Source: a virus. Taken from it: a stretch of DNA of 64,000 nt. Position numbers and translations under genes: made by a program. The stretch lies in the IMG/VR virus record IMGVR_UViG_3300007511_000019; one strand, given 5' to 3'. The notes beneath the pieces are model-generated. The model made no database searches. It was not told the DNA's origin and saw only the letters and a list, made by a program, of their open reading frames with translations. Positions 1-64,000 of the stretch are shown here, piece after piece (within the stretch, counting starts at the first letter, position 1; every line of letters starts with the position of its first letter).

Positions 1-20
1 CTAGTGAAGCCAAGAAACCC

Positions 21-488
21 TTGCTAGACAAGGTTACGGCCAGCAACGTGCACTGGACGGCATACGTTATGCCCCGCAATGCCTGGGAAGGTATTAAGGC
101 GATTCTATACGAGTACGAGCGGAACTTCCTCGACGGGCGACACTATTCCAAGCGACCCCATGAGCACATCCGAACCTTCATGCGAGGATTGGTGCAGAAC
201 GCCGTGGCTCCGCGTGGTCCCCGACCCTTTACGGCTGGCACTTGGTGCGGTCTAGGGGCGGAAATGCTTCAACGAGGCAGCAAATGGCCGAGCGGGCAAG
301 ACGCCTGTACGGCCCTTGCCTGCTTCAACAAAGGATTATGCAAAGTGCATACGGTGGTCAACCGCGTGCAATACACTGGTCGCCATGGAATCCACGGCAC
401 TGACCAGAATTGGAAGGCATGGGGCTACGACGATGTCAAGCTTGACGTCTTCCCCGACGATACTGACCGCAAGGAATTTACGGCATGA
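21..488 (+). CDS. hypothetical protein, possibly truncated at the 5' end by the window edge
   Basis: The ORF is open from the window start with a + strand codon pattern consistent with its neighbours. No recognisable motifs were found. Confidence 0.3.
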   Translation: MLDKVTASNVHWTAYVMPRNAWEGIKAILYEYERNFLDGRHYSKRPHEHIRTFMRGLVQNAVAPRGPRPFTAGTWCGLGAEMLQRGSKWPSGQDACTALACFNKGLCKVHTVVNRVQYTGRHGIHGTDQNWKAWGYDDVKLDVFPDDTDRKEFTA

Positions 489-1525
489 CGACCAGAGCAT
501 TATTGACAGGTGTCGGCGGATTCATCGGGTCGCACACCGCCCAGTGGATTTTGGAACATACCGACTGGGACCTGGTCGGAATCGATAGCTGGCAACTCCG
601 ACATCGAAGCAGCCCGTCGCGACTGCAGGCCGTTCAAAAAAACGTAACACCAGAGCAATGGGATCGTCTCAAGCTAATGCAATGGGATTTATCCCACGAA
701 TTCACAACCCCATTCCGTAACGAACTATTTGACGCCGGACCGATTGACTACTGGATTAACATGGCCAGCGATAGCCATGTTGCTCGCTCTATTGACCGCC
801 CAGGGGCTTGCTGGCTGAACAACGTACACCTGGTCTACAACATGTTGGAACTGGCTCGCGTTGGCAAGCCGCGAGTTTTTATACAGGTTAGCACTGACGA
901 GGTTTACGGCGACTCCGGCTGGAGTGGGCCTGGTCACGCAGAGTGGTCTTCAATGCTGCCTAGCAACCCTTACGCAGCAAGCAAGGCAGCTCAAGAGGCT
1001 CTTGCCACATCTTACTGGCGAACGTACAACGTTCCCGTGGTAATCACCAATACCATGAACGCAGTAGGTGAGTGGCAAGATCCAGAGAAATTCTTGCCAA
1101 TGGTTATCAACAGGCTTACCAACGACAAACCAATCGTGCTGCACGGTGAGTCGGATAACAAACTGGCTAGGCGAGTTTGGCTCGACGCAAAAAACATGGC
1201 GGCGGCACTAGTCTATATCTGTAAACAGGGCCCACCGACTGCTTTCCGGCACCCAGAAGACCGCCCCGATCGATTTCACATAATCGGAGAGACTGAGCTT
1301 AATGTAGGCGAGCTTGTGCACAGAGTGGCGGGCAAGCTAGGTGTGGTCGCCAAAACACGACTGGTACACGGCGACACTGTTCGACCCGGATACGATCGCC
1401 GATACGCACTGCAAGACAACTTATTGCGAGCGAGCGGGTTTAACTACCCGTTCGAACTAGACACAACACTAGACCGTATCATCGAGTGGGTACGGGCGAA
1501 TCCTAACTGGATTTATGAGGACTGA
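485..1525 (+). CDS. NAD-dependent epimerase/dehydratase (NDP-hexose 4,6-dehydratase-like SDR)
   Basis: The N-terminal Rossmann motif is TGVGGFIGSH. A YxxxK-like catalytic region (YAASKAAQE) is present. Length and layout match dTDP-glucose 4,6-dehydratase / UDP-sugar epimerase family enzymes. Confidence 0.75.
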   Translation: MTTRALLTGVGGFIGSHTAQWILEHTDWDLVGIDSWQLRHRSSPSRLQAVQKNVTPEQWDRLKLMQWDLSHEFTTPFRNELFDAGPIDYWINMASDSHVARSIDRPGACWLNNVHLVYNMLELARVGKPRVFIQVSTDEVYGDSGWSGPGHAEWSSMLPSNPYAASKAAQEALATSYWRTYNVPVVITNTMNAVGEWQDPEKFLPMVINRLTNDKPIVLHGESDNKLARRVWLDAKNMAAALVYICKQGPPTAFRHPEDRPDRFHIIGETELNVGELVHRVAGKLGVVAKTRLVHGDTVRPGYDRRYALQDNLLRASGFNYPFELDTTLDRIIEWVRANPNWIYED

Positions 1526-1527
1526 TT

Positions 1528-2154
1528 ATGAGCAACCCCTATGTAGTGGTTGAAGAGTTTGAGCGAGAGGTGGCCAAGTACTGCGGTGCCCCTTATGCGG
1601 TGGCAGTCGATAGTTGCACCCACGCCCTCTTTCTCTGCTGCAAACACGAACACGTAGACAAACAACCTTACATCAAAATTCCGAAGCGGACCTATGTGTC
1701 TGTACCTTGCGAGATCATTCATGCAGGCGGCCGCGTCCGCTTCGCCGACTGGACCTGGTCTGGTGAATACCAGCTTGGTGACACCTGTATTTGGGATTCG
1801 GCCAAGAGATTCACCAGCGGCATGTTCGTACCTGGTCGTATGCAATGCCTGTCCTTCCACTTCTCCAAAATCCTCAACGCCGGTCGCGGTGGTATGATTC
1901 TTCACGACGATCCGGACGCCGATCGGTGGCTCCGTGAAGCTCGCTTTTCGGGACGACATCCGGAGGTGCCACTACGAGAGGATGATATCGAAATGGTGGG
2001 CTGGCACTACACGCTCGACCCTGTCTTCGCAGCAGCAGGCCTTCTACGGCTGAGTCGTTTGCCGGATTACAATGCCGATCAACAGGAAATCTACCCAGAC
2101 CTCTCTCAATTTGCGTGCTTCCAGGGGATGACCGATGAAGTTTCAGCGAGTTAG
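1528..2154 (+). CDS. compact DegT/DnrJ/EryC1/StrS-like PLP-dependent sugar aminotransferase/dehydratase (208 aa)
   Basis: FEREVAKYCGAPYAVAVDSCTHALFL matches the N-terminal DegT block. SFHFSKIL matches the PLP-lysine block (SFHxxK). GWHYTLDPVFAAAGLLRL matches the C-terminal Y-N-L block. The protein is about 170 aa shorter than canonical members. Confidence 0.55.
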   Translation: MSNPYVVVEEFEREVAKYCGAPYAVAVDSCTHALFLCCKHEHVDKQPYIKIPKRTYVSVPCEIIHAGGRVRFADWTWSGEYQLGDTCIWDSAKRFTSGMFVPGRMQCLSFHFSKILNAGRGGMILHDDPDADRWLREARFSGRHPEVPLREDDIEMVGWHYTLDPVFAAAGLLRLSRLPDYNADQQEIYPDLSQFACFQGMTDEVSAS

Positions 2155-2692
2155 CATGGCTATGGGAATTGAGGGGCTGACAACAGTCAAAGAACTCGAA
2201 TTCCTATATGACACGATTCTAAACGAGGTTCCAATTATCGGGTTGGTGGTAGAGCTAGGAACCTTCAAAGGCCGCTCCACCGCCGCTATTTGCGGAGCTG
2301 TAGTCGATCGACCTGGTCACCTATTTGTGATCGGCATCGATCATTTCAAGATGCAGCACCACGGCAAGAATGACCTGTGGACTACCCACAACAACCTGGC
2401 GGCACTGGGGTACTTTCCCGGACTTATGCGAGCCGAATCCACCAAACCTCAGCCCTCCATCAAACAAGTCTCAGCACTGATCATCGATACCGATCACAAG
2501 GCGTCGGTCCTAAACAAAGAGCTAGATGAGTGGCTGCCTAAGATCGTCGATGGTGGTGTGATCATCTTGCATGACTACGGTAGTGCTAAATGGCCCGAGA
2601 TCACCGACGTGGTAGACCAGAGGCTAACCAACAGCTCTGACTGGGAACTTCTCGGCCTGGCCGGGATGATGGTCGCTTTTAGAAAGCTATAA
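2135..2692 (+). CDS. class I SAM-dependent methyltransferase, TylF/MycF-like (macrocin-O-methyltransferase family)
   Basis: The motif GLVVELGTFKGRST resembles the TylF-family SAM-binding glycine-rich block. Downstream acidic residues are present (IDTDH). Confidence 0.55.
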   Translation: MKFQRVSMAMGIEGLTTVKELEFLYDTILNEVPIIGLVVELGTFKGRSTAAICGAVVDRPGHLFVIGIDHFKMQHHGKNDLWTTHNNLAALGYFPGLMRAESTKPQPSIKQVSALIIDTDHKASVLNKELDEWLPKIVDGGVIILHDYGSAKWPEITDVVDQRLTNSSDWELLGLAGMMVAFRKL

Positions 2693-2693
2693 C

Positions 2694-3545
2694 ATGACCG
2701 ACTACCGTTTGCCCGAGGGCAACGCTGAGTTCTGGGAACAACGTATCCAGAAACATGCCAACTCTTCCGACTCTTCCTGGGCTGACATTTTTGCCGTAGA
2801 GAAAGAGCGGGAGTCGTTGATCAGATGGTTGACCCCTTGGCTAACCCCCTACCCGATCACACTCGAGCCTACGCGGGCGTCTGTGATCCGACAAATCGAC
2901 TCATTTCTAGACGCTGGCTGCAACAACGGGCACTCTACTGCGGTTTACCGCAAGAATTTTCCCGAAATTGATTTTTACGGCTGTGATCTAAACCAGCAAG
3001 CGATCGATATAGCCTCAGCCGATTGCCCCAACTACTTCCAGCACGACGTTTGCGAACCCTTTGATCGGCAATGGGACGCCGTGTATACGTCTCGCGTTCT
3101 CTGTAACCTAGGCACTCGAGCCAGACAACATCAGGCGATCAAGAACCTAGCCGATGCAAGCCGCAAGCAGCTGATATTGCAGGAGCCTATTGGCGAGGGG
3201 TTCCGTACGCTGAATGCATTTCGAGTTGAGGTCGGGCTACCTGCGTTACAGATGCCGGAGCAAAATCTCTATCTTAATGGCGAGTTGACAACAAAGTGGC
3301 TACATGACCTAGGCTTTCGCCTGCTTGCTAGGCCATACGACAACCACAGCACCTACTTCGCTATCACCCGCGTTCTCAAGGACAAGTTGAACGTACCTGT
3401 TGCTGGGCAGGCATACACTTCTCAAATCAATAAGCTCGCCGCGTTACTGCCCAGCGTTGGCCAGTTTAGTCCTCACCGGTTTATGGTGTTTTACAATGAC
3501 CGCGAAACTGACGATGGGGTTGCTGACACACCGTCGGCCCAATAA
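2694..3545 (+). CDS. class I SAM-dependent methyltransferase
   Basis: Motif I is LDAGCNNGHS, post-I is YGCDLN, and motif II is DAVYTSRVL. Confidence 0.6.
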   Translation: MTDYRLPEGNAEFWEQRIQKHANSSDSSWADIFAVEKERESLIRWLTPWLTPYPITLEPTRASVIRQIDSFLDAGCNNGHSTAVYRKNFPEIDFYGCDLNQQAIDIASADCPNYFQHDVCEPFDRQWDAVYTSRVLCNLGTRARQHQAIKNLADASRKQLILQEPIGEGFRTLNAFRVEVGLPALQMPEQNLYLNGELTTKWLHDLGFRLLARPYDNHSTYFAITRVLKDKLNVPVAGQAYTSQINKLAALLPSVGQFSPHRFMVFYNDRETDDGVADTPSAQ

Positions 3546-4161
3546 CGTACGACGCGTTGTGAACAGTGTAGCAGCCCAAAGCTGTTCACCGGCTATCTGG
3601 ATGTGGAACAACTCTCCTGACAAGCTTCCTAGCGACCTTGTTGCTAGGTGCGATACGATTATTCGTAGCAGCCGCAATCTGCGGTGCGGAGCTTGGGCCA
3701 GCATGATGGCTCTTTGTGACACCGAGTTCGTTGGCAAAATTGACGACGACCTATCGCTGGCCGATCCGGCAGTCTTGCAGGATTGTTTGGGCTTCTTGGC
3801 CAAGCAGGACGACGATGTCATTATCGGGTCTCACGGGATTGTTCTCGAACCCGACAAGACCTACCGAGAGAGCCCCGGCGTCAACCTACCTAAGGTCGAC
3901 TCGCCGGTGGACATAGTCAAAGGCAGATTTTGGATAGCCCGTAGATCCGCCTTACTCAAAGCACCATTCGGGGCGATTGCCCACGATGGCGACGTGAGCT
4001 GGCCCGGCTTCTTGGCCAACGGAAGAAAGTGTTTTCACTGCGTTCCGGGCATGCTTCACGGTCGCTTTCACAATTTACCCGAAGGAAAGGAAGCGGTGTC
4101 GAGCGGACAGGGGCATTACGAGCGGCGAGAAGTTATTCGTCGTCAATGGTTTCCTTTCTAG
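3497..4161 (+). CDS. glycosyltransferase family 2-like (start chosen at the internal ATG; the tracker ORF begins at 3400)
   Basis: LTMGLLTHRRPNNVRRVVNSVAAQS resembles the GT2 N-terminal block. There is a DXD motif (KIDDDLSL). The 3400 start would overlap the upstream methyltransferase by 145 nt. Confidence 0.45.
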
Positions 4162-4170
4162 GGCACTACG

Positions 4171-4449
4171 ATGACAGATTACGATGCACAGTTAGGGCGG
4201 CACAAGCTCGCCACCCTGAAAGCACAGGATCGAATAAAGCGGCGTTGCCAAGCAATGCATGCAACCATGCAGTCGATCATTGACAATCTTGTAGACGGCT
4301 CTGATACTCGCGAAATACTATACAGTTCCCTGCGAAAGATCCAGGAGTCTGCCGATATGCTTTACGAAGAAGCTTGCTACTACCATACGCCTCGCCTTGA
4401 GTTGCGAGTGGCCAAACTCGAAACCATTATCGACGGACTGATCCAATGA
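4171..4449 (+). CDS. hypothetical protein
   Basis: The ORF is 92 aa and is coupled to the next gene by an ATGA overlap at 4446. Confidence 0.4.
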   Translation: MTDYDAQLGRHKLATLKAQDRIKRRCQAMHATMQSIIDNLVDGSDTREILYSSLRKIQESADMLYEEACYYHTPRLELRVAKLETIIDGLIQ

Positions 4450-4943
4450 ACGCTTTCACTCTTATTCTGTTGTTCGGAGCCAGTGGTCACGGCATGCCTT
4501 CGTTGATCATCCACGATCACTTCGATCGATTGGAGATCAACCATGTGTATGACGATGCTGGCCGTTGGCAGCTGACCCAGTTGCTGTGCTGTGACTTCAA
4601 AGAGATCTACCTGGACGCGAAGCAGCGGGAATACCTGGACGGCCCGCTTTGGTATCAGAAAAAGAATGGCCAGTTACCGCGAAGATATGTGGTACAGCAC
4701 TGGCATATGATCAGGGTCGACAAACCGGCTCTGTATCCGCACAAAGCCAAATCTGGGCTGTACACGATGATTTATCACGACAACAGCGGCGTGTTACGGA
4801 AGGTCACTGCACCAGTGTACGAAGAGACCCACACTGCTTTCGACCCCGAAGTCTGGGAACGTAGGATTTGGAGCAAGGATTCGAAACGTAGGGGCCTATC
4901 TGACGTGATTACTAAAGTAGCCCGCACGGCTACTTCCAACTGA
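4446..4943 (+). CDS. hypothetical protein
   Basis: The ORF is 165 aa and is ATGA-coupled to the preceding gene. Confidence 0.4.
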   Translation: MNAFTLILLFGASGHGMPSLIIHDHFDRLEINHVYDDAGRWQLTQLLCCDFKEIYLDAKQREYLDGPLWYQKKNGQLPRRYVVQHWHMIRVDKPALYPHKAKSGLYTMIYHDNSGVLRKVTAPVYEETHTAFDPEVWERRIWSKDSKRRGLSDVITKVARTATSN

Positions 4944-4982
4944 CCAAGGGCGGTCTTCGACTAACGAGTTCTAGGAATTCAA

Positions 4983-5459
4983 ATGTACGAGACCCAAACA
5001 AACGTGTCTTCTGGCGTGAACGTGTATCTGTCCGGACCTATTACCGGTGAGGGCTACGACACGGTCACTGACTGGCGAAAAGAAACATCTGACGTTCTAG
5101 CGGGCTACGGAATTACAGCCCTGTCGCCGTTACGACACAAACACTACTTGGCAGGCGAGACTGAGATTGCTCCCTCGTACGAGGAGCACACGATGTCTAA
5201 GCAAAAGTCCATCACTAACCGCGATCGGTGGGATGTGATGCGGTCCGACGTAGTGTTTGTTAACTTGCTCAACACCAATCGCATCTCAATCGGCACGGTG
5301 ATGGAAATCGCCTGGGCTGATGCTTTCCGTAAACCAATCGTCTTGGTGATGGAGCAGGACGGGATGCATTCTCACCCACTCCTCGAGGAGGTCTGTGCGT
5401 TTCATATCGAGACGCTAGAAGAAGGTATCGAGGTTTTGAAGGGCCTTCTGGTCCCGTAA
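4983..5459 (+). CDS. nucleoside 2-deoxyribosyltransferase-like / SLOG-fold protein
   Basis: The N-terminal VYLSGPITG motif is present. The C-terminal block DVMRSDVVFVNL...ISIGTVMEIAWADAFRKPIVLV matches the NDT/LOG-like signature (D..D....SD....DSGT.fElG.A.A.gKPv). Confidence 0.5.
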   Translation: MYETQTNVSSGVNVYLSGPITGEGYDTVTDWRKETSDVLAGYGITALSPLRHKHYLAGETEIAPSYEEHTMSKQKSITNRDRWDVMRSDVVFVNLLNTNRISIGTVMEIAWADAFRKPIVLVMEQDGMHSHPLLEEVCAFHIETLEEGIEVLKGLLVP

Positions 5460-5467
5460 AGGACAAC

Positions 5468-6292
5468 ATGTTTGAACGATTTACCGACAGAGCACACCAT
5501 AGCTTCACCGAAGCCAAGCGTTTTGCCAAACGCCTGCGGCACGAGTACATCGGCGTAGAGCATGTCGTGTACGGTCTGCTCAAAAGCGGTGGCATTGCCC
5601 AGACCGTGCTCAACAACGCTAATGTCTTTGCCGGAGATGTCGAACGATTTATGGCTGCTCGGCTTGGCGACGGTCCTAGCTATATAGTCTATGTGGACAG
5701 CCTACCGAGGACTCCTCGCTGTAAACGTGTGACGGACAAGGCGATAACCTACTCAAGTGACGTGGATGGTCTGTACGTAGGAACTGAGCATCTGCTACTG
5801 GCTATACTGGACGAAGAAGACAGTATGTGGCTTGATCTGCTTAGCAAAGTAGGCTCACGGACTGTTGAGCAGCTTCGCATGGACGTTAGACTGTCGCCCA
5901 GTTCAGCGAAGCCGGTCACCTACATGTTTGGCGTATTTGACCCATTTCACGTGGGTCATTACATGCAGTTGGAGCGTGCTGCCGAGTTGGGCAGCAGCCT
6001 GATAGTCGGCGTCCAGTCTGACGCTGCCGTCGAGAACGAGCATGGAAACCCGCCGCTCTTGACACTTTCATCGCGTAGGCGGCTGCTTAACGCGTTGCCT
6101 GTTGTAGATGCAACGGTAACCTATACCGAACCCGACCAGTCCAGTGTACTTAGCGTTTTAGCTCCGAGCATCTTTGTCTGCGACCCGCTTTACGATCAGG
6201 AGCAAACTCTGGCATACTGCAAAGACAATAACATCCGCGTTGAGCGAATGTTGTCGGAATCGGTGCCATGTAATCCTCGTTCGATGTCGTAA
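5468..6292 (+). CDS. fusion of a Clp N-terminal repeat domain and a cytidylyltransferase-like nucleotidyltransferase
   Basis: Residues 1-140 contain two Clp_N repeats (YIGVEHVVYGLLKSGGIAQTVL and YVGTEHLLLAILDEEDSMWLDLL). The C-terminal half has GVFDPFHVGHYMQLERAAELGSSLIVGV, matching the (H/T)xGH motif of glycerol-3-phosphate cytidylyltransferase / RfaE domain II enzymes. Confidence 0.65.
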   Translation: MFERFTDRAHHSFTEAKRFAKRLRHEYIGVEHVVYGLLKSGGIAQTVLNNANVFAGDVERFMAARLGDGPSYIVYVDSLPRTPRCKRVTDKAITYSSDVDGLYVGTEHLLLAILDEEDSMWLDLLSKVGSRTVEQLRMDVRLSPSSAKPVTYMFGVFDPFHVGHYMQLERAAELGSSLIVGVQSDAAVENEHGNPPLLTLSSRRRLLNALPVVDATVTYTEPDQSSVLSVLAPSIFVCDPLYDQEQTLAYCKDNNIRVERMLSESVPCNPRSMS

Positions 6293-6306
6293 GCCCTATA
6301 CGGCTT

Positions 6307-6340
6307 CACACCGCCCTGATGGTATACTAGGGGCGGTGTG
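6307..6340 (+). terminator. 10-bp GC-rich hairpin (CACACCGCCC / GGGCGGTGTG) 15 nt after the 5468-6292 stop; the loop carries an extended -10-like TGGTATACT
   Basis: Perfect inverted repeat at 6307-6316 and 6331-6340. There is no strong U-tract, so its role as a terminator is tentative. Confidence 0.35.
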
Positions 6341-6619
6341 AGTTGGAGTGGTTTGAGTGCGGTCAGTAACAACCACTCTTAGCCGCTGTTGGTTTTGCAT
6401 AGTGGGGCCAACTTTGGCGACGGTCTCCCTTACCCCGCACGTAGACCGTTCTGGTAGTTAGTGGACGACGGCCTTATGGCCTCGAGGGTTTTTGCGTAAG
6501 GGCGTATCCTCCCCTTGAAATCGAACGGCGTTATAACCTGTGATACGGAGCCTTTGGGGTTCGTTGCTTACCTGAAAGCTTAAACGGTCAGGGTGTGACT
6601 ACCTAGCACCATTTTTATT

Positions 6620-6931
6620 ATGAACAAACCAAAACAAGACGAACTCAATCGAATGGCCATGTGCACTACACGTGGGCTAATCGAGGCTGTACTACACCGG
6701 TTTGCAGAAAACCTGGGGCCAGATTTAGCCGCTCCGGAGACCCCCGACTCCCTCCGCAAACTCGAGAAGTCTATTCAACAAGGAGCCGAATTCGTAGACC
6801 GGTTAGAGAACTCTTTCCAGGTCAACCCACAAGGTACCCATTGTCGTTTTACGCTACACTATCCTGGCACCGACCTGGATTTTGACTTCGAAGGGAAGCT
6901 CGTGGTCAACTCGCTCCCTAGCTCTGAATAA
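6620..6931 (+). CDS. hypothetical protein
   Basis: The ORF is 103 aa with an AT-rich leader and no obvious Shine-Dalgarno sequence. Confidence 0.35.
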   Translation: MNKPKQDELNRMAMCTTRGLIEAVLHRFAENLGPDLAAPETPDSLRKLEKSIQQGAEFVDRLENSFQVNPQGTHCRFTLHYPGTDLDFDFEGKLVVNSLPSSE

Positions 6932-7021
6932 CGTGGCGAAACGTGTCATAATGAAATGATACGCCCCCAATTATGTCGGGACGATTTCCCCCTTATTCCT
7001 TAGCTAGGAGCTACGAGGAAC

Positions 7022-7567
7022 ATGACCACACGACCCCAGATGATTTATGTCGGTACGGAAGAGAATGCCAAGGCCGGGATCCTGACCCACGGCATTTTGG
7101 AAACCACAATGGAGAAGGCCAACGCAGCCGTTGAGGCACTGCAGGCCCTTCGACAATCCGTCAACAACCTTACGTTGTGTTGCGAGGCCACAGACCTCGC
7201 GGCCTGTCGGGACATCATCGACGGTGCCATCGACGAGATCAACGCCATGGCCGACGCGACGTCAACGACACTGGCGACAGCACTCGCGGCGGAGAGCCCG
7301 CATCGGCAAGGCCTAGCGGAACTAATGACCGAACGGCTTGGCGGACTCATGACGATGCTCAACAGCGGCGGCGGATCGAACACGGGCAGAAGCCTGAGTC
7401 TGGCTGAACTCTTTGGCCCGGGTACCGTGATCGAAGAACCTACTGCCCAGGACGGCTCATCGCAGCTTTCGCCAACCATGTCTTCGGAAACCTCCGAAGA
7501 TGGTGCGTCCTCGGACACTAGCGACCAAGCGGTTGACCCCAACCCTGCCAACCCGGTTTCGTCGTAG
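7022..7567 (+). CDS. hypothetical protein with an acidic, disordered C-terminus
   Basis: The ORF is 181 aa. An RBS (GGAG) lies upstream. It is followed by a strong intrinsic terminator. Confidence 0.4.
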   Translation: MTTRPQMIYVGTEENAKAGILTHGILETTMEKANAAVEALQALRQSVNNLTLCCEATDLAACRDIIDGAIDEINAMADATSTTLATALAAESPHRQGLAELMTERLGGLMTMLNSGGGSNTGRSLSLAELFGPGTVIEEPTAQDGSSQLSPTMSSETSEDGASSDTSDQAVDPNPANPVSS

Positions 7568-7589
7568 CCGGTCCGGCGGTCACAACTAA

Positions 7590-7627
7590 CACCCCTGGAT
7601 TGTAAGAAATCCAGGGGTGTTTTTCTT
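7590..7627 (+). terminator. rho-independent terminator
   Basis: Perfect 11-bp stem (CACCCCTGGAT / ATCCAGGGGTG) with an 8-nt loop, followed by TTTTTCTT. Confidence 0.75.
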
Positions 7628-7631
7628 ACAT

Positions 7632-8078
7632 ATGACCAGCACAATATTGCCTCTACCTCCCTTGTTGCCGAATTTCAGGCGAGAGTTGCATCTCGACGAT
7701 GTTGCGGTAATCTTACCTGGGTTTCAAAACTACATAGACGCGGAATGGCGTGTACTGTACTCTGCAGCCATGAACGTACAGCTGCGTACGGAGTTACCTT
7801 TCTTCGACTTTACGCAGCTGTATCCAGGCACTCGGCAGTTTCGTCACTTCTGCCGAGTTATTGGTAACATAGACACCGCTTCCGCCGAGTATCAGTACGC
7901 GGCAAAAGACGCTGACAAGGTAATGGAAGATTACCGAACAGCAATGCTCGAAGCTGCCGCTGGCCAACGCCTTTCGTTTATGCAAGAGGCGTTCGACCGA
8001 ACACGGTTGGTCGGTAATATAGCTCGAGCGTACGGTAAGCTCCAAGCACTGTACGCAGACGCCCGTCTCGATCTGTAG
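7632..8078 (+). CDS. hypothetical protein (start moved to the ATG at 7632, because the tracker GTG at 7617 lies inside the terminator)
   Basis: ORF in the same frame, 148 aa. Confidence 0.35.
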   Translation: MTSTILPLPPLLPNFRRELHLDDVAVILPGFQNYIDAEWRVLYSAAMNVQLRTELPFFDFTQLYPGTRQFRHFCRVIGNIDTASAEYQYAAKDADKVMEDYRTAMLEAAAGQRLSFMQEAFDRTRLVGNIARAYGKLQALYADARLDL

Positions 8079-8098
8079 CCAGTTCCGGAGAGGTAGGG

Positions 8099-8128
8099 TA
8101 GAATCAGGTAGATCGCCACCTGATTCTA
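8099..8128 (+). promoter_or_regulatory. TAGAAT -10-like hexamer embedded in a perfect 11-bp inverted repeat (TAGAATCAGGT-N8-ACCTGATTCTA); candidate promoter/operator or 5' hairpin
   Basis: The arms are perfectly symmetrical at 8099-8109 and 8118-8128. TAGCCA lies 17 nt upstream of TAGAAT. The element sits between the stop at 8078 and the ATG at 8138. Confidence 0.5.
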
Positions 8129-8137
8129 GGAACCCAA

Positions 8138-8968
8138 ATGACTGATCCCAGTTTTGCGGTATTTGACGAAGACCGATTTCCTCCCACGAGTAACCTCGCC
8201 GAAGCATATCAGCAAGAGGTTACCTACGGATACGAGGTAATGAAGGAACGATCGGTAGTGATCGCTGGTCTCGCTCGTAACATCGAAAAGGCAGTCCCGA
8301 TAACAACCTCCCGCATTGAGCGGCTAGGAGAGCTGTTTCAGGACTACCGTGTGGTGCTTTACGAAAACGACTCTCGCGACCGTACGCCTGAATTGTTACA
8401 GGCTTGGGCTGATTCCAACTCCAGCGTAGACCTTACGTCTGAACGCCGGGGCGATCCTGTGAATCCGCAAATCCGGTGTCTAAACCGGGCAGCCCGTATG
8501 GCTCACTACCGAAATCAGTGCCGACTCAAAATTGCGGAGAAGTACCCTGACGTAGATAACGTCATCGTACTTGATACCGACCTGACTGGCGGGTGGAGCT
8601 ACGACGGCATCGCCCACACCTTTTCCAAGACCGAGGCATGGGACTTCGTTGGAAGCAACGGGATCATGTTCAAACACTTTAACGGCCAGAACAACTACCC
8701 AGTCTACTTCGACGTCTGGGCATTTCGCTGGCAAGGCACCTATCAACCTTGCTTTGCACCAAAGATCAATCCCCGACGCTGGAACCGGGGCGAAGCTTTA
8801 GTTCCGCTCTACTCCTGCTTCGGCGGGTTAGGGGTTTATCGTGTAGAGGCAATGTTGCGGTGCTCGTACGACGGTTCGGACTGCGAGCATGTCCCATTTC
8901 ACCGCAAAATGCGGGAAGCCGGAATGGGCCGTATTTTCATGAACCCGAGCCAAATCGTACTCTATTGA
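8138..8968 (+). CDS. putative glycosyltransferase (GT-A-like)
   Basis: The protein is 276 aa with a DXD-like motif (VIVLDTDLTG). Its layout loosely resembles polysaccharide glycosyl/mannosyl transferases. Support is weak. Confidence 0.3.
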   Translation: MTDPSFAVFDEDRFPPTSNLAEAYQQEVTYGYEVMKERSVVIAGLARNIEKAVPITTSRIERLGELFQDYRVVLYENDSRDRTPELLQAWADSNSSVDLTSERRGDPVNPQIRCLNRAARMAHYRNQCRLKIAEKYPDVDNVIVLDTDLTGGWSYDGIAHTFSKTEAWDFVGSNGIMFKHFNGQNNYPVYFDVWAFRWQGTYQPCFAPKINPRRWNRGEALVPLYSCFGGLGVYRVEAMLRCSYDGSDCEHVPFHRKMREAGMGRIFMNPSQIVLY

Positions 8969-9118
8969 GGAAGAGGTGCACAATGGATTTGTTCGCTACG
9001 GAAGTTGGTCAATTCCCTGACTGGCTAAAAGGTATGCTGTTCATCGTCTTCTGTATCGGTGGCAGCCGACTACTAATGTCGATCTTCAAGTCGTAACAAC
9101 GACAACACTGGAGACCAC

Positions 9119-9721
9119 GTGCAACCACTACCAGGTGAATCTCTCCCGGAAGGCGAGATTCGTCGTCGACTACTTTCGATGCTGCGGGACGCACACAAGT
9201 GGTTATTTGTAAGCCCATCCGAGAAATCCTTCCTCACCGTCCTACGTATAATACAACCGCTGGTTGACGTGGACGATGAGGAAGTTGCGGCTGAGGCCGT
9301 TGACGCGTACACTATTGAAACCTCTGAGGGCGGCACGATCTACCTGCTGGCCTTCCCGAAGGAACTTCTTACACCTGCTAAGCTACTTCAGCGACTACAG
9401 GCTGTAAACGAACTTCCACCTGACTTAGGATCAGCCGACTGGATCGAGCGAGTTGAGCACGCAAACGTTATTACTCCGACGTGTCCGCCACAAGAGTTGG
9501 CGGCGATGCTGTCCTGGCTCTCTAAGCTCGTATCCGCCGAAGTCGAGATCAATGCCATGGCTACCTACCATGCAGAAAACAGCAGTGATCTGTCTGACGA
9601 AATCTTCAAAGCCTTAGGCGTAGCGGGACTCTCGGCCCTACACGAGGAGACCGGGTTTGAACTTTTTGACAAGCCTGAGGAGCGAGCACACCCGTACTAC
9701 GCACCGTTTAGCGATAACTAG
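9119..9721 (+). CDS. hypothetical protein
   Basis: ORF of 200 aa. Confidence 0.4.
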   Translation: MQPLPGESLPEGEIRRRLLSMLRDAHKWLFVSPSEKSFLTVLRIIQPLVDVDDEEVAAEAVDAYTIETSEGGTIYLLAFPKELLTPAKLLQRLQAVNELPPDLGSADWIERVEHANVITPTCPPQELAAMLSWLSKLVSAEVEINAMATYHAENSSDLSDEIFKALGVAGLSALHEETGFELFDKPEERAHPYYAPFSDN

Positions 9722-9764
9722 AGAGGAGTCGCATGGTCCCGACAACAAAGGAAGGATCGAAACA

Positions 9765-10307
9765 ATGACTACACAGTGTCAGCGGTACCTGGAGCTAACT
9801 GTAAGTTCCGAAGGAGTAATTCACCCGTCCGTAGGTGACTGCAGCTATTGTGGCAGCATACGACCACTGATCGCGGTCATGGACACGATCAGATACGAGG
9901 CCGGTAGGTGGACAGCACGTTGTCCCAATTGCAGTCGCGAACGTCAGGAAATCAGTGTCCTAAACTTCTTCGACGACAACGCCTGGTCTGTTGATCTGTC
10001 AAAACTTCGACAGTCGCTGCTGGACGAGTTTCGTCGGCGACAGAAACCGATCCCGTTTCCTGACCGTACCGGTACCGATACTTACCGCCGGTCGCGTCGG
10101 TTACGAAACCCTGGGCGTAACGGTGATCCGCCAGCATCGCCCCACAATTACTACGAACACGGTTCTGCCATATTCTCCCAGCCGTTTCACGACGAAATGT
10201 CCGGACGGACATACAGTGCGGGTTGTCAAACCTGCGGTTGCGAGCGGTGTCGTTTGTCTCGAGATCGCATCGCTCAAAGGATGTGGGAGGAAGAAGGGTT
10301 AAGGTAA
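9765..10307 (+). CDS. hypothetical zinc-ribbon protein (start at the internal ATG with RBS AAGGAAGGA)
   Basis: Cysteine pairs CSYCGS...CPNCS and a C-terminal CQTCGCERC are present. Confidence 0.4.
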   Translation: MTTQCQRYLELTVSSEGVIHPSVGDCSYCGSIRPLIAVMDTIRYEAGRWTARCPNCSRERQEISVLNFFDDNAWSVDLSKLRQSLLDEFRRRQKPIPFPDRTGTDTYRRSRRLRNPGRNGDPPASPHNYYEHGSAIFSQPFHDEMSGRTYSAGCQTCGCERCRLSRDRIAQRMWEEEGLR

Positions 10308-10600
10308 TGTTCATTCTGATTCGCTTGCTGATTGTTTTGGGGCTAGTCGCGGCCATCGTGTGGTTAGCCACTAAGCTGACGCATAGCCCATGGTTTGGAC
10401 GCCTTGTTGACGTATTTCTGGGGCACAAGCCCACTGACAGTGAATTGACTGGCAACATCGACGAAGCTCGAGCCGACCTTGCGAACAGGGTCGAGGCTAA
10501 CCGTCTTGAAGCCGAACGTCTTGACGCATCGCGTAGACGTCTGGAGGCACACGGCCTTGCAGACAAACAAGACCATGCAAATCCTGGCAAACCCAGGTAG
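10307..10600 (+). CDS. small membrane protein with one TM helix and a coiled-coil tail (start at the internal ATG)
   Basis: MFILIRLLIVLGLVAAIVWLA forms a TM segment, followed by a charged helical tail. The gene sits immediately upstream of the SPFH gene. Confidence 0.45.
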   Translation: MFILIRLLIVLGLVAAIVWLATKLTHSPWFGRLVDVFLGHKPTDSELTGNIDEARADLANRVEANRLEAERLDASRRRLEAHGLADKQDHANPGKPR

Positions 10601-10613
10601 GAGCAATTCACCC

Positions 10614-11960
10614 ATGGAACGTAAGCACTTTGCCTACGCAGCCGCCGCCGTTCTCGGCGTCGTCGCACTGATTGTTTTGTTTGGAAATATGGGGTACAAC
10701 CGCGACGACCAGTGGCAAATCCACCAGTCTGTTACGGGCAAGATCACGGTGATTGACCGTGGCGGTTACTACCTCAACATGTTCGGTACCGTAACTGACT
10801 ACCCGCGTTACCGTGACTCGTTCTACTCGGCCCACCACAAGGAAGGCGGTGAAGAGGACGATTCGATTCGGTGCACCTTTAACGACGGCGGCACCGCTAA
10901 GGTGTCGGTGTACGTTAGGTTCTCCACTCCCCCAGAGGAGGACCAACGTCGAGCATTCCACCGTGTGTATTCTGCGAACATTGACAACACCTCGCAGGCG
11001 GTACGGGCTCACCTTGTTAACTGCGTTAAAGCGGCGGCACCGCTAATGTCTGCTAGCGAGAACCAGGCGTCACGCAAAGCCGAGTTTGCTCAAGTCATTC
11101 AGAACATGATGCAAGACGGCCTATACGTGATGCGACAAACAAGAGTTACTCTCGAAGATCAGGCGTTGATCGAAGTAGAGGCCAACGCGGACGGTAAGGC
11201 TCCCGTTCTTCGCGAGAAGCCTACCGAGGTTATGGCGACAGAGATCGTGCGAGATACCGAGACAGGTAAGCCGCTGATCGCTGAAGCATCGCCACTGACC
11301 AAGTACGGTATCGGGGTTGAGCAATTCTCGGTTACCGATATTGACTATGATCCAGAGACCCTCAAACAGTTCGCTGCGAAGAAAGAATCGTTCTTGCTGG
11401 CGGAACAGGCTAAGGCCCAACGACAGCAGTTCGTACAAGAGAAGCTGAAGATCATCGCTGAAGGTGAATCTGAAGTTGCCCGTATCGAGCAAGAGGGAAA
11501 CAAAGAGAAGATGGCCGCGACAGTATCCGCCGAGAAAGAGGCGGCTGTGGCAATCATCAACAAAGATAAAGCCGTGACCGAGGCTACACAAAAGGTCGAG
11601 GTGGCCCAGCAAGAAAAGCTGGAAGCCGACACCCGATTTGAGATTGCCGAAGTCCAGGTCAAGATCGCGGAAGAGGATAAGAAGGCCGAGATTGCCGTCG
11701 CCGAAGCCAAACAAAAGGCTCTGGAGATCGGCGGTGCTCTGTCGGAAGAAGAACGCGTTCTTGCAGAGATCGCTGCCGAACGCGATGCTAAGGTCGCCAC
11801 AGCCCTTGCTGGGTTAAAGGTACCAGGCGTCGTCATCGTCGGCGGTAAAGGTAGTGACTCAGGTGGTGGCGGAGAAAATCTCCAAAGCAATCTGATCAAC
11901 CTTACACTGTTGCGAGCCCTGGGGATCATTCCCAAAGACGCGACGAAGCCCGTCGAGTAA
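10614..11960 (+). CDS. SPFH/band-7 (flotillin/YqiK-like) membrane protein (start at ATG 10614 with RBS AGGTAGGAG)
   Basis: An N-terminal TM segment (AAAAVLGVVALIVLF) is followed by an SPFH-like globular region. The long C-terminal E/A/K/Q-rich coiled coil (AEQAKAQRQQFVQEKLKIIAEGESEVARIEQEG...) is typical of flotillin/HflKC-type proteins. Confidence 0.65.
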   Translation: MERKHFAYAAAAVLGVVALIVLFGNMGYNRDDQWQIHQSVTGKITVIDRGGYYLNMFGTVTDYPRYRDSFYSAHHKEGGEEDDSIRCTFNDGGTAKVSVYVRFSTPPEEDQRRAFHRVYSANIDNTSQAVRAHLVNCVKAAAPLMSASENQASRKAEFAQVIQNMMQDGLYVMRQTRVTLEDQALIEVEANADGKAPVLREKPTEVMATEIVRDTETGKPLIAEASPLTKYGIGVEQFSVTDIDYDPETLKQFAAKKESFLLAEQAKAQRQQFVQEKLKIIAEGESEVARIEQEGNKEKMAATVSAEKEAAVAIINKDKAVTEATQKVEVAQQEKLEADTRFEIAEVQVKIAEEDKKAEIAVAEAKQKALEIGGALSEEERVLAEIAAERDAKVATALAGLKVPGVVIVGGKGSDSGGGGENLQSNLINLTLLRALGIIPKDATKPVE

Positions 11961-11992
11961 ACGTGAGTTGCCAACGCAACTGCTGAAGTGAA

Positions 11993-12028
11993 GCACCGGG
12001 ACCCAAAGATCCCGGTGCTTTTGCTTTT
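11993..12028 (+). terminator. rho-independent terminator after the SPFH gene
   Basis: The stem is GCACCGGGA / TCCCGGTGC with an 8-nt loop, followed by TTTTGCTTTT. Confidence 0.7.
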
Positions 12029-12051
12029 AACAACCATGGCTAGGAGTACGG

Positions 12052-12453
12052 ATGCCAACAACCAACCAACTGGTTCGCAAGAACCGCAGAAAGCCAAGGA
12101 ACAAGTCCAAGCACCGGCTGATGCAGGAAAACCCGCAGCGGCGAGGAACAGTGCTAAAGGCTTGGGTGATGTTGCCGCGTAAGCCCAACTCAGCTAACCG
12201 CAAGGTGTGTCGGGTCCGGTTTGCCGATGGCAACGAGGCGACGTGCCACATTCCGGGCGAAGGCCACAACATCGTGGAGCACAACACCGTGCTCGTGCGA
12301 GGCGGCGGCCCACCTGATCTGTCCGGCGTTAAGTACCGTGTTGTTCGCGGTACGCTTGACTGTATCGGCGTTACCGAAGGTGCTAACAAGCAGCGGCGAA
12401 ACCAAGGCCGCAGCAAGTACGGTTCGCCAAAACCGTCCAAAGCAAAGAAGTAG
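12052..12453 (+). CDS. rpsL: ribosomal protein uS12 (S12) homolog, bacterial type
   Basis: The match to bacterial S12 is near full length: [14 protein letters not shown]..., [51 protein letters not shown], and SKYG. An RBS (AGGAG) lies 9 nt upstream. Confidence 0.85.
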
Positions 12454-12610
12454 ACGATCGTGGTGTTCTGGCGAGTGATTTTTCATGGAGGAGCCCTCAT
12501 CGCTTTGGGACGGAGTCCCAACAAGGATCAGGGATTATCCAGTGGCGAGGGCAGTCGCCGCCGAATTGGAGTTGGCTCTTGCCAGAACACCTTTTTTACA
12601 TGGAGGGCAC

Positions 12611-13147
12611 ATGACCACCATACCTGAGTTGAAACCTTGCGATTGCGGCGTCAAGCCTGTGGTGTTTGGCGAAGCCCTGATGCTGAGTATCCGCTGCCCG
12701 ACCTGCAGTGGCCAATTTATTATGGGAGTAGATGTTCCAGATTTACGTGATCGCTGGAATAACGGCGAACGCGGGGTTGTGGCTAACTACAACCGCCCGG
12801 CCCGGCCTAACGTGGTCGATCTCGACGAAACATCGGATTACCCGCCCCTCAAGCCTCTACCCAAGCTGGGCATAGTTTGCACTATCGACCGAGTTAAGCC
12901 ACCCACCTTCTGGGATCGGCTGTGTGCCTCATTTTCCCAGGGGGGAAGATGTTACCTCGAGTTCGCTGCTTTGCATCCTTCCGCGTTTGTAATCGAGTGG
13001 GAACCAAAGTTTCGGGTATTATTCGGGCATCGAACTTACCTGGACGACCAAGGCCAACCATTCGCTACGAGAAAAGCTGCTGAGCAGTACGAAGCCGTCC
13101 TGATTAGGCGGCGTTGCTTCGAGGTGCAGGATAGCCGCCGCTCCTAA
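12611..13147 (+). CDS. Lar-family-like zinc-ribbon protein (start at ATG 12611 with RBS GGAGGG)
   Basis: ELKPCDCGVKP...IRCPTCSGQF...DLRDRWNNG resembles the Lar restriction-alleviation family signature (LKPCPFCG...C..CG...W). Confidence 0.4.
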   Translation: MTTIPELKPCDCGVKPVVFGEALMLSIRCPTCSGQFIMGVDVPDLRDRWNNGERGVVANYNRPARPNVVDLDETSDYPPLKPLPKLGIVCTIDRVKPPTFWDRLCASFSQGGRCYLEFAALHPSAFVIEWEPKFRVLFGHRTYLDDQGQPFATRKAAEQYEAVLIRRRCFEVQDSRRS

Positions 13148-13219
13148 TCGGAGAGGTGGCTAGGGCGAGGGAGGGCTCTATCCGAACCACTCCCCCTCGC
13201 TTTAGCTATTAGCTGCTGC

Positions 13220-13247
13220 TTGACAAATTGCTCTTGACAGGGATAAT
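13220..13247 (+). promoter_or_regulatory. sigma70-like promoter: TTGACA-16 nt-GATAAT, with a second TTGACA copy
   Basis: TTGACA is at 13220-13225, a second TTGACA at 13234-13239, and GATAAT at 13242-13247. The preceding hairpin (13185-13220) resembles a terminator. AGGAG lies 7 nt before the ATG at 13286. Confidence 0.5.
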
Positions 13248-13285
13248 CTAAAGGAGAACCGGTTCATCCTCCTTAGGAGCAGCGA

Positions 13286-14020
13286 ATGTCCAACATCCCG
13301 TTAGTGACTGCTGTAATGGTCACCGGGAAGGATCCTGAAAGAGCACCGTATGCTCTGGCGGCAGTACAGAGCTTCTTGTCGCAAACCTGGCCCAATAAGG
13401 AATTGGTCATCATCAATGACGGCAAAGTGCCGTTGTTACCGTTCCTGTCTACCAGTTTACCCCCTGGTACCGATATTAGAGAATCGACATTTCCGTCAGG
13501 AGCTTACACACTAGGCGATCTTCGTAACAAAGGCTTAGAGAAAGCTGACGGCGAATGGGTTATACAGTGGGACGATGACGACTGGTACCATCCTTGGCGA
13601 ATCGCTATGCAGATGGACGAGGCCGTTGACGACCACGCCGTTTTGCTAAAGTGTCAAGTCCGATACAGTTTTCCTAACGATTCTGCGAAAGCTTTTCGGT
13701 GGCCTTACAAACCCAACCCGGCCATTCCCGGCACCGTTCTGCACCCCAACAAACCAGGCCTGGCCTATCGTTCTGAGCGTAAAGCTGAGGACGACCACTT
13801 TTTGCAAGACCACTTCAAGGACAAAATGATCGTTCTTGATAATGCAGCCAACCCGCACCTCTACTTGCGGTTTTTCACAGGACACAACACGTGGGACCAT
13901 TTCCACGTCATGGGTCTGCACGCTAACCCGGACCATAAAGGTAGGTGGACCTTACCAGAAGAATCTTCTGATTACCTTCGTACGGTCATTGACACCCACT
14001 ACAAATTTGCGGTTAGCTAA
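13286..14020 (+). CDS. glycosyltransferase family 2
   Basis: VTAVMVTGKDPERAPYALAAVQSFLSQTWPNKELVIINDG matches the GT2 N-terminal block, and there is a DXD motif (QWDDDDWYH). Confidence 0.65.
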   Translation: MSNIPLVTAVMVTGKDPERAPYALAAVQSFLSQTWPNKELVIINDGKVPLLPFLSTSLPPGTDIRESTFPSGAYTLGDLRNKGLEKADGEWVIQWDDDDWYHPWRIAMQMDEAVDDHAVLLKCQVRYSFPNDSAKAFRWPYKPNPAIPGTVLHPNKPGLAYRSERKAEDDHFLQDHFKDKMIVLDNAANPHLYLRFFTGHNTWDHFHVMGLHANPDHKGRWTLPEESSDYLRTVIDTHYKFAVS

Positions 14021-14953
14021 ATGCCAGAATCCATCCAACAATATCTGATCACTGGAGCCAACGGCCAGCTAGGGATGGAACTGGTGCGGCAGCTGGGCGA
14101 GGAGTCTGTAATAGCCAAGCCCCGCGAGACCTTCAACGTATCCGACATGACGAAGGTCAAGGAACTGATTCCTTTGCTGCGACCAGCCGCTGTTATCCAT
14201 ACCGCTGCTATGACGGATTGGGTTACTGCCGAACACAAGCGGAATGATTGCTGGCAGACTAACGTTCAGGGGACGGACAATCTCGTTAAGGTATGTGCCT
14301 TGCACGGGATTCCTTTTGTACATATCAGTTGTGACAGTGTTTTCGGCTCCAACCGCGACCCTAGGCCGCGTACGGAGACCGATCCGGTGGTGCCTTGCCA
14401 CCAACTGGCTATTACGAAAGCATGTGCTGAGCACAGCGTGCTCCGACTTGGGCAATGTGTTTGCCCCGAGTTTTGGCAAAAAGGCTTCCGGTACTGGGTT
14501 ATTCGCACAGGACTTCTGTACGAACGCCCATGGCGACAAAACCAGAACCTCGTCAGCCGGATACTTCGTCAAGCGGATAACCGCCGTGGCGAAGAGGTGT
14601 CCCTTGCTTCCGACATGATCTTCACTCCGACATACGCTCCGCACCTGGCCAAGGCTCTGGTCTGGTTGGTGCGGCACTACCGTGAAATGCCGTCGGGTGT
14701 ATACCACGTTGGCAATCTAGGTCACTGTTCTGCCTACCAGTTTGGGCAAGAAATCTCGTCAAATTCACGACGTCCGCTAAAGATCCGGTCAACTACACGC
14801 GAACAGATGTCGCAGGCCTTCGGTGGCTGGGACGCTAAGCTCCTGCCATACCATACGGCTCTCGACTGTAGCAAATTCGCTGATGTAGTACCTATTCCTC
14901 TGCCGGATTGGCGGGAAGGTGTCGAGCAATTTTCGCTTGACTACGAGAGTTAA
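14021..14953 (+). CDS. RmlD-like NAD(P)H-dependent 4-ketoreductase (dTDP-4-dehydrorhamnose reductase family)
   Basis: The N-terminal LITGANGQLGMEL motif, followed by VIHTAAMTDWVTAEHKRNDCWQTNVQGTDNLVKVCALHGIPFVHISCDSVFG, matches the RmlD substrate-binding-domain family. Confidence 0.65.
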   Translation: MPESIQQYLITGANGQLGMELVRQLGEESVIAKPRETFNVSDMTKVKELIPLLRPAAVIHTAAMTDWVTAEHKRNDCWQTNVQGTDNLVKVCALHGIPFVHISCDSVFGSNRDPRPRTETDPVVPCHQLAITKACAEHSVLRLGQCVCPEFWQKGFRYWVIRTGLLYERPWRQNQNLVSRILRQADNRRGEEVSLASDMIFTPTYAPHLAKALVWLVRHYREMPSGVYHVGNLGHCSAYQFGQEISSNSRRPLKIRSTTREQMSQAFGGWDAKLLPYHTALDCSKFADVVPIPLPDWREGVEQFSLDYES

Positions 14954-15214
14954 GTCCATATTGGTGCAGCACATGCGATCGTGGTAAACTATTGGGCTGT
15001 TCAACAGGCCGAAGGCACCGGCTGGTTTGGAGACGCCTCTGCTCCGGAAAAGGAAACGAGCAAGCGTCCGGCAACCGTACTTGGTAACAACCGTGGTACG
15101 GGAGGTGGAGTGGTGGGTGTGCCTATTAGACGCCACAGTAACCGGTCAGAAAAGCCGGTAGGTCCTCGGGAGGGGAATCCGGGGTGTTGAGCACTCGTAA
15201 TGGAAACTAACTGA

Positions 15215-15664
15215 ATGAATCATCACGATGAACATCCAGAAGGGGCAGCCATGGACGGTAAAATCATTGAAGTCTTGGACCGGCTCGCTGATCGGCTACA
15301 CGATCAGGAACAACCGTCCGGCCTGTTGTCGATCGAAAAGATCGTCGCGGCGGTCATCATGTTACTTGTCACCGGTGTATGTCTTTGGGTTGGATCATCC
15401 TTGACCACGATGACTCAAAAGGTGATCGAGCTTCAGGCCAACGTTTCACACCAGAGCCAGACAGTCGCCGAACTCAAGGCGGAGGTTCGCGACTTACGTA
15501 CTGGGGCACTCAGTACCAGCACGAATAACACACAAAACATTCAACTCATTCTCGAGCGAATGAAAGCCGACGACGCCCGAGAGATTCGCGACGACGAAAC
15601 CATCGCAGAGATCCGTCGACAGATCCAGGCATTACAGGAACAAGTTAGAGGTAACAAACCGTGA
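15215..15664 (+). CDS. membrane protein with a coiled-coil region
   Basis: A central TM helix (VAAVIMLLVTGVCLWVGSSL) is flanked by charged helices. Confidence 0.4.
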   Translation: MNHHDEHPEGAAMDGKIIEVLDRLADRLHDQEQPSGLLSIEKIVAAVIMLLVTGVCLWVGSSLTTMTQKVIELQANVSHQSQTVAELKAEVRDLRTGALSTSTNNTQNIQLILERMKADDAREIRDDETIAEIRRQIQALQEQVRGNKP

Positions 15665-16176
15665 GCCTGTATCGTCCCAGTACAGTAACGACGCCAGGCC
15701 AGGCCCTCTACGAGCTGTCTCACGACTTCGTGAAGGTCTCCAGCAAACCATGGCTGTCGTATGGGCTGGCAGGCAAACTCTATATCTCCAACTCCGGCTG
15801 GGGCCTGCTTAGCGTCCCAAACGCCCTTGTTCACGGTGCTTTCGACGCCCTGGAAGAACCCGGCGTAGAGCTGCCGCGACAGGACAGCGGGACATTTAAT
15901 GCCCATATTTCTGTCTTTCGCAAGGACGAAATCGATAAAATCGGGGGATCTGGCAAAATCAGGGAACGCGGTCACACTTTTCGGTACACCCTCGGACCGG
16001 TAAAATGTGTGAAGCCCTATGGTTGGGACGAAATGTCCAAAGTGTGGATGATCGAGGTCCACTCACCCGAACTACAGAACCTGCGGAAAAGCTACGGGCT
16101 ATCTGCGTTGCCCAAGGACAATAGGTTCAAGTTCCATATCACCATAGGAGTCCGACGCAAGAACGCATTCAAGTAA
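15661..16176 (+). CDS. 2H phosphoesterase superfamily protein (LigT / cyclic phosphodiesterase-like)
   Basis: Two H-x-T/S-x motifs are present (AHISVF and FHITIG), spaced about 90 aa apart as in LigT/CPDase. The GTG start overlaps the upstream stop (GTGA). Confidence 0.55.
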   Translation: MSLYRPSTVTTPGQALYELSHDFVKVSSKPWLSYGLAGKLYISNSGWGLLSVPNALVHGAFDALEEPGVELPRQDSGTFNAHISVFRKDEIDKIGGSGKIRERGHTFRYTLGPVKCVKPYGWDEMSKVWMIEVHSPELQNLRKSYGLSALPKDNRFKFHITIGVRRKNAFK

Positions 16177-16198
16177 CGTCTACCCTAACGGAGTAGTA

Positions 16199-16651
16199 AT
16201 GGGCGACTACACTGTGCGACTTGAATACAGGCCAGGGGACAAGAACGACCATCTCGCCGAGGTCATCCGTCGCCTGGACGAAAAGTGCTTTCCGGACAAG
16301 GACGTACATCGAGAGCCGTTTGGTACAACCTGGTGGTGGATCGCCAGGGATAAGACTAACGGATCACCTGTTGGCTATGCTGGCCTCAGGTATCTTACAA
16401 AACCCGATGACTGTGCCTACTTCTGCCGAGCTGGGGTGATTGCCTCGCATCGTGGACAGGGGTTGCAAAAACGCCTCATACGGGCCAGAGTGGCGTATGC
16501 AAGGCGGCAAGGTTGGTCGGGTGTTTTGACGTACACTTCCGCCGACAACTATCCGTCGGCAAATTCTCTCGTCAGCCAAGGCTTTCGGCTTTACAGCCCA
16601 AGCTTCGCATGGTCTGGTAGAGAGATGTTGTATTTTCGACTATTGTTCTAG
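16199..16651 (+). CDS. GNAT family N-acetyltransferase
   Basis: Motif A is RGQGLQKRLI, and the GNAT-like beta/alpha layout is recognisable. Confidence 0.65.
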   Translation: MGDYTVRLEYRPGDKNDHLAEVIRRLDEKCFPDKDVHREPFGTTWWWIARDKTNGSPVGYAGLRYLTKPDDCAYFCRAGVIASHRGQGLQKRLIRARVAYARRQGWSGVLTYTSADNYPSANSLVSQGFRLYSPSFAWSGREMLYFRLLF

Positions 16652-16659
16652 AGGACATA

Positions 16660-17016
16660 ATGACTAAAGCAGATCTCCAGAGCCGCATCGCAACAGCGGC
16701 ACAAGGCGAGCTAGGAGGCCCACAAACAAGCCAGGGGAACAGCCCCCGCCTATTGGAGCAAATCATGGCAGCAGGAGAGCAACGAGCTGAACGCAAGATT
16801 GGTCGCGTCGAGTACTCAGAGGAAGAGTGGGCAGAACTGATGGAGCTGATTCAGGCATGGTACGACGGCGACAACCCGGTATTAGCCGAAATGACTGTAT
16901 GGACGCTGCAAAAAGAGATTAAACGTTTCATGCCACGTACGCCCTCGCCAAATACTTTCATCAAGTATTTGCAGGACAACAATCTCATGCCTAACCGAGA
17001 AAGCACTGACAAGTAA
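16660..17016 (+). CDS. hypothetical protein
   Basis: ORF of 118 aa. Confidence 0.4.
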   Translation: MTKADLQSRIATAAQGELGGPQTSQGNSPRLLEQIMAAGEQRAERKIGRVEYSEEEWAELMELIQAWYDGDNPVLAEMTVWTLQKEIKRFMPRTPSPNTFIKYLQDNNLMPNRESTDK

Positions 17017-17019
17017 CCC

Positions 17020-18213
17020 ATGGCCAAAAAGAAGCAGTCCCTCAAAGAGCAGGTAGAAGCTCGAGGACAGGAGGCCCAGGTAGCCGCAGACGACCGTGTG
17101 CGGCTTCTGACCAAGGAAAACAAACGCCTCTCTTCACAGCTATCGCGGGCCAAGTCCGACGCGGCTGTGTACATTCAAGAGGCCAAAGACATTCTCGGAG
17201 AGCAAGTTACATTTGTGCTTGCCCCACCCGAGGTTGCCCCTGACGACAAGCGTAAGGGCATTCGCGAGGAACGCCCCGTATTCTGTTTGGGTGACGCTCA
17301 CTTCGGACACTACGAGCCCAAAGGCCCGCACAAGTTCGATAAAGACATCGCCCGCGAACGTGTGCTGCAAGCCACTAGCAAGTTCATTGCTACTACAAGG
17401 GACAGGCGAAGCAGTGCCCGTATTGATACGTGCCATCTCTACTTCATCGGCGATATGGTCGAAGGTGAGATGATGCGGCTGGGGCAAGCACACGGTATCG
17501 ATAGCCCTGTGTTCCTGCAGGCGATGTATCACGCCCCTGGTGCTATGGCTGAAGCCATCGTAGCCCTGGCGGCTGAGTTCAAAGAACTGATCATCGTCGC
17601 AGTCCCGGGCAACCACGGACGTAACGGGCGGTTCGGTAACGGTGCCCACCCCATGACTAACTGGGATCGCGTAGCCTACCAAACCTGTCGACACATGGTC
17701 GAGTCTGCCTTACTCAAGCTGGGTAAGAAAGGCGAGAAGCTGTGGAAGCGTATCAAGTGGAATCTGCCTACCGATCGCTCGTTGGACGAAGACTGTCCGG
17801 ACGACGACTACTTGGCAATCGACTACGTGTTCGATTGGTGTAACTGCCTAGCCCATGGTGAAAACCTCAGGGGTAAAGGTTGGGGCGGTATTCCGTTCTA
17901 CGCTGTCGAAAAGATGGTTACCCGATACGACGCCATCCTCGACGACCCGATCGACTTTATGTACATGGGTCATATCCACGTACATGCAAGCATCCCGTCG
18001 AATTATCGGCAGGTGTTCGTGAACGGGGCGATCGAGTCCAGCACAACGTTCGTCCGAAAGGAACTCATGTCGGCGAACCCTCCGAGTCAATCGGCAGTGT
18101 TCTACGATCCGGAATTGGGACCGATTAGCGAACACACGTTCTATCTGTGTGATCGATTCCCGTCAGGCACGCGAGTCATGTCGGCACTCAAGAACCGGGG
18201 GATCATCCAGTGA
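17020..18213 (+). CDS. calcineurin-like metallophosphoesterase with an N-terminal coiled coil (phosphatase or SbcD/Mre11-like nuclease)
   Basis: All four MPP motifs are present: CLGDAHFGH, IGDMVEG, GNHGRNG and MGHIHVH. Confidence 0.65.
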   Translation: MAKKKQSLKEQVEARGQEAQVAADDRVRLLTKENKRLSSQLSRAKSDAAVYIQEAKDILGEQVTFVLAPPEVAPDDKRKGIREERPVFCLGDAHFGHYEPKGPHKFDKDIARERVLQATSKFIATTRDRRSSARIDTCHLYFIGDMVEGEMMRLGQAHGIDSPVFLQAMYHAPGAMAEAIVALAAEFKELIIVAVPGNHGRNGRFGNGAHPMTNWDRVAYQTCRHMVESALLKLGKKGEKLWKRIKWNLPTDRSLDEDCPDDDYLAIDYVFDWCNCLAHGENLRGKGWGGIPFYAVEKMVTRYDAILDDPIDFMYMGHIHVHASIPSNYRQVFVNGAIESSTTFVRKELMSANPPSQSAVFYDPELGPISEHTFYLCDRFPSGTRVMSALKNRGIIQ

Positions 18214-18260
18214 GATGGTGATCTAAATAAGCCAGACCTTCGCGTCACAATAAATTGGTA

Positions 18261-18294
18261 AGGGCTTAGCTCGGATGCTAAGCCCTCTTTTATT
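18261..18294 (+). terminator. rho-independent terminator
   Basis: Perfect 10-bp stem (AGGGCTTAGC / GCTAAGCCCT) with a 6-nt loop, followed by CTTTTATT. Confidence 0.7.
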
Positions 18295-18302
18295 GCCGTC
18301 AG

Positions 18303-18638
18303 ATGATGGAGGCTTTCATGCAAAGCCAGCGAAGTGTCGAGGTCGGGCCAGACTACCTGGATGTGGACGTCCGACAACTTGTCTTACACTGGAATAGTCA
18401 CATCCATACGTTTGGGTTCGATGTGATATACGTCAACAGCAATGACAACATTTCAGTTAAGCAAGGCGGACTTTACCGCAACGAAATCCCGACACTCTGT
18501 GAACTGGGCAGACGGGTACTTGACTTCTTCCCGTATGGCTTCTTCCCCCCTGAGATTGCAAGCCAGCTCGCGGCCATACGTGCCGAATCTACGTCGCTTA
18601 ACAGACGATCGCGACCACTGGCCGCGTTCATGAGTTAG
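18303..18638 (+). CDS. hypothetical protein
   Basis: ORF of 111 aa that sits between two terminators. Confidence 0.3.
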   Translation: MMEAFMQSQRSVEVGPDYLDVDVRQLVLHWNSHIHTFGFDVIYVNSNDNISVKQGGLYRNEIPTLCELGRRVLDFFPYGFFPPEIASQLAAIRAESTSLNRRSRPLAAFMS

Positions 18639-18660
18639 GCTGCGAGAAGTCACACTAGTG

Positions 18661-18689
18661 GGTCCCGACGAAAGTCGGGGCCTTTTTTT
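18661..18689 (+). terminator. rho-independent terminator whose U-tract is part of the conserved TTTTTTTAGCTATCAG motif
   Basis: Stem CCCGAC / GTCGGG with a GAAA loop and a 7-T run. Confidence 0.65.
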
Positions 18690-18711
18690 AGCTATCAGGG
18701 CCTGCTAGAAT
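18683..18711 (+). promoter_or_regulatory. conserved motif TTTTTTTAGCTATCAG followed 7 nt later by TAGAAT (copy 1)
   Basis: Identical 16-mers occur at 18683, 21930 and 62103. Here TAGAAT is at 18706-18711 and the ATG is at 18730. Confidence 0.5.
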
Positions 18712-18729
18712 CTTTGGGAGGAGATCCTT

Positions 18730-20509
18730 ATGCCCAATATCTTGCTGCCTGAACTCAGCACTGACGCCGAAGAGATGTCTATGCTCGGATTCCCGATCGG
18801 GAATTTGGAGAAGGTATCATCACCCCTAACAGGGGGTTTGTGGCCAGAACTTCTTTCGTATCTTCCCGTTCGGGAAAATCGCCTCCATGGGGAAATTCAC
18901 GAAAAGAGGGGTGAAGACGCGAAAGGCATTCCAGACCGAAAGTACTATGGCGACCTATCTAGAGTTTCTCCGCAGTTACTGGACTTCGTTATCCAACGGC
19001 ATCTTGCCGAGAGAGCTGGCCCTCACTTTGATTTCCGATTCGGAGACCCCAAAGGGCTCTTCTCCTGGGCAACCAGAAAACCGATGCCCGGCATTGGCGG
19101 ACGAACCGCCCTATTCCAGCAGCCCATGCACTCCTACAAGTACAAAGATTGGGAGGGCACAATTCCTAGCGGACGCTATGGGGCTGGACGGGTTAAGAAA
19201 CAAGAGGATGGCAAACTTCTCATTACCAAAGCCAGTCCGGAATCTATCCACTTCACCATGGCCCACAAGAAGCACCCGCAACGCTTCGTGATGATCAAAC
19301 CGAAGGGCTGGAAAGATAAAGACTGGTTGCTTATCAACAAGACCCCGACTGAGCAATTGCCGTACGAGAAAGTACGGTACAAAAAGATTCCAGCGGAGCA
19401 GGTCGACAAGTACATCGGCCAAATGCAAAAAGGCGATACTCTGGAGGCAAAGGTTGACGGGGCCTCCTCGCTGATTAAACTAATGAAAGAGGGCGTCGAG
19501 GTGATGTCCTACCGTACGTCCAAGGAAACGGGCCGACCGATACTTCACACAGAAAGATTGCTTCATGGTCTCCCCGCTTACAACATCCCAGACGACCTGG
19601 TTGGCACGGTACTTAAAGGCGAACTCTACGGAGTGCGACCTGGAGGATCCGGAGATGGTGATGGCTCCGCTGACAAGGGAGACCCTCTACGCGGCCATGT
19701 TGCTGATGAACCTCAGCTGGCGGAAGGGAGCTTTGAACCTGACGGAGGGCGAGAAAGAGATACTCGAGTTTCAGAGAGAGCAGACCAGGAGGATGTTCCC
19801 GGAACTGTTAGGCCCCAAGACGACGGACTCGGAGAATATCTTCAAGAGGCTCTTTCCGCCGGTACCGGTAGACCAACTCAGCGAGAGCGAGTACTCCGCC
19901 CTCAAGAACTTGGAGGACTGCTCAACTCCTCCGTCGCCAAATCAATCCAAGACCAGCGAGAGCGACAAGTAAAACTCAGAAATGCCGTTTACGATATCCA
20001 ACAGCTAGGCAACAAACCAATCGACTGGCATGTGACTCCCCGGCTCGAGCGTAGGGATATGATTCGAAAAGTTCTTGAGCACCTACCGCCCGAGACGTTT
20101 CACATCTCAGAAGCCGCAGAGACGCCCGAAGCCGCCCAGAGACTCTGGCAACAAATACAGTCTGGTGAGCACCCGATTACTCGAGAGGGTGTAGTCATGC
20201 ATCCGCTACACGGTCCCCCCACGAAAGGAAAAATTTTAGAAGACGTAGACGTGTATTATCGCCAAGCATTTCCGGGCAAAGGTAAACACGAAGGATCGGG
20301 TGCTGGCGGCTTCGAATACTCACTCACACCTGACGGGCCTATAATTGGTAAGGTAGGAACAGGTTTCACGGACGAGTTACGCAGGTCCCTTTTCGAGAAC
20401 GATCAAGACTATGCCGGAAGGATTGCACGAATCCAATCGCAAGAACAGCTTCCTAGCGGAGCTTATCGAGCACCGAGCTTTCTGGCTTTTCACGAGGATC
20501 AACCTTATG
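18730..20509 (+). CDS. LigD-type 3'-phosphoesterase domain fused to an ATP-dependent polynucleotide ligase (no in-frame stop, so the 3' end is uncertain; the tracker ORF runs to 21927)
   Basis: PE domain: GPHFDFRFGDPKGLFSWATRKPMPG...DWEGTIPSGRYGAGRV matches the LigD phosphoesterase signature. Ligase motifs: I is KVDGAS, III is LKGELYG, IIIa is AVYDI, IV is EGVVMH, plus an OB fold (GKVGTGFTDE...RAPSFLAFHED). A low-complexity insert of about 110 aa lies between motifs III and IIIa. Confidence 0.6.
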
Positions 20510-21046
20510 CAACAACGAAACAGTCTAGGCAGGTTTCTGCAAGGACACAAATCCAGAACGACTCACGGACAAAGTGGAACGAAAACATACAAGGTGTGGG
20601 CGGGGATGAAACGCCGCTGCCTGGACCCAAAACGGCACAATTACAAACACTACGGAGGACGAGGCATAAAGATATGTGCAAGGTGGCGGGACTCCTTCGA
20701 GAACTTTCTGGAAGACATGGGAACGTGCCCAGACGGTTATTCGCTGGAGAGGGAGAACAACGACAAAGACTACTGTCCCACGAATTGCACTTGGATACCT
20801 CTCGAGAAACAGGCAGCAAACACTCGGAGCAACGTGTGCTTGACTTTTCGCGGCGAAACCAAGCATCTGACACAATGGGCGAGAGAGTCGGGAATCAGGC
20901 AGCAGACATTGACCAGGCGTCTTCAGCGAGGTTGGTCCGTGCAGCGTGCACTAACCGAGAAGCCAGTAGTAGGCAAAAATCAATTCTCGTCCAGCCAGAC
21001 CTCGGACTCACGTCTGAAAAACTCGCTGAACTCGGGATCGGAATAG
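20507..21046 (+). mobile_element. free-standing HNH/AP2-like homing-endonuclease gene with a C-terminal helix-turn-helix (+1 frame relative to the ligase ORF)
   Basis: YKVWAGMKRRCLDPKRHNYKHYGGRGIKICARWRDSFENFLEDMG...GYSLERENNDKDYCPTNCTWIPLEKQAAN is typical of phage HNH homing endonucleases, and LTQWARESGIRQQTLTRRLQRGWSVQRAL is an HTH tail. The ATG at 20507 coincides with the expected C-terminus of the ligase OB domain. Confidence 0.6.
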
Positions 21047-21049
21047 ATC

Positions 21050-21927
21050 CCGACGAGCACACAGCCCTGGAAAAAGAAGCCTCACTTGCTAGACTTCTGA
21101 CACTACCTGGCGTCAAGCACCTACTTCGCTGGCAGTCAAAGCTTGGTCGGAAGGCTAACGACTACTTGTGGAACAAACTGCTAACCGCAAATCGCCGAAC
21201 CGCGTTGGGCACCGCAGGCGTCGTAGGCGGTGCCGGTTACGGCGGCTACCGGATGGGCCAAGGCGACTGGCAAACTCCAGGCGACATTCTACACGACCCG
21301 ATCATCCAAAAGCCGCTGGAATGGTCTACAGTTATCCCGGAGAAATATAACATCCCATTGTGGACAGCAGCAGGTATTGCTGGTGGCCGTAGTGTGGGCC
21401 GTCACGCGGCCCAAGCCGCCGTAGGCAGTGCCAACGCGTTGCGGCGGCTAGTTACGATGCAGCCCTTATCGCAAGCGTTGTCTGGTCAAATCGGTAGTAC
21501 CCTTGGTGTTGCTGGGCCTATCTTAGGCGGTGCCAAAGGCGGCGTCGGAACCTACTACACTCACCGGGCAGTAGAGAAAGCCAGGGAAGCTGCTGAGCAG
21601 CCAACAGTACCTGAAGTCAAGCACAGCACAGATTCGCACTACCTGCGAGCCTTCTCCCAAGTAAACCCTGCACACCTTTACCGAGGCGACCAGTCTGCTC
21701 TGCGTAACGCTAGCAACTACATCAACGCCTTGTTAATACAGGGTCGGCAAAACGTCGCCAAAGCCTATAATACTGATAGCCTCAACCTGGCCTTGGCTCC
21801 GATGGGGCAACGTTGGCAACGAGCCTTGGCCAGTCTTGAGGGTTACGATCCCATCATGTCCAATCCCCTTGATCGGGTGTTGCACATGATGCCAGCAACC
21901 CCGCAGCTGAGTCGTCCGTACGTATGA
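21050..21927 (+). CDS. Gly/Ala-rich putative membrane/virion protein encoded by the 3' part of the 18730-21927 ORF (start undefined)
   Basis: Segments such as TAGVVGGAGYGG, AAGIAGGRSVG and GVAGPILGGAKGG resemble the downstream gene 21953-22792. There is no ATG near the 5' end, so an alternative start or continuation of an upstream exon is possible. Confidence 0.3.
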
Positions 21928-21929
21928 CC

Positions 21930-21945
21930 TTTTTTTAGCTATCAG
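21930..21945 (+). promoter_or_regulatory. conserved motif TTTTTTTAGCTATCAG (copy 2), directly after the stop at 21927
   Basis: Exact 16-mer. There is no clear upstream hairpin and no TAGAAT downstream (the ATG is at 21953). Confidence 0.4.
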
Positions 21946-21952
21946 AGAAACC

Positions 21953-22792
21953 ATGGACCTACTGGAAAAGACTCGCGAGCTAATTGAATGGCAACGTGTG
22001 CCCGAGACGGCTGTGGCTCTCTTTAACGAGAAACGAGCCGAAATCCTTGAGGCGTTTGAAAAGGACGCCTACTCGCCCACGTTGCGTACTTTAGGCGAAT
22101 CCATGAATTTGTTGCCGGGCAAGTTTCCTGGCGGCATACCCAACGCCCCCTCCCCGTTGGCCTCAATGCTGGTCAGCGGCATGGCTGGCGGTGCTCTAGG
22201 CTACGGTCTGGGTACTGTTGGCGAAGCTGTCTTACCCAAGGAATGGAAACGTAGACGACTTCGCCGAACCCTCGCCCTACTGGGTGCCGGAGCCGGAATG
22301 GCTCCCGGAGCCGCCTGGGGCATGGTAAACATGGGGGATGATCGCAACTTCAACGACCCCTCGCTAATCACAGGACCGGCTTCTCCGTACCAGGGAGAGA
22401 AGACAGCGGTTCACGATGAGATCAAACAGTCCTATGATAATACAGGCCTGGAGGGTTCCTTTACACCGATCCCAGTTAACGAGTTCAACCAGATCATCTG
22501 GAAAGATCCTCGAGTGTCGCGACCTCTCTCACCGGCCGTTCAAGCTGCAGCCACCGGGCTTGTTACCGGAGCCGCTAATCTGCCGGGCCGACGTAATGTG
22601 AACTTTGTCACACCAATGGATATTGGACGTATGGCCGCAGGTATGGGCTCGGGTTACCTCTCTGGGGCCCTTGTCGGTAAAGCCCTCGGCACTATGATGG
22701 GAATGCCGCCGTCTACGCAGGACCGGCTAAAAAGTACCGGTATGTGGGCAGGTATGGTGGCTAATCTAGTTCCTATTGCCTTTGGAGGCTAA
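21953..22792 (+). CDS. Gly-rich putative membrane/virion protein
   Basis: The protein is 279 aa with GxxxG-rich hydrophobic segments. Confidence 0.4.
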   Translation: MDLLEKTRELIEWQRVPETAVALFNEKRAEILEAFEKDAYSPTLRTLGESMNLLPGKFPGGIPNAPSPLASMLVSGMAGGALGYGLGTVGEAVLPKEWKRRRLRRTLALLGAGAGMAPGAAWGMVNMGDDRNFNDPSLITGPASPYQGEKTAVHDEIKQSYDNTGLEGSFTPIPVNEFNQIIWKDPRVSRPLSPAVQAAATGLVTGAANLPGRRNVNFVTPMDIGRMAAGMGSGYLSGALVGKALGTMMGMPPSTQDRLKSTGMWAGMVANLVPIAFGG

Positions 22793-22793
22793 T

Positions 22794-23420
22794 GTGGCCA
22801 AGCGTTGCATCAAGATCTACGGGCTGACACGTACTTGCACCAACCTCACCATGCTGTTGCTACAGCGAAATTTCGATTGCACCGTCTGGTCGAACGAAGG
22901 TGACAGTTGGAAACACGGCAGAAACAAAATCGAGAACCGCAAGGTAAATCTACCTGAGCGTAACATGGTTGCAGAGGACATCCGCTTCGTTATCTGTACC
23001 AAACATCCATACACTTGGTTCTTCTCGCAGTTGCGTTGGGAGAACCGGCAAGGCGGATTTCGTCGGAATATGGACGACTTGCTCAAATACTCCAACACCT
23101 ATCAAGGGTGTCCGTTCAAAGCCTACAACGAACTCAACAAGCACTGGCTAACGCTTTCAGACGACCCAGCCATTTTGCAGCAAGTTACCCAGGAAGAACT
23201 GGAAGCAGACCAAGGCAAGGTATTAGCTCGCGTCGAAAAAGCATTCGACTTGCCCCGCCTTCATACAGATTGGCAGTTGGAGCACCGTAGTGTGCGGCCT
23301 AATCTGAAGCCGACTTCAGCTTACCAAAAACGGAATCAGCAGCTGTTGCCAGGGCAGAAAGCTTATGCGGACAGCAAGTTAGACCGCGAGACGTTACAAC
23401 TACTTGGCTACGAACTCTAG
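22794..23420 (+). CDS. hypothetical protein (GTG start with RBS GGAGGC; the tracker TTG start is at 22776)
   Basis: The N-terminus YGLTRTCTNLTML is Ser/Thr-rich and P-loop-like. Any resemblance to sulfotransferases is weak. Confidence 0.35.
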   Translation: MAKRCIKIYGLTRTCTNLTMLLLQRNFDCTVWSNEGDSWKHGRNKIENRKVNLPERNMVAEDIRFVICTKHPYTWFFSQLRWENRQGGFRRNMDDLLKYSNTYQGCPFKAYNELNKHWLTLSDDPAILQQVTQEELEADQGKVLARVEKAFDLPRLHTDWQLEHRSVRPNLKPTSAYQKRNQQLLPGQKAYADSKLDRETLQLLGYEL

Positions 23421-23446
23421 CGTACTTTCCCTCTGGAGGCTAGAAT
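23418..23446 (+). promoter_or_regulatory. candidate promoter TAGCGT-17 nt-TAGAAT
   Basis: It has the same TAGAAT hexamer and TAGC-type upstream element as the site at 8076-8104, and lies 43 nt before the ATG at 23489. Confidence 0.4.
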
Positions 23447-23488
23447 GTCTAAAGATAAAGTGCGGCAACCAACACACGAGGAAGACGG

Positions 23489-23953
23489 ATGACACATATT
23501 CTAGGTGGCAACACCCGGATGGCTATCCTTCGCTCAATGGACGGGAGAACCCAACTCCGGTTCTGGGCTGAGCGTGGCCTCATTTGCGTGGAGGACTCCC
23601 GCGATAACTCCTTCGAAACATTGTCAGTCAAGGAAGTATTGACACGTATGGCTGGTCTTAGCGATATGCTAGGCAACAAGACCACCTCCGACGAGTCGAT
23701 CATCGATAGTGCCTACCGCACGATGATTCAAAAGTACCTGGAAGACATGATCGACATCATCAAGCAGGCCCAGGAGCAGGGACAACCCACCGACGAGTCT
23801 GCCATTCGCGATCTTAATCGCCGACGAGCTAAGACGTTTACCTTACCTAACGGAGCCAAGGTAAGCCGCAACATCGCTTCGGCTGACGAAAACCGTTCTA
23901 GGAAGAAGGTAAAAGTACAGCCAAACGTTATTGACACTTCCGCTTTTGACTAA
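23489..23953 (+). CDS. hypothetical protein
   Basis: ORF of 154 aa. Confidence 0.4.
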   Translation: MTHILGGNTRMAILRSMDGRTQLRFWAERGLICVEDSRDNSFETLSVKEVLTRMAGLSDMLGNKTTSDESIIDSAYRTMIQKYLEDMIDIIKQAQEQGQPTDESAIRDLNRRRAKTFTLPNGAKVSRNIASADENRSRKKVKVQPNVIDTSAFD

Positions 23954-23961
23954 GGACCCAC

Positions 23962-24234
23962 ATGACCACTGCAACGATGCTCACCGTTATCGGCCAACGA
24001 CTACTCATTCGCCGCGATACTGCCCCAACAAAGAGCGAAGGCGGTATTCATCTACCCGAGCAGGTACGAGAGAAGCTGAGTGAGGGTAACGTAATCACCG
24101 CCGGTGCCAAGTGCGAACACGAATTTACCGAGGGCCAACGTGTGGTCTTCAACCCTTACTCGGGCGATACCGTCAAAATCGACGGAGAAGATTTGTTGGT
24201 CGTCCGCGAAGACGATATCCTACTGGCGTTCTAA
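23962..24234 (+). CDS. groES: co-chaperonin GroES (Cpn10) homolog
   Basis: The 90-aa protein matches GroES at IGQRLLIRRDTAPTKSEGGIHLPE, GNVITAGAK and GQRVVFNPYSGDTVKIDGEDLLVVREDDILLAF. An RBS (AAGGA) lies upstream. Confidence 0.75.
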   Translation: MTTATMLTVIGQRLLIRRDTAPTKSEGGIHLPEQVREKLSEGNVITAGAKCEHEFTEGQRVVFNPYSGDTVKIDGEDLLVVREDDILLAF

Positions 24235-24244
24235 GGAACCGAAC

Positions 24245-24637
24245 ATGTTGACGGAACGACAATCCTTTAAGGTGGCCTTTCTAAAGCGTTGTGCCGACGC
24301 AGGCCTGACGATCGAGGAAACGCACGGATGCGTCAAGGAAGCCCTGGACAGCATGAAACAGGCTGATGGCCTGTTCGGGGCTATCAATAGCTTGACGGCC
24401 AAGCCACTCAACACTGCATGGGACGTAGTTGGCGACACTGCGAAGACTCTCGGCAATATCGGTATTACTGGACTCGTGCTTGGCCCGCCTGCAGCAGGTG
24501 CAGGTGCAGGCTATCTAGCTTCTCGCCTTGGCGACGTTGACGACGACGACATCGAGGCTGCAAAGAAGAAAGAGTTGATCGAGGCCTACCGTATGCATGC
24601 GGAGAAGCTTCGTCGTAAACAGCAGGCTACGCTGTAA
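24245..24637 (+). CDS. hypothetical protein with a Gly-rich hydrophobic segment
   Basis: The start is at the internal ATG with RBS AAGGAACC. Confidence 0.4.
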   Translation: MLTERQSFKVAFLKRCADAGLTIEETHGCVKEALDSMKQADGLFGAINSLTAKPLNTAWDVVGDTAKTLGNIGITGLVLGPPAAGAGAGYLASRLGDVDDDDIEAAKKKELIEAYRMHAEKLRRKQQATL

Positions 24638-24642
24638 GACGC

Positions 24643-25116
24643 ATGAGCTTCTTAAAATTTCACGACCAGACCAATGGGAATGGTCGTGGGAACATCTACT
24701 ACCACCGTGCTGCTCAAGATGGTGCCCCGTTTCGTGGGCCAGCCGCCCCGCTTATGCGGGACGCGGAGTTCGAAGATCTTACGGAACAAGTATACGATTG
24801 CTACTCCGGAACTTTCGACACCTCCGACGCAACAATGACCCAGCACGGGCGAAGATACCACGAAATTCTAGAAGGAACCGCTATTAACTGGTTCCGGCTA
24901 TTATGCGAGCGACAGTACACTTGGACCGAAAAGACTGACGGACCGCCCAAAATGTACGTGTACATAGAGTGGGCGGAACCTTACAATGAATTGGCTCCGG
25001 AACGAGCGTCTGCTTCCGTCGGTACAAGAACACAAGTGGTCGAGAAGGAACGAAAGTATGACCAACCTAGCATTGGTTCTAAAAGCGTCCCGCCAATCCT
25101 CCGAGAAATCGGCTAA
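24643..25116 (+). CDS. hypothetical protein
   Basis: ORF of 157 aa. Confidence 0.4.
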   Translation: MSFLKFHDQTNGNGRGNIYYHRAAQDGAPFRGPAAPLMRDAEFEDLTEQVYDCYSGTFDTSDATMTQHGRRYHEILEGTAINWFRLLCERQYTWTEKTDGPPKMYVYIEWAEPYNELAPERASASVGTRTQVVEKERKYDQPSIGSKSVPPILREIG

Positions 25117-25894
25117 CCAACCTACCTTCTACGACGCTGTACAACACGTCACTGCTAAGGCTTTGCAACGTAAAGCTCTAGCTGGAGCAGGTACAGCGGC
25201 ACTAGCTGGTCTCGGTACTGGTGCAGGTCTACGAGGTATCCTCGGCCTGTTGGAAATGAGCAGGCAAGGTGCCCAGCCGCCCCAGGCTCAAGCCCCTACC
25301 GGTCAGATCGAGGTCCCGGTGGACGACGAGAAGATCGCTGCCTTGGCGGATTTCCTCAAAGGCGACTATGCCAAATCGACTTCTGGTGTGCCTTGGGCCA
25401 TTCCTGCCGCTGTTGGTGCCGGTGCTGCCGGAGCGTACGGTGGTTGGAAAGGTATCGACGCACTGCTCGAGCAAAGACGAAAAGGCGAACTAGAGGCTGA
25501 GCTTGAAAAAGCCAAGATGGACTACGAAGCTGCCTTGTCTGGCGACACCAAGTTAGCGGAAGACCTGGACGAACTCTACGACACAGTAGAGAAACAAGCT
25601 GTCTCCGCGTCAGACGCAGCAGGAACGGCTACAGGACTCTACGGAGTCTACGGCGGTACTTCAGCTTTGTTGGCCGCCATTATGGCTTACCAATACGGTA
25701 AGAAGCGACAACGCCGGTCCTTGCTTGAAGCGGCACAAGAGAAACGCCGCCGACAACGCTTTGCACGACAACCTGTGCCGATCCAAGTACGGCCAGTGCC
25801 TAAGCAGCATGAGCAGGACCCGCTGCAGGCAAGTAAGTCCCCGTTCCAGGCCGCACCTAGCTTGGACGAACAAGAAGATCAACTGGATAAGTAA
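25058..25894 (+). CDS. hypothetical Ala/Gly-rich membrane-associated protein with a charged C-terminus (start uncertain; the tracker start is 24986)
   Basis: An RBS (AAGGAA) precedes the ATG at 25058. It is TAATG-coupled to the RNAP gene at 25894. Confidence 0.35.
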   Translation: MTNLALVLKASRQSSEKSANQPTFYDAVQHVTAKALQRKALAGAGTAALAGLGTGAGLRGILGLLEMSRQGAQPPQAQAPTGQIEVPVDDEKIAALADFLKGDYAKSTSGVPWAIPAAVGAGAAGAYGGWKGIDALLEQRRKGELEAELEKAKMDYEAALSGDTKLAEDLDELYDTVEKQAVSASDAAGTATGLYGVYGGTSALLAAIMAYQYGKKRQRRSLLEAAQEKRRRQRFARQPVPIQVRPVPKQHEQDPLQASKSPFQAAPSLDEQEDQLDK

Positions 25895-28800
25895 TGCCAA
25901 ACATTCTGTCACCGCCCTCCGGCGTGCTAAGCGGGACCAAACCTGCTCTGCCGCAACCGGTACGTCCTCTGCAAAAAGAGGAACCGGAAAAGCGAGAGTT
26001 CGGTGACGCTTTGGCCACGCGGCGGCTTATCTACAACAACGTGCTGGCGTCGACTCAAACACTTGAGCCGATCTCTAACCAACGCCACACGCTACAACTG
26101 CGTGATGTTAAATACGCTGACGATCCCAAGTTCTCGTACAAGCAGCAAAAGGAAGCCATCCTCGGCGGTAAGAGTCTCAACCGTCGACTGCAAGGCACCT
26201 GGGAGCTGTCGGATAACGAAACTGGCGAAGTGCTTGACAGCAGGCCCGGCGTAGTTGCTCGTGTACCGCACCTGACGGATCGCGGTACGTTTATCCACAA
26301 CGGTAACGAGTACACCCTGTCCAACCAGATGCGGTTGCGGCCAGGCGTGTTTACCCGTGTCAAAGACAATGGAGAAATTGAAGCCCACGCAAACCTATTG
26401 CCGGGTAAAGGCGTCAGCCACCGGTACTTCCTAGACCCCGAGAAGGGTATTTTCCACATGCGGATGGGGCAGGCGAAAATACCGCTGATGCCTCTTCTCA
26501 AGTCGCTCGGAGCAACAGACAAACAATTGCAGGAAGCATGGGGCAACGAACTGTGGCAAGCTAACGCTCAAAAGGACAACCCAGGAACCCTATCGAAGCT
26601 GTACCAAAAACTGGTACGTAAGATTGACCCTGATGCCGACGAGCCAGCTAAACGCCTAGCCGTTGCCGAAGTCATGGAGAAAATGGAACTGGACCCCGAG
26701 GTTACACAACGAACCTTAGGTAACAGTTTCAACAGGATGGGGTTGGATGCGATTCTAGCCACCACCAATAAATTGCTCGCAGTATCCCGTGGAGAACAGG
26801 AGGTCGATGACCGTGATCATCTCGCTTATCAAAATGTCCTGGGCCCAGAAGATTTGTTCGCGGAACGTATCGCAAAGGATTATGGCGGACTCCGCCGACA
26901 ACTTTTGCATAGATCTAGCTTTAAGGGAGACTTGTCAGCCGCACAGTCCGGTATGCTAAGTCGCCAGTTAGAAGCCGCGTTACTCCATTCTGGATTAGGG
27001 CAAAGCCTTGAAGAAATCAACCCAGCAGACATCTTCGACAAACAATCAAGAATCTCACGTCTCGGTGAGGGCGGCATCCCGTCCATCGACGCCGTGCCAG
27101 ACGAAGCTAGGGCGGTTCAGCCGAGCCACTTGGCTTTCATGGACCCAGTACGCACGCCGGAATCATTTAAGGTCGGTGTGGATGTGCATATTGCCAACAC
27201 GGCTCGTAAAGGATCTGATGGCCGAATTTACTCACCGTTCGTTGATCCTCGTAGCGGAAAAGAGGTGTGGAAGTCGCCCCAGGACCTTGCAGATCTCACA
27301 GTCGCTTTTCCCGGCGAAATGCGTAGGGAAACTAAGCGGGTTGGTGCCATGCAAGGCGGCAAACTCAAGTTTGTCCCAAAACAGTCTGTGGACCTGGTTG
27401 TGCCCACTTTCGAAAACGCTTTCTCGCCGCTAGGTAACATGGTTCCCATGAAGTCAGCGGTCAAGGCCCAGCGTATGGCTATGGCTAGCCGTATGCTCAC
27501 ACAGGCCTTGCCGCTCGAGAACGCAGAGAGTCCGCTTGTACAGACCGGCATCTCTGGCGAAGAGGATACAAGTTACGAGCAGCGATATGGTCGTAAGATG
27601 GGTGCCGTCTTCGCCGACAAGCCAGGACGAGTAGTTTCAATAAGCGACCAAGGGATTAAGGTCAAGTACGACGACGGAACTACAGAAGAGAAGCAGCTCT
27701 ATAACAACTTCCCGTACAACCGCAAAAGCGTAACCGGTGACACTCGTATTGTGATCCGACGCAAGAATGGCGAACTGTGGACTGGATCAATCGATAAGTA
27801 CCACTGGGAAGATAGCGACCAAGTGCAGTCGGTGGACCCAGACTCCAAGCAGTCTGCCTGGAAACGCGTCACAGGTTACATTACGCACTGCAACGACAAA
27901 CAGCTGTTGCGGATAACTACTAAATCCGGGAGATCGGTCGTGGTCACGGAAGACCACAGCCTTATTACGCTGGACAAACACGGAGAACTGGTACCGGTCT
28001 ACCCTAAAGACTGCGAGATCGGGCTAACCCGCCTGCCTGTAGCCATGTTGCAGGGTCATCGATCTCGGCGACATGGCCAGGAGATTAGCAAAGACCCGAG
28101 CGGCATTCTGTGGGGGCTGTACGTAGCCGAGGGGCACTGTCCGCCTACCCAACCAGGGCTAGTTAACATTGCAGTAGAGCCAGACGACCGTGCAGAACAG
28201 GTGTTGGAAGTGGCTCGTCAGTGCGGTTATGAGGCGTACCGCAATGGCGGTAACGTATGCTTTACTGACCACGCCTTCGCCGCCAAGGCGACTGAGCACT
28301 TTGGCCACCTGTCGCACAACAAGCGAATTCCCGCCTGGGTGCTTGGTACTCCCGTCTGGTTTCGGGAAAGTTTTGTTCAAGGCTATATGGCTGGCGACGG
28401 GTGCTTGTGGGAGGACTCAAACGGGTCGCTACAGCTGCAGGCCGTTACGGTTTCTAGAGAGCTTCGCGACGGATTTGTCGAGTTGCTGTTAAGCCTAGGC
28501 ATTATGACGACGCTTTTCGATGCACCTAGAAAGCACCTCAACGACAACTGGCGTGACGCGTACGGTTGCCGCATAATCAGTAGCCACGTAGGGCGACTTC
28601 GTAAGTGGTTCTACTACGCAGACCGTGAGCGACAACTCCACGAGCTGCTAAAGCCTACGTATCGAGCCGCAAGCTTTGACCTGGTCCCGGTAGCCGCCGA
28701 GGCCCGTAAACTTCTGTACAAGGGTTATATCGGGACGGTTCCTAGCTATGTCTATAAGACCGCCAACCAGGGAGCAGTTGCTAAGCACCGGTTGAAAGAA

Positions 28801-31551
28801 AATACAGGCGTGTTCGGCGACTGGGCACGCTCTGATGTACTGTGGGACCCTATCGAAGAAATTATCCCTGTTGCTTACGAGGAACGAGTATATGACCTTT
28901 GCGTCCAGCACTCCGAGGCATTTTGCGTCAACGGCGGACTGCTCGTGCACAACACCTACATTCACAATACTCCGACAGTCAAGCCAGGTGACACCTTTGG
29001 TGTGGGGCAGGCCTTGGCTAAATCCAACTTTACCGATGCTGGTGGCACTACCGCTCTCGGTAAGAACGCTCGCGTTGCGTACATCCCATTCCGAGGGCAG
29101 AACTTCGAGGACGCTCTTGTGATCTCCGAGTCTTTCGCCAAGCGAATGAGTTCGGAGCACATGTATCAACACGGCGTGGACTTCGCAGACGACAAGAAAA
29201 CCAAACGACGCGACTATGTCTCACTCTTCCCATCCAAGTATGACAAACAAACTTTAGAGAGCATCGACGAAGACGGCGTCATCAAGCAGGGCACTATCGT
29301 CAGTCACGGCGACCCCCTTATTCTGTCGGCACGGCAGAAGGACGTTGCTCAGCATAAAGTCCATCGTCGCAAGGCTCCTGGCTTTACCGACCAATCCGAG
29401 ATCTGGAAGCACCATGCCCCTGGCGTGGTTACTGATGTATTCAAGGGCAAGAAGGGCACCACGGTCCTAGTCAAATCGCTCTCAGCTATGCAAAAGGGCG
29501 ACAAGCTATCAGGCCGCTACGGTGACAAAGGTGTTATCTCGGCGATCGTGCCGGATAACGAGATGCCCCACTCAAAGGACGGACAGGCTTTCGAAGTTTT
29601 GCTTAACCCTCTTGGTATTATCTCCCGTACAAACCCGGCCCAAATGGTTGAGGCCGCACTGGGAAAGATTGCTGCCAAGACAGGGAAACCTTACAAGGTG
29701 GTTGATTTTGAAGACATACAAGATTTGACGGACTTTGCGATCCAGGAACTCAAGAAGAACCAAATGGAGGACCTGGAGGACATAACCGACCCGTCGAACG
29801 AGAGAAAGATTCCCGGCGTCTTCACCGGCAACCGCTTCTTCATGAAACTCCACCATACGGCGGAGGGAAAGGGGCAGGGTCGTGGTACAGGAGGTTATAC
29901 GATGGAAGGTACTCCCGCGAAAGGCGGTGAGACCGGTTCCAAGCGAATTTCACTTCTCGATAACAACGCACTCCTCTCGCACGGTGCCACTGAGGTTCTT
30001 CGAGACGCAGGAGCAATTCGAGGACAACGTAATGAGGAGTTCTGGCTCCCATTCATGCGTGGTGTTACTCCCCCAAAGCCCAAGGTACCCATTGTCTATC
30101 AAAAGTTCGTGAACGAGCTTAAGGCATCAGGTATTAACGTGGTGGAGGACGGAACACAAACACACATTATGGCCCTCACCGACAAAGACGTCGGTGAGCT
30201 GGCTGGACAGAGATACCTCAAGAGCGGCGACACGGTTCAATTTGAAAAAGGATTGAAACCGATCACCGGCGGTCTGTTCGACCCCGCACTAACCGGCGGA
30301 CACAACGGCAATCGCTGGTCGGCAATCAAACTCGCAGAACCTATGCCGAACCCGGTAATGGAAGAACCCATTCGCCGCGTCTTGGGACTTACACAAAAGC
30401 GATTCGAGGCCGTCCTATCCGGGCAGGAAGAGTTGCAAGGACACCGTGGTCCTGCAGCCTTTACCAAGGCCCTAGGTAAGATGGACCTGGATAAAGAGAT
30501 TGCTTACGCACAAGCGGAATTCAAATCCGGACGTAAGGCCTCTCGAGATATGGCCATACGTAAACTGGGTTACCTCAAGTCCGCCAAGAAACTAGGCATA
30601 CACCCTAAAGACTGGATGCTGACCAAGGCTCCTGTATTGCCCCCGATGTTTCGTCCGGTGTCGGTGATGTCCGACAACCGCCTTCCTTTGGTATCGGATG
30701 CTAATTTCCTTTACAAGGAATTACTGGAAGCTAACGACAACCTAACAGAGATGTCAAAAGAGGTGGACGATGTCGCCGACGAACGTCTTGCGGTCTACAA
30801 CGCTTTCAAAGCAGTCACAGGACTTGGAGATCCAATACACCCAAAACTGCAGGAGAAACGCGTCAAGGGGATTCTTAAGCACGTATTTGGTTCTAGCCCT
30901 AAGCTGGGTGCTGTGCAGCGTAGGCTTGTATCCAGTACTGTGGATCTTGTTGGCCGTGCAGTTATTACTCCTAACCCTGACCTGGACATGGACCATGTTG
31001 GGCTTCCAGAGAATAGAGCCTGGGACATCTACAAGAACTTCATCGTACGAAGACTCAAGCGGCGGGGTATGCCGCTGGTCGAAGCGGCCAAGCAGGTCGA
31101 GAACCGTTCAGAAGTAGCTAAACAAGAGTTGGTCAAAGAGATGGGCGAACGGCCCGTGGTGATCAACCGAGCCCCGGTTTTGCACCGTTTCGGCATCATG
31201 GCTTTCTACCCCAGACTTACCAAGAGCGACACTCTGGAGGTCTCCCCGTTGATCGTGAAAGGCTTCGGAGCTGACTTCGATGGGGATGCTATGCAATACC
31301 ACGTACCGGTCTCCGACGAGGCCAAAGACGAGGCCGTGGACCGTATGTTGCCAAGTCGCAACCTCTTAAGCCCGGCTGACTTCAAGTCGCCTATCCACGT
31401 ACCGAGTCAAGAATACACCGGTGGATTGTACGCTGCGTCGTCCACCAAATCTAAGCGGCGGGTGCGTACCTTCCGCAATACCAAGGATATGCTCGCAGCC
31501 TATCGGCGTGGTGAGCTAGACATCAACGATGAAGTGGAGGTGATGGAGTAG
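25894..31551 (+). CDS. rpoB: phage multisubunit RNA polymerase: beta subunit fused to the N-terminal (rpoC1/gamma-like) part of beta', interrupted by an intein
   Basis: Beta blocks include LTDRGTFIHNGNEY...RPGVFT, GKNARVAYIPFRGQNFEDALVISE, GDKLSGRYGDKGVIS...LLNPLGIISRTNP and GNRFFMKLHHTAEGKGQGRGTGGYT. Beta' blocks follow in the same ORF: PITGGLFDP, VLPPMFRPV, NRAPVLHRFGIMAFYP and GADFDGDAMQYHVP. The ORF ends about 90 aa after the DFDGD motif. Confidence 0.85.
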   Translation: MPNILSPPSGVLSGTKPALPQPVRPLQKEEPEKREFGDALATRRLIYNNVLASTQTLEPISNQRHTLQLRDVKYADDPKFSYKQQKEAILGGKSLNRRLQGTWELSDNETGEVLDSRPGVVARVPHLTDRGTFIHNGNEYTLSNQMRLRPGVFTRVKDNGEIEAHANLLPGKGVSHRYFLDPEKGIFHMRMGQAKIPLMPLLKSLGATDKQLQEAWGNELWQANAQKDNPGTLSKLYQKLVRKIDPDADEPAKRLAVAEVMEKMELDPEVTQRTLGNSFNRMGLDAILATTNKLLAVSRGEQEVDDRDHLAYQNVLGPEDLFAERIAKDYGGLRRQLLHRSSFKGDLSAAQSGMLSRQLEAALLHSGLGQSLEEINPADIFDKQSRISRLGEGGIPSIDAVPDEARAVQPSHLAFMDPVRTPESFKVGVDVHIANTARKGSDGRIYSPFVDPRSGKEVWKSPQDLADLTVAFPGEMRRETKRVGAMQGGKLKFVPKQSVDLVVPTFENAFSPLGNMVPMKSAVKAQRMAMASRMLTQALPLENAESPLVQTGISGEEDTSYEQRYGRKMGAVFADKPGRVVSISDQGIKVKYDDGTTEEKQLYNNFPYNRKSVTGDTRIVIRRKNGELWTGSIDKYHWEDSDQVQSVDPDSKQSAWKRVTGYITHCNDKQLLRITTKSGRSVVVTEDHSLITLDKHGELVPVYPKDCEIGLTRLPVAMLQGHRSRRHGQEISKDPSGILWGLYVAEGHCPPTQPGLVNIAVEPDDRAEQVLEVARQCGYEAYRNGGNVCFTDHAFAAKATEHFGHLSHNKRIPAWVLGTPVWFRESFVQGYMAGDGCLWEDSNGSLQLQAVTVSRELRDGFVELLLSLGIMTTLFDAPRKHLNDNWRDAYGCRIISSHVGRLRKWFYYADRERQLHELLKPTYRAASFDLVPVAAEARKLLYKGYIGTVPSYVYKTANQGAVAKHRLKENTGVFGDWARSDVLWDPIEEIIPVAYEERVYDLCVQHSEAFCVNGGLLVHNTYIHNTPTVKPGDTFGVGQALAKSNFTDAGGTTALGKNARVAYIPFRGQNFEDALVISESFAKRMSSEHMYQHGVDFADDKKTKRRDYVSLFPSKYDKQTLESIDEDGVIKQGTIVSHGDPLILSARQKDVAQHKVHRRKAPGFTDQSEIWKHHAPGVVTDVFKGKKGTTVLVKSLSAMQKGDKLSGRYGDKGVISAIVPDNEMPHSKDGQAFEVLLNPLGIISRTNPAQMVEAALGKIAAKTGKPYKVVDFEDIQDLTDFAIQELKKNQMEDLEDITDPSNERKIPGVFTGNRFFMKLHHTAEGKGQGRGTGGYTMEGTPAKGGETGSKRISLLDNNALLSHGATEVLRDAGAIRGQRNEEFWLPFMRGVTPPKPKVPIVYQKFVNELKASGINVVEDGTQTHIMALTDKDVGELAGQRYLKSGDTVQFEKGLKPITGGLFDPALTGGHNGNRWSAIKLAEPMPNPVMEEPIRRVLGLTQKRFEAVLSGQEELQGHRGPAAFTKALGKMDLDKEIAYAQAEFKSGRKASRDMAIRKLGYLKSAKKLGIHPKDWMLTKAPVLPPMFRPVSVMSDNRLPLVSDANFLYKELLEANDNLTEMSKEVDDVADERLAVYNAFKAVTGLGDPIHPKLQEKRVKGILKHVFGSSPKLGAVQRRLVSSTVDLVGRAVITPNPDLDMDHVGLPENRAWDIYKNFIVRRLKRRGMPLVEAAKQVENRSEVAKQELVKEMGERPVVINRAPVLHRFGIMAFYPRLTKSDTLEVSPLIVKGFGADFDGDAMQYHVPVSDEAKDEAVDRMLPSRNLLSPADFKSPIHVPSQEYTGGLYAASSTKSKRRVRTFRNTKDMLAAYRRGELDINDEVEVME
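27727..28953 (+). mobile_element. intein (409 aa) with a LAGLIDADG homing-endonuclease domain in RNAP beta
   Basis: The flanks (...YNRK and TYIHNTPTV) match the beta region ...YTRSNQN / TCINQMPCV. Hint block A is SVTGDTRIV (Ser1). The C-terminus is ...LLVHN with Thr at +1. LAGLIDADG-like motifs are ILWGLYVAEGH and FVQGYMAGDGCL. Confidence 0.7.
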
Positions 31552-31612
31552 CCTAGTCTGTGCTAAACTGCTGGTTACTACACCCTTTACGTCCAATGGA
31601 AGGCTATTCCTC

Positions 31613-32296
31613 ATGACCATGTTTTCTGGAAAACTCCAAGAACTCGTGAAGATCGCCCGAGCCCAAAACGGTAAACAGGCCTTTGTCGACCCCGCAATGG
31701 CTGCGGGTGGTGGAATGCCCCCAGGTGGCGATCCCGCCGCGATGGGTATGGATCCTGCCGCAATGGGCGGTGCTCCCCCTGCAGATCCTGCTGCGATGGG
31801 TGGAGCCCCTCCGGCTGATCCTGCTGCTGGTGGCGGAGGTATTTCTCGACCAGAAGTCGAGGCAATGATTCAACAAGCCGTAATGGCTGGTGGCGGGGGC
31901 GGTGCTGGAGGTCCTGGCGGAGAAGCCGGACTCAAACCTAAAATCGATGTCAACGTCGAGATCATGCAGATGAAGAACCTGCTGGCCAAGGTTGTTGACA
32001 CTCTTGGTATTCCGGTACCTGCTGAAGAAATGACAGCTACGACTGACAAACTCACCGCGATGGCCCAGGGTCAAGACCCAATGGCTGGCGGCGGAGGTGC
32101 TCCCGGCGGAGACCCAGCTGCGGCTGGTGGTGCAGGCGGAAGTGCGATTGCTCCGATTGGCCCGATGGCTGGGGCGTCTCCCGAGCTTGCTAAGTCCGGC
32201 TGCGATATGGGCACTGCGGCAGACCCGATTGATATGGTAGGTCTGCGAGACAAGGCGTCAGCTTTGGCTGCTGTGCTGCGGCGGAAAGATTCGTAA
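31613..32296 (+). CDS. Gly/Pro/Ala-rich protein with DPAAMGG repeats
   Basis: GDPAAMGMDPAAMGGAPPADPAAMGGAPPADPAAGGGG is repeated. The same motif type occurs in the scaffold-like protein at 46182. Confidence 0.4.
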   Translation: MTMFSGKLQELVKIARAQNGKQAFVDPAMAAGGGMPPGGDPAAMGMDPAAMGGAPPADPAAMGGAPPADPAAGGGGISRPEVEAMIQQAVMAGGGGGAGGPGGEAGLKPKIDVNVEIMQMKNLLAKVVDTLGIPVPAEEMTATTDKLTAMAQGQDPMAGGGGAPGGDPAAAGGAGGSAIAPIGPMAGASPELAKSGCDMGTAADPIDMVGLRDKASALAAVLRRKDS

Positions 32297-32571
32297 TGAA
32301 AGTCGTCAGTACTGATGGCCAGCTTAGATCGATTACTCAGGAAAACATTTCCCAAGTAATCGTTTACGATCTGTTCGATAACCCTATAATGGTTGTGGTG
32401 GAAGTTCAGCCGGGTGTTCACACTTGCGTGGCTGCCAACGACAAGGACTTCAATCGCATCATGGCCGGACTGGGTATTGACAAGGTTGTGATAGATACTC
32501 CGCTGATCCCTGACAGGGAGATTCCTGCGGAGGCCAAACTTATTTCTGGCCCCTTTGGGAGCGTACAATGA
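32296..32571 (+). CDS. hypothetical protein
   Basis: The 91-aa ORF is TAATG-coupled upstream and ATGA-coupled downstream. Confidence 0.35.
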   Translation: MKVVSTDGQLRSITQENISQVIVYDLFDNPIMVVVEVQPGVHTCVAANDKDFNRIMAGLGIDKVVIDTPLIPDREIPAEAKLISGPFGSVQ

Positions 32572-32792
32572 CACGACGCGGAGCAAAAGACGAACGAGCC
32601 AAACGCATTGCCGCCTCCGAGCGGCATTTTGGCATGACGCCTGCCGACCACGACGCCGCTTTGTTACAAGTAGCCGAGGAGCTGGCGGCGTTCGACAGAA
32701 AATCTGATAAGCTAGATGCGTTCCTACATATGCTCGAAGACAAAGTGGACGGAATAAGCGATGGCTCTGCAGGGCGGATTCGGGGTTCCTGA
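32568..32792 (+). CDS. hypothetical protein
   Basis: The ORF is 74 aa, with an ATGA overlap. Confidence 0.3.
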   Translation: MTRRGAKDERAKRIAASERHFGMTPADHDAALLQVAEELAAFDRKSDKLDAFLHMLEDKVDGISDGSAGRIRGS

Positions 32793-33045
32793 GCAATTGC
32801 GGGCTCGAATGGCCCGACCAGCTACCCCCACACTCAAAGTTCTGTCTGTCTGGGTACAGCACGGAGTAGAACAGCAGTTACTGCCCATAGCATCTGGCGA
32901 TGACGACGCCCAGCTGCGTGGACTGCTTGCAAATTGGGAGCAGCAACTGGACTACGGGGAAATGGTCGCTTCAAACATGCGGTATCTAGGGCGGCACCGG
33001 ATTGTAACAGTTCCTTTCATCGGACGGCAAAATGGCAAAGCGTAA
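32761..33045 (+). CDS. hypothetical protein
   Basis: The 94-aa ORF overlaps both neighbouring genes. Confidence 0.25.
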   Translation: MALQGGFGVPEQLRARMARPATPTLKVLSVWVQHGVEQQLLPIASGDDDAQLRGLLANWEQQLDYGEMVASNMRYLGRHRIVTVPFIGRQNGKA

Positions 33046-36000
33046 GGCTACTGCTGGCCAGATCCTCATCAACGAAGTGTTGCCTGAAGACATGCGGGAC
33101 TACAACCGCACGCTCGACAAGAAGGGTCTGTCCAAACTGCTTACCGAGGTAGCCCAGAAGCACCCGGACGACTATCGAGATATCTCCCACCGACTGGGCA
33201 AGATCGGACGCGAAGCCGCCTTTACATCAGGCGGCAATTCTTTTGGCCTAGCCCACATGAAGCGTGCTTTGGTCGCCCGCAAAATGCAGTCTGGCCTGAA
33301 AACCCGTATCAACGCATTGCTGGACAACGACAGCCTTGACGATGACGCAAGAGACGCAGCCATTATCAAACTGGTTGGTAAGGCCATGCCGCAGCTGCAG
33401 GACGCCATTCTTGAAGAGAGCGACGCCGAAGGTAACCCGCTCGCCCAACAACTCAAAGGTGCCGGTCGCGGTAACAAGATGAACCTCTCTTCGTTACGAG
33501 GTAGCGACGGGCTGTATCAAGATCACCGTGACAACATCATCCCGATTCCTGTACTCAAGAGTTACTCAGAAGGGCTCTCGCCGCTAGAGTATTGGGGCGG
33601 GACTTACGGTGCCCGGCAAGGTGTTATGGCGGTTAAGTTCGCTACACAGGACGCTGGCTTTCTATGCCTTGCGGAAGGCACGGAAGTGCGGATGGCTGAC
33701 TGGAGCACCAAGCCTATCGAAGAGATCCAAGTAGGTGACACGGTACTGGGAGCTAACAAGTACGGAACGACCTTTCCCGTCAAAGTGACCGCCACTTTTG
33801 ACAACGGTGTGCGGCAGCTAACAAAGTTCCGCTTCCGGTACGGCAAGGCCCGCAACCGTTTTATTGAGGTGACAGCCACCGACAAACACAAAGCCCTGGC
33901 CGAGCATCTTCGTCGCCGACGCAAACGCCCTGATCCTAGGTTACATATTGAGATCAGCCAAGACGTTATGCCAATGGGTACGTTCGAACGACGGACAGTT
34001 TCGCGGCACGCTCTAGTCCCACCTCAAGGCTACTCCTGCCCGCAAACCGGTCCGAGAGACGAGTACTGCTGGCTGCTAGGCCTCCTGACTGCCGAAGGCG
34101 GTTTAACTACGAATCACGTAGGACTGTCTTGTGGAGATCCGGAGCTGCTAAAAGAGGCTCGACGGTTGACAAAGCCAATGGGTTTCGAGATACGCCAAAA
34201 GAAAAATGCCCAGTACGAATACAGCTTTTATGACACCCAGCCCTTGCCCGCAAAAGGTAAGCCTGGCGGAGGCATTGCCACCGGTTCTTTCCGAAACCGG
34301 CTCAAGGCCAAGCTGGCTGAACACGGGCTGCTAGGTAAACTGGCCCAGGACAAGGAATTGCCCGAACAAATTTGGGCGTGGCCCAACTCACATGTCTGCG
34401 GTTTTCTTCGTTGGCTCTTCGCCGGTGACGGGGGTGTCAGTCCGTCGAACAACGCTACGCTGCCTGTAGTCACGTTGGGCATGACAGCGGAGCCGGTTGT
34501 GCGGGGCGTCGAACGCTTGTTGGCCGATCGTTTTGGCATCTACGGTCAGATTAGTATGGACAAGGCGGAGAACTGCCCTAAAGCCAACCATGACTGCCAT
34601 GTTCTTGCCATTTCCGATCCCCAGTCGGTGGAACGCTTCGCACAACACATAGGTTTTGTTGCTGGTAGTAAGCAGGCCCGTCTAATGACGCTGCTGGCCG
34701 AGGCCGACCCTTGCGAGAGGCACAGCCGCTTTCTCTTCCATTACCTCGACTCCGAGGACGTTGGCGAAGGTCCTACTTACGATATCGAGGTCGACAACGA
34801 GGACCACCTATTTGTACTGGCCAACGGGGCAATTGTCTCCAATTCCAAACAACTCAATCAAATCGCACACCGCTCAGTCGTGATCGACGAAGACAGCGAT
34901 GGCGAGCCCGACACCCTCATTGGTCTGCCTGTCGATACTGACGACATGGACAGCGAGGGTTCGTTGTTGGCGGCTCCTGCGGGCAAGTATAAACGAAACA
35001 CAGTGCTCACTCCTAAGATCATCCGCGAATTGAAGCAAGCGGGAATCAAACGGCTCTTGGTGCGAAGCCCAGCAATCGGTGGTACGCCAGACGGCGGTGT
35101 GTACGGCAGGGACGTCGGTATTAGAGAATTCGGTCGACTTCCTACACGAGGCGAAAATGTTGGACTCACAGCTGCTCAAGCCCTATCTGAACCGCTGTCT
35201 CAGGCTCAACTCTCGGCGAAGCATACAGGCGGGGTGGCTGGCGAATCCCAAGCAGTCTCTGGATTTGATTACATCAACCAACTCGTACAAGTTCCCAAAA
35301 CCTTCAAAGGCGGAGCAGCCCATTCAACGCTTGACGGTATCGTACAAGCTGTCGAGCCCGCTCCTGCCGGTGGTACCTATGTCTCCATCAACGGAGAACG
35401 ACATTACATCGCAGGAGGGTTCGAGCCAAAGGTTAAGAAAGGCGATCACGTCGAAGCTGGAGACGTTATTTCTGACGGCACTCCGAACCCTTCGTTGATT
35501 ACCAAACACAAAGGCGTGGGCGAAGGCCGACGTTACTACATCAAGTCGTTTGCTGACGCCATGAGTTCTGCTGGCATCAAATCCCACCGCCGCAACGTCG
35601 AACTACTAGCGAGAGGGCTTATCAACCACGTTCGCCTTACAGACGAGATCGGGGACTTTGCACCTGACGACGTGGTGCCCTACTCCATGATGGCCGCTCG
35701 GTACATTCCCCGAGAAGGGTTCAAAACAATGGATCCCAATCGTGCAACAGGTAAGTATCTTGAGAGGCCCTACCTGCACTATTCGATCGGCACCAAGATC
35801 CGCCCATCGATGATGAAAGACTTCAAAGACTTTGGCGTGAAAAGCGTTGATGTACATGACGACGAACCGCCTTTTGAACCAGAAATGATCCGAGGCATGG
35901 CTAACCTGCAACACGACCCAGACTGGATGACCCGTATGTTCGGTTCTGGTCTGAAAGGTAGCCTGCTTCGCGGTGTACATCGAGGCGGCACTTCGTCGGA

Positions 36001-36094
36001 GACCGGAACCAGCTTTGTGGCCGGTCGGGCGAAGGCCGTTGACTTTGGTCGTACAGGTATTATCCAAACTCCGAAGGAGCCTCCCAAACCATGA
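33032..36094 (+). CDS. rpoC: RNA polymerase beta' C-terminal (rpoC2-like) subunit, interrupted by an intein
   Basis: [12 protein letters not shown]...KKGLSKLL matches beta' at AILNEILP...KKAISKML. Further matches are [25 protein letters not shown] to [41 protein letters not shown] to TRRLVDVAQDLVVTEDD, and [23 protein letters not shown] to [23 protein letters not shown]. Confidence 0.85.
   Translation: [1020 protein letters not shown]
33665..34843 (+). mobile_element. intein (393 aa) with a LAGLIDADG endonuclease domain in RNAP beta'
   Basis: It begins [10 protein letters not shown] (Cys1, Hint block A) directly after the GFL of the GYL|TRRL-equivalent site, and ends ...NGAIVSN with Ser at +1. 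LAGLIDADG-like motifs are [14 protein letters not shown] and [12 protein letters not shown]. There is no penultimate His. Confidence 0.65.
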
Positions 36095-36204
36095 TCGATC
36101 CTACCGCCGTATTTGTTGAAATCGCTTTCGGTCTCGGACTGCTCGGTAGCATAGTTGCCCTTGGGGCGTACGCAATCTACCGTATCCTCAAAATCAAACG
36201 ATGA
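36091..36204 (+). CDS. unlisted 37-aa single-TM peptide, ATGA-coupled to the beta' stop and to the next gene
   Basis: MIDPTAVFVEIAFGLGLLGSIVALGAYAIYRILKIKR has a hydrophobic core plus a basic tail. Its ATG at 36091 overlaps the TGA at 36092-36094, and its own TGA at 36202-36204 overlaps the ATG at 36201. Confidence 0.4.
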   Translation: MIDPTAVFVEIAFGLGLLGSIVALGAYAIYRILKIKR

Positions 36205-36383
36205 GCAAGACTACCTACAAACAGTGCAGGCTCGAGAAAAAGATGCCTGGAGCGTTACAACGAAAAGTTACTCACCTCCCTGGTAAGTTTGCCAAGGTAG
36301 GTAAGGTGTTAAAACTCAAAGACGATCAAGGTGACTGGGACGCCGGTTGGAAGGTTGTGTCGGTAGACACATTGCCAAAATGA
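36201..36383 (+). CDS. small basic protein (60 aa)
   Basis: It is ATGA-coupled on both sides. Confidence 0.35.
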   Translation: MSKTTYKQCRLEKKMPGALQRKVTHLPGKFAKVGKVLKLKDDQGDWDAGWKVVSVDTLPK

Positions 36384-37024
36384 ACGCACAAGAGCTAGGG
36401 AAAGCGACAAGAGAGAAGCAGGCCGTTGTAGCCCACGGCCAGCAAGGCTCTCCGTACATGCAGGGTGGCCCGATGGGTCAGCAGAGTTTTGGCGGCTTCG
36501 GCCAACAAAGCCAGGCTCAGGCACCTGTGCAAACTCCTGGAATGTCGCAGTACGTACCACAACGTTTCCAGCAACAGTTCAAACAACAGCCTGGCCGCAC
36601 CTGGGGCCAGTGGTGGAACCATGTTCGTAGTCCGCAGGGCCGAAACGAATATCACCAGTACCAAACCCCCGATAACCTCGACGCCGGTATGAACTACGGC
36701 TGGGCAGCAATGTCAGCTAATCCTGCCGGTATGGTATTCGGCCCACTGGGCGAGGCTGCCAGCTGGGGTTTGTACGGTATGCCGAGCAAAGCACAGATCA
36801 ACGATGTCAACCGTCCTGGCAGCTATATGAATGCTTACCACATCGACCCCGATATGAGTGCTGGTGAGAAATTCAGGCGTGTCGGCGGGGCAGTTGCCCC
36901 TTGGCGATGGGCTTCCGGAATGAAAAACGTCTATCACGAGGCTCAGAAGGGCCAGGCGGCCCACCAGGCAAATAAGCCTGAGGCCATTCGTAACATGCCA
37001 TGGATTCATAAGGACTGGTTCTAA
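36380..37024 (+). CDS. Gln/Gly-rich hypothetical protein (start at the ATGA overlap; the tracker start is 36347)
   Basis: Low-complexity N-terminus (QQGSPYMQGGPMGQQSFGGFGQQSQ) with aromatic-rich C-terminus. Confidence 0.4.
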   Translation: MNAQELGKATREKQAVVAHGQQGSPYMQGGPMGQQSFGGFGQQSQAQAPVQTPGMSQYVPQRFQQQFKQQPGRTWGQWWNHVRSPQGRNEYHQYQTPDNLDAGMNYGWAAMSANPAGMVFGPLGEAASWGLYGMPSKAQINDVNRPGSYMNAYHIDPDMSAGEKFRRVGGAVAPWRWASGMKNVYHEAQKGQAAHQANKPEAIRNMPWIHKDWF

Positions 37025-37077
37025 ACCCTCAAAGGGTTTACAATCAAAGTCGAGTCCACCATTGGAGATACACACGG

Positions 37078-38229
37078 ATGTCAACCAGTTTTAACATGCT
37101 CAAGCTGGCAGCACAGGCCCGAGTAGCCCGCGAGAAGCAAGCGGAAGGTGAAGGCCCTGGCCTTAACGAGGGTATTGGCAACATTCTCGGTACGCTCGGC
37201 GGTGGAGCTGCTGGTGGGTTTGCTGGTGCCGATGCTGGCGACTATCTGGGGCACTTGTTGGGCCAAAAGAACAAAGACCTTGTTGCAGGCAACGCTGTAA
37301 TGGATCACCTAGGCCGGGCCGGAAAAGGCCTTAGCGGTTTGGCTGATCGATTTGGTAGTGCCACCAAGGCCGTTGGTAAGGGTGCCTTGGGCAGTGGTTT
37401 GGCGTCCGCACCAGGATTCGCGGGCAAGCTGGCCAAGTACTTGTCGTTGCTTCGCCGAGGCGGTGCAGTAGGCGGCGGACTCGCTGGTATCCTCGGAGGT
37501 GCTGCACTAGGCGGTTCCGCGTTGAGCGGCGTCGGTAGCTACTTCGACAAAAACAGTTCAGAGAAACGAGCCAACATCGGTATCCTCAAAGGGCTCGGTG
37601 GTTTGGCCGATGACGCTATCCGCTACGGCGGCAAGGCTCTCGGCTCTGGCTTCATGACCGGTATGAAACAACCTGGGCTGATTCCGAAGGGACTTACCCT
37701 GGGTGCTTACGGTATTGGTGGTACGGCGGCTAACGAAGCCCTTGCTTCTGCTGGCCTACCGCATATCGGCGGTTCAGAACACTGGTCACCACACCGACAA
37801 GGTTTGCGAAACCAGGAGGCTAACGCTCGCGGACCACTTGCCTCACTAACACAAATGGCCACTCGGCCAATTCAGAGCACCATGCACGCGATGGGCTGGA
37901 CACCACCAGCTGGCGGTGCTGGCGACTTTATCAACAACATTGATAAAGGTGACGCCACCGTTCAGTCGCAGGGCTGGGATCCCCAGACCGGGGAGGCACG
38001 CTACCGATTTGGTGGTGGCGGCAAGGGTCAAATGGACCCGGCCTTCCTTAGCCGCATGGAGCAGATCAAACGTGACGTGGCCCAATTAAAGGCCATGGGC
38101 ATCAGTATTGACGGCTTGGGCGGCGACGCCCCGGGTCGAGGTGGCAGCGGATCCGGCGGCGGCTCCAACAGCCATATATTCCGTTTTGAAGACCAACCAC
38201 CGGGCCTTTCTCTGGGTTCTACGTACTAA
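37078..38229 (+). CDS. Gly-rich putative internal virion/ejection protein
   Basis: The protein is 383 aa, dominated by GxGxxG-type glycine-zipper segments. Confidence 0.4.
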   Translation: MSTSFNMLKLAAQARVAREKQAEGEGPGLNEGIGNILGTLGGGAAGGFAGADAGDYLGHLLGQKNKDLVAGNAVMDHLGRAGKGLSGLADRFGSATKAVGKGALGSGLASAPGFAGKLAKYLSLLRRGGAVGGGLAGILGGAALGGSALSGVGSYFDKNSSEKRANIGILKGLGGLADDAIRYGGKALGSGFMTGMKQPGLIPKGLTLGAYGIGGTAANEALASAGLPHIGGSEHWSPHRQGLRNQEANARGPLASLTQMATRPIQSTMHAMGWTPPAGGAGDFINNIDKGDATVQSQGWDPQTGEARYRFGGGGKGQMDPAFLSRMEQIKRDVAQLKAMGISIDGLGGDAPGRGGSGSGGGSNSHIFRFEDQPPGLSLGSTY

Positions 38230-38234
38230 AGTCC

Positions 38235-40670
38235 ATGGACGGCAGAATGAACAACATCTCCGCACTTCGTAAGAAGCTCGCAAGCTACAAAATGGATCGT
38301 ATGAAATTCGCGGCCATCGGTGGCGATCAGGAGCAGGGCTTCGAACAGTCCTTCGCTAGCCTCGCCTACGCCTACATACAGGACAAGGCCCCCGGTCTTT
38401 TGGACTACATGGTGGGCTTCCAACTTGTCGACCGCAACGATGACAACACCAAAGCGGTTGGCATTTTTGGTTTTAAGGTAGGCCCGCAGTGGGTATACGC
38501 ACCAGTCTTCTTCATCAACGGCGACTTGAAAGGGCACGAGCTGCTCTACATCAAGAACAAAGACACCTTTGTCCCGATGAAGGAAAACTGGATCAACTAC
38601 CTGCTCTCCAACCGCCCGCATATTCTCGGCGAGCCGACTCCAGATAACGAGAACCAACTCGGTATTCTGCAGCCCGATCTTACGGACATGTCCAATCCTC
38701 CCGAGGACGGCAAGTTCGCTTCGGATCGTACACGCATTCCGAAACTGCCTAAGCGGGCACTCGACGAGGTTATGCCTAAGCTAGCCTCCTGGGCGACTAA
38801 GAATCCGTACACCCTGACTAAATTCGCTGGCCTGAACGATCGTTCAGGTCTTCAGGATTTTCTCAAGTCGGACGTTCGCCTGGTCAAGCTGGCCATGGAC
38901 ATCGCCAAGTCGTACCCGTCTGTCAAGTCGGCAATGCGGCAATTTTATGGGCCTACGCTTTTCCGGGACGTGCTCTTGGGGATGCGGAAAGAGGCCTCCC
39001 ACTCGTCTATCCTGGACGCGGCCAGCCAACCAGCACAATCGGTAGTCAGTGGTGGTATCCTCGCCAAGGAAGCCGCCGCAGACAAGGCTCCCAAGGTCAA
39101 GGTGATCACAGATCAAGTGACCACCGAGAACATGCCGGAGCTGACAGAGACCGAGCGAGGCAAACTATTAACCGACAGCTACTTGATCAAAGATCATCGA
39201 GACGGGAAAGAAGTCTCGCGAGTCTACAACACTCAAGTCGAGATGTCGTTGGTCAACCCAGACTGCACAGATACCTACGAAGTCCTAGTCAAGCCAAACG
39301 GCTTCGAGAAGTGCTTGGTGATTCATCACCCGCACGGACCAAGAGGTCGTAAGCCTCACTGCGTCGTAATTCGTCTTGACGGCAAGAAAAACTACTGCAA
39401 CGTCCACAAGACCAAATTGTTCGTGAAAGAACAAGCACGCGGTAAGTCTGACGTAGAGGAGTGGGCAGACTGGTACAAGAATAACGGCAGTGACAGGACC
39501 GATCTGCGAAAAGGCACTGTCGCGGTTATCGTATCAGACAACGGCCAGGGCACCTGTGCTTTCGAAGTCGAAGAGGACTTGGGCGACGATTGCTACCAGG
39601 TCTACTGGAAGGATTACGGCGGAGACACCCGACCTGATTATCTTCCCGACGTGGATTACGACCGGGGTATTGACACGTGCAGCAACGATTGTGACATCAT
39701 ATATTTCAATCAACGCGAGGGCTCTGGTTTTAAGTCGGTGAACGGCAAACTGTATATCCCGCCGGAAGCCAAGGTTGTAAAGATCCACGACCCAGACAAG
39801 TGCAAGAAATGCAGTAAAGAAGAATACGACTGCACCTGCGAATACTTCCGCCGCGACCACAAACGTAAGAGTGATCCTGTCAAGCCAGGCAACCTAGTTG
39901 ACTTGCAGATGGAGATCATGCAGAAGTCGGCGTCAGGCGAACTGCCGCAGTTGAAGATCATCGTAGACAACCAAGAGGTTTGCGTTAACCGTGCACGCAT
40001 GTCCAAGAAGGCTGCCCTCTTCCACCTAGTGGTTGAGCATGGTTTGCGTGAGAAGGTTGCTAAGCGAATGATTCGCGAAGCGGAGCTAGACCGCACAGGC
40101 GGTAAACGCTACTACGTCAAGTACGCCCAGCCTTATCCGGCCATGGAAGGTCCTGGTGCTCCAGGTATGCCTGGCCCACAATACGGCATGGATCCAGCGT
40201 ACGGTGGCGTTCCAATGCAGAACCCGCAAACCGACTACATGGGTGTACCGGAACTCAGTGCGGGCAACACTGACCCGTCAGTGTACGATCCAATGCAAAA
40301 TATAGACCCCATGGCCATGCAAGTGGCTCAACAGGCAGGACAAACGGGACAGAAAGAAGTCTTCGACACGGCTATGCTCTCGAGCATGCTCAAGGCTGTA
40401 CGGGAAGACTCTATCGTAGATCGTTACCTTGGCGACCTGATGAAAGCATTGGATCGTCTAGGCAGAATCCTGTTTATGTTCTACTGGCACAACGAAGAGT
40501 TCACGGGCCGTTACGGTAAGCAGGACTTACCGGAACTCGAAGATACTCTACGTAACGCTTTTGAGGTCATGGGTGACCTAGTGCTTTGGCTGAAAGAGAA
40601 AACTATCAGTCCTCTCGGAACAGCCGTTGAGGCGGGCGTTCCGGGTATCGACGAAGCTGCGAGGAACTAA
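38235..40670 (+). CDS. large virion protein, possibly the portal
   Basis: The protein is 811 aa and sits at the head of the morphogenesis block upstream of the scaffold and capsid genes. The assignment rests on size and position only. Confidence 0.3.
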   Translation: MDGRMNNISALRKKLASYKMDRMKFAAIGGDQEQGFEQSFASLAYAYIQDKAPGLLDYMVGFQLVDRNDDNTKAVGIFGFKVGPQWVYAPVFFINGDLKGHELLYIKNKDTFVPMKENWINYLLSNRPHILGEPTPDNENQLGILQPDLTDMSNPPEDGKFASDRTRIPKLPKRALDEVMPKLASWATKNPYTLTKFAGLNDRSGLQDFLKSDVRLVKLAMDIAKSYPSVKSAMRQFYGPTLFRDVLLGMRKEASHSSILDAASQPAQSVVSGGILAKEAAADKAPKVKVITDQVTTENMPELTETERGKLLTDSYLIKDHRDGKEVSRVYNTQVEMSLVNPDCTDTYEVLVKPNGFEKCLVIHHPHGPRGRKPHCVVIRLDGKKNYCNVHKTKLFVKEQARGKSDVEEWADWYKNNGSDRTDLRKGTVAVIVSDNGQGTCAFEVEEDLGDDCYQVYWKDYGGDTRPDYLPDVDYDRGIDTCSNDCDIIYFNQREGSGFKSVNGKLYIPPEAKVVKIHDPDKCKKCSKEEYDCTCEYFRRDHKRKSDPVKPGNLVDLQMEIMQKSASGELPQLKIIVDNQEVCVNRARMSKKAALFHLVVEHGLREKVAKRMIREAELDRTGGKRYYVKYAQPYPAMEGPGAPGMPGPQYGMDPAYGGVPMQNPQTDYMGVPELSAGNTDPSVYDPMQNIDPMAMQVAQQAGQTGQKEVFDTAMLSSMLKAVREDSIVDRYLGDLMKALDRLGRILFMFYWHNEEFTGRYGKQDLPELEDTLRNAFEVMGDLVLWLKEKTISPLGTAVEAGVPGIDEAARN

Positions 40671-41086
40671 TGAGCGTACCATACACCAACAAGCTGATTT
40701 TTACTGCACCCAGCGGCGAGCCTACGTGTGTAGCTATTGATGCTCCGCCTCGTGGTGCGGTCACTAAGCTTGTAGTCAAACAAGTTGACGGGGCGTTGGC
40801 TGGTTTCGACGTGGATCTTTACGACTCCGAAACCGCATGCAGCTCACTCTCGTCGTCGTCAGGCGACGTGGATGACGAATTACACCGTGTCCTTGCTACG
40901 GATACGGTTTCAGCGGCTGCCGATATTTCCGAGCGATACGGGATTGCGGCTCCGTATACCAATCAAGACCCTCGTGATGACCGACAAATACCGACTTCAA
41001 AGCTTTATCTAGAGGTCGTGCCCGCAGGTAGCGGTGTCAAGACTTTCCACGCCAGCTGGACTATTACCGTCGCTGAGCTTACGTAA
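40670..41086 (+). CDS. hypothetical protein
   Basis: ORF of 138 aa. Confidence 0.4.
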   Translation: MSVPYTNKLIFTAPSGEPTCVAIDAPPRGAVTKLVVKQVDGALAGFDVDLYDSETACSSLSSSSGDVDDELHRVLATDTVSAAADISERYGIAAPYTNQDPRDDRQIPTSKLYLEVVPAGSGVKTFHASWTITVAELT

Positions 41087-41109
41087 ACCAATTGTCGCTT
41101 ATGGGATTA

Positions 41110-42128
41110 TGAACACACGGCTGCTTAGCAAAGAGTTCCAACAGTTTGATCCTTATCGTTCGCCAGCATGGCGTTACGAAGAGGCTGCCCGTCTGAACGA
41201 ATCTCGGCTACGTGACGCGGAGAACAGTGCCCCGGATAACGAAAGCCGGGAATGCGTTAAGTTTCTTCGAGCATGGAACCGGTGCACACGAGGCAACGTA
41301 ACGGACAACACGGTTGAGGAACGCAAGCGGCGACTCGCCCTCAAGTTCCCCGGGCTGTTCTGGGCGTACATGGTTTACTCACGCCCAGAGGGCGACTGGA
41401 TTCGAACAGAGATTGACGCCCGCGTACTTGCCGGGCAAACCGACGAGGAAATTGCACAAAAAGTAAGCACACGCCCCGAAGCCATCAAATGGTACGAGGC
41501 GTTGTGGTTTAACGTACGAGACCGGCTAGCTAACCAAGGTTACATTTCCAATCACATCATCGGCCCTACGGTGGGTTTCGGATTGACTGGCAGCACCCTG
41601 GATATGTCGGCTAAGTTCTTCGGCTACTTCGGTGGCCCGTACGTACTTGAATACATACTGCGGGGCTCCAACGGGACTGTGGCAAAACCGTCTAAGCCAG
41701 ATGACGACGTGGCACCGTTTTTCAATGCACATTGGGACGCGGCGGTTCGTCGACGATCAGCTGAGGCGGCAAATACATTCGACGTTAACCAGTTCAACGT
41801 GATGCAGCTGTTTGACGTTCACGAACGGCTTATTGCTGAGGCTAACCGTCGAGACGAGATGGACGGGGCAAAGACCCCGATCGAAGAGAATGTGTCAGCC
41901 ATGCTTATGTCCATTCCGTGGTGCGTAGGCAAAGGCCGCAAACAGGTATTGGAAGCGTCTCCACTTGGCGAATATACTGGACACGCAGCGGAAATTCGTG
42001 CAGACGACATGTACAAGATCGCCGCTGGTGAGCCGGTCCCGCACTTGGCTGATCTCTCCGAGCGAAAGTTGCGGCCTCCTAGCAAGAAGGAAAACAAAAC
42101 CGATGAAGACGATGGGCAAGGAAGCTGA
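41110..42128 (+). CDS. hypothetical protein (internal ATG start)
   Basis: ORF of about 339 aa. Confidence 0.35.
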
Positions 42129-43476
42129 GCAGCTCGTCCTTGATTCTATCAAGGACATGTGCAGTGAGGTTAACGCAGGCTCGGATCCCACAGATGCCGC
42201 CGTTAAGGTAGCTGAGGATCGCGGTCTGTCCAAGAACTTCATCAAGCTCATGTGCACTGGGTATAACTCCGGTGCTTCAACATATCAGCGGGAGTCGGGG
42301 AGCGGCGTTCTCGAGAAATTCGCCGAAGTGCCTCTCTCCCGCACGGAACAGGTTGTGGAGAAGTTGTACCCTTCACAAGTCCTGTCACCAGCGGAAGAGA
42401 AAGCTGCTGGTGCCGTGTCTGCCGAATACTCGCAACCTGTGCAGGTGTTTGCCAAGGAGGCCGAAGCCGACAGCAAGAACCTCTTGGCAGTCAACTTGAA
42501 AGAAGCCTACGGTATTCAAGACCAGGCTCCTGTCGAGATTCCCGTAGCAGACCAGATGAAGCGGGCCTACAGTGAAGCCTTGAGCATGCGGCGAGACCAC
42601 GAATTGTCTCGCCGCACATACACGCGGCTCCAGGATGAACTCCTGTCAGGCATTAGCCGGTTGACGGACTACTTCAAGGTCAGTTCCTACGATCGCAAAT
42701 GGACGCTCGAGGAAGTCGACTACGCTGTGAGTGAGCGGTTTAGCAAAGCTGGATCATTGCTGATGCAAGCAGTGACCTCGCGGTTGCCAAAAACCGAAAA
42801 GCGAGCCAGCGGCCCACCGAAAACCGTTCGGCCTATCGAATGGAACGACACCCCGTTCAAACTGGCAGCTTATTGCATCGACAAGGCCAAACAGGTCAAT
42901 GTGATCCGGCAGGACTTCCGTGACAACGAAGCCCACCTCAACGAGAAGATTGCGGAGACCCTCCGCCCTTTCGACTCAGCCCCTACGGAAAAGAACGACG
43001 GGATTTTGAGCCAGCCAGCTCAGGAGAAAGAAGCGTCCTTTCTGGGGGCCATGTTAGGAAGCGGAGCAGTGCGAGGAGTTGCCTCGACCTTGGGCAGCCC
43101 GCCGGACCGGGGCAACATGGTGCAGGGTATGGCGGATGATCTGGCTGATCCTGCTCACGAAGCCCAGCTACGGCAGATCCAGACGCAGACGATGCTTCAG
43201 GATCTAATGAACAACGACGAGGTGGTTTCCGGTTACGACCCTGACACTGTGGCCGACGCCTTCAACGAGATCTCCGAAAGCATGCCGCGAGCGTCCAACC
43301 GCGTAGCTTTCGTCCGACCTCTGTTGCGAAAGCGTTTGACCCAGGGTGCCATGGAGCCGTTTGAGGCGGCTGAAATGGCCAACATCGAGAAGACCCTCGG
43401 ACAGTCTGAAGACTCTCAAGTAAATCCAATGGCGAAGGAATCCGATGTCCTCAAAAACCGATCGATCCTGGACTAA
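42103..43476 (+). CDS. hypothetical structural protein (start at ATG 42103 with RBS AAGAAGGA)
   Basis: ORF of about 457 aa. Confidence 0.4.
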   Translation: MKTMGKEAEQLVLDSIKDMCSEVNAGSDPTDAAVKVAEDRGLSKNFIKLMCTGYNSGASTYQRESGSGVLEKFAEVPLSRTEQVVEKLYPSQVLSPAEEKAAGAVSAEYSQPVQVFAKEAEADSKNLLAVNLKEAYGIQDQAPVEIPVADQMKRAYSEALSMRRDHELSRRTYTRLQDELLSGISRLTDYFKVSSYDRKWTLEEVDYAVSERFSKAGSLLMQAVTSRLPKTEKRASGPPKTVRPIEWNDTPFKLAAYCIDKAKQVNVIRQDFRDNEAHLNEKIAETLRPFDSAPTEKNDGILSQPAQEKEASFLGAMLGSGAVRGVASTLGSPPDRGNMVQGMADDLADPAHEAQLRQIQTQTMLQDLMNNDEVVSGYDPDTVADAFNEISESMPRASNRVAFVRPLLRKRLTQGAMEPFEAAEMANIEKTLGQSEDSQVNPMAKESDVLKNRSILD

Positions 43477-44659
43477 CGGGACGACCAAGGAAGCAGCGGA
43501 AATGCTGGCGAAGGCGGCTGTAACAGGCCGCTATCGTCGTATGCACAAGCAAGCTGATCTCGGCGAGTTACTTTCTCAGGCCAAAGATGGTGTTGGCAGT
43601 TTCGTGCAAAACAACCCCGGCCTGATGGCTACGGGTGCCGGTGCTTTGGCCGGTGGTGCTATCGGTGCGGGAACGGGCGATAAAGACGACAGCATGTCGA
43701 GTCGAGCCTTAACAGGTGCTTTGGCCGGTGGTGCTATCGGCGGCGGCGGTTACCTGGCCTCCCAGGCACTACCCTCGGCGGGAAGAAACGCTGGCGAGTT
43801 TTTCGACAGCCGTGGTAACAAGCGAAAAATCCTCGACCGACTGGTGGGCGGCAACCCGGACCTAGTAAAACAGCTTGATGAACTCAACAACAGGTCCCCG
43901 GTTACCCAGGCTGTCGGCAAGACCTGGGACTTCGGTACTGGTTACGCTAAGAACCACCCGCTTCTGGCTACGTTGCTAGCAGGCGATATCGGTACACAGA
44001 CGCTGGGTACTGCTAACCGGATTATGAATCAGGGTCGAGGTAGTCTTCGCGTAGACCACTTACGTCAGGGCCTAGCCAAGGCTGTTGGCAAAGGCGGTGA
44101 AGAGTTCTTTCCGGAAGTAGCCGGTAAGCTCGACGGCGGCAAAGTCGCGATTAAAGACCTGCTCTCACAACTTTCAAGCCAGTCCGACGAACAACTAGGT
44201 GGCATGCTTCGCAGTCTCCGAGCTGGTAGAAGCCACGAAATGCTCGGTGGTGCAGGCAAGCTGAACCCCGACCAGATCCGTCGATTGCTGGAGGGTGGAA
44301 GCCAAGGCCCGCAGCGTGGCGGCGTTGATGCAGTACTGCAACTAGTCAACAAGATCCGAGGCAAGGAAGTCTTCAAGCCCATGATGGGTACAGGCTTCAA
44401 CGCCGGTGGTCAGGCTCTGCGTAGTTCACGGCCAGGCGTCCTTGGCGGTCTAGAAAACGTAGGCTACAAGGGTATGCGTACCTTGAGTACAGCCAAGAAC
44501 CCCTTCGGGCGGTCACTTGCGGGTCGACTGGGACCCCGTGCTGCTCTATACTTAGGGATACCGGCCCTCGCGGCGTACTGGGGATTGGGTAGTCAAGAAT
44601 CGGCCAACCAGTCCAAGTACCAGGATTTGATGAGGCAACTGTCGGAGAAGGTACGATAA
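43445..44659 (+). CDS. Gly-rich putative internal virion protein
   Basis: The protein is 404 aa with glycine-zipper segments. Confidence 0.4.
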   Translation: MSSKTDRSWTNGTTKEAAEMLAKAAVTGRYRRMHKQADLGELLSQAKDGVGSFVQNNPGLMATGAGALAGGAIGAGTGDKDDSMSSRALTGALAGGAIGGGGYLASQALPSAGRNAGEFFDSRGNKRKILDRLVGGNPDLVKQLDELNNRSPVTQAVGKTWDFGTGYAKNHPLLATLLAGDIGTQTLGTANRIMNQGRGSLRVDHLRQGLAKAVGKGGEEFFPEVAGKLDGGKVAIKDLLSQLSSQSDEQLGGMLRSLRAGRSHEMLGGAGKLNPDQIRRLLEGGSQGPQRGGVDAVLQLVNKIRGKEVFKPMMGTGFNAGGQALRSSRPGVLGGLENVGYKGMRTLSTAKNPFGRSLAGRLGPRAALYLGIPALAAYWGLGSQESANQSKYQDLMRQLSEKVR

Positions 44660-46131
44660 TGGAAAAGACTTTCACCCCCTCGTCCTGGGAGATGGGCGAT
44701 CAGATCGTACAGTTGGTTAAGGTAGCCAGCGGCGGTCGGCTCATCGGCAAAGACTACAACATCCTGGTAAAACGAGCTGGTGAGGAGTTTGCCTGGCGAG
44801 TCAAGAACGAGCTTGATATTGATCCAGGACACGTCCCCGTCCACATTCTGGCGATGGGTGCGACGGAAGGTTACGGTTCCAATCGTAATGGTGACGGCTT
44901 TAAGGAAGCCTCCCTAATCGACTATCACCCCACCTTCGTCAAGTACGCCCGACACTACCGCCATCACAAAAACAAAGACCCGAGTAAGTCGTACGGCCAG
45001 GTAAAAGCTTCCTGCTACAACAAGGCCATGCGTCGGGTAGAACTCCTCAACACCCTCTTCGCCACAAAGGAAGCAGCGGAAAAGGGTGGGGGGTTCGTAG
45101 CAGACAAAGAGATGGACATGCTGGAATCTGGGAAGGACATCCCAGTCAGTATGGCCTGTAAGATTGCATACGACGTGTGTTCTGGCTGCGGCAACAAGGC
45201 CAAGAACCGATCAGAGTATTGCGACGCAACTACCTGTAAGTACGGCGGCTGCAAGCACAATCTAACCAAGGTGGCTGAGGACGGACACGTGTTGCACGTG
45301 GATAACCCGCATCCCAGCTTCTTTGACATGTCCACGGTTATCCGTGGGGCAGACCGCAACGCGTTTGGCGTTGGTGCAGACTATTTCTCCAAAGCTGCGT
45401 CCGCTGAAGTTATCGGCGGGGCCCAGTGGGCGGAGATCTACGGGGTGATCGCACCACTAGAGATCGCCCTAGAGAAAGTCTCCAACCCACGCATTGCAAA
45501 CCAAATCAAGCTCGCATATCTTCTCGCTGATCGAGAAGATATCGTGCAAGAAACCAGTCTTAGCGAACTGAACAGGGCATTTTCCTCTGAACTACAGCCT
45601 GAGGCGGACCTTAGTCCGTTGGGCAAAGTAGGCAGCACCAAGTGTGCTACGGGATTGGCAGCCCTGGCGAGCCAGAAGATCTCGCTACCTGTGAGGGATT
45701 TCCTCCGACTGGCCCTAGATGGCGACAGTGAAAAAACGGCTGCCGTTGTCGATAGTGTTACCCAGGCCTTGCCAGGGATTTACAACCGTCTGATCTCGAG
45801 CGGCACCCTTGAGTCCGCTATTCAGAGCAACCCGTTTACGCCGTCACAGAAGCTGGCTTCTGCATCTCAACGGCAATGGGCAATCGGAATGGCCGAAAAA
45901 TACTCACTGGATGTCGATCACGTTCGGCAACGAGTGGCGAGATCAGCGATTCGTGAGATAACCAGGCCCAGCCTGCTTCAGTCAGCTGGTACTAAGTCAG
46001 CAGCGGAGTCGAGCGAGGTCGAAAGCCTCGCTCGGCGTTACGCTCTCTACAAACTAGCTATGCTAGCTAGCCAAGAGCGTGATGTGCCGTTGACATACGA
46101 CCTCGCTGTAAGGCAAAATTACCTTATCTGA
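44659..46131 (+). CDS. morphogenesis protein (candidate prohead protease or portal) with a Cys-rich insert
   Basis: The 490-aa protein lies directly upstream of the scaffold-like gene. It carries a CSGCGNK...CDATTCKYGGCKH cysteine cluster. The call rests on position only. Confidence 0.3.
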   Translation: MEKTFTPSSWEMGDQIVQLVKVASGGRLIGKDYNILVKRAGEEFAWRVKNELDIDPGHVPVHILAMGATEGYGSNRNGDGFKEASLIDYHPTFVKYARHYRHHKNKDPSKSYGQVKASCYNKAMRRVELLNTLFATKEAAEKGGGFVADKEMDMLESGKDIPVSMACKIAYDVCSGCGNKAKNRSEYCDATTCKYGGCKHNLTKVAEDGHVLHVDNPHPSFFDMSTVIRGADRNAFGVGADYFSKAASAEVIGGAQWAEIYGVIAPLEIALEKVSNPRIANQIKLAYLLADREDIVQETSLSELNRAFSSELQPEADLSPLGKVGSTKCATGLAALASQKISLPVRDFLRLALDGDSEKTAAVVDSVTQALPGIYNRLISSGTLESAIQSNPFTPSQKLASASQRQWAIGMAEKYSLDVDHVRQRVARSAIREITRPSLLQSAGTKSAAESSEVESLARRYALYKLAMLASQERDVPLTYDLAVRQNYLI

Positions 46132-46181
46132 AGCATGGTTGGCGGAATATCCTAACCAACCAGTTAACCTGGAGTACAGGG

Positions 46182-47750
46182 ATGACTACACGACAAAAAC
46201 AAGCTTCCTTCGCCGGTACGATTGAAAGCCTTCTGGCTGAACTCGGTGAGGAAGAAAAAGTCGCCGAGGCGAAAAGTGAGCCGGGCGGCTACCAGGGTGG
46301 GACGACTCACCCCGTAGCGAACGTTGACGATCGTTTGGATGACGCTCAAGAAGGTGCTCGATCTTCCGAGAACACCGAAGATGTCAAGACCGAACCAAAC
46401 CGTGGCCAGACCGTGGATGAAACCACGCCGGGTCCGGGCGGCGGACAAGAGAGCGTTCAAATGGATGTCGGTATCACGTCCAAAGCCACTGGCGACGACT
46501 CCTCAGCTGAGACTGACTCGGCCAAGGATGGTAAGCAAGATGGCGGGACACATCGTGGTGGCTCTGCCCACCCCGCTCGAACCGACAACGAACAACTTGA
46601 CGGTCACAAATACTCGAGCGACCTCGAAGCCCTTCGGGCTCTCTGCAAGCAGGCAGAAGATCTTGGCTCCGCTATCTGTGCTTCCATTGCGGTTGGTACA
46701 GAAAAAGGTGCTGAGGGTGCCGGTAAAGCGGACCCTAAGGGAGCGGGCAACACTAACAGCCAAGCTGGCGGTTGTGGCGTCAAAGACGGCCCAATCACCG
46801 AAGACGGCAAAGTGAATGCTCGCGACGAGAGCGGCGGCAACGCTGCAAAGCAATCCGCAGACGCTGGCGATGAGTTGGCTGCTCGGTTTGCAGGTCTCGA
46901 CTTGAGTGCGGAAGACAAAGTGGCTACCGACAACATGGTTGTCGAGACGTTGCAAGAAGTCGTCGAGACTGCTTGGCGTCGAGCCGAGAAGTGTGCAGAG
47001 TTTTATGCTGAGCACTTCAAAGCGGAGAACCCCTCGGATTTTCCGAAGGGCAGCACGAGTAAGGTCGCAATGCCCGAAGGTGAGGGCGATGCTGGTGCTG
47101 CCGAAGAGAAGGACGACTCCGACGAATCAAAGTCCGAGTCCGAAGGCGGCGAAGGCGGCGGACCACCTGTCGAAGGTGGCGATGCTAGCATCCCGGCTGA
47201 GGGCGGAGGCGGCGGTGAGGAAGAAGCCTTGCTCAGTATGCTAGAAGGCGGCGAAGGCATGGGTGCCGAAGACGCAGCTGGCGGTATGGGCTTGGGTGGC
47301 GGAGAACCTCCTGTCGATCCGATGGCTGGTGGCGGTGACGCTGCTGGTGCGGATCCTCTTGCTGCCATGGGCGGTGGTGATCCAATGGCTGCTCTCGGTG
47401 GCGGTGACCCCGCAGCCGCAGGCGGCGACCCGATGGCGGCTCTTGGTGGTGGTCCAGAAATGGGCGGCGATCCGGCAGCTATGGGCGGAGCACCTGGCCT
47501 CGGCGGTGAAGTCGGTGGCGATATGGGTGGACTCGGCGGGGGCGGTGACGAACTGGCCCAACTCGAAGCTATCCTTCAAGAACTCGGCATCACCCCGGAA
47601 GAACTGGAAATGGCCATTGCGGGCAAGCAGGCATCTTTGCTTCGGCAAAAGCAGGCTGCAGCCAAGCAAGCTGCTGGCAAAAAGGCTCATGACGCGAAAT
47701 ACGCGGCCATGAAAGCCATGGTCCAGGAACTTGTCGGTCGTTCTCGCTAA
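46182..47750 (+). CDS. scaffolding-like acidic low-complexity protein with GGDPAAMGG repeats
   Basis: The 522-aa protein is highly acidic and Gly/Ala/Pro-rich. It has a helical C-terminus and sits between the morphogenesis and capsid genes. Confidence 0.45.
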   Translation: MTTRQKQASFAGTIESLLAELGEEEKVAEAKSEPGGYQGGTTHPVANVDDRLDDAQEGARSSENTEDVKTEPNRGQTVDETTPGPGGGQESVQMDVGITSKATGDDSSAETDSAKDGKQDGGTHRGGSAHPARTDNEQLDGHKYSSDLEALRALCKQAEDLGSAICASIAVGTEKGAEGAGKADPKGAGNTNSQAGGCGVKDGPITEDGKVNARDESGGNAAKQSADAGDELAARFAGLDLSAEDKVATDNMVVETLQEVVETAWRRAEKCAEFYAEHFKAENPSDFPKGSTSKVAMPEGEGDAGAAEEKDDSDESKSESEGGEGGGPPVEGGDASIPAEGGGGGEEEALLSMLEGGEGMGAEDAAGGMGLGGGEPPVDPMAGGGDAAGADPLAAMGGGDPMAALGGGDPAAAGGDPMAALGGGPEMGGDPAAMGGAPGLGGEVGGDMGGLGGGGDELAQLEAILQELGITPEELEMAIAGKQASLLRQKQAAAKQAAGKKAHDAKYAAMKAMVQELVGRSR

Positions 47751-47791
47751 CTTGTAACACCTAACGCGGCCACGCGGCCCCGGAGGAAATA

Positions 47792-48229
47792 ATGAGTGCT
47801 CAATTGAACGAGCAGGTCCTCGGTTACATCGAGACCACTGGCCAGGCTTTGGGTATTGCCCTGAAAATGGCCGAAGCGAACGAAGCCCAAAAGGCCGAGT
47901 CCGCTGAAAAAGTCGCCAAGTTGGCTGACCTGTTGAAACAGGCCGGTCTGGTTGACGATCACGAAACCGAGAAGGCTGCTGGCCAACTGGCCAATCCTTC
48001 TCAAGCTCTCGACATTCTACAGAACGTGCTGACCCACTATCATGGTGAGTTGAAGCAGGCTCAGGCGAAGGTCGCAAGCGTTACGATGGGTGGCGGTGTC
48101 AGCGACGAAGCTGGCGATCCTGCAGTTGCCCGATACGAGAAGCAGTCCAACTACACCGGCCACCGCCGGGGTAATGACGAACTTGCTCCCTCGGACATGG
48201 CGATCCTGAGTCTACTGGAACGTCGTTAA
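47792..48229 (+). CDS. hypothetical helical protein
   Basis: ORF of 145 aa. Confidence 0.4.
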   Translation: MSAQLNEQVLGYIETTGQALGIALKMAEANEAQKAESAEKVAKLADLLKQAGLVDDHETEKAAGQLANPSQALDILQNVLTHYHGELKQAQAKVASVTMGGGVSDEAGDPAVARYEKQSNYTGHRRGNDELAPSDMAILSLLERR

Positions 48230-48312
48230 TCTCAACTTACTTTTTCCGTCTTTGGAGATAGCACACAGTCTGTTAAACTGACAGCACTGTTGAAAATACC
48301 AAGGAGGTAGCA

Positions 48313-48867
48313 ATGGTAGCTCCACGACAAATGACCGACCACACGCTGGAGGCACCGAAAGGTTGGCCCAGTCCGCACGCCGTGGACTTCCAAGCCAAGC
48401 ACGATGCCACCCAGTTGTCAACTATCAGCGGCAACGTTGCGTTTGCTGGTCGCGTCGTTCACCTCGCCTCTGACGGCGAGTTCGAATTCGGTATCACTAA
48501 CCGATCAATGGCTCTCTTCCTCTTCCAAAACAGCGATGATCCCGACGTCAGCAATGACGGTGGTGATCCTTCCACTGATGCTCATGCTTGGGTCCCTGTC
48601 GCACCGACAGGCAAGCTGAACGCTTTGGTTGCTGCGGGTGCCTACGAGTTGGCGTCGACCGAATTCAATTCGGCTTTGACGTACAACCCGAATGACACGC
48701 TGACTGCCGTTACGGGCACGACTCTGGCTACGGCCGGTGTCTTGACCAACGCGTCGGCCACCCCCTACACCAACCCGGTGTGTGGCGTTGTTTCTAAGGG
48801 TGTTCAAACGAACAGCCACGGGAAGTCGGAACTTCACTTCTGGCCGGTATACTTGCCAGTTGCGTAA
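48313..48867 (+). CDS. hypothetical structural protein (possible decoration or minor capsid protein)
   Basis: The 184-aa ORF has an RBS (GGAGG). Confidence 0.4.
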   Translation: MVAPRQMTDHTLEAPKGWPSPHAVDFQAKHDATQLSTISGNVAFAGRVVHLASDGEFEFGITNRSMALFLFQNSDDPDVSNDGGDPSTDAHAWVPVAPTGKLNALVAAGAYELASTEFNSALTYNPNDTLTAVTGTTLATAGVLTNASATPYTNPVCGVVSKGVQTNSHGKSELHFWPVYLPVA

Positions 48868-48878
48868 TCGTTAACCAT

Positions 48879-48914
48879 GTGGGTGCTCTCGCCGCAGAGG
48901 GTCACCCACTTTTT
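48879..48914 (+). terminator. hairpin plus T5 run immediately upstream of the major capsid gene RBS
   Basis: Stem GTGGGTG(CTCT) / (AGAG)GGTCACCCAC, followed by TTTTT. Confidence 0.5.
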
Positions 48915-48933
48915 CAAAACAGGGAGGTGCAGT

Positions 48934-49878
48934 ATGGCTACTGCGACTCTTTCGCAGGAAGACTCAAAACTCCTGAACGAAGTCGTGTTCGAGAAACTTT
49001 CGAGCCGCGACCCGATCATGGAAAAAGAAGCCATTGATGCGGTCAATGACTTTACCCGCCTGAAAATGCGGGAAGACGGGTTTTACCGGCGAATCATGCC
49101 GCCTCTGCCCATCACCAACGATGAGCTGGATCGGCAAGTCAATACGGACAAACCCGTTAAGGTGGTTGACAAGGAACCCGATAGTCCTGCGGCTATCTCG
49201 ATCCCATTCGCCACCCTGCCCATGAACCTCTATATTCGTGGTCAACGATACCTGGTCATGCTTGACCGTATCGTGACTCCGCGTTTCACAAAAGACGCGG
49301 ACGAACTACGAACTTGGATCATGGACATTCGCCAAGTCCTGTCGGACAACGCCATCAAAGATATGTTGGCGGAAGAAGACGGCAAATTCATCACGGCTGT
49401 GGATACAGCCCTGGTTGGTGCAGGCGTCACCCTCCCGACCTCGAACACGGTCCAATTCGAGCAGATTGCCGGTGGTATCACTCGTGATACATTGTGGGAT
49501 TCGTTCAAGACGATGCCCAACACGCCGTTCAACCTCGAAGTCCACACGGTGTTGGTCAACAACATCACCATCAAAGAAGTTGCGAAATTCGGTCGTAACG
49601 AAATGGGCGGTGACTTGTCGGTCGATATCATGCGGAATGGTTGGTCCGAGCAAGAGTTCATGGGCGTTCGATGGATCGTCACGATCAAGAAGGATCTTGT
49701 CGCCACGAACCACATGTATCATTTCTCTGACCCGAAATTCATCGGCAAGCACTACCAGCTGGAAGACACCACGATGTACATTCGTCGTGAAGCTTACATG
49801 CTCGAGTTCTTCGCCTACGAAACCTCGGGCGGTACGCTGGGTCACACCGGCGGACTGGCTCACATCCAATTCACGTAA
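48934..49878 (+). CDS. major capsid protein (HK97-fold-like)
   Basis: The start is taken at ATG 48934 with RBS AGGGAGG. The protein is 314 aa. It lies after the scaffold-like gene and is followed by a strong terminator. Its composition and length are typical of an MCP. Confidence 0.55.
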   Translation: MATATLSQEDSKLLNEVVFEKLSSRDPIMEKEAIDAVNDFTRLKMREDGFYRRIMPPLPITNDELDRQVNTDKPVKVVDKEPDSPAAISIPFATLPMNLYIRGQRYLVMLDRIVTPRFTKDADELRTWIMDIRQVLSDNAIKDMLAEEDGKFITAVDTALVGAGVTLPTSNTVQFEQIAGGITRDTLWDSFKTMPNTPFNLEVHTVLVNNITIKEVAKFGRNEMGGDLSVDIMRNGWSEQEFMGVRWIVTIKKDLVATNHMYHFSDPKFIGKHYQLEDTTMYIRREAYMLEFFAYETSGGTLGHTGGLAHIQFT

Positions 49879-49896
49879 ACCGATACTGATCATAGG

Positions 49897-49930
49897 CTCG
49901 CCAGTTTTCGGACTGGCGAGTTTCGATCTT
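49897..49930 (+). terminator. rho-independent terminator after the capsid gene
   Basis: Perfect 9-bp stem (CTCGCCAGT / ACTGGCGAG) with a TTTCGG loop, followed by TTTCGATCTTTCGTTT. Confidence 0.7.
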
Positions 49931-49952
49931 TCGTTTACGCACGGAGACCCCA

Positions 49953-50381
49953 ATGTCCGACAACAAACAAGCTGACATCCAGCTTCCTGGGCTTGATGAA
50001 TCTGCTGCCCTGTTGGATCGTGTCTACGGTGACGCCTTCTTCGCGAAGATGGCTGAGCTAGGTCACGTCCCGCAAACGCAACAAGATGCCATCGGCATGC
50101 TGGAAACGGCTTTTTCACTGGATATGGTCGATCCTGGCCAGCCAGAGAAGCAAGCATCGGAAAGCCCCTACGCCTCAGCTAACGAAAGCCTCAAGCAGGT
50201 TCTCAACGAGCAAGGTATTGGTCCGGGGCCGGAAGGTGAGAAGCAGGCTGCGGCCAAGCAAACGGCTTACGCGTTGGCCCACGACGTCAACGTCTACAAG
50301 TCGGTCCTTGGTGTGAAGGCTGCCGAAGCTGCTTATCAGGCTCAGGCGACCGATAGTGGCGATCAGGAAGCCGCTGAATAA
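49953..50381 (+). CDS. hypothetical protein
   Basis: ORF of 142 aa. Confidence 0.4.
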   Translation: MSDNKQADIQLPGLDESAALLDRVYGDAFFAKMAELGHVPQTQQDAIGMLETAFSLDMVDPGQPEKQASESPYASANESLKQVLNEQGIGPGPEGEKQAAAKQTAYALAHDVNVYKSVLGVKAAEAAYQAQATDSGDQEAAE

Positions 50382-50411
50382 ACGCAATAAGGCCATGGAG
50401 GGAAACGAACC

Positions 50412-50768
50412 ATGCCTATCAATACCAACTGCCTTCTGACGACCGTGAAGAACACTTCCGGCGGCACGAAGAAATTCGGGTTCCTGCCTCCTCATGGTAA
50501 AGAACTCGCGAACAACGAGGAACTCACGTTCATCGGCGACCCGTATGACGGCGTCAACCGTGGTGAGCGTGTAACGAGCAAGCGTCACTTTGACGCTTTG
50601 ACGGCAAGCCTCGAAGCTGAAGACCTCGATATTATCTCGACCCCGACTCCTGTGCTGTACGACGAGACGAATGACTCTTCGCACATTCTCAAGATTGAGG
50701 GTGGTGCATTGTTCGCTGTCGACGGTTGCTGGATCGATCCTGCTTCAAGCTCGTCGATCGCTCTGTAA
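50412..50768 (+). CDS. hypothetical protein
   Basis: ORF of 118 aa. Confidence 0.4.
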   Translation: MPINTNCLLTTVKNTSGGTKKFGFLPPHGKELANNEELTFIGDPYDGVNRGERVTSKRHFDALTASLEAEDLDIISTPTPVLYDETNDSSHILKIEGGALFAVDGCWIDPASSSSIAL

Positions 50769-50804
50769 GACTAACCTCTTACTTCCAAGTCCAATCAACG
50801 GCTT

Positions 50805-50840
50805 GGCCTGGAAAGCCGGGTCAGGCCGTTTTTTCTTTTC
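50805..50840 (+). terminator. GC stem (GGCCTG / CAGGCC) plus TTTTTTCTTTT
   Basis: It sits between the stop at 50768 and the ATG at 50851. Confidence 0.55.
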
Positions 50841-50850
50841 GGGAGAGTGT

Positions 50851-51259
50851 TATGGCTAATACCCTGTTCGATGCAGGCCGCGAAGCCTTCTTGGCCGGTA
50901 ACGCGGACTGGGATGCTGACGACATCAGAATGATCCTGATTGATGCGGCTGACGACGACCCTAATACATCGGTCGACGACAACCTTGACGACATCGCTGC
51001 CGGTGCTCGGGTTGCCACCTCAGGTGCATTCACAAGTAAGACAACAACTGCTGGCGTTGCCGACGCTGCCGACGTTACGTTCTCAAGCGTTTCTGGCGAC
51101 GAGTCCGAAGAGCTGTTGATCTACAAACATACTGGTGTCGAGACCACAAGTACATTGCTCGTTAGTATCGACACCGCAACTGGCCTACCTGTTACACCTA
51201 ACTCGGGCGACATTACCGTACAGTGGGACAGCGGAGCCAACAAAATCTTCAAACTGTAA
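50851..51259 (+). CDS. hypothetical acidic structural protein (internal ATG start)
   Basis: The 136-aa ORF follows a terminator. Confidence 0.4.
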
Positions 51260-51267
51260 AGGCGGCT

Positions 51268-51600
51268 ATGAGCATCGTGGATTTACGCGTTCGACAGGAA
51301 GGTCGTAACGTATTGGTACTCCAGGATGGTAAGGTCTTGTTCGACATGCCTTACGAGGCAGCCCTACAACTAGCCAAGGCTCTACAGGCCAAGGCTAAGT
51401 GCTGTGAGCAACTGGTCAGAGCGGAGAGAGTCATTGCCGACCAGGTTGTTTTACTTAAGGCGGGTGTTCCGCTAAACCTGTCCGGACCCCTTCCTAAAAT
51501 TTTCACAGAGGCAGCCAAACAACTGCCTGGTGCCGGTAATGTTCCGAGTCGGATGAAAGTCGGGACGCCAGGAGTCACCCAACATCCGCCTAGGAGTTAG
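51268..51600 (+). CDS. hypothetical protein
   Basis: The ORF starts at an internal ATG and encodes 110 aa. Confidence 0.35.
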   Translation: MSIVDLRVRQEGRNVLVLQDGKVLFDMPYEAALQLAKALQAKAKCCEQLVRAERVIADQVVLLKAGVPLNLSGPLPKIFTEAAKQLPGAGNVPSRMKVGTPGVTQHPPRS

Positions 51601-51602
51601 CG

Positions 51603-51848
51603 ATGGATTTTGACACATTGAGTATCGCCGAACTACAAGAAGTGCAGCGACAATACGGACTAGAGCATGCAGAGTTGCGACAGAAACGGGTTGCAGTGGC
51701 CGCTGCTTTGGACAAAAAGATCACAGCAGAGAACGTCAAGCGTAAGCTACGCCGGTTGTCTCCTGGTGAGGCCCTAGCATTGCAACAACTTGTACAGGCA
51801 CCAGCCCCTACCTCTCAATCTGTAGTGGGCGAACCTGGAGCCAACTAA
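51603..51848 (+). CDS. hypothetical protein
   Basis: ORF of 81 aa. Confidence 0.35.
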   Translation: MDFDTLSIAELQEVQRQYGLEHAELRQKRVAVAAALDKKITAENVKRKLRRLSPGEALALQQLVQAPAPTSQSVVGEPGAN

Positions 51849-51869
51849 TCTGCCGGTTGAGGGAACACC

Positions 51870-53180
51870 ATGGCACACGTCGTTGCGAACGCGGTGGAGG
51901 ATACCACTGCCACCACACTTACTGGTAGCTATACGGTTGATGGCGTACCCCCGACAGGGGCACAGTCATTTGATACTGTATTGGCTGACGGTGACACCTG
52001 TGTCTATCAAATTGACGACCTCGATATTGCAGGTAGCGATGTCGAGGTCGGTCTAGGTACCTGGACCGAGATTGGCGGGATACTAACCCGCACAACGATC
52101 TTCTACTCAACTAACGGCGGCTCTGCGGTTAGTTGGGGCTCTGGCACCAAAAAGCTTCGAATGGTCTTCGCTGCCGACAGGCACTGTGACAGCGAAGCTG
52201 GTATCGGCATCGGAACACTAACCGATAATACCCTACCGTTCTATGACGCTGCCGCTGGCCAAGTGATTGACAGCTCGGTCACCGACGATGGTTCGATCGT
52301 ACGAGTGTCGAGCGATCTGCGTGTGGATACCAACACAGTTGTCGGCGACACTACGCAAAACCCAAAGACTGTCGCATCTTGGACGTCCGGCGGAGACCAC
52401 GCCTACCTTAATCTCTATGAAGGTACAAACGACGCCTATATTGTTTGCCAAGGGCAAGGCGGTGCCTACCTAGCGATGGTCGACCTGGGCGGCGGAGTTA
52501 ACGACAAGTTCGGTATGTGGTGTGTCGAAAGTGGTCGTATGGATTTGCATTCATACAACGACAACGGCACAGCTAGAACACAGAACATCATCTCGTGCGA
52601 CATGGGTACGGGTGGTGTTGGTATCGGTGTAGTTAACTCCGGTACGTCGGCTTTGTATGTTAGCGGTGGGCGTATACAGCTAGCCAATGACGAAGACTTC
52701 ATGGTACTCAACTCCACCAGCGGCGTAGGCGGTACGTGGACATGCGATACTAGCAACGACGTACACCTCACCGTCGGCACCGGTGGGACGAAGATGATTA
52801 CGTTCGACGAAACCAACACCGAGCTGGAGTTCGGGCAGAACGCACACTTTGGAACAAACACCAAGGTAATATCCGCTAACGCAGTTACGCTTGACCTTGG
52901 CGAATCGAACCACTTCGAGTTGGACCTCGCCGCCGCAACTGCTGATCCCACGATTACGTACACCGAACCCGTGGGTCAGTCTGCTGGCTGTGTTCTAATG
53001 AAGCAAGACACAACGGTTCGCAGCCCTTCCTTCGCGACAACTGGCTCTGCTGTAATCAAGTGGCCCGAGGGCGAGCCGATATGGGCCAGCGATACAGCGA
53101 GCTACTATCGCCTGATTAGCTGGTCGTATTGTCCCGACGCAGACTTCCTGATTCTCATCGCTTCTGCTGAATTCAACTAA
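51870..53180 (+). CDS. putative tail spike/fibre (beta-helix-like, Thr/Gly/Asn-rich)
   Basis: The 436-aa protein has a repetitive polar beta-strand composition. Confidence 0.35.
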   Translation: MAHVVANAVEDTTATTLTGSYTVDGVPPTGAQSFDTVLADGDTCVYQIDDLDIAGSDVEVGLGTWTEIGGILTRTTIFYSTNGGSAVSWGSGTKKLRMVFAADRHCDSEAGIGIGTLTDNTLPFYDAAAGQVIDSSVTDDGSIVRVSSDLRVDTNTVVGDTTQNPKTVASWTSGGDHAYLNLYEGTNDAYIVCQGQGGAYLAMVDLGGGVNDKFGMWCVESGRMDLHSYNDNGTARTQNIISCDMGTGGVGIGVVNSGTSALYVSGGRIQLANDEDFMVLNSTSGVGGTWTCDTSNDVHLTVGTGGTKMITFDETNTELEFGQNAHFGTNTKVISANAVTLDLGESNHFELDLAAATADPTITYTEPVGQSAGCVLMKQDTTVRSPSFATTGSAVIKWPEGEPIWASDTASYYRLISWSYCPDADFLILIASAEFN

Positions 53181-53189
53181 GGGGCGAAC

Positions 53190-54335
53190 GTGAAGTTCTA
53201 CTTAACAAAGCCCCGAATAGCAACCAAAATAGACGACACGGGCTACCACCCAGCCGCCAGCGATTGGCTACAACTCTCGCCGCAATGTTCAATTGTCGCC
53301 TTACCCAACCGGGTTGCTGCACCAATTGACCATCAGTGGCTAGGAACTGGGCCTGATCTAGCCAAAGTCCAGGTTACTCGACCGCTTCGAAAACTCCTAT
53401 TTGATCAAGCTAGGTTGAAGACACCTGTACGGGCCAATCGTCTCGGGCCAGCGTTATTCGAAGCTATGTCTTTAGGTGCAGACGTAGCTAACGCAAACGC
53501 TCCAAACCCATTGGAGCCTGCTCGAAACAAAACTATGACTCTCTGGTTCGGCGGTGAACCGCTCCACCAAGAGGTCTTTGATTGTAAGCAAGAATATGCC
53601 TTAGAGACCATCGCCAACAAGAAGAAAGGCTACTCGGAACTTCGGACAGTCGAGGTGGCTCAAGCACGAAAGTGGTTATACCTACAGGCCCGTAAAGGCT
53701 TTGACTGGAAAGAGATTCAGAATACATTCACCGTAGATGGGCCGCCCTTGAAGCCGTCGACGGTTGTTACGGAAATAGCCGCGACGATCCCCGTCAACAC
53801 ATGGACCGGATATAATTGCACGCCGGACTTTTCGAACAGCACAATCAGCATTGTCGAAAGTACGGGCCACAGAGCGATGCACTGCGAGACCGGTGTAAGT
53901 GACGGCGATCATACCTGTACAGGGACGGTGACCGCAGGCACGTCAACCACCCCACTCGGACCGGCTGTGCGTATGCCTGCTCCCTTGTTTATCGGAACAA
54001 AGTGGTTTTACGTACTGTACTGGTGGAGTGGTACTTGGTACTTACGCCGCCACGACCTTAACAACGTCGGTAACTTCAGTACGCTTGCTTCCGCCTCGAT
54101 GGGCGGAGGATCGCACCTTGTTGAGTGGGTTACCGAAGCTAGTGGCTCCGACATCTCCGGTTCACACGATGGAAACGCTATAGGGCCGTACACTGACACT
54201 AACGGACCGGATACACAACTCTACGGCGGGGCGTACGTTTACAGCAACGCCGCTGAGATGATTCCGTGGGAGCTTAGCGATGAGGCCGGAGGTGGCGGAG
54301 GGTCCAGCCACACAACATTTCTAATGCCTTTTTAG
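53190..54335 (+). CDS. hypothetical structural protein
   Basis: ORF of 381 aa. Confidence 0.4.
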   Translation: MKFYLTKPRIATKIDDTGYHPAASDWLQLSPQCSIVALPNRVAAPIDHQWLGTGPDLAKVQVTRPLRKLLFDQARLKTPVRANRLGPALFEAMSLGADVANANAPNPLEPARNKTMTLWFGGEPLHQEVFDCKQEYALETIANKKKGYSELRTVEVAQARKWLYLQARKGFDWKEIQNTFTVDGPPLKPSTVVTEIAATIPVNTWTGYNCTPDFSNSTISIVESTGHRAMHCETGVSDGDHTCTGTVTAGTSTTPLGPAVRMPAPLFIGTKWFYVLYWWSGTWYLRRHDLNNVGNFSTLASASMGGGSHLVEWVTEASGSDISGSHDGNAIGPYTDTNGPDTQLYGGAYVYSNAAEMIPWELSDEAGGGGGSSHTTFLMPF

Positions 54336-54345
54336 GGACGGTGCC

Positions 54346-55623
54346 ATGAGTATTGGTGGAATCGGCGTTAGAACTATCGGGCTTCAGACGATTGCCTACT
54401 TCCCCGCCGAAGCAGCCGATCAGTTTCTATCGCCAACAGGTATCGCTTCGGCTGAGGTTTTCGGCTCGGCGTCGGTACTGGTCGGTACCGTTACGCTTAA
54501 CCCATCCGGTGTTGCCGCTGTCGACGCCTACGGCTCCGCAACAATCTTGGCTGGTGCAGTCATACTGACACCATCCGGCATCACTACTGCAGATGCCTAC
54601 GGCTCGGCGACTGTTTCAGTAGGTGCAGTTACTCTCAGCCCGACTGGTTTGGCCGCTGCAGATGCCTATGGCTCGGCGACAGTTATAGCGGGCAGTGTTG
54701 TACTTACACCGAGTGGGTTGGCCTCGGGTGAGGCGTACGGAACAGCGACCCTCGATATCGCAGTCAGTGTAACCGGCCTGTCTTCTGCCGAGGGGTACGG
54801 TTCTGCTACGTTAAGTCCTGGGGCAGTAACGCTTGCCCCAACAGGCATCGGTTCGCTAGAGAGTTTCGGCGTAACGGTATTGTTAGCCGGGCCAGTTACG
54901 CTGACACCAACCGGTTTAGTCGCTGTCGATGCTTACGGCTCGGCAATCGTTTCTCCGGGAACTATTTCAATCACCCCGACAGGGGTAGCGTCCGCAGCTG
55001 CTGTGCCTAGTCCTACGCTGAACCTCTCGCTTCTGCTCGGAGGTATAGCCACGGCGGAAGCCCACGGTGCCAGCGTTGTAGCTACTGCCACTACGGTGCT
55101 CGAGCCAGGGGGTATAGCTACAGCCGAAGCCCACGGGACAACAACAGTAATACCTGGTGCGGTAGCCATTGTTGGAGCGGGAATTGTTACAGATGAGGCG
55201 TACGGTACAGTAAGTTTGCTGCCCGGAGAGGTTACACTGTTGCCGACAGGGCTGGCCACGACCGACGCCTACGGCAGTGCCACGCTTCAACCCGGGGCGG
55301 TAACCGTAAATCCAACAGGGTTTACCGACGAGGTCGTGGGCAACGCTACGCTAGCTGCATCCGTATCCGTACAACCTGCAGGACTAGCTTCCGACCAAGC
55401 TATACCCAGTCCGGCTCTAGCAATGACGCTCGCGATTGTAGGAATAGCCACGGCGGAAGCTTACGGCTCGCCTTCTGTACTAGCAGGCGTTGTGGTAATA
55501 TCACCTACAGGATTAGCGGACGAATTTGCCCTGGGGCTGGGTCTATTTGTATTTGCTGGCTCGGGTGAGAAGGGCATGTGGAGCCCAACTCTCTGGGGAA
55601 CAGAAAGCACAGGAATGTTTTAA
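54346..55623 (+). CDS. fibre-like protein with about eighteen tandem 21-aa repeats
   Basis: The consensus repeat is P(T/S)G(L/I)AxxDAYGSATxxxGAVTL(T/S). Confidence 0.5.
   Translation: MSIGGIGVRTIGLQTIAYFPAEAADQFLSPTGIASAEVFGSASVLVGTVTLNPSGVAAVDAYGSATILAGAVILTPSGITTADAYGSATVSVGAVTLSPTGLAAADAYGSATVIAGSVVLTPSGLASGEAYGTATLDIAVSVTGLSSAEGYGSATLSPGAVTLAPTGIGSLESFGVTVLLAGPVTLTPTGLVAVDAYGSAIVSPGTISITPTGVASAAAVPSPTLNLSLLLGGIATAEAHGASVVATATTVLEPGGIATAEAHGTTTVIPGAVAIVGAGIVTDEAYGTVSLLPGEVTLLPTGLATTDAYGSATLQPGAVTVNPTGFTDEVVGNATLAASVSVQPAGLASDQAIPSPALAMTLAIVGIATAEAYGSPSVLAGVVVISPTGLADEFALGLGLFVFAGSGEKGMWSPTLWGTESTGMF
54420..55520 (+). repeat. in-frame tandem repeat of about 63 bp inside the fibre-like gene
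   Basis: Cores such as GA(T/C)GC(C/T)TA(C/T)GGCTCGGC recur every 63-66 nt. Confidence 0.6.
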
Positions 55624-56276
55624 TGGCAACAACTCTTGACCGCGACGTCTTTACCGGTATCGACATCAGCAGCTACATACAGGTGTCGTCTTATACCAAT
55701 ACAACCAGCAAATCACAGGTTGTATTGGGCCAAGTACAGTTGAGTCCGGTAGTCGGGGGCGGGGCTTATGCTCTACGTACCGATATCGACGCCTTGCGAA
55801 TGGCACCAGACAGTAATGTAGTGGTCGCCTCCGGTGCGACTGCCGCAGCGATACAGAGCCGCAGCCTAATTCTCGAAGCCGGGGCTACATTGACTGTGCA
55901 AGTTCTGGGGCTCCCCGGCGATACAGCAGTTAACACTGTTGCGGAAATCGTAGACGTCGGACCCCTTACTGCAACAGATCTATACGGCCTTAGCGGAGAG
56001 GTAGTGGACCACAATTACGGAAGCACCGACGCCTATACTGTCCTAGACACCAGCGGAGCTGCAATTGCTGACGTGCAGATTCTGCTGTACTTACAGACCG
56101 ATTATAATGCCGGTAACCGAGGCCAGGCCTACATCAAGGCTCGGTCAAGTACCAATGTGTCTGGCCAATGGCGTGAGCCCGTACTGCTTGAGCCAGCAAC
56201 CTACGTTGCCGTGTTCTCCAAATCCGGCTCCTTCCAAACCAAGGCGGTGTCGATCACTGTCACAGCATCACCCTAA
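55623..56276 (+). CDS. hypothetical structural protein (TAATG-coupled; internal ATG start)
   Basis: ORF of 217 aa. Confidence 0.4.
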   Translation: MATTLDRDVFTGIDISSYIQVSSYTNTTSKSQVVLGQVQLSPVVGGGAYALRTDIDALRMAPDSNVVVASGATAAAIQSRSLILEAGATLTVQVLGLPGDTAVNTVAEIVDVGPLTATDLYGLSGEVVDHNYGSTDAYTVLDTSGAAIADVQILLYLQTDYNAGNRGQAYIKARSSTNVSGQWREPVLLEPATYVAVFSKSGSFQTKAVSITVTASP

Positions 56277-56285
56277 GGAGCGATT

Positions 56286-57233
56286 ATGACAGTTATCCTA
56301 ACTCCGCTCACGAGCGATCTTGCTTCCGGCAACGTAAGCTGCGTAGAGCTGGATGTCGTTTCGCCCGAAGATACGGAGTACTTGGAATGCCCGATCCTCA
56401 ACAAGGTCCGAACAGTATCGTTGACGCCAGGCGTTTGCTCTACAATACTTTGGCCAATACGGGATCGGTCGGGGAATGCAGTGGACCTGACTACATGCTT
56501 GGACTCCTCCTTGTCGTCCAGCAGCGAAAGCTCCGCCGCAGCAACCGGAAGCCAGGTAATCGCTCGGTTCAAAGACATCTTCAGCGTAAGTCCGACCGTA
56601 CATCAGATCATCGGCGAAAGTCTCGAGCCCTCTACTGGCCAGGTCCGAATCACGTTGGATGACGCCTTGCTGGACTCTCCGGGCATCTACCACATGGAGA
56701 TCGGTATTACCGACGTTGACGGGTTGTTGCAGTTCACCGACAAGGGACTGGTCTCTATCGAACGAGGTCTATTCGAGTCTGCTCTAAGCCTGAGTGGCCC
56801 AATCACATTGGGCGAGATTCGCACGGAGCTGCAGGATCACCAAGTACAGAACGACCTGTTGGACGATGTACAGTTCAAGGATTCAGATCTGATCCATGCG
56901 ATGATTCAACCTATTCGCTACTGGAACGAAATGCCGCCGCCGTTGCAGGGCATGAACGCAGGCAATTTCCCGTTTCATTACTGGTGGCTGCAAGCCACTA
57001 CGGCACATTTGCTTAAGATGGCTGCCCACTGGTACCGGCGTAACAAGTTACAGGCATCGCACGGCGGCATCAAAGTAGACGATAAGAACAAGGACCAGGA
57101 ATACTACGCCATTGCCAGAGACATCGAGAAGCAGTGGAAAGAATTCGTCATCCTCAAGAAAGCCTCGATCAACGCTGGCCTAGCTATGGGCTCGGTCAAC
57201 TCGGTTTACGGCTACGGCTTCTTCGGAAGGTAA
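56286..57233 (+). CDS. hypothetical structural protein
   Basis: ORF of 315 aa. Confidence 0.4.
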   Translation: MTVILTPLTSDLASGNVSCVELDVVSPEDTEYLECPILNKVRTVSLTPGVCSTILWPIRDRSGNAVDLTTCLDSSLSSSSESSAAATGSQVIARFKDIFSVSPTVHQIIGESLEPSTGQVRITLDDALLDSPGIYHMEIGITDVDGLLQFTDKGLVSIERGLFESALSLSGPITLGEIRTELQDHQVQNDLLDDVQFKDSDLIHAMIQPIRYWNEMPPPLQGMNAGNFPFHYWWLQATTAHLLKMAAHWYRRNKLQASHGGIKVDDKNKDQEYYAIARDIEKQWKEFVILKKASINAGLAMGSVNSVYGYGFFGR

Positions 57234-57244
57234 AGGAATAAGTT

Positions 57245-58597
57245 ATGACTTTCAGTACAGTTACGGTCGTAGATGCCTCTGCTGGTGTTGAGATCCTAGT
57301 GGATGACGTGTCGGGCCAACTGCTTCAGTGTATCAAGCCCTTCTTCGGAAAAGAAGGTTCGGCGACCGCCGTGTCCGCTGACAATCCGATGCCAGTAGTT
57401 AGGCAAAACGGAGAGTACGACGCGTTTGGTCGCCAGCGAGTTAGCCTACCAGTTACGCTGTTCGATTTCAAACAAACGTCGGACATGATAGACGCATTGG
57501 TGTGGAGCACGTTAGCTACGGGGTCCGGAACCGGTACTTTTCGTACTAACGAGTCCGCGTTCAGACTGGAGGTTGGTACCGGCAACGGTGACGAGTTTGT
57601 GCGACAAAGCAAGTCGCGGCCAATGTATCAGCCCGGGAAGTCGATGCTGTATCACTTCACCTGCTCTCTCGGGGCCAATGACGCAAACGTACTCAAGCGT
57701 ATTGGATTCTTCGACAACGACAACGGTCTATTCTTCCAGAAAATCGGTGGGACGGCCTCGGTAGGTTTGCGATCCAAAGTCACCGGAAGCGTTGTAGACA
57801 CCTTACACGACCAATCCACCTGGAACGTAGACAAGATGGACGGAACCGGTCCGTCGGGCATTACTATAGACTGGACCAAGTCGCAAATATTTGTGGTGGA
57901 TTACCAGTGGCTGGGTGTGGGCCGCGTTCGATTTTGCATGGTTGTAGACGGTGTACTGCGTATTGTGCACGAGCTAATGCACACCAACACGCTCAGTACA
58001 GTCTACATGAGCTACCCGAACCTGCCCGCTCGAGCTGAGATTAAGAACTTGGCTACGACTACGGGCAGTAGCTATTTGGACCAGATCTGCGTCAACGCTG
58101 TTCTGGAGGGCGGCGATGTAACTCCACAAGGTGTTCGGCACTCGGTTAACCGAGATGTAACCGCACTGGCCAACGACGACACTGCACCCAAACCACTGAT
58201 CTCTATTCGACTTGACAACACCAAAGCCATCTACAGCCAACTTCGTGGGCTGACCGGCAGCATAATGACTTCGAGCAAGTCCAACTTTTTGTGGGAGGCC
58301 TACCTTAACCCGGTATTTGCCAGCCCTATTGGGCACGTGTGGGGTAGTGTTCCGTTTAGTGCAGTGGAATACGACACAACCGAAACATCAGACATATCTG
58401 GCGGACTGCTGCTAGACAGCGGCTACGTAGCCGACAGTGCCGAGTCGGTAGGCTACTCGGCCTTACCTGAGGCATCGGAGCTGTCGCTCGGTCGAAACTT
58501 AGACGGTAGCCAGGATGTTTTGGCAATAGCCGTACGAAACCTGGCAGCGGCCACCGAAAGCTACTATGGATCCGTAACCTGGCTCGAGGTTTCCTAA
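57245..58597 (+). CDS. hypothetical structural protein
   Basis: ORF of 450 aa. Confidence 0.4.
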   Translation: MTFSTVTVVDASAGVEILVDDVSGQLLQCIKPFFGKEGSATAVSADNPMPVVRQNGEYDAFGRQRVSLPVTLFDFKQTSDMIDALVWSTLATGSGTGTFRTNESAFRLEVGTGNGDEFVRQSKSRPMYQPGKSMLYHFTCSLGANDANVLKRIGFFDNDNGLFFQKIGGTASVGLRSKVTGSVVDTLHDQSTWNVDKMDGTGPSGITIDWTKSQIFVVDYQWLGVGRVRFCMVVDGVLRIVHELMHTNTLSTVYMSYPNLPARAEIKNLATTTGSSYLDQICVNAVLEGGDVTPQGVRHSVNRDVTALANDDTAPKPLISIRLDNTKAIYSQLRGLTGSIMTSSKSNFLWEAYLNPVFASPIGHVWGSVPFSAVEYDTTETSDISGGLLLDSGYVADSAESVGYSALPEASELSLGRNLDGSQDVLAIAVRNLAAATESYYGSVTWLEVS

Positions 58598-59493
58598 TGT
58601 CGTTACTGCTTCTTTTTAGAAACGCAGCCACAATACCGGTAGTCGATACCACCGTAGTTAGTTGCGAGATCAAGTGCGGTCCGGAGTGCGAGTGGATTTT
58701 CGGGCGACTACGGTCGTGGCCGCTGATCGATGGCGGTACGCGTGTAGAGTGGGCAGTCCACCCGCAATTCGAAGACGCGATGCCCTACACATTTCAGCTG
58801 CAAATGGGCCGCACGGGCAATCCGGATGCTGATGACTGGTGCGACGTTGGGCTTCCGGTAACAGACACGTACTTTGCTGTGGACGATACTCAGCGAGTGT
58901 ACAGTAAGTTTCCCTGGACACATTACCGGGTCCTGATGACGACAAGTGAGGCTACCTACGCCTCTAAGCCGATTAAGGCCTATAATAACATGTCCAAGCG
59001 GGACTGGTTACGGGCACGGGAAATCACCCGGCTCGAAACAACCATGTTCCGTAAAGAGTCTGGTACGGAGGGTTACCTACTAAAGCGGCGTCACTTCGGT
59101 ACGGCTTGCGACTGTGTCGACAGCATGACTGGCGAGCCGAGAAAACACAACTGCCCAAACTGTTATGGTACGGGGATTCTTAATGGTTACTACGATCCTT
59201 ATCCTTGCTTTTATGTCGACGCAGATCTTCAAAAATTTCGTAACGAAATCACTGATGGCCGTGGCACTACTCAAGACGGACCCCGCGTTTTTGGCCGGAT
59301 GCTTAATGATCCTCAGCTCTTCTCTTATGATGTCTGGGTTGATCGCTATAGCGATCATCGCTGGATGCTGCATCGAATCGTGGGCCTGGTGGAAATCGGG
59401 GGAGTTCCAGTTGTGGTAAAAGCCGAGATGCGACTATTGCCCTTCTCGCACCCTGTATACGACATACCGATCGCCGGACAGATTCCGAGCTAA
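58597..59493 (+). CDS. hypothetical structural protein
   Basis: The ORF is 298 aa with a cysteine cluster (CDCVDSMTGEPRKHNCPNCYGTG). Confidence 0.4.
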   Translation: MSLLLLFRNAATIPVVDTTVVSCEIKCGPECEWIFGRLRSWPLIDGGTRVEWAVHPQFEDAMPYTFQLQMGRTGNPDADDWCDVGLPVTDTYFAVDDTQRVYSKFPWTHYRVLMTTSEATYASKPIKAYNNMSKRDWLRAREITRLETTMFRKESGTEGYLLKRRHFGTACDCVDSMTGEPRKHNCPNCYGTGILNGYYDPYPCFYVDADLQKFRNEITDGRGTTQDGPRVFGRMLNDPQLFSYDVWVDRYSDHRWMLHRIVGLVEIGGVPVVVKAEMRLLPFSHPVYDIPIAGQIPS

Positions 59494-59532
59494 ATAACCC
59501 CCACTCCCGCGTCACAATCAAGTGTATAAGGT

Positions 59533-59567
59533 TACCCCGTACTAGTCGTGCGGGGTATTTTCTTTTT
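59533..59567 (+). terminator. rho-independent terminator (stem ACCCCGTAC / GTGCGGGGT, then TTTTCTTTTT), followed by a second 7-bp hairpin at 59569-59587
   Basis: Direct sequence inspection. Confidence 0.6.
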
Positions 59568-59609
59568 ACTACGGGCAGAACCCGTAGAACCTTTCTTGAT
59601 TGAGGTGAA

Positions 59610-60269
59610 GTGATGAAGAGTCGTTATCTGGCAGGGGCAGCGAGAGTTTCGTTGGCCGGGATGGTATTGTTGGCGACCATAACGGTTGGCAACGTGGCAA
59701 AGGCGAACACGGAGCAGGATGCGGACAATGCGTTGATTGCCGCCAGCAACGCGGCGGCGGCAATGGCTGCCAAGAGGACTGAAGCAGCTAGTGCGATGAC
59801 AGCAGCACAACAGGCTATTGTCGACGCGTTAGCCGCCCGGCCTGGGTGCTCTGATCCGGTCGAGCTGTTACTTGGCGACGGGGCCGTACTGCTCGCCTAC
59901 GAGCTTATGAGCGGTAACGGAGTCGGGGGCTTCTGCGACTATGCTGAGCATGCCTGGGAACAGGGTGAGTCGGTTATGACGTCGGCTGGTACGAAGTTCA
60001 CAAACGCCGCGAACCAGCATGATCTGCTAGCGGCTCGGGCCCACGACTGGGACTTTACCAACGATCCGACAGCAGCCGAGTGGACAGCGGTAGTCAATGC
60101 CTACAATGCGGCTATTACGGAAACCAATTTGGCTACAGCCTGGTTTAACAATGCCAAGAACTATGCCAATGCGTCTAAGTCCGCTGCCGACGACGCAAAG
60201 CAACACTACCTGGACGGGTTCATCCCCGGAGGACCTGGCCCAGGCACACCGCCGCCGCTAGTGCCGTAA
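59610..60269 (+). CDS. secreted Ala-rich helical protein (Sec signal peptide, AKA cleavage site)
   Basis: The signal peptide is MMKSRYLAGAARVSLAGMVLLATITVGNVAKA. The protein is paralogous to the product of 61519. Confidence 0.45.
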   Translation: MMKSRYLAGAARVSLAGMVLLATITVGNVAKANTEQDADNALIAASNAAAAMAAKRTEAASAMTAAQQAIVDALAARPGCSDPVELLLGDGAVLLAYELMSGNGVGGFCDYAEHAWEQGESVMTSAGTKFTNAANQHDLLAARAHDWDFTNDPTAAEWTAVVNAYNAAITETNLATAWFNNAKNYANASKSAADDAKQHYLDGFIPGGPGPGTPPPLVP

Positions 60270-60375
60270 CCCCCAGCATCTGTTTGTTCTGGCGATCGCA
60301 AGTGATAGATTAGTACGTTGGCTGAATTAGCCAGGTACACTCTACACTGCGATCGCCTACGGGCAGGAGATTGGG

Positions 60376-61476
60376 ATGCTGCATTTCTTTGGAGACTCGA
60401 TTGGTATGGGTAAGTTGGCAGTACCTGCGTCATGGTACTTAGCTGACCTAACCTCCGTCACTAATCACGCTGTTGCTGGGGCCGACCTCGACGCTATCAA
60501 AGGCCAGATTCAGGCCGCGTCGTTTGCCCCAGGAGATATAGCCGTCATCAATGGTGGCGTCAACGACTTGGCACTAGGCAGTACGCCAGCCCAAGTGGAC
60601 AGTAAGATGCAAGATTGTGTCGATGCTGTTCCTGCCGGGTATGCCTACCGGGTGCTACCCGTGTTCCCGTATCTGCCACAGGCAAGCAATATCTCGGCAG
60701 CTAACGCCCTACTACAAACCCGGTTCGGTAACGAGTTCGACAGTACGGTTTTTGCTGCGTTAGAGGATCCCGTCACGAGCGGCTTGCTACTCAAGTATTA
60801 CGGCGTAGATGGTCTCCACTTATCACCGGCAGGGCAGCGTGTCGTAGCGGAGTCGTTACATAACACGTTGTTTACCCCTGACCCGACGCTATGGCGTTTT
60901 CCCAGCTTGTCGGCTGACATTACTGACGGGCTGACACCGGGAACTGCCTCGCCGTGTCTGGGCCGTCGGTGGGAGGTATGGCACTCTCCGATCGGTTATG
61001 ACGGCAGCAAGGTCTCCACTATCGGTTACGCGGGAGCACTAGCAGCTCTGCAAACTGCCCCAGATAACTTTACTATGCGTGCAAACGTAGCACTGAACCG
61101 AACGAGCCAGCATTCCTGGTTCTCGTTTGTTTCGCGAGCTACTCCGACAGAGTGGATCCAAAGTGGTTTCAACTTTGCAGGACAACAGTTACGGGTGGCT
61201 CACTGGAAGTCGTTGGTGCACACTAACAACTTGACGCCACCTGTGGATGATTTCGAATTCAAGGTGGCAGCGAATAAGTTCTTTGACGCCCGCGTCGACA
61301 TTGAACTATCCTTGTCACATTTTGACGGCGACGTGTACCTGGCCGTCAACGGCGAGCCTGTTCTACAGGCCGCTATTCCTGGCACCTTACCCGGTGACAA
61401 GATAGGTGTCTGGATACGAGACTGCCATGTACATAGTTTGACTATCGAAGACCTACAATGCCTACCGCTCCCCTAA
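60376..61476 (+). CDS. SGNH/GDSL hydrolase fused to a C-terminal beta-rich domain (candidate polysaccharide deacetylase of the tail)
   Basis: Block I is FFGDSIGMG, block III is GGVNDL, and block V is DGLHLSPAG. Confidence 0.55.
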   Translation: MLHFFGDSIGMGKLAVPASWYLADLTSVTNHAVAGADLDAIKGQIQAASFAPGDIAVINGGVNDLALGSTPAQVDSKMQDCVDAVPAGYAYRVLPVFPYLPQASNISAANALLQTRFGNEFDSTVFAALEDPVTSGLLLKYYGVDGLHLSPAGQRVVAESLHNTLFTPDPTLWRFPSLSADITDGLTPGTASPCLGRRWEVWHSPIGYDGSKVSTIGYAGALAALQTAPDNFTMRANVALNRTSQHSWFSFVSRATPTEWIQSGFNFAGQQLRVAHWKSLVHTNNLTPPVDDFEFKVAANKFFDARVDIELSLSHFDGDVYLAVNGEPVLQAAIPGTLPGDKIGVWIRDCHVHSLTIEDLQCLPLP

Positions 61477-61518
61477 GGAGTCGGTAGGTTACTACCAACT
61501 TCAGGGAGTGTTTAGGAC

Positions 61519-62025
61519 ATGTTGAGCAAAGGACTAACAGCGGTTGCAATGGTTTTCGCCTTGTGTGGCTCGGTTTTGGCCGGGGCCAAAGAGGATGCTG
61601 AGGCAGCAATCGCCTCAGCAGATACCATGAAAGGTCAGGTCGGAGAAGAGCTTCTCGACGTGCAGGAACAGAAAGAAACTCTGGAAGCGAGAAAGACCGC
61701 CCTAATCCAGCAATATACTGCGTTACCCACTGGGCCAGTACGAACCGCGTGTCACAACCACATGCTTGCTGCCACGCCACACCTGGTGCAAGGCAGCGTA
61801 GACGTGGGTGCCGGATGGTATCTCTTGCAGTTCGGTGACGCTGAGCTAACCAACGCTATCGACAGCTACACACAGGTGCAGTACGGTACAGCGATAACTC
61901 AAGCGAACGCCGCCGAAGATCTGTACACCAGCGGTAGCGAAAAAGCGTGTAAAGCGTTTCAGGAATTTTACGAAGTCGAGGGGGAGTTTGACGCCATTGA
62001 CGTCTTGCTGGGGGCACAGCCCTAG
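61519..62025 (+). CDS. secreted helical protein (signal peptide, AGA cleavage site); paralog of the 59610 product
   Basis: The signal peptide is MLSKGLTAVAMVFALCGSVLAGA. It shares a segment of the form NAxxxYxxxxxxAxTxxNxA...Y with the 59610 product. Confidence 0.45.
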   Translation: MLSKGLTAVAMVFALCGSVLAGAKEDAEAAIASADTMKGQVGEELLDVQEQKETLEARKTALIQQYTALPTGPVRTACHNHMLAATPHLVQGSVDVGAGWYLLQFGDAELTNAIDSYTQVQYGTAITQANAAEDLYTSGSEKACKAFQEFYEVEGEFDAIDVLLGAQP

Positions 62026-62067
62026 AACTTCCCGAAACAGTCGTCGAGGGCCCCTCGACGGCCTACT

Positions 62068-62109
62068 GCCCTGGGTGCCACTGCCCCGGCCCCAGGGCGG
62101 GCTTTTTTT
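62068..62109 (+). terminator. rho-independent terminator (8-bp stem GCCCTGGG / CCCAGGGC plus T7) leading into motif copy 3
   Basis: It is preceded by a second hairpin at about 62041-62062. Confidence 0.6.
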
Positions 62110-62131
62110 AGCTATCAGCGACCGGTAGAAT
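62103..62131 (+). promoter_or_regulatory. conserved motif TTTTTTTAGCTATCAG followed 7 nt later by TAGAAT (copy 3)
   Basis: The geometry is identical to copy 1. The ATG is at 62138. Confidence 0.5.
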
Positions 62132-62137
62132 GGTACT

Positions 62138-62380
62138 ATGCCACACGTACCTGAGAACTTTCGTCCAAAGCCCAAGTTCGTTCCGAACAAAAAGGCTATC
62201 TCCACCGTGCCGGATCTGGGCGTACCGCAGAATATGCCGCCTACCCCGAAGCCTGCTATGGGGCCACGGAAGCCAAGGGTGAGAACACTCCGCAAGGTGT
62301 CCTTACGAGAGAAGCCCGTCAGCATAGCCGACTGGGACGTACCGCCTGCCCGAATCCTTCAAGACTTTGAGGGCGTATAA
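62138..62380 (+). CDS. small basic Pro-rich protein
   Basis: ORF of 80 aa. Confidence 0.35.
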   Translation: MPHVPENFRPKPKFVPNKKAISTVPDLGVPQNMPPTPKPAMGPRKPRVRTLRKVSLREKPVSIADWDVPPARILQDFEGV

Positions 62381-63042
62381 TGGCTGATACCAGCTCAAGC
62401 AGCTCAGCCTCTACTCTACCGACACAGTTCGTAGGGCTCAATCCATCGGCCCTGTGTTCGTTGCTCCCCCGGCCCCTGATTATCAGCGGTATCCTACGGG
62501 ACTGGCTTACACGGCATTTTGCCTCAGCAGACTATATTGAGGAGCCCGATCTCCGGGAGCTGATCTGGAAACCAGGTGAGGATACTGGTATCTTGATAGA
62601 GACGGATACTCGCTGGAGACCGGAACTTACGGAGTTTCGACCAGGGGTGATCCTCAAACGTAACACCTATCAAAACATGCGACGTGGCATCGGAGATAGG
62701 CGTCAGGGTCCTCCCGCTGACATCTATGGCCAGGACAAAAGGGTTACCTTCTGGACTGGGTCCCATACGTTGTTTTGCGTTGGTGGGACTGGTGCACAGG
62801 CCGAATTACTCGGTGCGGAAGTGCAAAGAGAGCTGACACAGTTCGCTCTGGAAATTGCGAGGGATTTGCGGTTGATCAGATTTCAGGTCACACAAATCGG
62901 AGCACCTGCTTCCCTTGAGGAAGCCCAAGAGAACTTTGTTGTTCCAGTAACCGTTGGTTACACCTACGAGGAGCGTTGGGCTGTTCGACGCCAATCTCCT
63001 CTGTTGTCAGGTATATCACTGTCGATGCTTTTGGAGTGCTAA
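62380..63042 (+). CDS. hypothetical protein
   Basis: ORF of 220 aa. Confidence 0.4.
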   Translation: MADTSSSSSASTLPTQFVGLNPSALCSLLPRPLIISGILRDWLTRHFASADYIEEPDLRELIWKPGEDTGILIETDTRWRPELTEFRPGVILKRNTYQNMRRGIGDRRQGPPADIYGQDKRVTFWTGSHTLFCVGGTGAQAELLGAEVQRELTQFALEIARDLRLIRFQVTQIGAPASLEEAQENFVVPVTVGYTYEERWAVRRQSPLLSGISLSMLLEC

Positions 63043-63071
63043 CCCACAATTACTAGGCAGGGAGGCCAAGA

Positions 63072-64000
63072 ATGGCAACCTACGTCCTTCCGCAAGTTCG
63101 CGTCTTTCAGGAATTCAATATCGCCGCTGAGGCTGATATACGGGACCTGTTCGCCTTCATTACTGGCGGTCACGCATACTTGCTTCGCTGCGACGTCGCA
63201 GACGAAAAGGCTCTGGCGGGCCTTGGCGAATACGACGACGTCGGCACACTCATCGACGGCGACTTCAAAACCTGTTACAGTTGGCCGACGAAGCCCGCTG
63301 GCAGCGTTATCGATACTACTTACACAAAGCTGTGCATCGACGATGCTCTGCTTAAGTATTTCGAAGACACGTCGCACACGATGACCAAGACGGATTCCAA
63401 CAAGATTCGTCACCCAACCAAATCTTTCAAAGACAACCCGTCCGATCCGACGACCTACCCTCGCTCGGCTGCGGACTTTTTTGATCGTGACGTAGCTGTC
63501 GGTGACATCGTTAAGGTGTCGGCTCGGCCAGTTACGGGAACGATCTCATCCTCGTCTGTGCTGGGCACCCGAGCGGGTCTATGCACTTACGTCAAAGACA
63601 TTGAGGCGGAAGTTGTTGCGGCAAGTATCGCAGCAGCTACTGGCGATACCGCCAACCAGGCTACTCAGTCGGCTTCGTCTTCGGACTCAGCCAATGCCGG
63701 TAATAGCGGTGACGCTACTATCGCATCGACTGACGAGACCAGCTACGACGGGCACGACGACGGCGACATGACGGAAGTCTATACCGTTCGCGTTATCGTC
63801 AGCTCAACTGGTGGTGATGCAACTACGGGTCGCCTCCAGGTTATCTCGGCATCCGGCAACGACGACGTGTCCTCGGTTACGCCGGTGGCTTTCGGTGTTG
63901 CTCAACCTATTGGTGCTCGAGGCGGCACGGCAACGTTCTCCGGCGGTTCCACTAACTTCACAGCTGGTGATGAGTGGACCGTGACGATGAACCAGGCGTT
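63072..64000 (+). CDS. hypothetical structural protein, 3'-partial (runs off the window; not in the ORF track)
   Basis: The frame is open from the ATG at 63072 with RBS GGGAGG. The product begins MATYVLPQVRVFQEFNIAAEADIRDLFAFITGG and has a Ser/Thr/Gly-rich C-terminal part. Confidence 0.4.
   Translation, partial: MATYVLPQVRVFQEFNIAAEADIRDLFAFITGGHAYLLRCDVADEKALAGLGEYDDVGTLIDGDFKTCYSWPTKPAGSVIDTTYTKLCIDDALLKYFEDTSHTMTKTDSNKIRHPTKSFKDNPSDPTTYPRSAADFFDRDVAVGDIVKVSARPVTGTISSSSVLGTRAGLCTYVKDIEAEVVAASIAAATGDTANQATQSASSSDSANAGNSGDATIASTDETSYDGHDDGDMTEVYTVRVIVSSTGGDATTGRLQVISASGNDDVSSVTPVAFGVAQPIGARGGTATFSGGSTNFTAGDEWTVTMNQA

Follow-up and report, generated by a model that had tools for sequence, protein, structure and literature searches.

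Sugar-tailoring and glycosyltransferase genes of an uncultured marine jumbo phage and their predicted glycan

We confirmed that an uncultured marine jumbo phage, which encodes a multisubunit RNA polymerase, genuinely carries sugar-tailoring enzymes together with at least five sugar-attaching enzymes. The DNA analysed is a stretch of 64,000 nucleotides, hereafter the window; about 75 kb were examined in all, of a full genome that probably exceeds 200 kb. Our best explanation, to which we give a probability of roughly 40%, is that these genes form a real, partly host-dependent glycan toolkit that would place a methylated 4-amino-4,6-dideoxyhexose onto a phage protein, most likely a virion protein. 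The families of all ten genes named in the original prediction were recovered by profile, structure-sequence and fold searches, but its remark that such genes would be notable for this type of phage was overstated. Indeed, comparable gene sets are already documented in large phages and giant viruses: an RmlB-like gene is present in 228 phage records and an RmlD-like gene in 154, polysaccharide-modification clusters of jumbo phages were described before (PMC7824862), and a cluster of this kind, with a compact DegT gene, occurs in an isolated Flavobacterium phage.

Gene content and organisation

The features, all on the + strand, are as follows.

1-488, +: C-terminal 162 codons of a 296-aa GT-A-like glycosyltransferase, cut by the window start
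485-1525, +: RmlB-type NDP-hexose 4,6-dehydratase, an extended SDR with intact catalytic residues
1528-2154, +: compact DegT/DnrJ/EryC1-type PLP enzyme, 208 aa (Pfam DegT_DnrJ_EryC1, 2e-22)
2135-2692, +: SAM methyltransferase of the Methyltransf_24/TylF clan (Methyltransf_24, 48.8 bits, passes)
2694-3545, +: second class I SAM methyltransferase (Methyltransf_12/11/25)
3496-4161, +: GT2-like GT-A glycosyltransferase, DDD motif (Glycos_transf_2, 23.3 bits)
4983-5459, +: nucleoside 2-deoxyribosyltransferase (NDT)/DNPH1-like protein (Nuc_deoxyrib_tr, 41.5 bits)
5468-6292, +: fusion of a ClpC-type N-domain and a cytidylyl/adenylyl-transferase (Clp_N and CTP_transf_like)
7588-7621, +: terminator-like hairpin (14-bp stem and T tract) closing the first unit
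8138-8968, +: GT-A fold glycosyltransferase, DTD motif (AlphaFold model, Foldseek)
11990-12021, +: terminator-like hairpin 3' of the SPFH gene
13220-13247, +: near-consensus sigma-70-like promoter-like site (TTGACA-16-GATAAT) upstream of the GT2 and RmlD-like pair
13286-14020, +: GT2 glycosyltransferase, DDDD motif (Pfam Glycos_transf_2, 1.7e-13)
14021-14953, +: divergent RmlD-like SDR (RmlD_sub_bind, 2.1e-51)
16199-16651, +: GNAT acetyltransferase, conserved in the relative L018

Two of these genes were added to the earlier list, namely the GNAT gene and, upstream, ORF 21-488, the C-terminal half of a GT-A-like protein. The first six genes (1-4161) constitute a core unit and are translationally packed: the stop codon of the upstream glycosyltransferase and the ATG of the dehydratase share 4 nt (ATGA, 485-488), the gaps at 1525/1528 and 2692/2694 are of 2 nt and 1 nt, and genes overlap at 2135-2154 and 3496-3545. 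The GT2 and RmlD-like genes also abut directly, at 14020/14021. The genes had been proposed to form a single 14.5-kb island; they are real and the first six are packed, but the whole is not contiguous, and about half of the genes in the span are unrelated, encoding an SPFH protein, a uS12 homologue and proteins of unknown function. The two hairpins and the promoter-like site break the span up, giving a minimum of three or four units, with the glycosyltransferase gene 8138-8968 and the pair 13286-14953 in units apart from the core. Use of the site at 13220-13247 is uncertain, since it is a consensus match only and the phage encodes an RNA polymerase itself.

Predicted sugar pathway

The call of an NDP-hexose 4,6-dehydratase-like SDR at 485-1525 was well founded (Pfam Epimerase 2.7e-39, GDP_Man_Dehyd 3.5e-38). 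The top NCBIfam model is dTDP-glucose 4,6-dehydratase, at 169.8 bits and thus below the 365-bit equivalog cut-off, and the best eight PDB matches are all dTDP-glucose 4,6-dehydratases. The translation shows the GxxGxxG (LTGVGGFIGSH), VSTDEVYG and YxxxK (YAASK) motifs; judging from these intact motifs, the enzyme would convert host-made NDP-glucose, most likely dTDP-glucose, to NDP-4-keto-6-deoxyglucose.

The compact DegT-like PLP enzyme was likewise recovered, with PseC and LegC as top NCBIfam models. Its large domain is shorter by about 40 residues, and the C-terminal domain is missing entirely. In an alignment with GDP-perosamine synthase its PLP lysine (SFHFSK) falls on Lys186, K114 and D90 do not vary among 47 homologues, and Foldseek pairs the AF2 model (pLDDT 96) with the large domain of sugar aminotransferases (TMq ~0.7). 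Compact DegT is a real, conserved and well-folded family retaining the PLP lysine and aspartate; 2,681 matches were found, and the best 120 of these 2,681 are all of 192-251 aa. Homologues recur among sugar genes, in five contexts: with an RmlB-like gene and a methyltransferase-GT1 fusion in L014; with PseB-like, CTP_transf_3, GNAT and NeuB genes in L017; with Hexapep, BKACE and MBOAT genes in Runella; with GT9-methyltransferase and GT34 genes; and within a glycan cluster of Flavobacterium phage immuto, comparable to that of the present phage. The L014 dehydratase is 72% identical to ours and also followed by compact DegT, the pair recurring at ~70% identity beside the fusion gene. The enzyme is a probable NDP-4-keto-sugar aminotransferase, which would aminate NDP-4-keto-6-deoxyglucose to NDP-4-amino-4,6-dideoxyhexose.

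The methyltransferase at 2135-2692 is a probable sugar O-methyltransferase, for which the label "TylF-like" is weak because the TylF model, at 16 bits, stays below its 23-bit cut-off; Methyltransf_24 passes. Gene callers place its start at 2158 or 2164. The protein matches TylF-family neighbours of 8138-like glycosyltransferases (best 1.6e-8) at 17 genome loci, most of which are labelled Planctomycetota, and the relatives L100 and L101 have a Methyltransf_24 gene as well. The second methyltransferase, rightly assigned to class I (Methyltransf_12/11), is predicted to act as an N- or O-methyltransferase; it weakly matches a "pseudaminic acid biosynthesis-associated methylase" model (4.6e-7, below cut-off), and a PDB search gave no informative relative. 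The GNAT protein is a candidate N-acetyltransferase for the amino sugar. The two methyltransferases, and possibly GNAT, would modify either the sugar or the completed glycan.

Since a 4,6-dehydratase, a PLP aminotransferase, two methyltransferases and glycosyltransferases co-occur, the recipe for a methylated 4-amino-4,6-dideoxyhexose is coherent, and to this extent the predicted methylated 6-deoxy or amino sugar stood. However, neither an RmlA-type nucleotidyltransferase nor an RmlC epimerase was found among the window ORFs scanned, so that the pathway must start from host NDP-glucose and rhamnose cannot be made by the canonical route. The sugar nucleotide, the aminated position and the methylation sites are not readable from sequence.

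The supposed 4-ketoreductase belongs to the RmlD family, but its catalytic Tyr is Leu and its catalytic Thr is Cys. The protein retains the NAD(P) motif and the Lys, and a 12-aa insertion (LRLGQCxCPExW) is conserved. A canonical 4-ketoreductase activity is unlikely; the protein may be a nucleotide-sugar-binding partner of the neighbouring GT2. As RmlA and RmlC are missing and this protein lacks the Tyr, some of the apparent pathway may not work or may serve another function. The subfamily is small and seen only on uncultured metagenome contigs.

Two further genes probably stand outside the hexose pathway. The NDT-like gene adjoins the sugar genes and its family was upheld (41.5 bits against a 28.8-bit cut-off, the GTVMEIAWA segment containing the catalytic Glu of the family), but no link to a sugar pathway is visible. 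In the predicted cytidylyltransferase fusion, residues 1-135 are a complete ClpC N-domain, and the small transferase part (HIGH motif FHVGH) is of the GCT/RfaE-domain-II type, which acts on phospho-alcohols and not on hexose-1-phosphates. None of the best 150 cluster representatives of 1.84 billion matches the fusion beyond its Clp_N part.

These observations bear on a second reading, which we consider improbable: the genes would be loose, horizontally acquired and partly decayed sugar-enzyme homologues, not one pathway, with only the 1-4161 cassette working, the RmlD-like protein a non-catalytic binder, the ClpC-N fusion targeting host proteostasis and the NDT-like protein serving nucleotide salvage. 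The Tyr is indeed variable across the RmlD-like subfamily, the units are interspersed with unrelated genes, the cytidylyltransferase is of the wrong type and its fusion without parallel among the representatives, and of these genes only the RmlB-like one is shared, by itself, with other huge phages. However, the RmlD-like subfamily is clearly under purifying selection, judging from 37-97% identity with a conserved insertion and NAD motif, and its gene is always paired with a GT-A gene in the loci compared. Moreover, methyltransferase and double glycosyltransferase sets recur in every relative examined, and the same families co-cluster in the cellular loci, mostly labelled Planctomycetota, that hold homologues of the 8138-8968 transferase.

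Glycosyltransferases and their relatives

The truncated glycosyltransferase starts about 400 nt upstream of the window, and the whole gene is found on identical metagenome contigs (L001:9114-10004). It has an N-terminal Rossmann-like part with an EDD motif and weak, concordant Pfam matches (MGAT2 6e-4, Glyco_tranf_2_3 1e-3, GNT-I, GT2); a homologue adjoins an 8138-like gene in a Rubripirellula locus (1.4e-23). The first GT2 has the DDD motif, but it sits exactly at the Pfam threshold, which counts against our best explanation, and its ATG is at 3496 or 3514 rather than 3497, giving an overlap of 50 or 32 nt with the preceding gene; on identical contigs, the start chosen by gene callers is further downstream, whereby the first beta-alpha unit would be lost. 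The putative glycosyltransferase at 8138-8968 yields only a sub-threshold CAP59 match in Pfam, but its AF2 model (pLDDT 95.7) supports the call: we confidently predict a GT-A fold, and the best Foldseek matches (COLGALT1, LH3, PcManGT, RmlT, ppGalNAc-T) include protein O-glycosyltransferases. D146 and D148 are conserved, and orthologues of 48-56% identity occur in L019, L100 and L101. The second GT2 was assigned correctly; its orthologue (50% identity) directly precedes the RmlD-like gene in L019, and a different GT-A-like protein holds this position in L018. The five soluble GT-A enzymes (1-488, 3496-4161, 8138-8968, 13286-14020 and partners) would build a short hetero-oligosaccharide in the cytoplasm.

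The 8138-8968 gene and the GT2 and RmlD-like pair are conserved backbone genes of related ~233-kb phages. An 8138-like glycosyltransferase, a GT-A and RmlD-like pair, Methyltransf_24 and GNAT are found across the relatives L018, L019, L100 and L101, from the fetched parts of which the dehydratase and DegT cassette is absent. Among cellular homologues of the 8138-8968 protein (43-54% identity), 80 of 107 genome loci were kept, nearly all from Planctomycetota, with TylF, Methyltransf_11, GT4, 4,6-dehydratase and ABC exporter genes as neighbours. Four further phage proteins, namely the methyltransferase, the upstream GT-A and the RmlB-like and RmlD-like ones, match neighbours in these clusters, and the phage host is probably a member of the Planctomycetota.

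Candidate acceptors

Virion proteins, host surface polysaccharide and phage DNA had been proposed as targets. The target cannot be read from sequence, which would not separate virion protein from host envelope; DNA is the least likely of the three. We regard transfer of an activated amino or methyl sugar onto a hydroxymethylated base, blocking host nucleases, as highly improbable: to our knowledge, five transferases and tailoring enzymes exceed the needs of DNA glycosylation systems, and neither the window ORFs scanned nor the precomputed Pfam matches for the 10 kb upstream include a thymidylate-synthase-like hydroxymethylase, a 5mC dioxygenase, a 5-HMU kinase or a DNA cytosine methyltransferase. 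A dCMP deaminase and the NDT-like enzyme do lie nearby, and "DNA methyltransferase" is the label of the PHROG family that the first methyltransferase matches. Glycosylation of DNA by phage GT-A and GT-B enzymes, with a variety of glycans, has been described (bioRxiv 10.1101/2023.12.21.572611), but the terms dTDP, dehydratase and aminotransferase do not occur in that preprint. In immuto, despite its comparable cluster, LC-MS found three canonical nucleosides and fdPreQ1 replacing dG, and the available part of the article reports no glycosylated nucleoside (PMC10516641).

We rather favour a phage protein, most likely of the virion, as acceptor. This is a committed guess, made because three transferases and the RmlD-like protein are clade backbone genes and not sporadic morons, and because no lipid-carrier priming enzyme, flippase, polymerase or exporter was found. 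Against it, the transferases are distant from the structural genes, which begin at ~37 kb. In mycobacteriophages, glycosyltransferases often adjoin structural genes. The ~50% identity of the 8138-8968 protein to host envelope-cluster enzymes would fit the feeding of a host surface glycan equally well.

Such remodelling of the host envelope, in which phage enzymes would feed into or divert a Planctomycetota-type surface glycan during infection, seems to us somewhat unlikely. The same role was proposed for cyanophage clusters and for jumbo-phage polysaccharide-modification clusters of exactly this class (Iyer et al. 2021, PMC7824862). The Planctomycetota clusters that hold the closest relatives of 8138-8968, and neighbours matching four other phage proteins, bear an exported-glycan signature, since TylF, Methyltransf_11, GT4, 4,6-dehydratase and an ABC exporter lie together; the patchy dehydratase and DegT cassette resembles a variable serotype-like module. 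However, none of the window ORFs scanned encodes a priming phosphoglycosyl transferase, flippase, polymerase, ligase or transporter, the 300-350-aa cellular homologues have terminal extensions that the phage transferases lack, and three of the phage transferases belong to the conserved backbone. In addition, the phage seems to be strictly lytic, given its own RNA polymerase and the lack of an integrase among the ORFs scanned, and this would leave little time for surface turnover.

The proposed virion glycosylation would parallel the capsid and tail-tube glycans of mycobacteriophages, as summarised in PMC12619734, and the proposed glycan would parallel the 2-O-methyl-viosamine (2OMeVio4NAc) borne by Mimivirus fibrils and made by viral enzymes (PMC8456856). 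If the host envelope were remodelled instead, a receptor glycan would be altered or masked, so that superinfecting phages would be excluded or progeny would not be lost on debris.

The phage clade and the layout of the span

From its gene content the phage nature of the window is clear: it encodes phage RNA polymerase subunits, a virion structural protein of phrog_1645 (6.8e-92) and many open reading frames without any family match. Indeed, its 1,885-aa and intein-containing 1,020-aa proteins match the phage multisubunit RNA polymerase beta and beta' families. An intein that combines a Hint domain with a LAGLIDADG homing-endonuclease domain splits the beta'-like subunit (Rpb1 domain 5; 33032-36094, +). 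All substantial open reading frames lie on the + strand and the G+C content is about 54%. By a nucleotide-level search we did not detect near-identical DNA in known phages, only a 37-nt chance match. At least 18 metagenome contigs, up to 88 kb long, encode an exactly identical RmlB-like protein (485-1525); those listed belong to JGI samples and a single ENA assembly, and we take their setting to be marine. Metagenomes with this phage are JGI 3300007770, 3300007760, 3300008954 and 3300007510 and ENA ERZ23498664.

The true relatives of the phage were traced through the RmlD-like and glycosyltransferase (GT) proteins. Among them is a contig of 233 kb, and the index places its protein cluster in 13 blocks whose contigs measure 0.2-1 Mb; on this ground we assign the window to a jumbo-phage clade. 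Common to these relatives are a homologue of the GT encoded at 8138-8968 (48-56% identity), the SPFH protein, a uS12 homologue, a GT-A gene paired with an RmlD-like one, a GNAT, a 2H phosphoesterase and the large gene that follows. Close to the 8138-like gene they encode, in addition, a GT2 of 308 aa, a Methyltransf_24 and a Methyltransf_21 protein. The cassette of RmlB-like and compact DegT genes was not seen in the available stretches of the relatives L018, L019, L100 and L101. The clade as a whole is therefore characterised by transferases and sugar methyltransferases, to which the cassette of dehydratase and aminotransferase seems to have been added. The huge phages of loci L006-L010 were rejected as informative relatives since the RmlB-like gene is the sole gene shared. 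The moraphage lineage was also rejected as the source clade, since moraphages, as described in PMC12619734, lack RNA polymerase genes.

The original prediction had read 485-14953 as a single island for sugar biosynthesis, tailoring and transfer, and all ten of its gene-family assignments were reproduced. The features that bear on it are as follows (window positions).

21-488 (+): C-terminal half of a 296-aa GT-A-like protein, added here
485-1525 (+): RmlB-like dehydratase
1528-2154 (+): compact DegT protein
2135-2692 (+): first methyltransferase
2694-3545 (+): second methyltransferase
3496 or 3514 to 4161 (+): GT2-like transferase
4983-5459 (+): NDT-like protein
5468-6292 (+): ClpC N-domain/nucleotidyltransferase fusion
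7588-7621: terminator-like hairpin with T tract
8138-8968 (+): GT-A transferase
11990-12021: terminator-like hairpin with T tract
13220-13247: promoter-like site, near-consensus
13286-14020 (+): GT2
14021-14953 (+): RmlD-like protein
16199-16651 (+): GNAT acetyltransferase, by profile match, added here

The six genes of 1-4161, from the cut-off GT-A to the GT2-like gene, follow one another with overlaps or gaps of 1-2 nt, which argues for one expression unit. The remainder of the span is non-contiguous, with unknown genes, the SPFH protein and the uS12 homologue in between, and by the two hairpins and the promoter-like site the whole would fall into three or four units at the least. The RmlB-like and RmlD-like genes lie in different units, 12.5 kb apart; the latter directly abuts the GT2 gene at 13286-14020.

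Several neighbours were observed along the way. The SPFH/Band-7 protein (10479-11960, +) is large, with a long Glu/Lys/Ala-rich coiled tail, and has 52-55% identity to its counterparts in L100 and L101. The uS12 homologue (12052-12453, +) is full-length (Pfam 2.9e-23; 5e-38 against solved bacterial uS12), is 52% identical to E. coli S12 in an alignment, and recurs at L018:5121-5510 and L019:6459-6860. Where E. coli has the Lys of its RVKDLPG loop, a classic streptomycin/accuracy site, the window protein aligns Pro and the relatives Arg or Gln. Within the phage collection, the matches to uS12 look like bacterial contamination, and the PhiMa05 ribosomal-protein paper does not mention S12, uS12 or rpsL. 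In related jumbo phages, adenylosuccinate synthase and AAA ATPase genes adjoin the uS12 gene, and a peptide-chain release factor homologue (PCRF and RF-1; L100:1873-2598, L101:820-1539) lies a few kb upstream of the 8138-like GT. The identical contig L001 extends beyond the window start; some 2.5 kb before the sugar cassette it encodes a dCMP deaminase and a receiver-like protein (cREC_REC; L001:6810-7714).

Two genes further downstream are conserved in relatives: 15661-16176 (+) encodes a 2H-SAK phosphoesterase, and 18730-21927 (+) a protein of 1,065 aa that combines a LigD 3'-phosphoesterase domain with a ligase OB domain. Together they may heal and seal nucleic-acid ends, as a repair module. 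Of the presumed structural genes (about 37-60 kb), one encodes a protein with an SGNH/GDSL hydrolase domain (60376-61476, +; 4.7e-11), which may be a receptor-glycan deacetylase on a fibre. When the window proteins were scanned for Ser/Thr-rich tails as glycan acceptors, we observed modest enrichment in two of them, the C-terminal tail of 7022-7567 and 56286-57233. The former (+) is a 181-aa protein with an acidic tail of 43% S+T over 30 residues, encoded between the sugar cassette and the GT gene at 8138-8968, immediately 5' of a strong terminator-like hairpin; to call it a glycan acceptor candidate is speculative.

Enzymes of the first cassette

The assignment of 485-1525 to an NDP-hexose 4,6-dehydratase-like SDR holds: the best models, and eight of the eight best PDB relatives, are dTDP-glucose 4,6-dehydratases. 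The protein aligns full-length with eight solved RmlB structures, carries the GxxGxxG NAD-binding motif (LTGVGGFIGSH, residues 7-17), and keeps the catalytic Thr-Asp-Glu (VSTDEVYGD) and YxxxK (PYAASKAA) intact. Its score against the NCBIfam equivalog TIGR01181 is 169.8 bits, below the cut-off of 365 bits. It is a divergent RmlB member, whose nucleotide could be dTDP, UDP or GDP.

The compact DegT-like PLP enzyme predicted at 1528-2154 is indeed a DegT/DnrJ/EryC1 homologue, of only 208 aa. Enzymes of the DegT/DnrJ/EryC1/StrS family have a two-domain layout of about 360-400 aa, with a large PLP domain and a C-terminal small domain, which the compact protein lacks: compared with the profile, positions ~95-175 are shortened and everything past ~263 is missing. 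Its AlphaFold model (pLDDT 96) matches, on superposition, the large domain of enzymes such as perosamine synthase, PseC and ArnB, so that relative to sugar aminotransferases about 40 large-domain residues and the whole C-terminal domain are absent; in Foldseek about 40% of the target chains are covered (TMt ~0.4). The Schiff-base Lys K114 aligns with Lys186 of GDP-perosamine synthase, and both K114 and the PLP-N1-binding Asp D90 are invariant in 47 aligned homologues. A search gave 2,681 matches, the best 120 of which are all 192-251 aa long with about 50-57% identity. A truncated pseudogene or fragment was therefore rejected, in view of this conserved length class, the invariant catalytic residues and the confident model. 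A fold search of BFVD for viral compact forms yielded, apart from a single match of 316 aa, proteins that are full-length or fused, and we found no solved structure of the compact form.

The genomic company of the compact DegT is consistently sugar chemistry, including an NDP-sugar 4,6-dehydratase. At locus L014 an RmlB-like and compact DegT pair (72% and 70% identity) adjoins a 917-aa methyltransferase-GT1 fusion. The gene occurs with Hexapep, BKACE and MBOAT genes on the Runella sp. SP2 chromosome, with GT9-methyltransferase, GT34 and PhyH genes on a 670-kb contig, and in the glycan cluster of the isolated Flavobacterium phage immuto. At locus L017 it goes with a shortened PseB-like, CTP_transf_3, GNAT and NeuB set. 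From the conserved family, the invariant residues, the fold and this company, we therefore take the compact DegT to be an NDP-ketosugar aminotransferase of minimal form, presumably active. With more than 2,600 matches the family is common in metagenomes and is an attractive minimal scaffold for sugar aminotransferase enzymology.

The L017 set lies on a phage-like contig (L017:3309-10489) and comprises a 209-aa PseB-like SDR, the compact DegT, a 197-aa CTP_transf_3, a GNAT and a 225-aa NeuB-like protein; by its families it looks like a miniaturised nonulosonic-acid pathway, all its proteins being much shorter than their bacterial counterparts. Together with PseC/LegC best matches and a Pse-methylase match, this locus had raised the idea of a pseudaminic or legionaminic acid pathway in the window; it was rejected, since no NeuB, PseB-type dehydratase, PseG or CTP_transf_3 gene is found there.

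Both methyltransferases stand as a class. The second is a class I SAM methyltransferase as predicted; the first, proposed as a TylF-like O-methyltransferase, is a Methyltransf_24 protein, but the TylF model itself is below threshold. Neither has informative relatives in the PDB.

Transferases, RmlD-like protein and missing steps

Four genes are predicted to encode GT-A fold glycosyltransferases, each with a DxD-type motif for metal and nucleotide-sugar binding. In the 296-aa upstream protein (four concordant weak, sub-threshold GT-A matches in Pfam) the motif is EDD and lies in the N-terminal part. The gene ending at 4161 is GT2-like with a DDD motif and a PF00535 score exactly at the cut-off, but it starts at ATG 3496 or 3514, not at 3497. 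The GT proposed at 8138-8968 gave in Pfam only a sub-threshold CAP59 match, and a GT-A fold is seen in its AlphaFold model (pLDDT 95.7, built with 39 homologues). By Foldseek this model resembles COLGALT1, LH3, PcManGT, RmlT and ppGalNAc-transferases, with E of 5e-10 to 1e-6 against GT25, GT2 and GT27 structures; it has a DTD motif with D146/D148 conserved. The transferase of 13286-14020 is a clear GT2 (PF00535 1.7e-13) with a DDDD motif.

The gene that follows it was proposed to encode an RmlD-like 4-ketoreductase. The family is right, with a full-length RmlD_sub_bind match (PF04321 2.1e-51), the RmlD fold and the NAD(P) motif ITGANGQLG, but the activity is not supported: compared with the canonical STDYVF ... 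YGxxK, the window protein reads SCDSVF and HQLAITK, so that Thr has become Cys, Tyr has become Leu and Lys is kept. It belongs to a subfamily of 19 clusters (P0121-P0139; 37-97% identity) from uncultured metagenome contigs only, and a sharp drop to canonical RmlDs, at most 34% identical, separates this subfamily. Its members keep the NAD motif and the Lys, have Cys for the catalytic Thr, and share a conserved Cys-rich 12-residue insertion, LRLGQCxCPExW. Fifteen aligned members show Y, L, T, F, I or E at the Tyr position, with Tyr in about half; the catalytic Tyr is not conserved and is Leu in the window copy, and the reductase label thus fails for that copy. In the relatives L018 and L019 too the gene directly follows a GT-A gene, which suggests a role tied to that transferase.

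The cytidylyltransferase fusion proposed at 5468-6292 is real as a ClpC N-domain joined to a small HIGH-motif nucleotidyltransferase, but it does not fit the proposed sugar pathway. It has an HxGH motif (FDPFHVGH) in a Rossmann-like domain of roughly 130 aa and exceeds the TIGR00125 cut-off (50.8 against 27.7 bits); the best specific model, RfaE domain II, gives 62.6 bits, below its cut-off of 181.5 bits, and the PDB matches are ethanolamine-P, choline-P and glycerol-3-P cytidylyltransferases. Known GCT-type members are stand-alone or kinase-fused (TagD, ECT, CCT, RfaE II), whereas this one sits on a complete ClpC N-domain, in ClpC an adaptor and phospho-arginine binding module. In the best 150 of 1.84 billion cluster representatives we found no match to both halves, the search being dominated by Clp_N repeat proteins. 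Similarly, 4983-5459 is NDT-like as proposed (PF05014, 41.5 bits against a cut-off of 28.8 bits, with the catalytic Glu segment GTVMEIAWA), but no link to the sugar genes was found.

Among the scanned open reading frames of the window there is no RmlA-type nucleotidyltransferase (NTP_transferase), no RmlC (dTDP_sugar_isom) or cupin isomerase, and no sugar kinase, priming phosphoglycosyl transferase, flippase, polymerase or exporter. A hidden RmlA, RmlC or ketoisomerase was sought by Pfam at permissive E-values in the reading frames 4171-4449, 4446-4943, 6620-6931, 7022-7567, 7617-8078, 9119-9721, 9765-10307 and 12485-13147; nothing credible was detected. The sole nucleotidyltransferase in the scanned frames is of the GCT/RfaE-domain-II type, for phospho-alcohols or heptose-1-phosphate, and RmlA is absent; therefore the pathway must begin with host NDP-glucose. 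The logic of one methylated-sugar pathway, proposed for the whole span, holds for the first cassette, but the reductase, cytidylyltransferase and NDT assignments do not fit it. That the cassette at 1-4161 is the only working unit, and the rest unrelated, strikes us as unlikely; the parting of the span into units speaks for it and the recurrence of the transferases in relatives against it.

Host, known systems and the likely acceptor

The product of 8138-8968 has 107 confirmed cellular homologues (80 kept, 43-54% identity), almost all from Planctomycetota and including complete genomes of Singulisphaera, Schlesneria and Limnoglobus. There the gene adjoins TylF O-methyltransferase, Methyltransf_11, GT4 and MoxR/DUF58/BatA genes, joined in certain lineages by one for a 4,6-dehydratase or an ABC exporter. 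The neighbours in these clusters are matched by the first methyltransferase of the phage (1.6e-8, 17 loci), its upstream GT-A (1.4e-23), its RmlB-like protein (1.9e-28) and its RmlD-like protein (7.4e-22). From these homologues and neighbour matches we infer that the genes probably came from Planctomycetota and that the host is probably a member of this phylum. The comparison shows a phage gene set that mirrors a predicted host surface-glycan cluster.

Such gene sets in jumbo phages are known already. The window has the genes that define the jumbo-phage and cyanophage 'capsular polysaccharide modification systems' (Iyer, Anantharaman, Krishnan, Burroughs & Aravind 2021, PMC7824862), for which section 3.4.10 gives the 15-gene cluster of P-SSM2 as prototype: an NAD-dependent epimerase/dehydratase, a HIGH nucleotidyltransferase, at least one glycosyltransferase and a large phage genome. 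Paralogous epimerase/dehydratase genes and several GT families are also common to both, and in both the function is read from sequence only. Unlike these systems, the window has no PfkB sugar kinase or cupin isomerase, its nucleotidyltransferase is fused to a ClpC N-domain, it adds the compact DegT and two methyltransferases, its set is partly clade-conserved rather than sporadic, and its host is probably a planctomycete and not a cyanobacterium. An RmlB-like gene is present in 228 phage records and an RmlD-like one in 154, so the claim that the island would be notable for this phage type was too strong. What we report is thus far annotation, and of a class of genes that has been catalogued in large phages before; what is worth a biochemist's look is the minimal DegT family, the Tyr-less GT-coupled RmlD subfamily and the ClpC-N/nucleotidyltransferase fusion.

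Compared with bacterial RmlABCD for dTDP-L-rhamnose, the RmlB homologue is intact and the RmlD homologue is alike by fold and NAD motif, but no RmlA or RmlC was found, the catalytic Tyr and Thr are gone from the RmlD-like protein, and 12.5 kb separate the two genes; by gene content this is not a rhamnose pathway. Closer in logic are the fibril genes of Mimivirus and Megavirinae (UDP-viosamine; PMC8456856, PMC10117803), with a viral 4,6-dehydratase, a DegT-type aminotransferase, an N-acetyltransferase, a methyltransferase and GTs that place a methylated 4-amino-4,6-dideoxyhexose, 2-O-methyl-4-N-acetyl-viosamine, on the virion fibrils. That giant-virus analogue is chemically proven, whereas the window is known here from genes alone, and it differs in its 208-aa minimal aminotransferase, in a dehydratase that is RmlB-like (dTDP type by best matches) and not UDP-glucose specific, and in belonging to a tailed phage.

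Phage immuto (marine, 160 kb) has about 11 kb of GTs, methyltransferase, NDP-sugar epimerase, acetyltransferase and compact DegT (214 aa, 40% identical to the window protein); unlike the window, it has a full-length WecE-type aminotransferase and GT-B (RfaG-type) transferases and is without RmlB-like and RmlD-like genes. The DNA LC-MS of this phage with a comparable cluster gave three of the canonical nucleosides and a 7-deazaguanine derivative (PMC10516641). As, in addition, no base-hydroxymethylating or oxidising enzyme was seen nearby among the scanned frames, hypermodification of phage DNA, one of the three targets originally proposed, is the least likely reading and very improbable.

Most likely, the dehydratase would convert host NDP-glucose to NDP-4-keto-6-deoxyglucose, which the compact DegT would then aminate; the methyltransferases, perhaps with the GNAT, would decorate the sugar or the glycan, and the GT-A enzymes would build a short glycan. 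As acceptor we favour virion proteins of the phage, with a probability of about 0.4. This is because the phage encodes soluble transferases of smaller size than the cellular homologues, because several of them are conserved backbone genes and not sporadic morons, because no export or lipid-carrier machinery was seen in the scanned window frames, and because there are precedents: the 2-O-methyl-viosamine glycans of Mimivirus fibrils (PMC8456856), and the glycans of mycobacteriophage capsid and tail tube (as cited in PMC12619734). Mycobacteriophages likewise encode soluble GTs that glycosylate their structural proteins within the cytoplasm (Freeman et al. 2023, cited in PMC12619734). In the window, in contrast, neither an acceptor motif nor adjacency to capsid genes was seen. 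To our knowledge, mycobacteriophage virion glycosylation needs no sugar-nucleotide tailoring enzymes. The main rival is that the enzymes remodel the glycans of the host envelope, the published interpretation for jumbo-phage clusters (PMC7824862) and one that the mimicry of a host glycan cluster would suit; we regard it as possible but somewhat doubtful.

If the glycan is on virion proteins, the ~200-aa minimal DegT would work without its C-terminal domain, and the RmlD-derived protein, its catalytic Tyr given up, would act as a partner of a glycosyltransferase; we found no biochemical characterization of either form in the literature. Taken whole, the picture of a ~233-kb clade, probably infecting Planctomycetota, that autonomously coats its own virions with a methylated 4-amino-4,6-dideoxyhexose glycan by means of these two proteins is rather unlikely to hold in every part. 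If true, such decoration would be the tailed-phage counterpart of the Mimivirus fibril glycans. Virion glycosylation of that sort shields particles and alters recognition. With the glycan on the virion, marine jumbo phages would join the giant eukaryotic viruses and the actinobacteriophages as a group with virus-encoded, host-independent glycosylation. We know of almost no studied phages of Planctomycetota, and the same result would give a first functional handle on the viruses of this phylum.

Follow-up and report, generated by a model that had tools for sequence, protein, structure and literature searches.

A rare phage fusion of a ClpC-type N-domain to a nucleotidyltransferase fold and its possible role as an ATPase-less ClpC mimic

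A gene of a large uncultured phage joins a ClpC-type Clp_N domain to a nucleotidyltransferase-fold domain of the HIGH/HxGH superfamily. The fusion is genuine and very rare, although Clp_N without an AAA+ ATPase is common. The DNA analysed, referred to as the window, is a stretch of 64,000 nt of the record IMGVR_UViG_3300007511_000019; coordinates count from its first position and features lie on the + strand. The gene (5468..6292; ORF list and Pfam) is a single ORF with its ATG at 5468 and a stop codon ending at 6292, and encodes 274 aa comprising the Clp_N domain, a linker and the nucleotidyltransferase-fold domain. The protein is tentatively interpreted, with somewhat less than even confidence, as a mimic of the ClpC N-domain that has no ATPase and would serve as decoy or sensor on a decayed nucleotidyltransferase scaffold.

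A Shine-Dalgarno-like AGGA, read from the sequence at 5460..5463 (+), lies 4 nt 5' of the ATG and immediately 3' of the stop codon of the upstream gene. Just past the stop of the fusion gene, a 13-bp GC-rich hairpin lacking a U-run (6305..6342, +) folds as RNA at -30 kcal/mol (z -2.95), and ~280 nt separate it from the next ORF at 6620. This hairpin, which was not called in the terminator scan, may stabilise the mRNA or lie where the transcription unit ends.

The ClpC-type N-terminal domain

The N-terminal half (aa 1-135; 5468..5872, +) was assigned as a ClpC-type Clp_N domain by Pfam and by phmmer comparison with solved ClpC and ClpC1 N-domains. The Clp_N profile (PF02861) matches in two stretches with 61.1 bits (E 1.2e-16; cutoff 20.7), corresponding to two tandem ~53-residue repeats above the Pfam gathering threshold. 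Residues 1-134 are collinear, end to end, with the solved ClpC/ClpC1 N-domains (phmmer E 8e-18 to 1e-16), and the N-terminus MFERFTDRA is common to the phage protein and these domains. No AAA domain of Pfam or NCBIfam is present in the 274-aa protein, which places it outside the Clp/Hsp100 AAA+ unfoldases (ClpA/B/C); full-length ClpB, ClpA and ClpG models match through their first ~130 positions only and far under cutoff. No AAA+ gene occurs downstream or elsewhere in the 64-kb window, which also holds no Clp ATPase and no ClpP.

In ClpC, adaptors, unfolded chains and substrates tagged with phosphoarginine are all received by the N-domain. As the phage N-domain is of the ClpC type, ClpA-style binding of ClpS is not the first expectation. 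In the alignment to 5hbn, the residues at the two phosphoarginine (pArg) sites are kept as T6, E31, T82 and E107, the reported site residues being T7, E32 and E106 in ClpC and the T99 equivalent in ClpC2 (PMC12583610, PMC13345244). These threonines and glutamates belong to the general Clp_N repeat signature and are thus weak evidence that the phage domain may bind pArg.

The nucleotidyltransferase-fold domain

The C-terminal domain (aa 148-274; 5909..6289, +) has an HldC/TagD-like core without the C-terminal helix, as determined by Pfam, AF2 and Foldseek. CTP_transf_like (PF01467) matches residues 153-239 with 45.4 bits (E 1.2e-11; cutoff 21), and TIGR00125 (cyt_tran_rel, NCBIfam) scores 50.8 against a cutoff of 27.7. 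The more specific models are not reached: HldC/RfaE domain II (TIGR02199) gives 62.6 bits against a cutoff of 181.5, over profile positions 10-110 of 144, and TagD (TIGR01518) gives 25.2 bits against 165.4. An earlier note on this DNA, based on the letters alone, had described two Clp_N repeats directly preceding an HxGH-superfamily domain and had suggested HMM domain mapping as a check; the scores given here bear out this architecture, including an N-terminal region well clear of the Clp_N threshold. The note had also typed the C-terminal domain as a glycerol-3-phosphate cytidylyltransferase/RfaE-II enzyme, which holds for the superfamily and for RfaE-II/HldC as the nearest branch, but not for the specific TagD and RfaE-II models.

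The branch most similar to the C-domain is that of heptose-1-phosphate adenylyltransferase (RfaE-II/HldC). Identity to HldC homologues is 34-41% over ~75% of the C-domain, the profile search having been seeded by HldC, ECT and 3glv fragments and so biased to HldC. The AF2 model, which was run on the C-domain alone with an HldC alignment and is biased to the HldC fold, has a pLDDT of 81 and shows strands b1-b5 and a disordered tail, with the C-terminal helix absent. Its best Foldseek match is HldC 5xf2 (TM 0.77, 34% identity), followed by Fom1, TagD, ECT and CCT. A word-index search with the C-domain alone as query gave 0 matches and also missed the query's own protein.

HxGH is the sole part of the HldC/TagD/ECT catalytic and substrate-binding signature kept by this Rossmann core. 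It reads H161-V-G-H164 within GVFDPFHVGH (5948..5959, +; from the sequence and the alignment to P0002, the divergent version described below), and both histidines of this motif, His14 and His17, are essential in TagD (PMC8262930). The RTxGISTT site, placed through a secondary-structure match of the model to TagD in which TagD strand b5 corresponds to IRVE(RM), falls at aa 262-269 (6251..6274, +) and reads LSESVPCN, or LAEEVSYN in P0002, with Leu at the position of TagD Arg113. The protein terminates 5 residues further on, and HMM and PDB alignments of the C-domain end near aa 245. RTxGISTT starts the C-terminal helix; the roles of motif and helix have been described, Arg113 is essential in TagD, and BpHldC depends on an induced-fit movement of this helix (PMC6060094, PMC8262930, PMC7993394). 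The phosphate-binding Lys44 and Lys46 of TagD are replaced by Glu and Gly (Gln and Gly in P0002), and the BpHldC active-site residues Asn30, Asn59, Lys69 and Lys116 by F154, Q183, E190 and C238. In the region of the RYVDEVI dimer-interface motif, the sequence reads PVVDATV in the window protein and PFVDATV in P0002, with the V-D core as in HldC, 3glv and ECT. With equivalog scores under cutoff and with RTxGISTT, the helix and the phosphate-binding lysines missing, a bona fide TagD or HldC assignment was rejected.

Copies and sequence divergence

The identical protein (P0001) occurs on 14 metagenome contigs, and the 10 of these that were compared, drawn from JGI, ENA and Logan assemblies, show 0 nt differences over the gene. 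At the uS12 locus of sister contigs, divergent gene calls were noted on identical DNA, reflecting gene-calling differences only.

The only other version to emerge from searches spanning billions of proteins, P0002, is 71% identical and has the same two-domain layout, with a linker 4 aa longer in frame. The Clp_N halves are 89% identical with a dN/dS of 0.09, whereas the C-domains are 57% identical, with a pN of 0.28 against a pS of 0.81 at synonymous sites that are saturated. The interdomain linker (aa 136-147; 5873..5908, +) is variable, with 17% identity to P0002, the 4-aa length difference and a dN/dS of ~0.8; pLDDT is <50 where the C-domain model begins. In P0002, FHVGH has become FSIAD, so HxGH is not conserved in the lineage, and PF01467 scores 20.3, under the cutoff of 21, whereas Clp_N scores 65.3 bits. 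The two proteins do not differ in the blocks GVFDPF, PPLLT, SRRRL and VDATV, and the C-domain of P0002 is still constrained although HxGH is gone. As only two sequences are known, the arguments from selection and from the lost motif rest on one comparison.

Distribution of the fusion and of ATPase-less Clp_N proteins

Both halves were found together in P0001 and P0002 only, among 120 word-index matches and the best 150 matches of an exhaustive HMMER search, in agreement with the earlier note's view of the fusion as unusual. The whole query matches 18,024 representative proteins at E<=0.001, and the best 150 all match through Clp_N. The same note had held a Clp_N domain outside an AAA+ chaperone to be rare, which is contradicted by the best relatives: an AAA lid is present in 2 of 98, and the remaining 96, without an AAA+ domain, either consist of multi-Clp_N arrays or carry Clp_N fused to UVR, HTH, hydrolase, TIR, NUDIX, HIT or PRTase domains. 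Stand-alone Clp_N proteins have moreover been solved, namely ClpC2, a 'Double Clp-N motif protein' and a 'Clp amino terminal domain protein', and phage Clp_N-only proteins are already known. Closest in sequence are P0003-P0006, all with Clp_N in tandem. The surroundings of P0003 and P0005 were inspected for a phage context; P0005 lies amid genes of bacteria, which makes cellular proteins with tandem Clp_N the nearest relatives.

Further searches returned no additional fusion. A metagenome contig scan with the two-sequence alignment and the pattern MFERFTDR gave no new fusion, its matches being dominated by ordinary ClpC genes; in four viral-contig scans, two with protein and two with degenerate DNA (NNIRVERML; GVFDPF...YMxLERAA), neither the fusion nor the upstream gene had a relative; and a genome-contig scan with the C-domain alignment gave none. 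One viral-contig match, L012, proved to be a full 824-aa phage Clp ATPase unrelated to the fusion. A tblastn search of phage genomes with the C-domain gave marginal matches only, to the HldE-like gene of P-TIM68, and a BFVD fold search gave ordinary viral cytidylyltransferases, none annotated with Clp_N.

Putative function

The ClpC N-domain mimic is the explanation that is favoured here, at the tentative level given above. The selected function would reside in the Clp_N half, because this half is 89% identical between the two versions (dN/dS 0.09) against 57% for the C-domain, and the linker is essentially unconstrained. The catalytic apparatus appears eroded, because RTxGISTT, the helix and the lysines are lost in the window protein and HxGH is lost in P0002. 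According to this proposal, the phage protein would be made in infection and would compete for, or sense, whatever docks on the host ClpC N-domain, candidate ligands being pArg-marked proteins, MecA/McsB-type adaptors and the N-domain contacts that keep ClpC in its resting state. Phage proteins would thereby be shielded from ClpCP, or the protease would be deregulated. The nucleotidyltransferase-derived half would serve mainly as a ligand-binding and dimerising scaffold presenting a bivalent Clp_N, and not as a sugar-activating enzyme; the survival of the (RY)VDEVI-type interface motif as VVDATV, together with the behaviour of the family, suggests dimerisation. The invariant pocket-lining and interface blocks fit the retention of binding and oligomerisation without catalysis. 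Precedents that may support the proposal by analogy include ClpC2, the abundant ATPase-less multi-Clp_N proteins and phage Clp_N-only proteins. Another proteostasis gene of the same phage, a Cpn10/GroES homologue, in a window without a Clp ATPase or ClpP, was also counted in favour of the mimic, as were the retained residues of the pArg sites. The intact HxGH of the window copy and the sugar-modification island around the gene leave room for residual or altered catalysis.

A broader form of this proposal, which we regard as rather unlikely, is that large phages use an ATPase-less, probably dimeric ClpC receiving domain as a counter-proteolysis factor, mounted on a nascent pseudoenzyme whose pocket may read a nucleotide. 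Such a factor would sequester phage proteins that carry phosphoarginine, or the adaptors of ClpC, or would force ClpC out of its resting state.

The alternative that survives best, possible but doubtful, is that the C-domain is an active, atypical nucleotidyltransferase feeding an activated precursor to a sugar or glycan island, with Clp_N targeting or regulating it by partner docking or in response to pArg. This is essentially the tethering of a sugar-activating enzyme to a host adaptor proposed in the earlier note, and is consistent with the intact HxGH, with the Pfam and TIGR00125 cutoffs passed by the window copy, with purifying selection on the C-domain overall and with the fusion of Clp_N elsewhere to NUDIX, HIT, TIR, PRTase and hydrolase domains. 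It is also consistent with the neighbourhood, in which RmlB-like, DegT-like, methyltransferase, GT2 and RmlD-like genes form a sugar-modification island around the fusion gene. Against it, the C-domain has neither the second signature motif nor the C-terminal helix nor any of the TagD/HldC lysines for the substrate phosphate, and the sister-phage version is without HxGH. The adjoining deoxysugar genes are moreover of the dTDP-hexose type, a pathway that needs an RmlA-type enzyme and not a HIGH-type nucleotidyltransferase, and in locus L007 the sugar cassette is swapped while the fusion gene is retained, so the gene is not tied to one sugar pathway. Tethering is the weaker of the two ideas raised earlier, because the C-domain fails the TagD and RfaE-II tests and its only relative is without HxGH; the other, a decoy for Clp, is still a plausible candidate.

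It is improbable that the protein is instead a ligand-gated sensor or sponge, in which the decayed pocket would bind a nucleotide or nucleotide-sugar while Clp_N transmits or receives the signal, or in which a host signalling nucleotide would be sequestered. The invariance of the pocket-lining blocks alongside dispensable catalytic histidines, the precedent of ClpC2 as a Clp_N sensor that switches oligomerisation, and the TIR, NUDIX and HIT fusions of Clp_N elsewhere are in line with such a role. The idea is, however, purely inferential, the protein bears no signature of a known sponge family, and the reading overlaps with that of the mimic.

More improbable still is a two-gene nucleotide module, in which a BlsM/MilB-like N-glycosidase or deoxyribosyltransferase and then the nucleotidyltransferase fold would act on one nucleotide, for example converting an NMP through (deoxy)ribose-5-phosphate to NDP-(deoxy)ribose, or else producing a base-exchanged nucleotide, with Clp_N as an accessory. 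The upstream gene (4983..5459, +) encodes a 158-aa nucleoside 2-deoxyribosyltransferase-like protein (PF05014, 41.5 bits) resembling BlsM/MilB, in which the catalytic-Glu motif GTxxEIxWA of MilB/BlsM is kept as GTVMEIAWA. It adjoins the fusion gene with an 8-nt gap in all loci, including the divergent L011 and the cassette-swapped L007, and the hairpin after the fusion gene suggests that the pair closes a transcription unit. However, the loci all represent a single lineage of close phage relatives, in which the adjacency may simply have been inherited, and no unfused pairing was found in the viral-contig and genome-contig scans. The residues binding the phosphate of a sugar-phosphate acceptor are absent, and the similarity of the upstream protein to its best PDB matches, BlsM 5vto and MilB, is weak (E 1e-3).

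An artefact, whether two genes run together through misassembly or a frameshift, or the 5' part of a Clp ATPase gene that had been split or truncated, has only the rarity of the architecture in its favour. It can be dismissed, as the same ORF was recovered from different samples by different assemblers, P0002 is fused in the same frame, and the window contains no AAA+ module, either downstream of the gene or at any other place.

If the ClpC N-domain mimic is indeed a decoy or sensor, it would represent a phage tool against the ClpC N-domain, at which cyclomarin, rufomycin and ecumicin act and which BacPROTACs exploit. It would also be a virus-encoded member of the few Clp_N regulators without an ATPase, ClpC2 among them. 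The counter-proteolysis form would define a new class of phage anti-proteostasis protein, a natural 'Clp_N decoy'. An enzyme domain would then have been recycled as a scaffold, and the two natural alleles, with HxGH kept or lost, make the question of a catalytic or structural role testable. Were the C-domain active, it would be a HIGH-type nucleotidyltransferase that can do without the second signature motif. For the present, a family of two sequences from one uncultured phage lineage limits the practical value.

Comparison with known systems

The phage C-domain and HldC, its best match in sequence and fold, have in common GVFDxxHxGH, the xSD strand and the VD interface motif, whereas ~17 residues, the RSTT motif and the C-terminal helix of HldC are lacking in the phage domain. 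The same Rossmann core and HxGH are found in the GCT/ECT/CCT enzymes (TagD 1coz, ECT 3elb, CCT 3hl4), and the PPxxT loop is alike in ECT (HKGPPVFT) and the window protein (EHGNPPLLT), but the phage domain is without RTxGISTT, the Arg113 equivalent and Lys44/Lys46.

On the Clp_N side, the ClpC/ClpC1 N-domains (Bacillus subtilis 5hbn; Mycobacterium tuberculosis 3wdb/6cn8) are ~35-40% identical over aa 1-134 and carry the same two-repeat signature. Unlike ClpC and ClpC1, the phage protein is without AAA+ modules, an M-domain and a ClpP-binding loop, and Phe80, a contact of cyclomarin and rufomycin, is Arg in the phage-encoded domain. ClpC-like N-domains without an ATPase are also encoded by Mycobacterium phages Myrna (gp251) and Phabba (phrog_35667) and by the 595-kb phage LR756511 (208-aa protein). 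These proteins, for which no function is annotated in the records examined, are 34-35% identical over ~130-140 residues, but their C-terminal extensions of ~65-95 aa have no Pfam domain or nucleotidyltransferase fold.

The ClpC-like N-domain core without an ATPase is likewise shared with the stand-alone Clp_N proteins (8ad9, 9p2p, 8b9o and the plant 'Double Clp-N motif protein' 4y0b). ClpC2 of mycobacteria and Streptomyces, a Clp_N protein without AAA+ modules, binds pArg as well as antibiotics directed at ClpC1, works as both sensor and sponge, and couples pArg binding to a change of oligomeric state. It has an N-terminal DNA-binding part and a C-terminal Clp_N with a dimerising C-terminal helix, whereas in the phage protein Clp_N is N-terminal and is followed by the nucleotidyltransferase fold. 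The phage Clp_N matches ClpC2 (E 4e-5) much more weakly than ClpC, and Pfam detects no HTH in the phage protein, which sets it apart from ClpC2-type sensor/sponge proteins. ClpC2 is thus the closest functional analogy to the phage fusion, a resemblance of function and not of membership.

Architecture of the fusion protein

The fusion gene at 5468..6292 (+) is a single ORF encoding 274 aa, which starts 8 nt past the stop of the upstream gene and has an AGGA element 4 nt 5' of its ATG. The earlier note had read it as Clp_N repeats followed by a nucleotidyltransferase-type domain, and HMM domain mapping bears this out: Clp_N was matched in two stretches at 61.1 bits, past its Pfam threshold of 20.7, and CTP_transf_like at 45.4 bits over residues 153-239 (cutoff 21), with the general cytidylyl/adenylyltransferase model TIGR00125 of NCBIfam also above cutoff (50.8 vs 27.7). 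The two-domain architecture is correct and well past chance expectation. Residues 1-134 are collinear with the solved N-domains of ClpC and ClpC1 (E 8e-18 to 1e-16) and share their N-terminus, MFERFTDRA; since the ClpA and ClpB N-domain structures gave no match at E 0.01 in the solved-structure search, the N-domain is of the ClpC type. In sequence alignment, it keeps the residues equivalent to ClpC T7, E32, and E106 as well as the conserved Thr of the phosphoarginine (pArg) site.

Distribution of the fusion and of Clp_N proteins lacking an ATPase

JGI, ENA, and Logan assemblies contain the identical protein (P0001) on 14 metagenome contigs, and its gene shows 0 nucleotide differences across the 10 that were examined. 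A second version, P0002 (278 aa, 71% identity), keeps the two-domain layout with a linker 4 aa longer. When 1.8 billion representatives were searched exhaustively with HMMER, 18,024 matched the fusion protein at E<=0.001, a count not split by matched query half; architecture was checked for the best 150, all of which match via Clp_N. Among these and the 120 best word-index matches, the C-domain occurred in P0001 and P0002 only, and scanning IMG/VR and GTDB species genomes by pattern and by protein turned up no further relatives. This is a genuine fusion and a very rare one, with two members known. What the earlier note had called rare was a Clp_N domain outside an AAA+ chaperone; the rarity applies to this particular combination and does not extend to ATPase-less Clp_N proteins at large. 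Clp_N was present in all 98 of the best relatives and an AAA lid in only 2, the other partners including UVR, HTH_17, GerE, sigma-54 activator, alpha/beta hydrolase, thioesterase, TIR_2, NUDIX, and HIT domains and one phosphoribosyltransferase; as many as 8 Clp_N stretches, equivalent to about four N-domains, were counted in the one relative tabulated. The nearest relatives of the fusion N-domain (P0003-P0006) are tandem Clp_N proteins, and P0005, the only one with readable context, lies among bacterial genes. Stand-alone Clp_N structures in the PDB comprise ClpC2, a 'Double Clp-N motif protein', and a 'Clp amino terminal domain protein', while phages carry Clp_N-only proteins such as mycobacteriophage Myrna gp251 (235 aa, Clp_N 118 bits, no other domain), a 208-aa protein of a 595-kb uncultured phage, and the PHROGs family phrog_35667. 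Non-AAA+ Clp_N fusion proteins are already known; the nucleotidyltransferase-fold partner is unprecedented. An unrelated phage contig (IMGVR_UViG_3300049740_002954) encodes a complete 824-aa ClpA/ClpC-like AAA+ unfoldase (9977..12451), directly 3' of a DNA polymerase III alpha-like gene.

Fold and decay of the C-terminal domain

In a search seeded with heptose-1-phosphate adenylyltransferases (HldC), these were the closest C-domain relatives, at 34-41% identity over about 75% of the domain. Among solved structures, BpHldC (5x9q) matched at E 1e-10. Foldseek ranked 5xf2 first (TM 0.77), then Fom1, TagD, ECT, and CCT, and the AF2 model (pLDDT 81, pTM 0.75) has the full b1-b5 Rossmann core, directly after which a disordered tail of 10-14 residues ends the chain. 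The C-domain has a nucleotidyltransferase fold, with most catalytic and substrate-binding features lost. In the cytidylyltransferase family, the nucleotide is bound by HxGH and by RTxGISTT, which begins the C-terminal helix; TagD cannot do without His14, His17, and Arg113, and its Lys44/Lys46 hold the substrate phosphate (PMC8262930; PMC6060094). The active site of BpHldC is centred on Lys69, and the C-terminal helix of this enzyme has to shift over a large distance (PMC7993394). The window protein keeps HxGH (H161-V-G-H164) and has LSESVPCN at the RTxGISTT position, with Leu in place of TagD Arg113. Unlike HldC, it is without the C-terminal helix and about 17 residues; the equivalents of TagD Lys44/Lys46 are E and G, and those of BpHldC Asn30, Asn59, Lys69, and Lys116 are F, Q, E, and C. 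P0002 has lost HxGH as well (FHVGH to FSIAD), has LAEEVSYN at the second motif position, and scores 20.3 for its C-domain in Pfam, slightly below the cutoff of 21. Classing the domain as an enzyme of the TagD or RfaE-II type goes too far, since RTxGISTT, the helix, and the lysines are absent and the specific NCBIfam models fall below cutoff (rfaE_dom_II 62.6 vs 181.5; TagD 25.2 vs 165.4); as an enzyme the domain is not convincing.

Between P0001 and P0002, the Clp_N half is 89% identical (dN/dS 0.09), the linker 17% (dN/dS about 0.8), and the C-domain 57% (pN 0.28 vs pS 0.81, synonymous sites saturated); constraint on the C-domain persists, yet its divergence is far above that of the Clp_N half. 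Synonymous divergence climbs along the locus, from 0.40 in the upstream gene through 0.76 in Clp_N to saturation in the C-domain, a trend that suggests the locus is mosaic, with a boundary close to the linker. Because the segments that line the pocket and the interface (GVFDPF, YMxLERAA, PPLLT, SRRRL, VDATV, and NNIRVERML) are invariant and the catalytic histidines are not, the pattern, in this one pairwise comparison, would be that of retention for binding or assembly over catalysis.

Genomic neighbourhood

The window is a portion of a large phage, with almost all genes on one strand, a GC content of about 54%, multisubunit RNA polymerase beta/beta'-like genes with inteins, and a phrog_1645 virion protein. 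A 1885-aa beta/beta'-like fusion (25894..31551, +) and a 1020-aa Rpb1_5-like protein (33032..36094, +) each contain domains of inteins or homing endonucleases (Intein_splicing, LAGLIDADG_3, and a faint Hom_end_hint); these giant genes suggest a phage of the jumbo type that has an RNA polymerase of its own. The fusion gene lies inside a sugar-modification island of RmlB-like dehydratase, short DegT-like aminotransferase, two methyltransferase, GT2-like, RmlD-like reductase, and GNAT genes. Part of the island is exchanged as a cassette: in a sister contig (L007, 1097..4671), the RmlB-like, DegT-like, two-methyltransferase, GT2-like block (window 485..4161) gives way to two different methyltransferases, a radical-SAM/SPASM protein, and a pair of genes without a Pfam match, with identical flanks and the fusion gene and its nucleoside 2-deoxyribosyltransferase-like (NDT-like) upstream neighbour remaining. 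The DegT/DnrJ/EryC1-type ORF at 1528..2154 (+), 208 aa against a 360-position profile in two matching stretches, may be truncated or degenerate. A 13-bp GC-rich hairpin without a U-tract (6305..6342, +; -30 kcal/mol, z -2.95) directly follows the fusion-gene stop, with about 280 nt without a listed ORF beyond it. The island also holds a Band_7/SPFH-domain protein (10479..11960, +; called at 448 aa) and a 2H-SAK protein resembling 2H phosphoesterases (15661..16176, +). A full-length, 133-aa uS12 ribosomal protein homologue (12052..12453, +; Ribosom_S12_S23 82 bits; phmmer E 5e-38 against bacterial uS12 structures) is identical in the sister contigs compared, annotation discrepancies reflecting gene calling only. 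One region of the 1065-aa ORF at 18730..21927 (+) weakly resembles ATP-dependent DNA ligases (phrog_114, E 1e-14); in sister contig L097, gene calling divides the counterpart of this ORF into several shorter genes. The records for the 64-kb window list no Clp ATPase, ClpP, or arginine kinase. Precomputed Pfam annotation gives the phage a second proteostasis-related gene, for a 90-aa homologue of the co-chaperonin Cpn10/GroES (about 23962..24234, +; L097 12010-12282).

Proposed function

We tentatively favour a mimic of the N-domain of host ClpC that lacks an ATPase and is carried on a decayed, dimerising nucleotidyltransferase scaffold, which possibly binds nucleotide. The Clp_N half would be the working part, competing for, soaking up, or sensing pArg-tagged proteins, adaptors, or the N-domain contacts of resting-state ClpC. 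Rather less likely, the retained HxGH notwithstanding, is an active, atypical nucleotidyltransferase with Clp_N as its targeting or regulating part. P0001 and P0002, as naturally occurring alleles, allow the catalytic and scaffold readings to be cleanly told apart. A ligand-gated variant of the sensor or sponge appears improbable. Slightly more doubtful still is a two-step nucleotide module formed with the upstream NDT-like protein (4983..5459, +), which among solved structures is most similar to the CMP/hydroxymethyl-CMP N-glycosidases BlsM and MilB and keeps their GTxxEIxWA motif, with the catalytic Glu, as GTVMEIAWA. Nucleotides may be what this protein acts on. In sister contigs, dCMP deaminase is encoded a few kb upstream (L001 2201-2731). 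That the fusion is an artefact can be practically dismissed.

A phage-encoded decoy of the ClpC N-domain would, if true, be noteworthy. The N-domain is documented as central to ClpC regulation (PMC12583610). The nearest functional precedent for such a mimic is ClpC2, likewise a Clp_N protein without AAA+, which binds pArg and ClpC1-directed antibiotics and serves as sensor and sponge (PMC13345244).

Follow-up and report, generated by a model that had tools for sequence, protein, structure and literature searches.

A putative sigma-70-type promoter in the 5' arm of a conserved hairpin upstream of a phage glycosyltransferase gene

In a 64,000-nt stretch of viral DNA (IMG/VR record IMGVR_UViG_3300007511_000019, hereafter called the window), we found that the 59-nt intergenic spacer between an ORF of 148 amino acids and a glycosyltransferase gene carries a stem-loop whose 5' arm begins with a -10-like hexamer and whose 3' arm abuts the ribosome binding site. 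Sequence comparison indicates that this element is real and under selection. As for its role, our leading interpretation, to which we assign a probability of roughly 40%, is that the 5' arm of an RNA hairpin contains an internal sigma-70-type promoter and that this hairpin would gate translation of read-through RNA. In such a switch, the -10 hexamer of the glycosyltransferase promoter would double as the 5' arm of the hairpin. Read-through RNA from the upstream ORF would fold between 8096 and 8135 into a 10-11-bp stem with a 4-bp outer helix, a structure that would span -42 to -3 relative to the AUG and leave just the 4-nt Shine-Dalgarno sequence exposed as a bulge, thereby hindering ribosome loading; the same hairpin may additionally shield the upstream message at its 3' end. 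RNA initiated at the promoter would start in the loop and lack the 5' arm, leaving the ribosome binding site open, and the glycosyltransferase would be translated efficiently only when its own promoter fires. The sequences, their non-randomness, their conservation, and the predicted folds and energies were computed here, whereas the firing of the promoter, its start site, the occurrence of read-through RNA, the consequence for translation and the identity of the reading polymerase (the host's or the phage's own) are inferences.

The upstream ORF (7632-8078, + strand; gene calls on identical contigs) has no known domain. The terminator scan placed a strong, canonical intrinsic terminator with a 14-bp stem and a T-run 5' of this ORF (7588-7631, + strand) and detected none between 7632 and 8138. 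The TAG stop codon of the ORF (8076-8078) supplies the first three bases of the -35-like hexamer TAGCCA (8076-8081, + strand), which is followed by a 17-nt spacer (8082-8098) and by the -10-like hexamer TAGAAT (8099-8104, + strand). An inverted-repeat search returned arms of 11 nt, 100% complementary and 8 nt apart: the left arm TAGAATCAGGT (8099-8109), whose first 6 nt are TAGAAT, and the right arm ACCTGATTCTA (8118-8128), which occupies -20 to -10 relative to the ATG, with the loop AGATCGCC (8110-8117) between them, all on the + strand. The right arm is followed by GGAACCCAA and then by the ATG at 8138. The initial annotation had described the same arrangement, namely a promoter-like TAGCCA-17-TAGAAT element fused to a perfect 11-bp inverted repeat, with the -10-like hexamer inside the left arm and the whole lying between a stop codon and the next ATG, and each of these points was borne out. 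The downstream gene (8138-8968, + strand; 276 aa), which is the putative regulated gene, encodes by homology a GT2/CAP59-like glycosyltransferase, whose bacterial homologues occur mostly in Planctomycetota metagenome-assembled genomes.

Hairpins of this kind are far more frequent in the window than expected: we counted six distinct inverted repeats with perfect arms of 11 bp or more and loops of 3-12 nt, compared with a mean of 0.12 in 300 dinucleotide shuffles, an approximately 50-fold excess. RNA spanning 8093-8140 is predicted to fold at -19.1 kcal/mol (z = -3.9), with the 5' side of the fold at 8096-8109 (+ strand) and a centroid identical to the minimum-energy structure. Both structures consist of a 10-bp stem, a 4-nt bulge formed by the Shine-Dalgarno sequence AGGA(A) (bulge 8128-8131), and a 4-bp outer helix that pairs 8096-8099 with ACCC at 8132-8135; the stem measures 11 bp, or 14-15 bp counting the outer helix with the bulge. 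The Shine-Dalgarno sequence and the AUG are thus both unpaired in the predicted fold, the former in the bulge between the two helices and the latter free. The leader of a promoter-initiated RNA, in turn, is predicted to fold at just -2.4 kcal/mol and to be essentially unstructured, and the computed cost of opening positions -15 to +5 is 14.0 kcal/mol on the long RNA versus 6.4 kcal/mol on the short one. This long-RNA cost ranks the glycosyltransferase sixth among 59 genes (mean 8.5, sd 3.4), a value that is high, not extreme (z about +1.6). When the 5' arm alone was shuffled, the cost of opening -20 to +5 dropped from 17.3 to 9.6 kcal/mol in the window, and in three relatives of the locus it dropped from 13.4 to 7.5 (L091), from 15.8 to 7.9 (L290) and from 11.6 to 7.2 kcal/mol (L088), so that the 5' arm contributes 4.5-8 kcal/mol to the opening cost across these sequences.

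Evidence for selection comes from L091, a metagenomic contig whose glycosyltransferase is 85% identical in protein. Window and L091 share 54 of the 59 spacer positions (91.5%), compared with 68% identity in the upstream ORF, 83% in the glycosyltransferase DNA and 55-68% at third codon positions, and the binomial p for the spacer against third codon positions lies between 7e-5 and 1e-9. The six differences comprise position 4 of the -35-like hexamer (TAGTCA in L091), two spacer bases, two changes in the loop (a 1-nt insertion and one substitution), and T8127>G, through which one outer pair is lost. No change falls in the -10 hexamer, in the 9 bp at the core of the stem or in the Shine-Dalgarno sequence, the distance to the ATG is the same, and the L091 RNA is predicted to fold with the same layout as that of the window (-17.2 kcal/mol, z = -3.4). 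Given the 1-nt insertion in the loop, a coding explanation for this conservation is ruled out. L091, the one close relative, shows no compensatory changes in the stem, and therefore an RNA stem and a protein site are indistinguishable by this comparison; the terminator at 7588-7621 has, in the same sequence pair, two compensatory and two G.U changes.

The promoter half of the proposed switch draws its support from the distribution of the hexamers. TAGAAT at 8099-8104 matches TATAAT at 5 of 6 positions and has the A at position 2 and the T at position 6 of the -10 criterion TAnnnT, while TAGCCA, placed at 17 bp, matches TTGACA at 4 of 6, a weak resemblance when taken alone. Between 1 and 20 kb, a generic sigma-70 scan showed no excess of consensus matches (5 found versus 11.9 expected), and thus a consensus score of 9/12 alone proves nothing. 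TAGAAT itself occurs four times on the + strand of the window (8099, 18706, 23441 and 62126), each time in intergenic DNA and 6-42 nt before an ORF start, although intergenic DNA makes up only 4.3% of bases (hypergeometric p = 2.4e-6), and it ranks third of 4038 hexamers for intergenic enrichment, after terminator T-runs and TTAGCT. TAGCCA-N15-18-TAGAAT occurs twice, at 8076 on the + strand and at 23525 on the - strand, whereas 100 shuffles yielded none and hexamer counts predict about 0.02. In the loci of clade relatives, TATAAT ranks third among hexamers for enrichment 5' of genes (17 upstream, 32 coding; p = 1e-11), and the window has a textbook TTGACA-16-GATAAT at 13220-13247, both of which indicate that the clade uses -10/-35-type promoters. 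Transcription from sigma-70-type promoters begins 6-8 nt past the -10 hexamer; the predicted start at 8110-8112 (A, G, A), which we place by this spacing, falls in the loop, with the -10 hexamer in the 5' arm. The promoter suggested by the initial annotation is supported indirectly, through the intergenic-only hexamer, the second TAGCCA-N16-TAGAAT, the conservation in L091 and, as described below, a TAnnnT hexamer at 23-33 nt from the ATG in distant relatives. With this indirect support, we regard TAGCCA-17-TAGAAT as the putative sigma-70-type promoter of the glycosyltransferase gene.

The remaining TAGAAT sites differ in their surroundings, and none has a significant hairpin. At 18683-18711 (+ strand), a terminator T-run is followed by AGCTATCAG, 7 nt and TAGAAT, 18 nt before the ATG of a ligase gene, and the same T-run/AGCTATCAG module recurs at 62103-62131 (+ strand), where TAGAAT lies 6 nt before the ATG at 62138; a fixed spacing between this module and the -10 hexamer was looked for and not found. 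A further site, TAGCGT-17-TAGAAT at 23418-23446 (+ strand), which the initial annotation had pointed out as a similar element, is present without a significant hairpin (z = -0.26). There, a 15-codon mini-ORF with GGAGG in front of it takes its ATG from TAGAATG, and this overlap with a Shine-Dalgarno sequence and a start codon means that not every TAGAAT need be a -10 hexamer. The second hexamer pair, TAGCCA-16-TAGAAT on the - strand (23498-23525), lies within the first codons of the gene at 23489-23953, and this antisense copy is not conserved in L266, a relative with 38% identity. As a separate observation, the inverted copy at 23498-23525 is more unusual than the hairpin element, and so is a clade-wide 16-mer, TTTTTTTAGCTATCAG, which comes after terminators.

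Distant relatives, whose glycosyltransferases are 55-60% identical to that of the window (55-58% for those with the geometry kept), vary in what they carry at this place. Four of them (L089, L164, L165 and L286) lack the spacer, and L161 has a different, terminator-like hairpin there. In L290, TAGAAT, which starts with the stop codon, is part of the 5' arm of a hairpin of 19 bp, several of them G.U, which pairs both the Shine-Dalgarno sequence (GGAA) and the AUG (-22.1 kcal/mol, z = -4.3). L088 has an 8-bp stem that includes one G.U pair and extends as far as the Shine-Dalgarno sequence; TACACT overlaps its 5' arm, and the loop starts with AGATC, as it does in the window. L084 has TAAACT and only weak pairing, and in L288 TACGGT lies in a loop closed by a 5-bp stem; compared with shuffles, the hairpins of L088 and L084 are not significant (z = -1.2 and -1.5). 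In the window and in every spacer-bearing relative except L161 (L088, L084, L290 and L288), the last base of a TAnnnT hexamer lies 23-33 nt ahead of the ATG, and L091 keeps both TAGAAT and the spacing of the window. The combination of a -10-like hexamer in the 5' arm with a 3' arm abutting or covering the ribosome binding site is thereby found in three lineages, G.U pairs included, and the predicted start falls at the loop start in L088 and near the end of the 5' arm in L290. Given that G.U pairs are tolerated on the + strand, the pattern fits RNA rather than a DNA dyad. The distant hairpins are not alignable with that of the window and may be independent inventions.

A comparable design is known from the T4 genes e, soc, 49, I-TevI and segB and from Aeh1 mobE, where the ribosome binding site is closed by a hairpin whose 5' strand contains a promoter (PMC3014915, PMC2988022). 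As in that set, the glycosyltransferase gene follows another gene with no terminator between them, the putative internal promoter lies in DNA for the 5' side of a hairpin at the translation initiation region, and long transcripts would fold while promoter-initiated ones would lack the 5' strand, here as a prediction from sequence. L290 matches the T4 design in full, with the Shine-Dalgarno sequence and AUG paired. The window differs from T4 in several respects: its putative promoter is sigma-70-like (TAGAAT), whereas the T4 late promoter is TATAAATA; its Shine-Dalgarno sequence and AUG are flanked, not paired; and it belongs to an unrelated giant phage with its own multisubunit RNA polymerase. 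In hairpin geometry it equals seg43(25) of Aeromonas phage 25, which has a very stable hairpin directly 5' of a ribosome binding site that sits unsequestered at the stem base (PMC2988022); however, no promoter is reported in the 5' arm of seg43(25), unlike the putative one described here.

The proposed switch has weak points. Given that the Shine-Dalgarno sequence and the AUG of the window are unpaired, a block to translation would have to come from the flanking helices only. The strong terminator at 7588-7621, 5' of the 148-aa ORF, may leave little read-through RNA and hence less need for a translational gate. Finally, TAGAAT could be present in the arm merely as the complement of a recurrent ribosome-site sequence, TTCTAGGAA, which occurs again at 4967-4975.

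Among the alternatives, an operator for a dimeric regulator had been proposed by the initial annotation, and we consider it unlikely that a phage or host protein of this kind binds TAGAATCAGGT-N8-ACCTGATTCTA and thereby blocks access to both the -10 hexamer and the start site. Like lac O1, LexA boxes and phage repressor operators, the element has dyad symmetry across the -10 hexamer and the predicted start, being perfect over 11 bp and covering -12 to +18 of the predicted promoter, and both arm cores are identical in L091 without covariation, as a protein site would predict. However, our searches returned nothing in support of such an operator. The half-site is not repeated, with 12 matches at up to 2 mismatches versus 11.7 expected in these 64 kb of a genome of perhaps ~200 kb; the dyad occurs as a single copy, with no related dyad in IMG/VR; and no helix-turn-helix or other DNA-binding domain was detected in the neighbouring ORFs, although a regulator could come from a gene elsewhere or from the host. 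A host operator was rejected as well, since across 185,579 bacterial and archaeal species genomes the dyad core matches at chance level, the exception being one unrelated repeat family in a single Acidimicrobiales genome. With half-site centres 19 bp apart, a 30-bp site is long for a simple dimer, and in these dimensions, its single copy and the lack of a detected cognate regulator, the site departs from lac O1, LexA boxes and repressor operators. Its counterparts in relatives, moreover, are imperfect through G.U pairs, which fit RNA; in DNA, they would amount to asymmetric mismatches.

Another unlikely alternative is an RNA hairpin without a promoter, acting as a stability element or 3'-end barrier for the message of the 148-aa ORF or as a constitutive damper of glycosyltransferase translation, in which TAGAAT merely complements UUCUAGGAA. 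The hairpin begins 21 nt past the stop codon and, like phage-operon terminators and intergenic stabiliser hairpins, it is a GC-containing stem-loop shortly after a stop codon; intergenic hairpins are otherwise common in the window, L161 has its own terminator-like hairpin at the equivalent place, and TTCTAGGAA recurs before the ATG at 4983. Unlike such terminators and stabilisers, the element has no U-tract, its stem holds a hexamer otherwise reserved for positions just before genes, and its unpaired flank is equally conserved, the 23 nt 5' of the hairpin being as well preserved in L091 as the hairpin itself. Three of the + strand TAGAAT sites, all of them intergenic and just before genes, occur without such pairing, the TAGCCA-N16/17-TAGAAT pair is duplicated, and the distance from TAnnnT to the ATG is kept in relatives with differing hairpins; the reserved positions of TAGAAT, the duplicated pair and the conserved 23 nt are left unexplained by a hairpin without a promoter. 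The initial annotation had alternatively suggested a stability hairpin at the 5' end of the mRNA, which is incompatible with the promoter that it proposed: with a start some 7 nt past TAGAAT, inside the loop, the promoter-initiated mRNA would lack the left arm, and the hairpin would form only on RNA started further upstream.

The window is a gene-dense phage segment with every gene on the + strand, and sugar-nucleotide and glycan genes fill its first 18 kb. It encodes a multisubunit RNA polymerase, made up of an intein-bearing beta/beta' N-terminal fusion (25894-31551) and a beta' C-terminal part (33032-36094) that contains a LAGLIDADG intein. The nearest isolates are Vibrio phage D69 and Salmonella phage Arash, with RNA polymerase identities of only ~30%; the virion of Arash contains the beta and beta' subunits together with a sigma factor (PMC10585845). 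None of the motifs was present in the 44 kb of Arash examined, megablast and tblastn returned no close relative of the locus among isolated phages, and IMG/VR contained no close relative of the glycosyltransferase or of the 148-aa ORF. Metagenomes yielded 70 matches, most of them bacterial homologues without synteny, and contigs with syntenic relatives reach 233 kb; three metagenomic contigs (L081-L083) are identical to the window, spacer included, and therefore add no information. Rfam 15 gave no match at gathering thresholds in the window and none at the element at E <= 1, and a tRNA scan of the window had no matches. Two further candidates were set aside: the cyanobacterial HIP1 motif (GCGATCGC) is not enriched, and the GATC in the loop is not special as a Dam site, given that GATC is over-represented everywhere (332 versus 227).

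With a polymerase of its own, the phage might instead use TAGCCA-N16/17-TAGAAT as a dedicated promoter class, read by a sigma-containing form of that multisubunit enzyme, with the dyad gating the polymerase at the DNA level through an extruded hairpin or face-to-face -10 hexamers. We regard this as very unlikely; if it were true, the element would represent a phage-specific promoter architecture and not a T4-like RNA switch.

More remote still is a set of readings in which the element is a terminator, an RNase III site or an N4-type extruded DNA hairpin promoter, all of which would suit a stable stem in an intergenic position. The stem is not followed by a T-run (GGAACCCAAATG; tail GGAACCCAA), which the genuine terminators of the window have, and it is absent from the terminator scan. 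RNase III sites usually comprise about two helical turns, or ~20 bp or more, of dsRNA, which makes the cleavage site envisaged by the initial annotation improbable for a stem of 11-14 bp. N4 promoter hairpins have 5-7-bp stems, 3-nt loops and a conserved, repeated sequence, whereas the dyad here is single copy.

Leftward transcription from the inverted TAGAAT (8128-8123, - strand), which would face the rightward -10 hexamer and produce antisense RNA or transcriptional interference, an arrangement that may apply at 23525-23498, is scarcely credible here. Both TAGAAT sites without the T-run/AGCTATCAG module do have an inverted TAGAAT 18 or 51 nt downstream, and the copy at 23498 has its own TAGCCA -35-like hexamer. 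At 8128, by contrast, the - strand has no -35-like hexamer (ACTGGG stands at the 17-nt position), no gene and no terminator, and in L091 the hexamer is TCGAAT, which has lost the key A at position 2. A chance palindrome without function, for which nothing speaks beyond a weak overall enrichment of sigma-70 consensus matches, has a negligible probability in view of the shuffle statistics and purifying selection, and is effectively refuted by the conservation in L091.

The proposed switch, a promoter within the 5' arm of a hairpin that gates translation, would be a local regulatory detail whose principle is already known from T4. If it is true, a T4-style device would exist in an unrelated, uncultivated clade of giant phages with their own multisubunit RNA polymerase, and the timing or level of the glycosyltransferase would be controlled apart from its neighbours. 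It would also offer a first handle on the promoter grammar of this clade, in the form of TAGAAT and TAGCCA-N17-TAGAAT.

Across the whole window GATC is commoner than expected, with 332 sites where shuffled sequences have 227 ± 15; TAGCCA is likewise over-represented (48 against 24), mainly on the minus strand. An intrinsic terminator lies at 7588–7631, upstream of the main promoter-like element and of the 148-aa ORF that precedes it. In its counterpart on the close-relative contig L091, two T-A pairs are replaced by C-G through compensatory changes, and two C-G pairs have become U·G. The ATG of the 148-aa ORF lies 10 nt past the terminator stem, without a Shine-Dalgarno sequence.

A second copy of the hexamer pair, TAGCCA-16-TAGAAT, is found on the minus strand at 23498–23525, within codons 4–12 of gene 23489..23953, and its TAGAAT faces the plus-strand TAGAAT at 23441. 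Judged from the sequence, a predicted start near 23491 would yield an antisense RNA of ~35–45 nt that spans the Shine-Dalgarno sequence and AUG, and that would stop at a weak terminator-like hairpin. The same region (further coordinates 23460–23477 and 23445–23492) includes a mini-ORF of 15 codons, MSKDKVRQPTHEEDG, which has a GGAGG Shine-Dalgarno sequence and overlaps the ATG of gene 23489..23953 by ATGA. Compared with L266, a relative with 38% identity, the 23498–23525 element was not conserved.

Other regions of the window were structured or promoter-like. The stretch at 6293–6652 comprises 360 nt without a called gene and begins with a perfect 11-bp inverted repeat (6306–6316 / 6331–6341; −28 kcal/mol, z = −4.8), the loop of which includes TATACT and which is followed by no T-run. 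As a whole, this stretch had mild structure only (z = −2.0), and a search of it against Rfam returned nothing meaningful. The best canonical promoter predicted in the window is TTGACA-16-GATAAT at 13220–13247 (region 13148–13285). Its leader carries an anti-Shine-Dalgarno-like CCTCCTT, flanked by AAGGAG on one side and by the true TAGGAG site on the other. The ribosome binding site behind this promoter has a high opening energy of 13.4 kcal/mol.

Comparisons also brought up bacterial sequences. A block, TTTTTGCCGATGGC ... GCCGCTACCATCC, is conserved upstream of glycosyltransferase homologues in high-GC bacteria (L104, L106, L109, L113, L121, L126, and L128), and probably represents a promoter or regulatory site that this group has conserved. 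The palindrome AAACTGAATCAGGTGTCWGACACCTGATTCAGTTT occurs in many copies in one Acidimicrobiales metagenome-assembled genome, CALHTF01 (L303, L304, L313, L314, L319, L330, L357, L368, L377, and L393), and looks like a REP-type repeat family; it has no relation to the phage element.

The phage encodes a multisubunit RNA polymerase, the first part of which is an 1885-aa fusion of beta and the N-terminal part of beta' (25894–31551), into which an intein carrying a LAGLIDADG domain is inserted. The C-terminal part of beta' is a separate protein of 1020 aa (33032–36094) and holds a second intein, of the Hint/LAGLIDADG type. A 1065-aa ORF (18730–21927) combines a LigD 3'-phosphoesterase domain and an ATP-dependent DNA ligase in one protein. 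The 133-aa ORF at 12052–12453 matched ribosomal protein S12/S23 (Pfam PF00164, E = 2.9e-23), and the phage therefore appears to encode an S12 homologue.

The 16-mer TTTTTTTAGCTATCAG has three exact copies in the window, all intergenic (18683–18698, 21930–21945, and 62103–62118), and a variant, CTTTAGCTATTAG, at 13200–13212. Scanning IMG/VR for exact TTTTTTTAGCTATCAG gave at least 120 matches (L166–L285). Among the matches listed, contig GC ranged from 31 to 64%, many contigs were 180–220 kb, several had two to four copies, and many encoded homologues of the RNA polymerase and structural proteins of this phage. Of 104 unique instances, 74 had a stable hairpin that ended in the T-run of the module, and a −10 or −35 hexamer followed downstream at variable distance. 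TTTTTTTAGCTATCAG appears to belong to a conserved module made up of a terminator plus AGCTATCAG. Since the module is kept in hosts of differing GC content, recognition by a phage-encoded factor is suggested.
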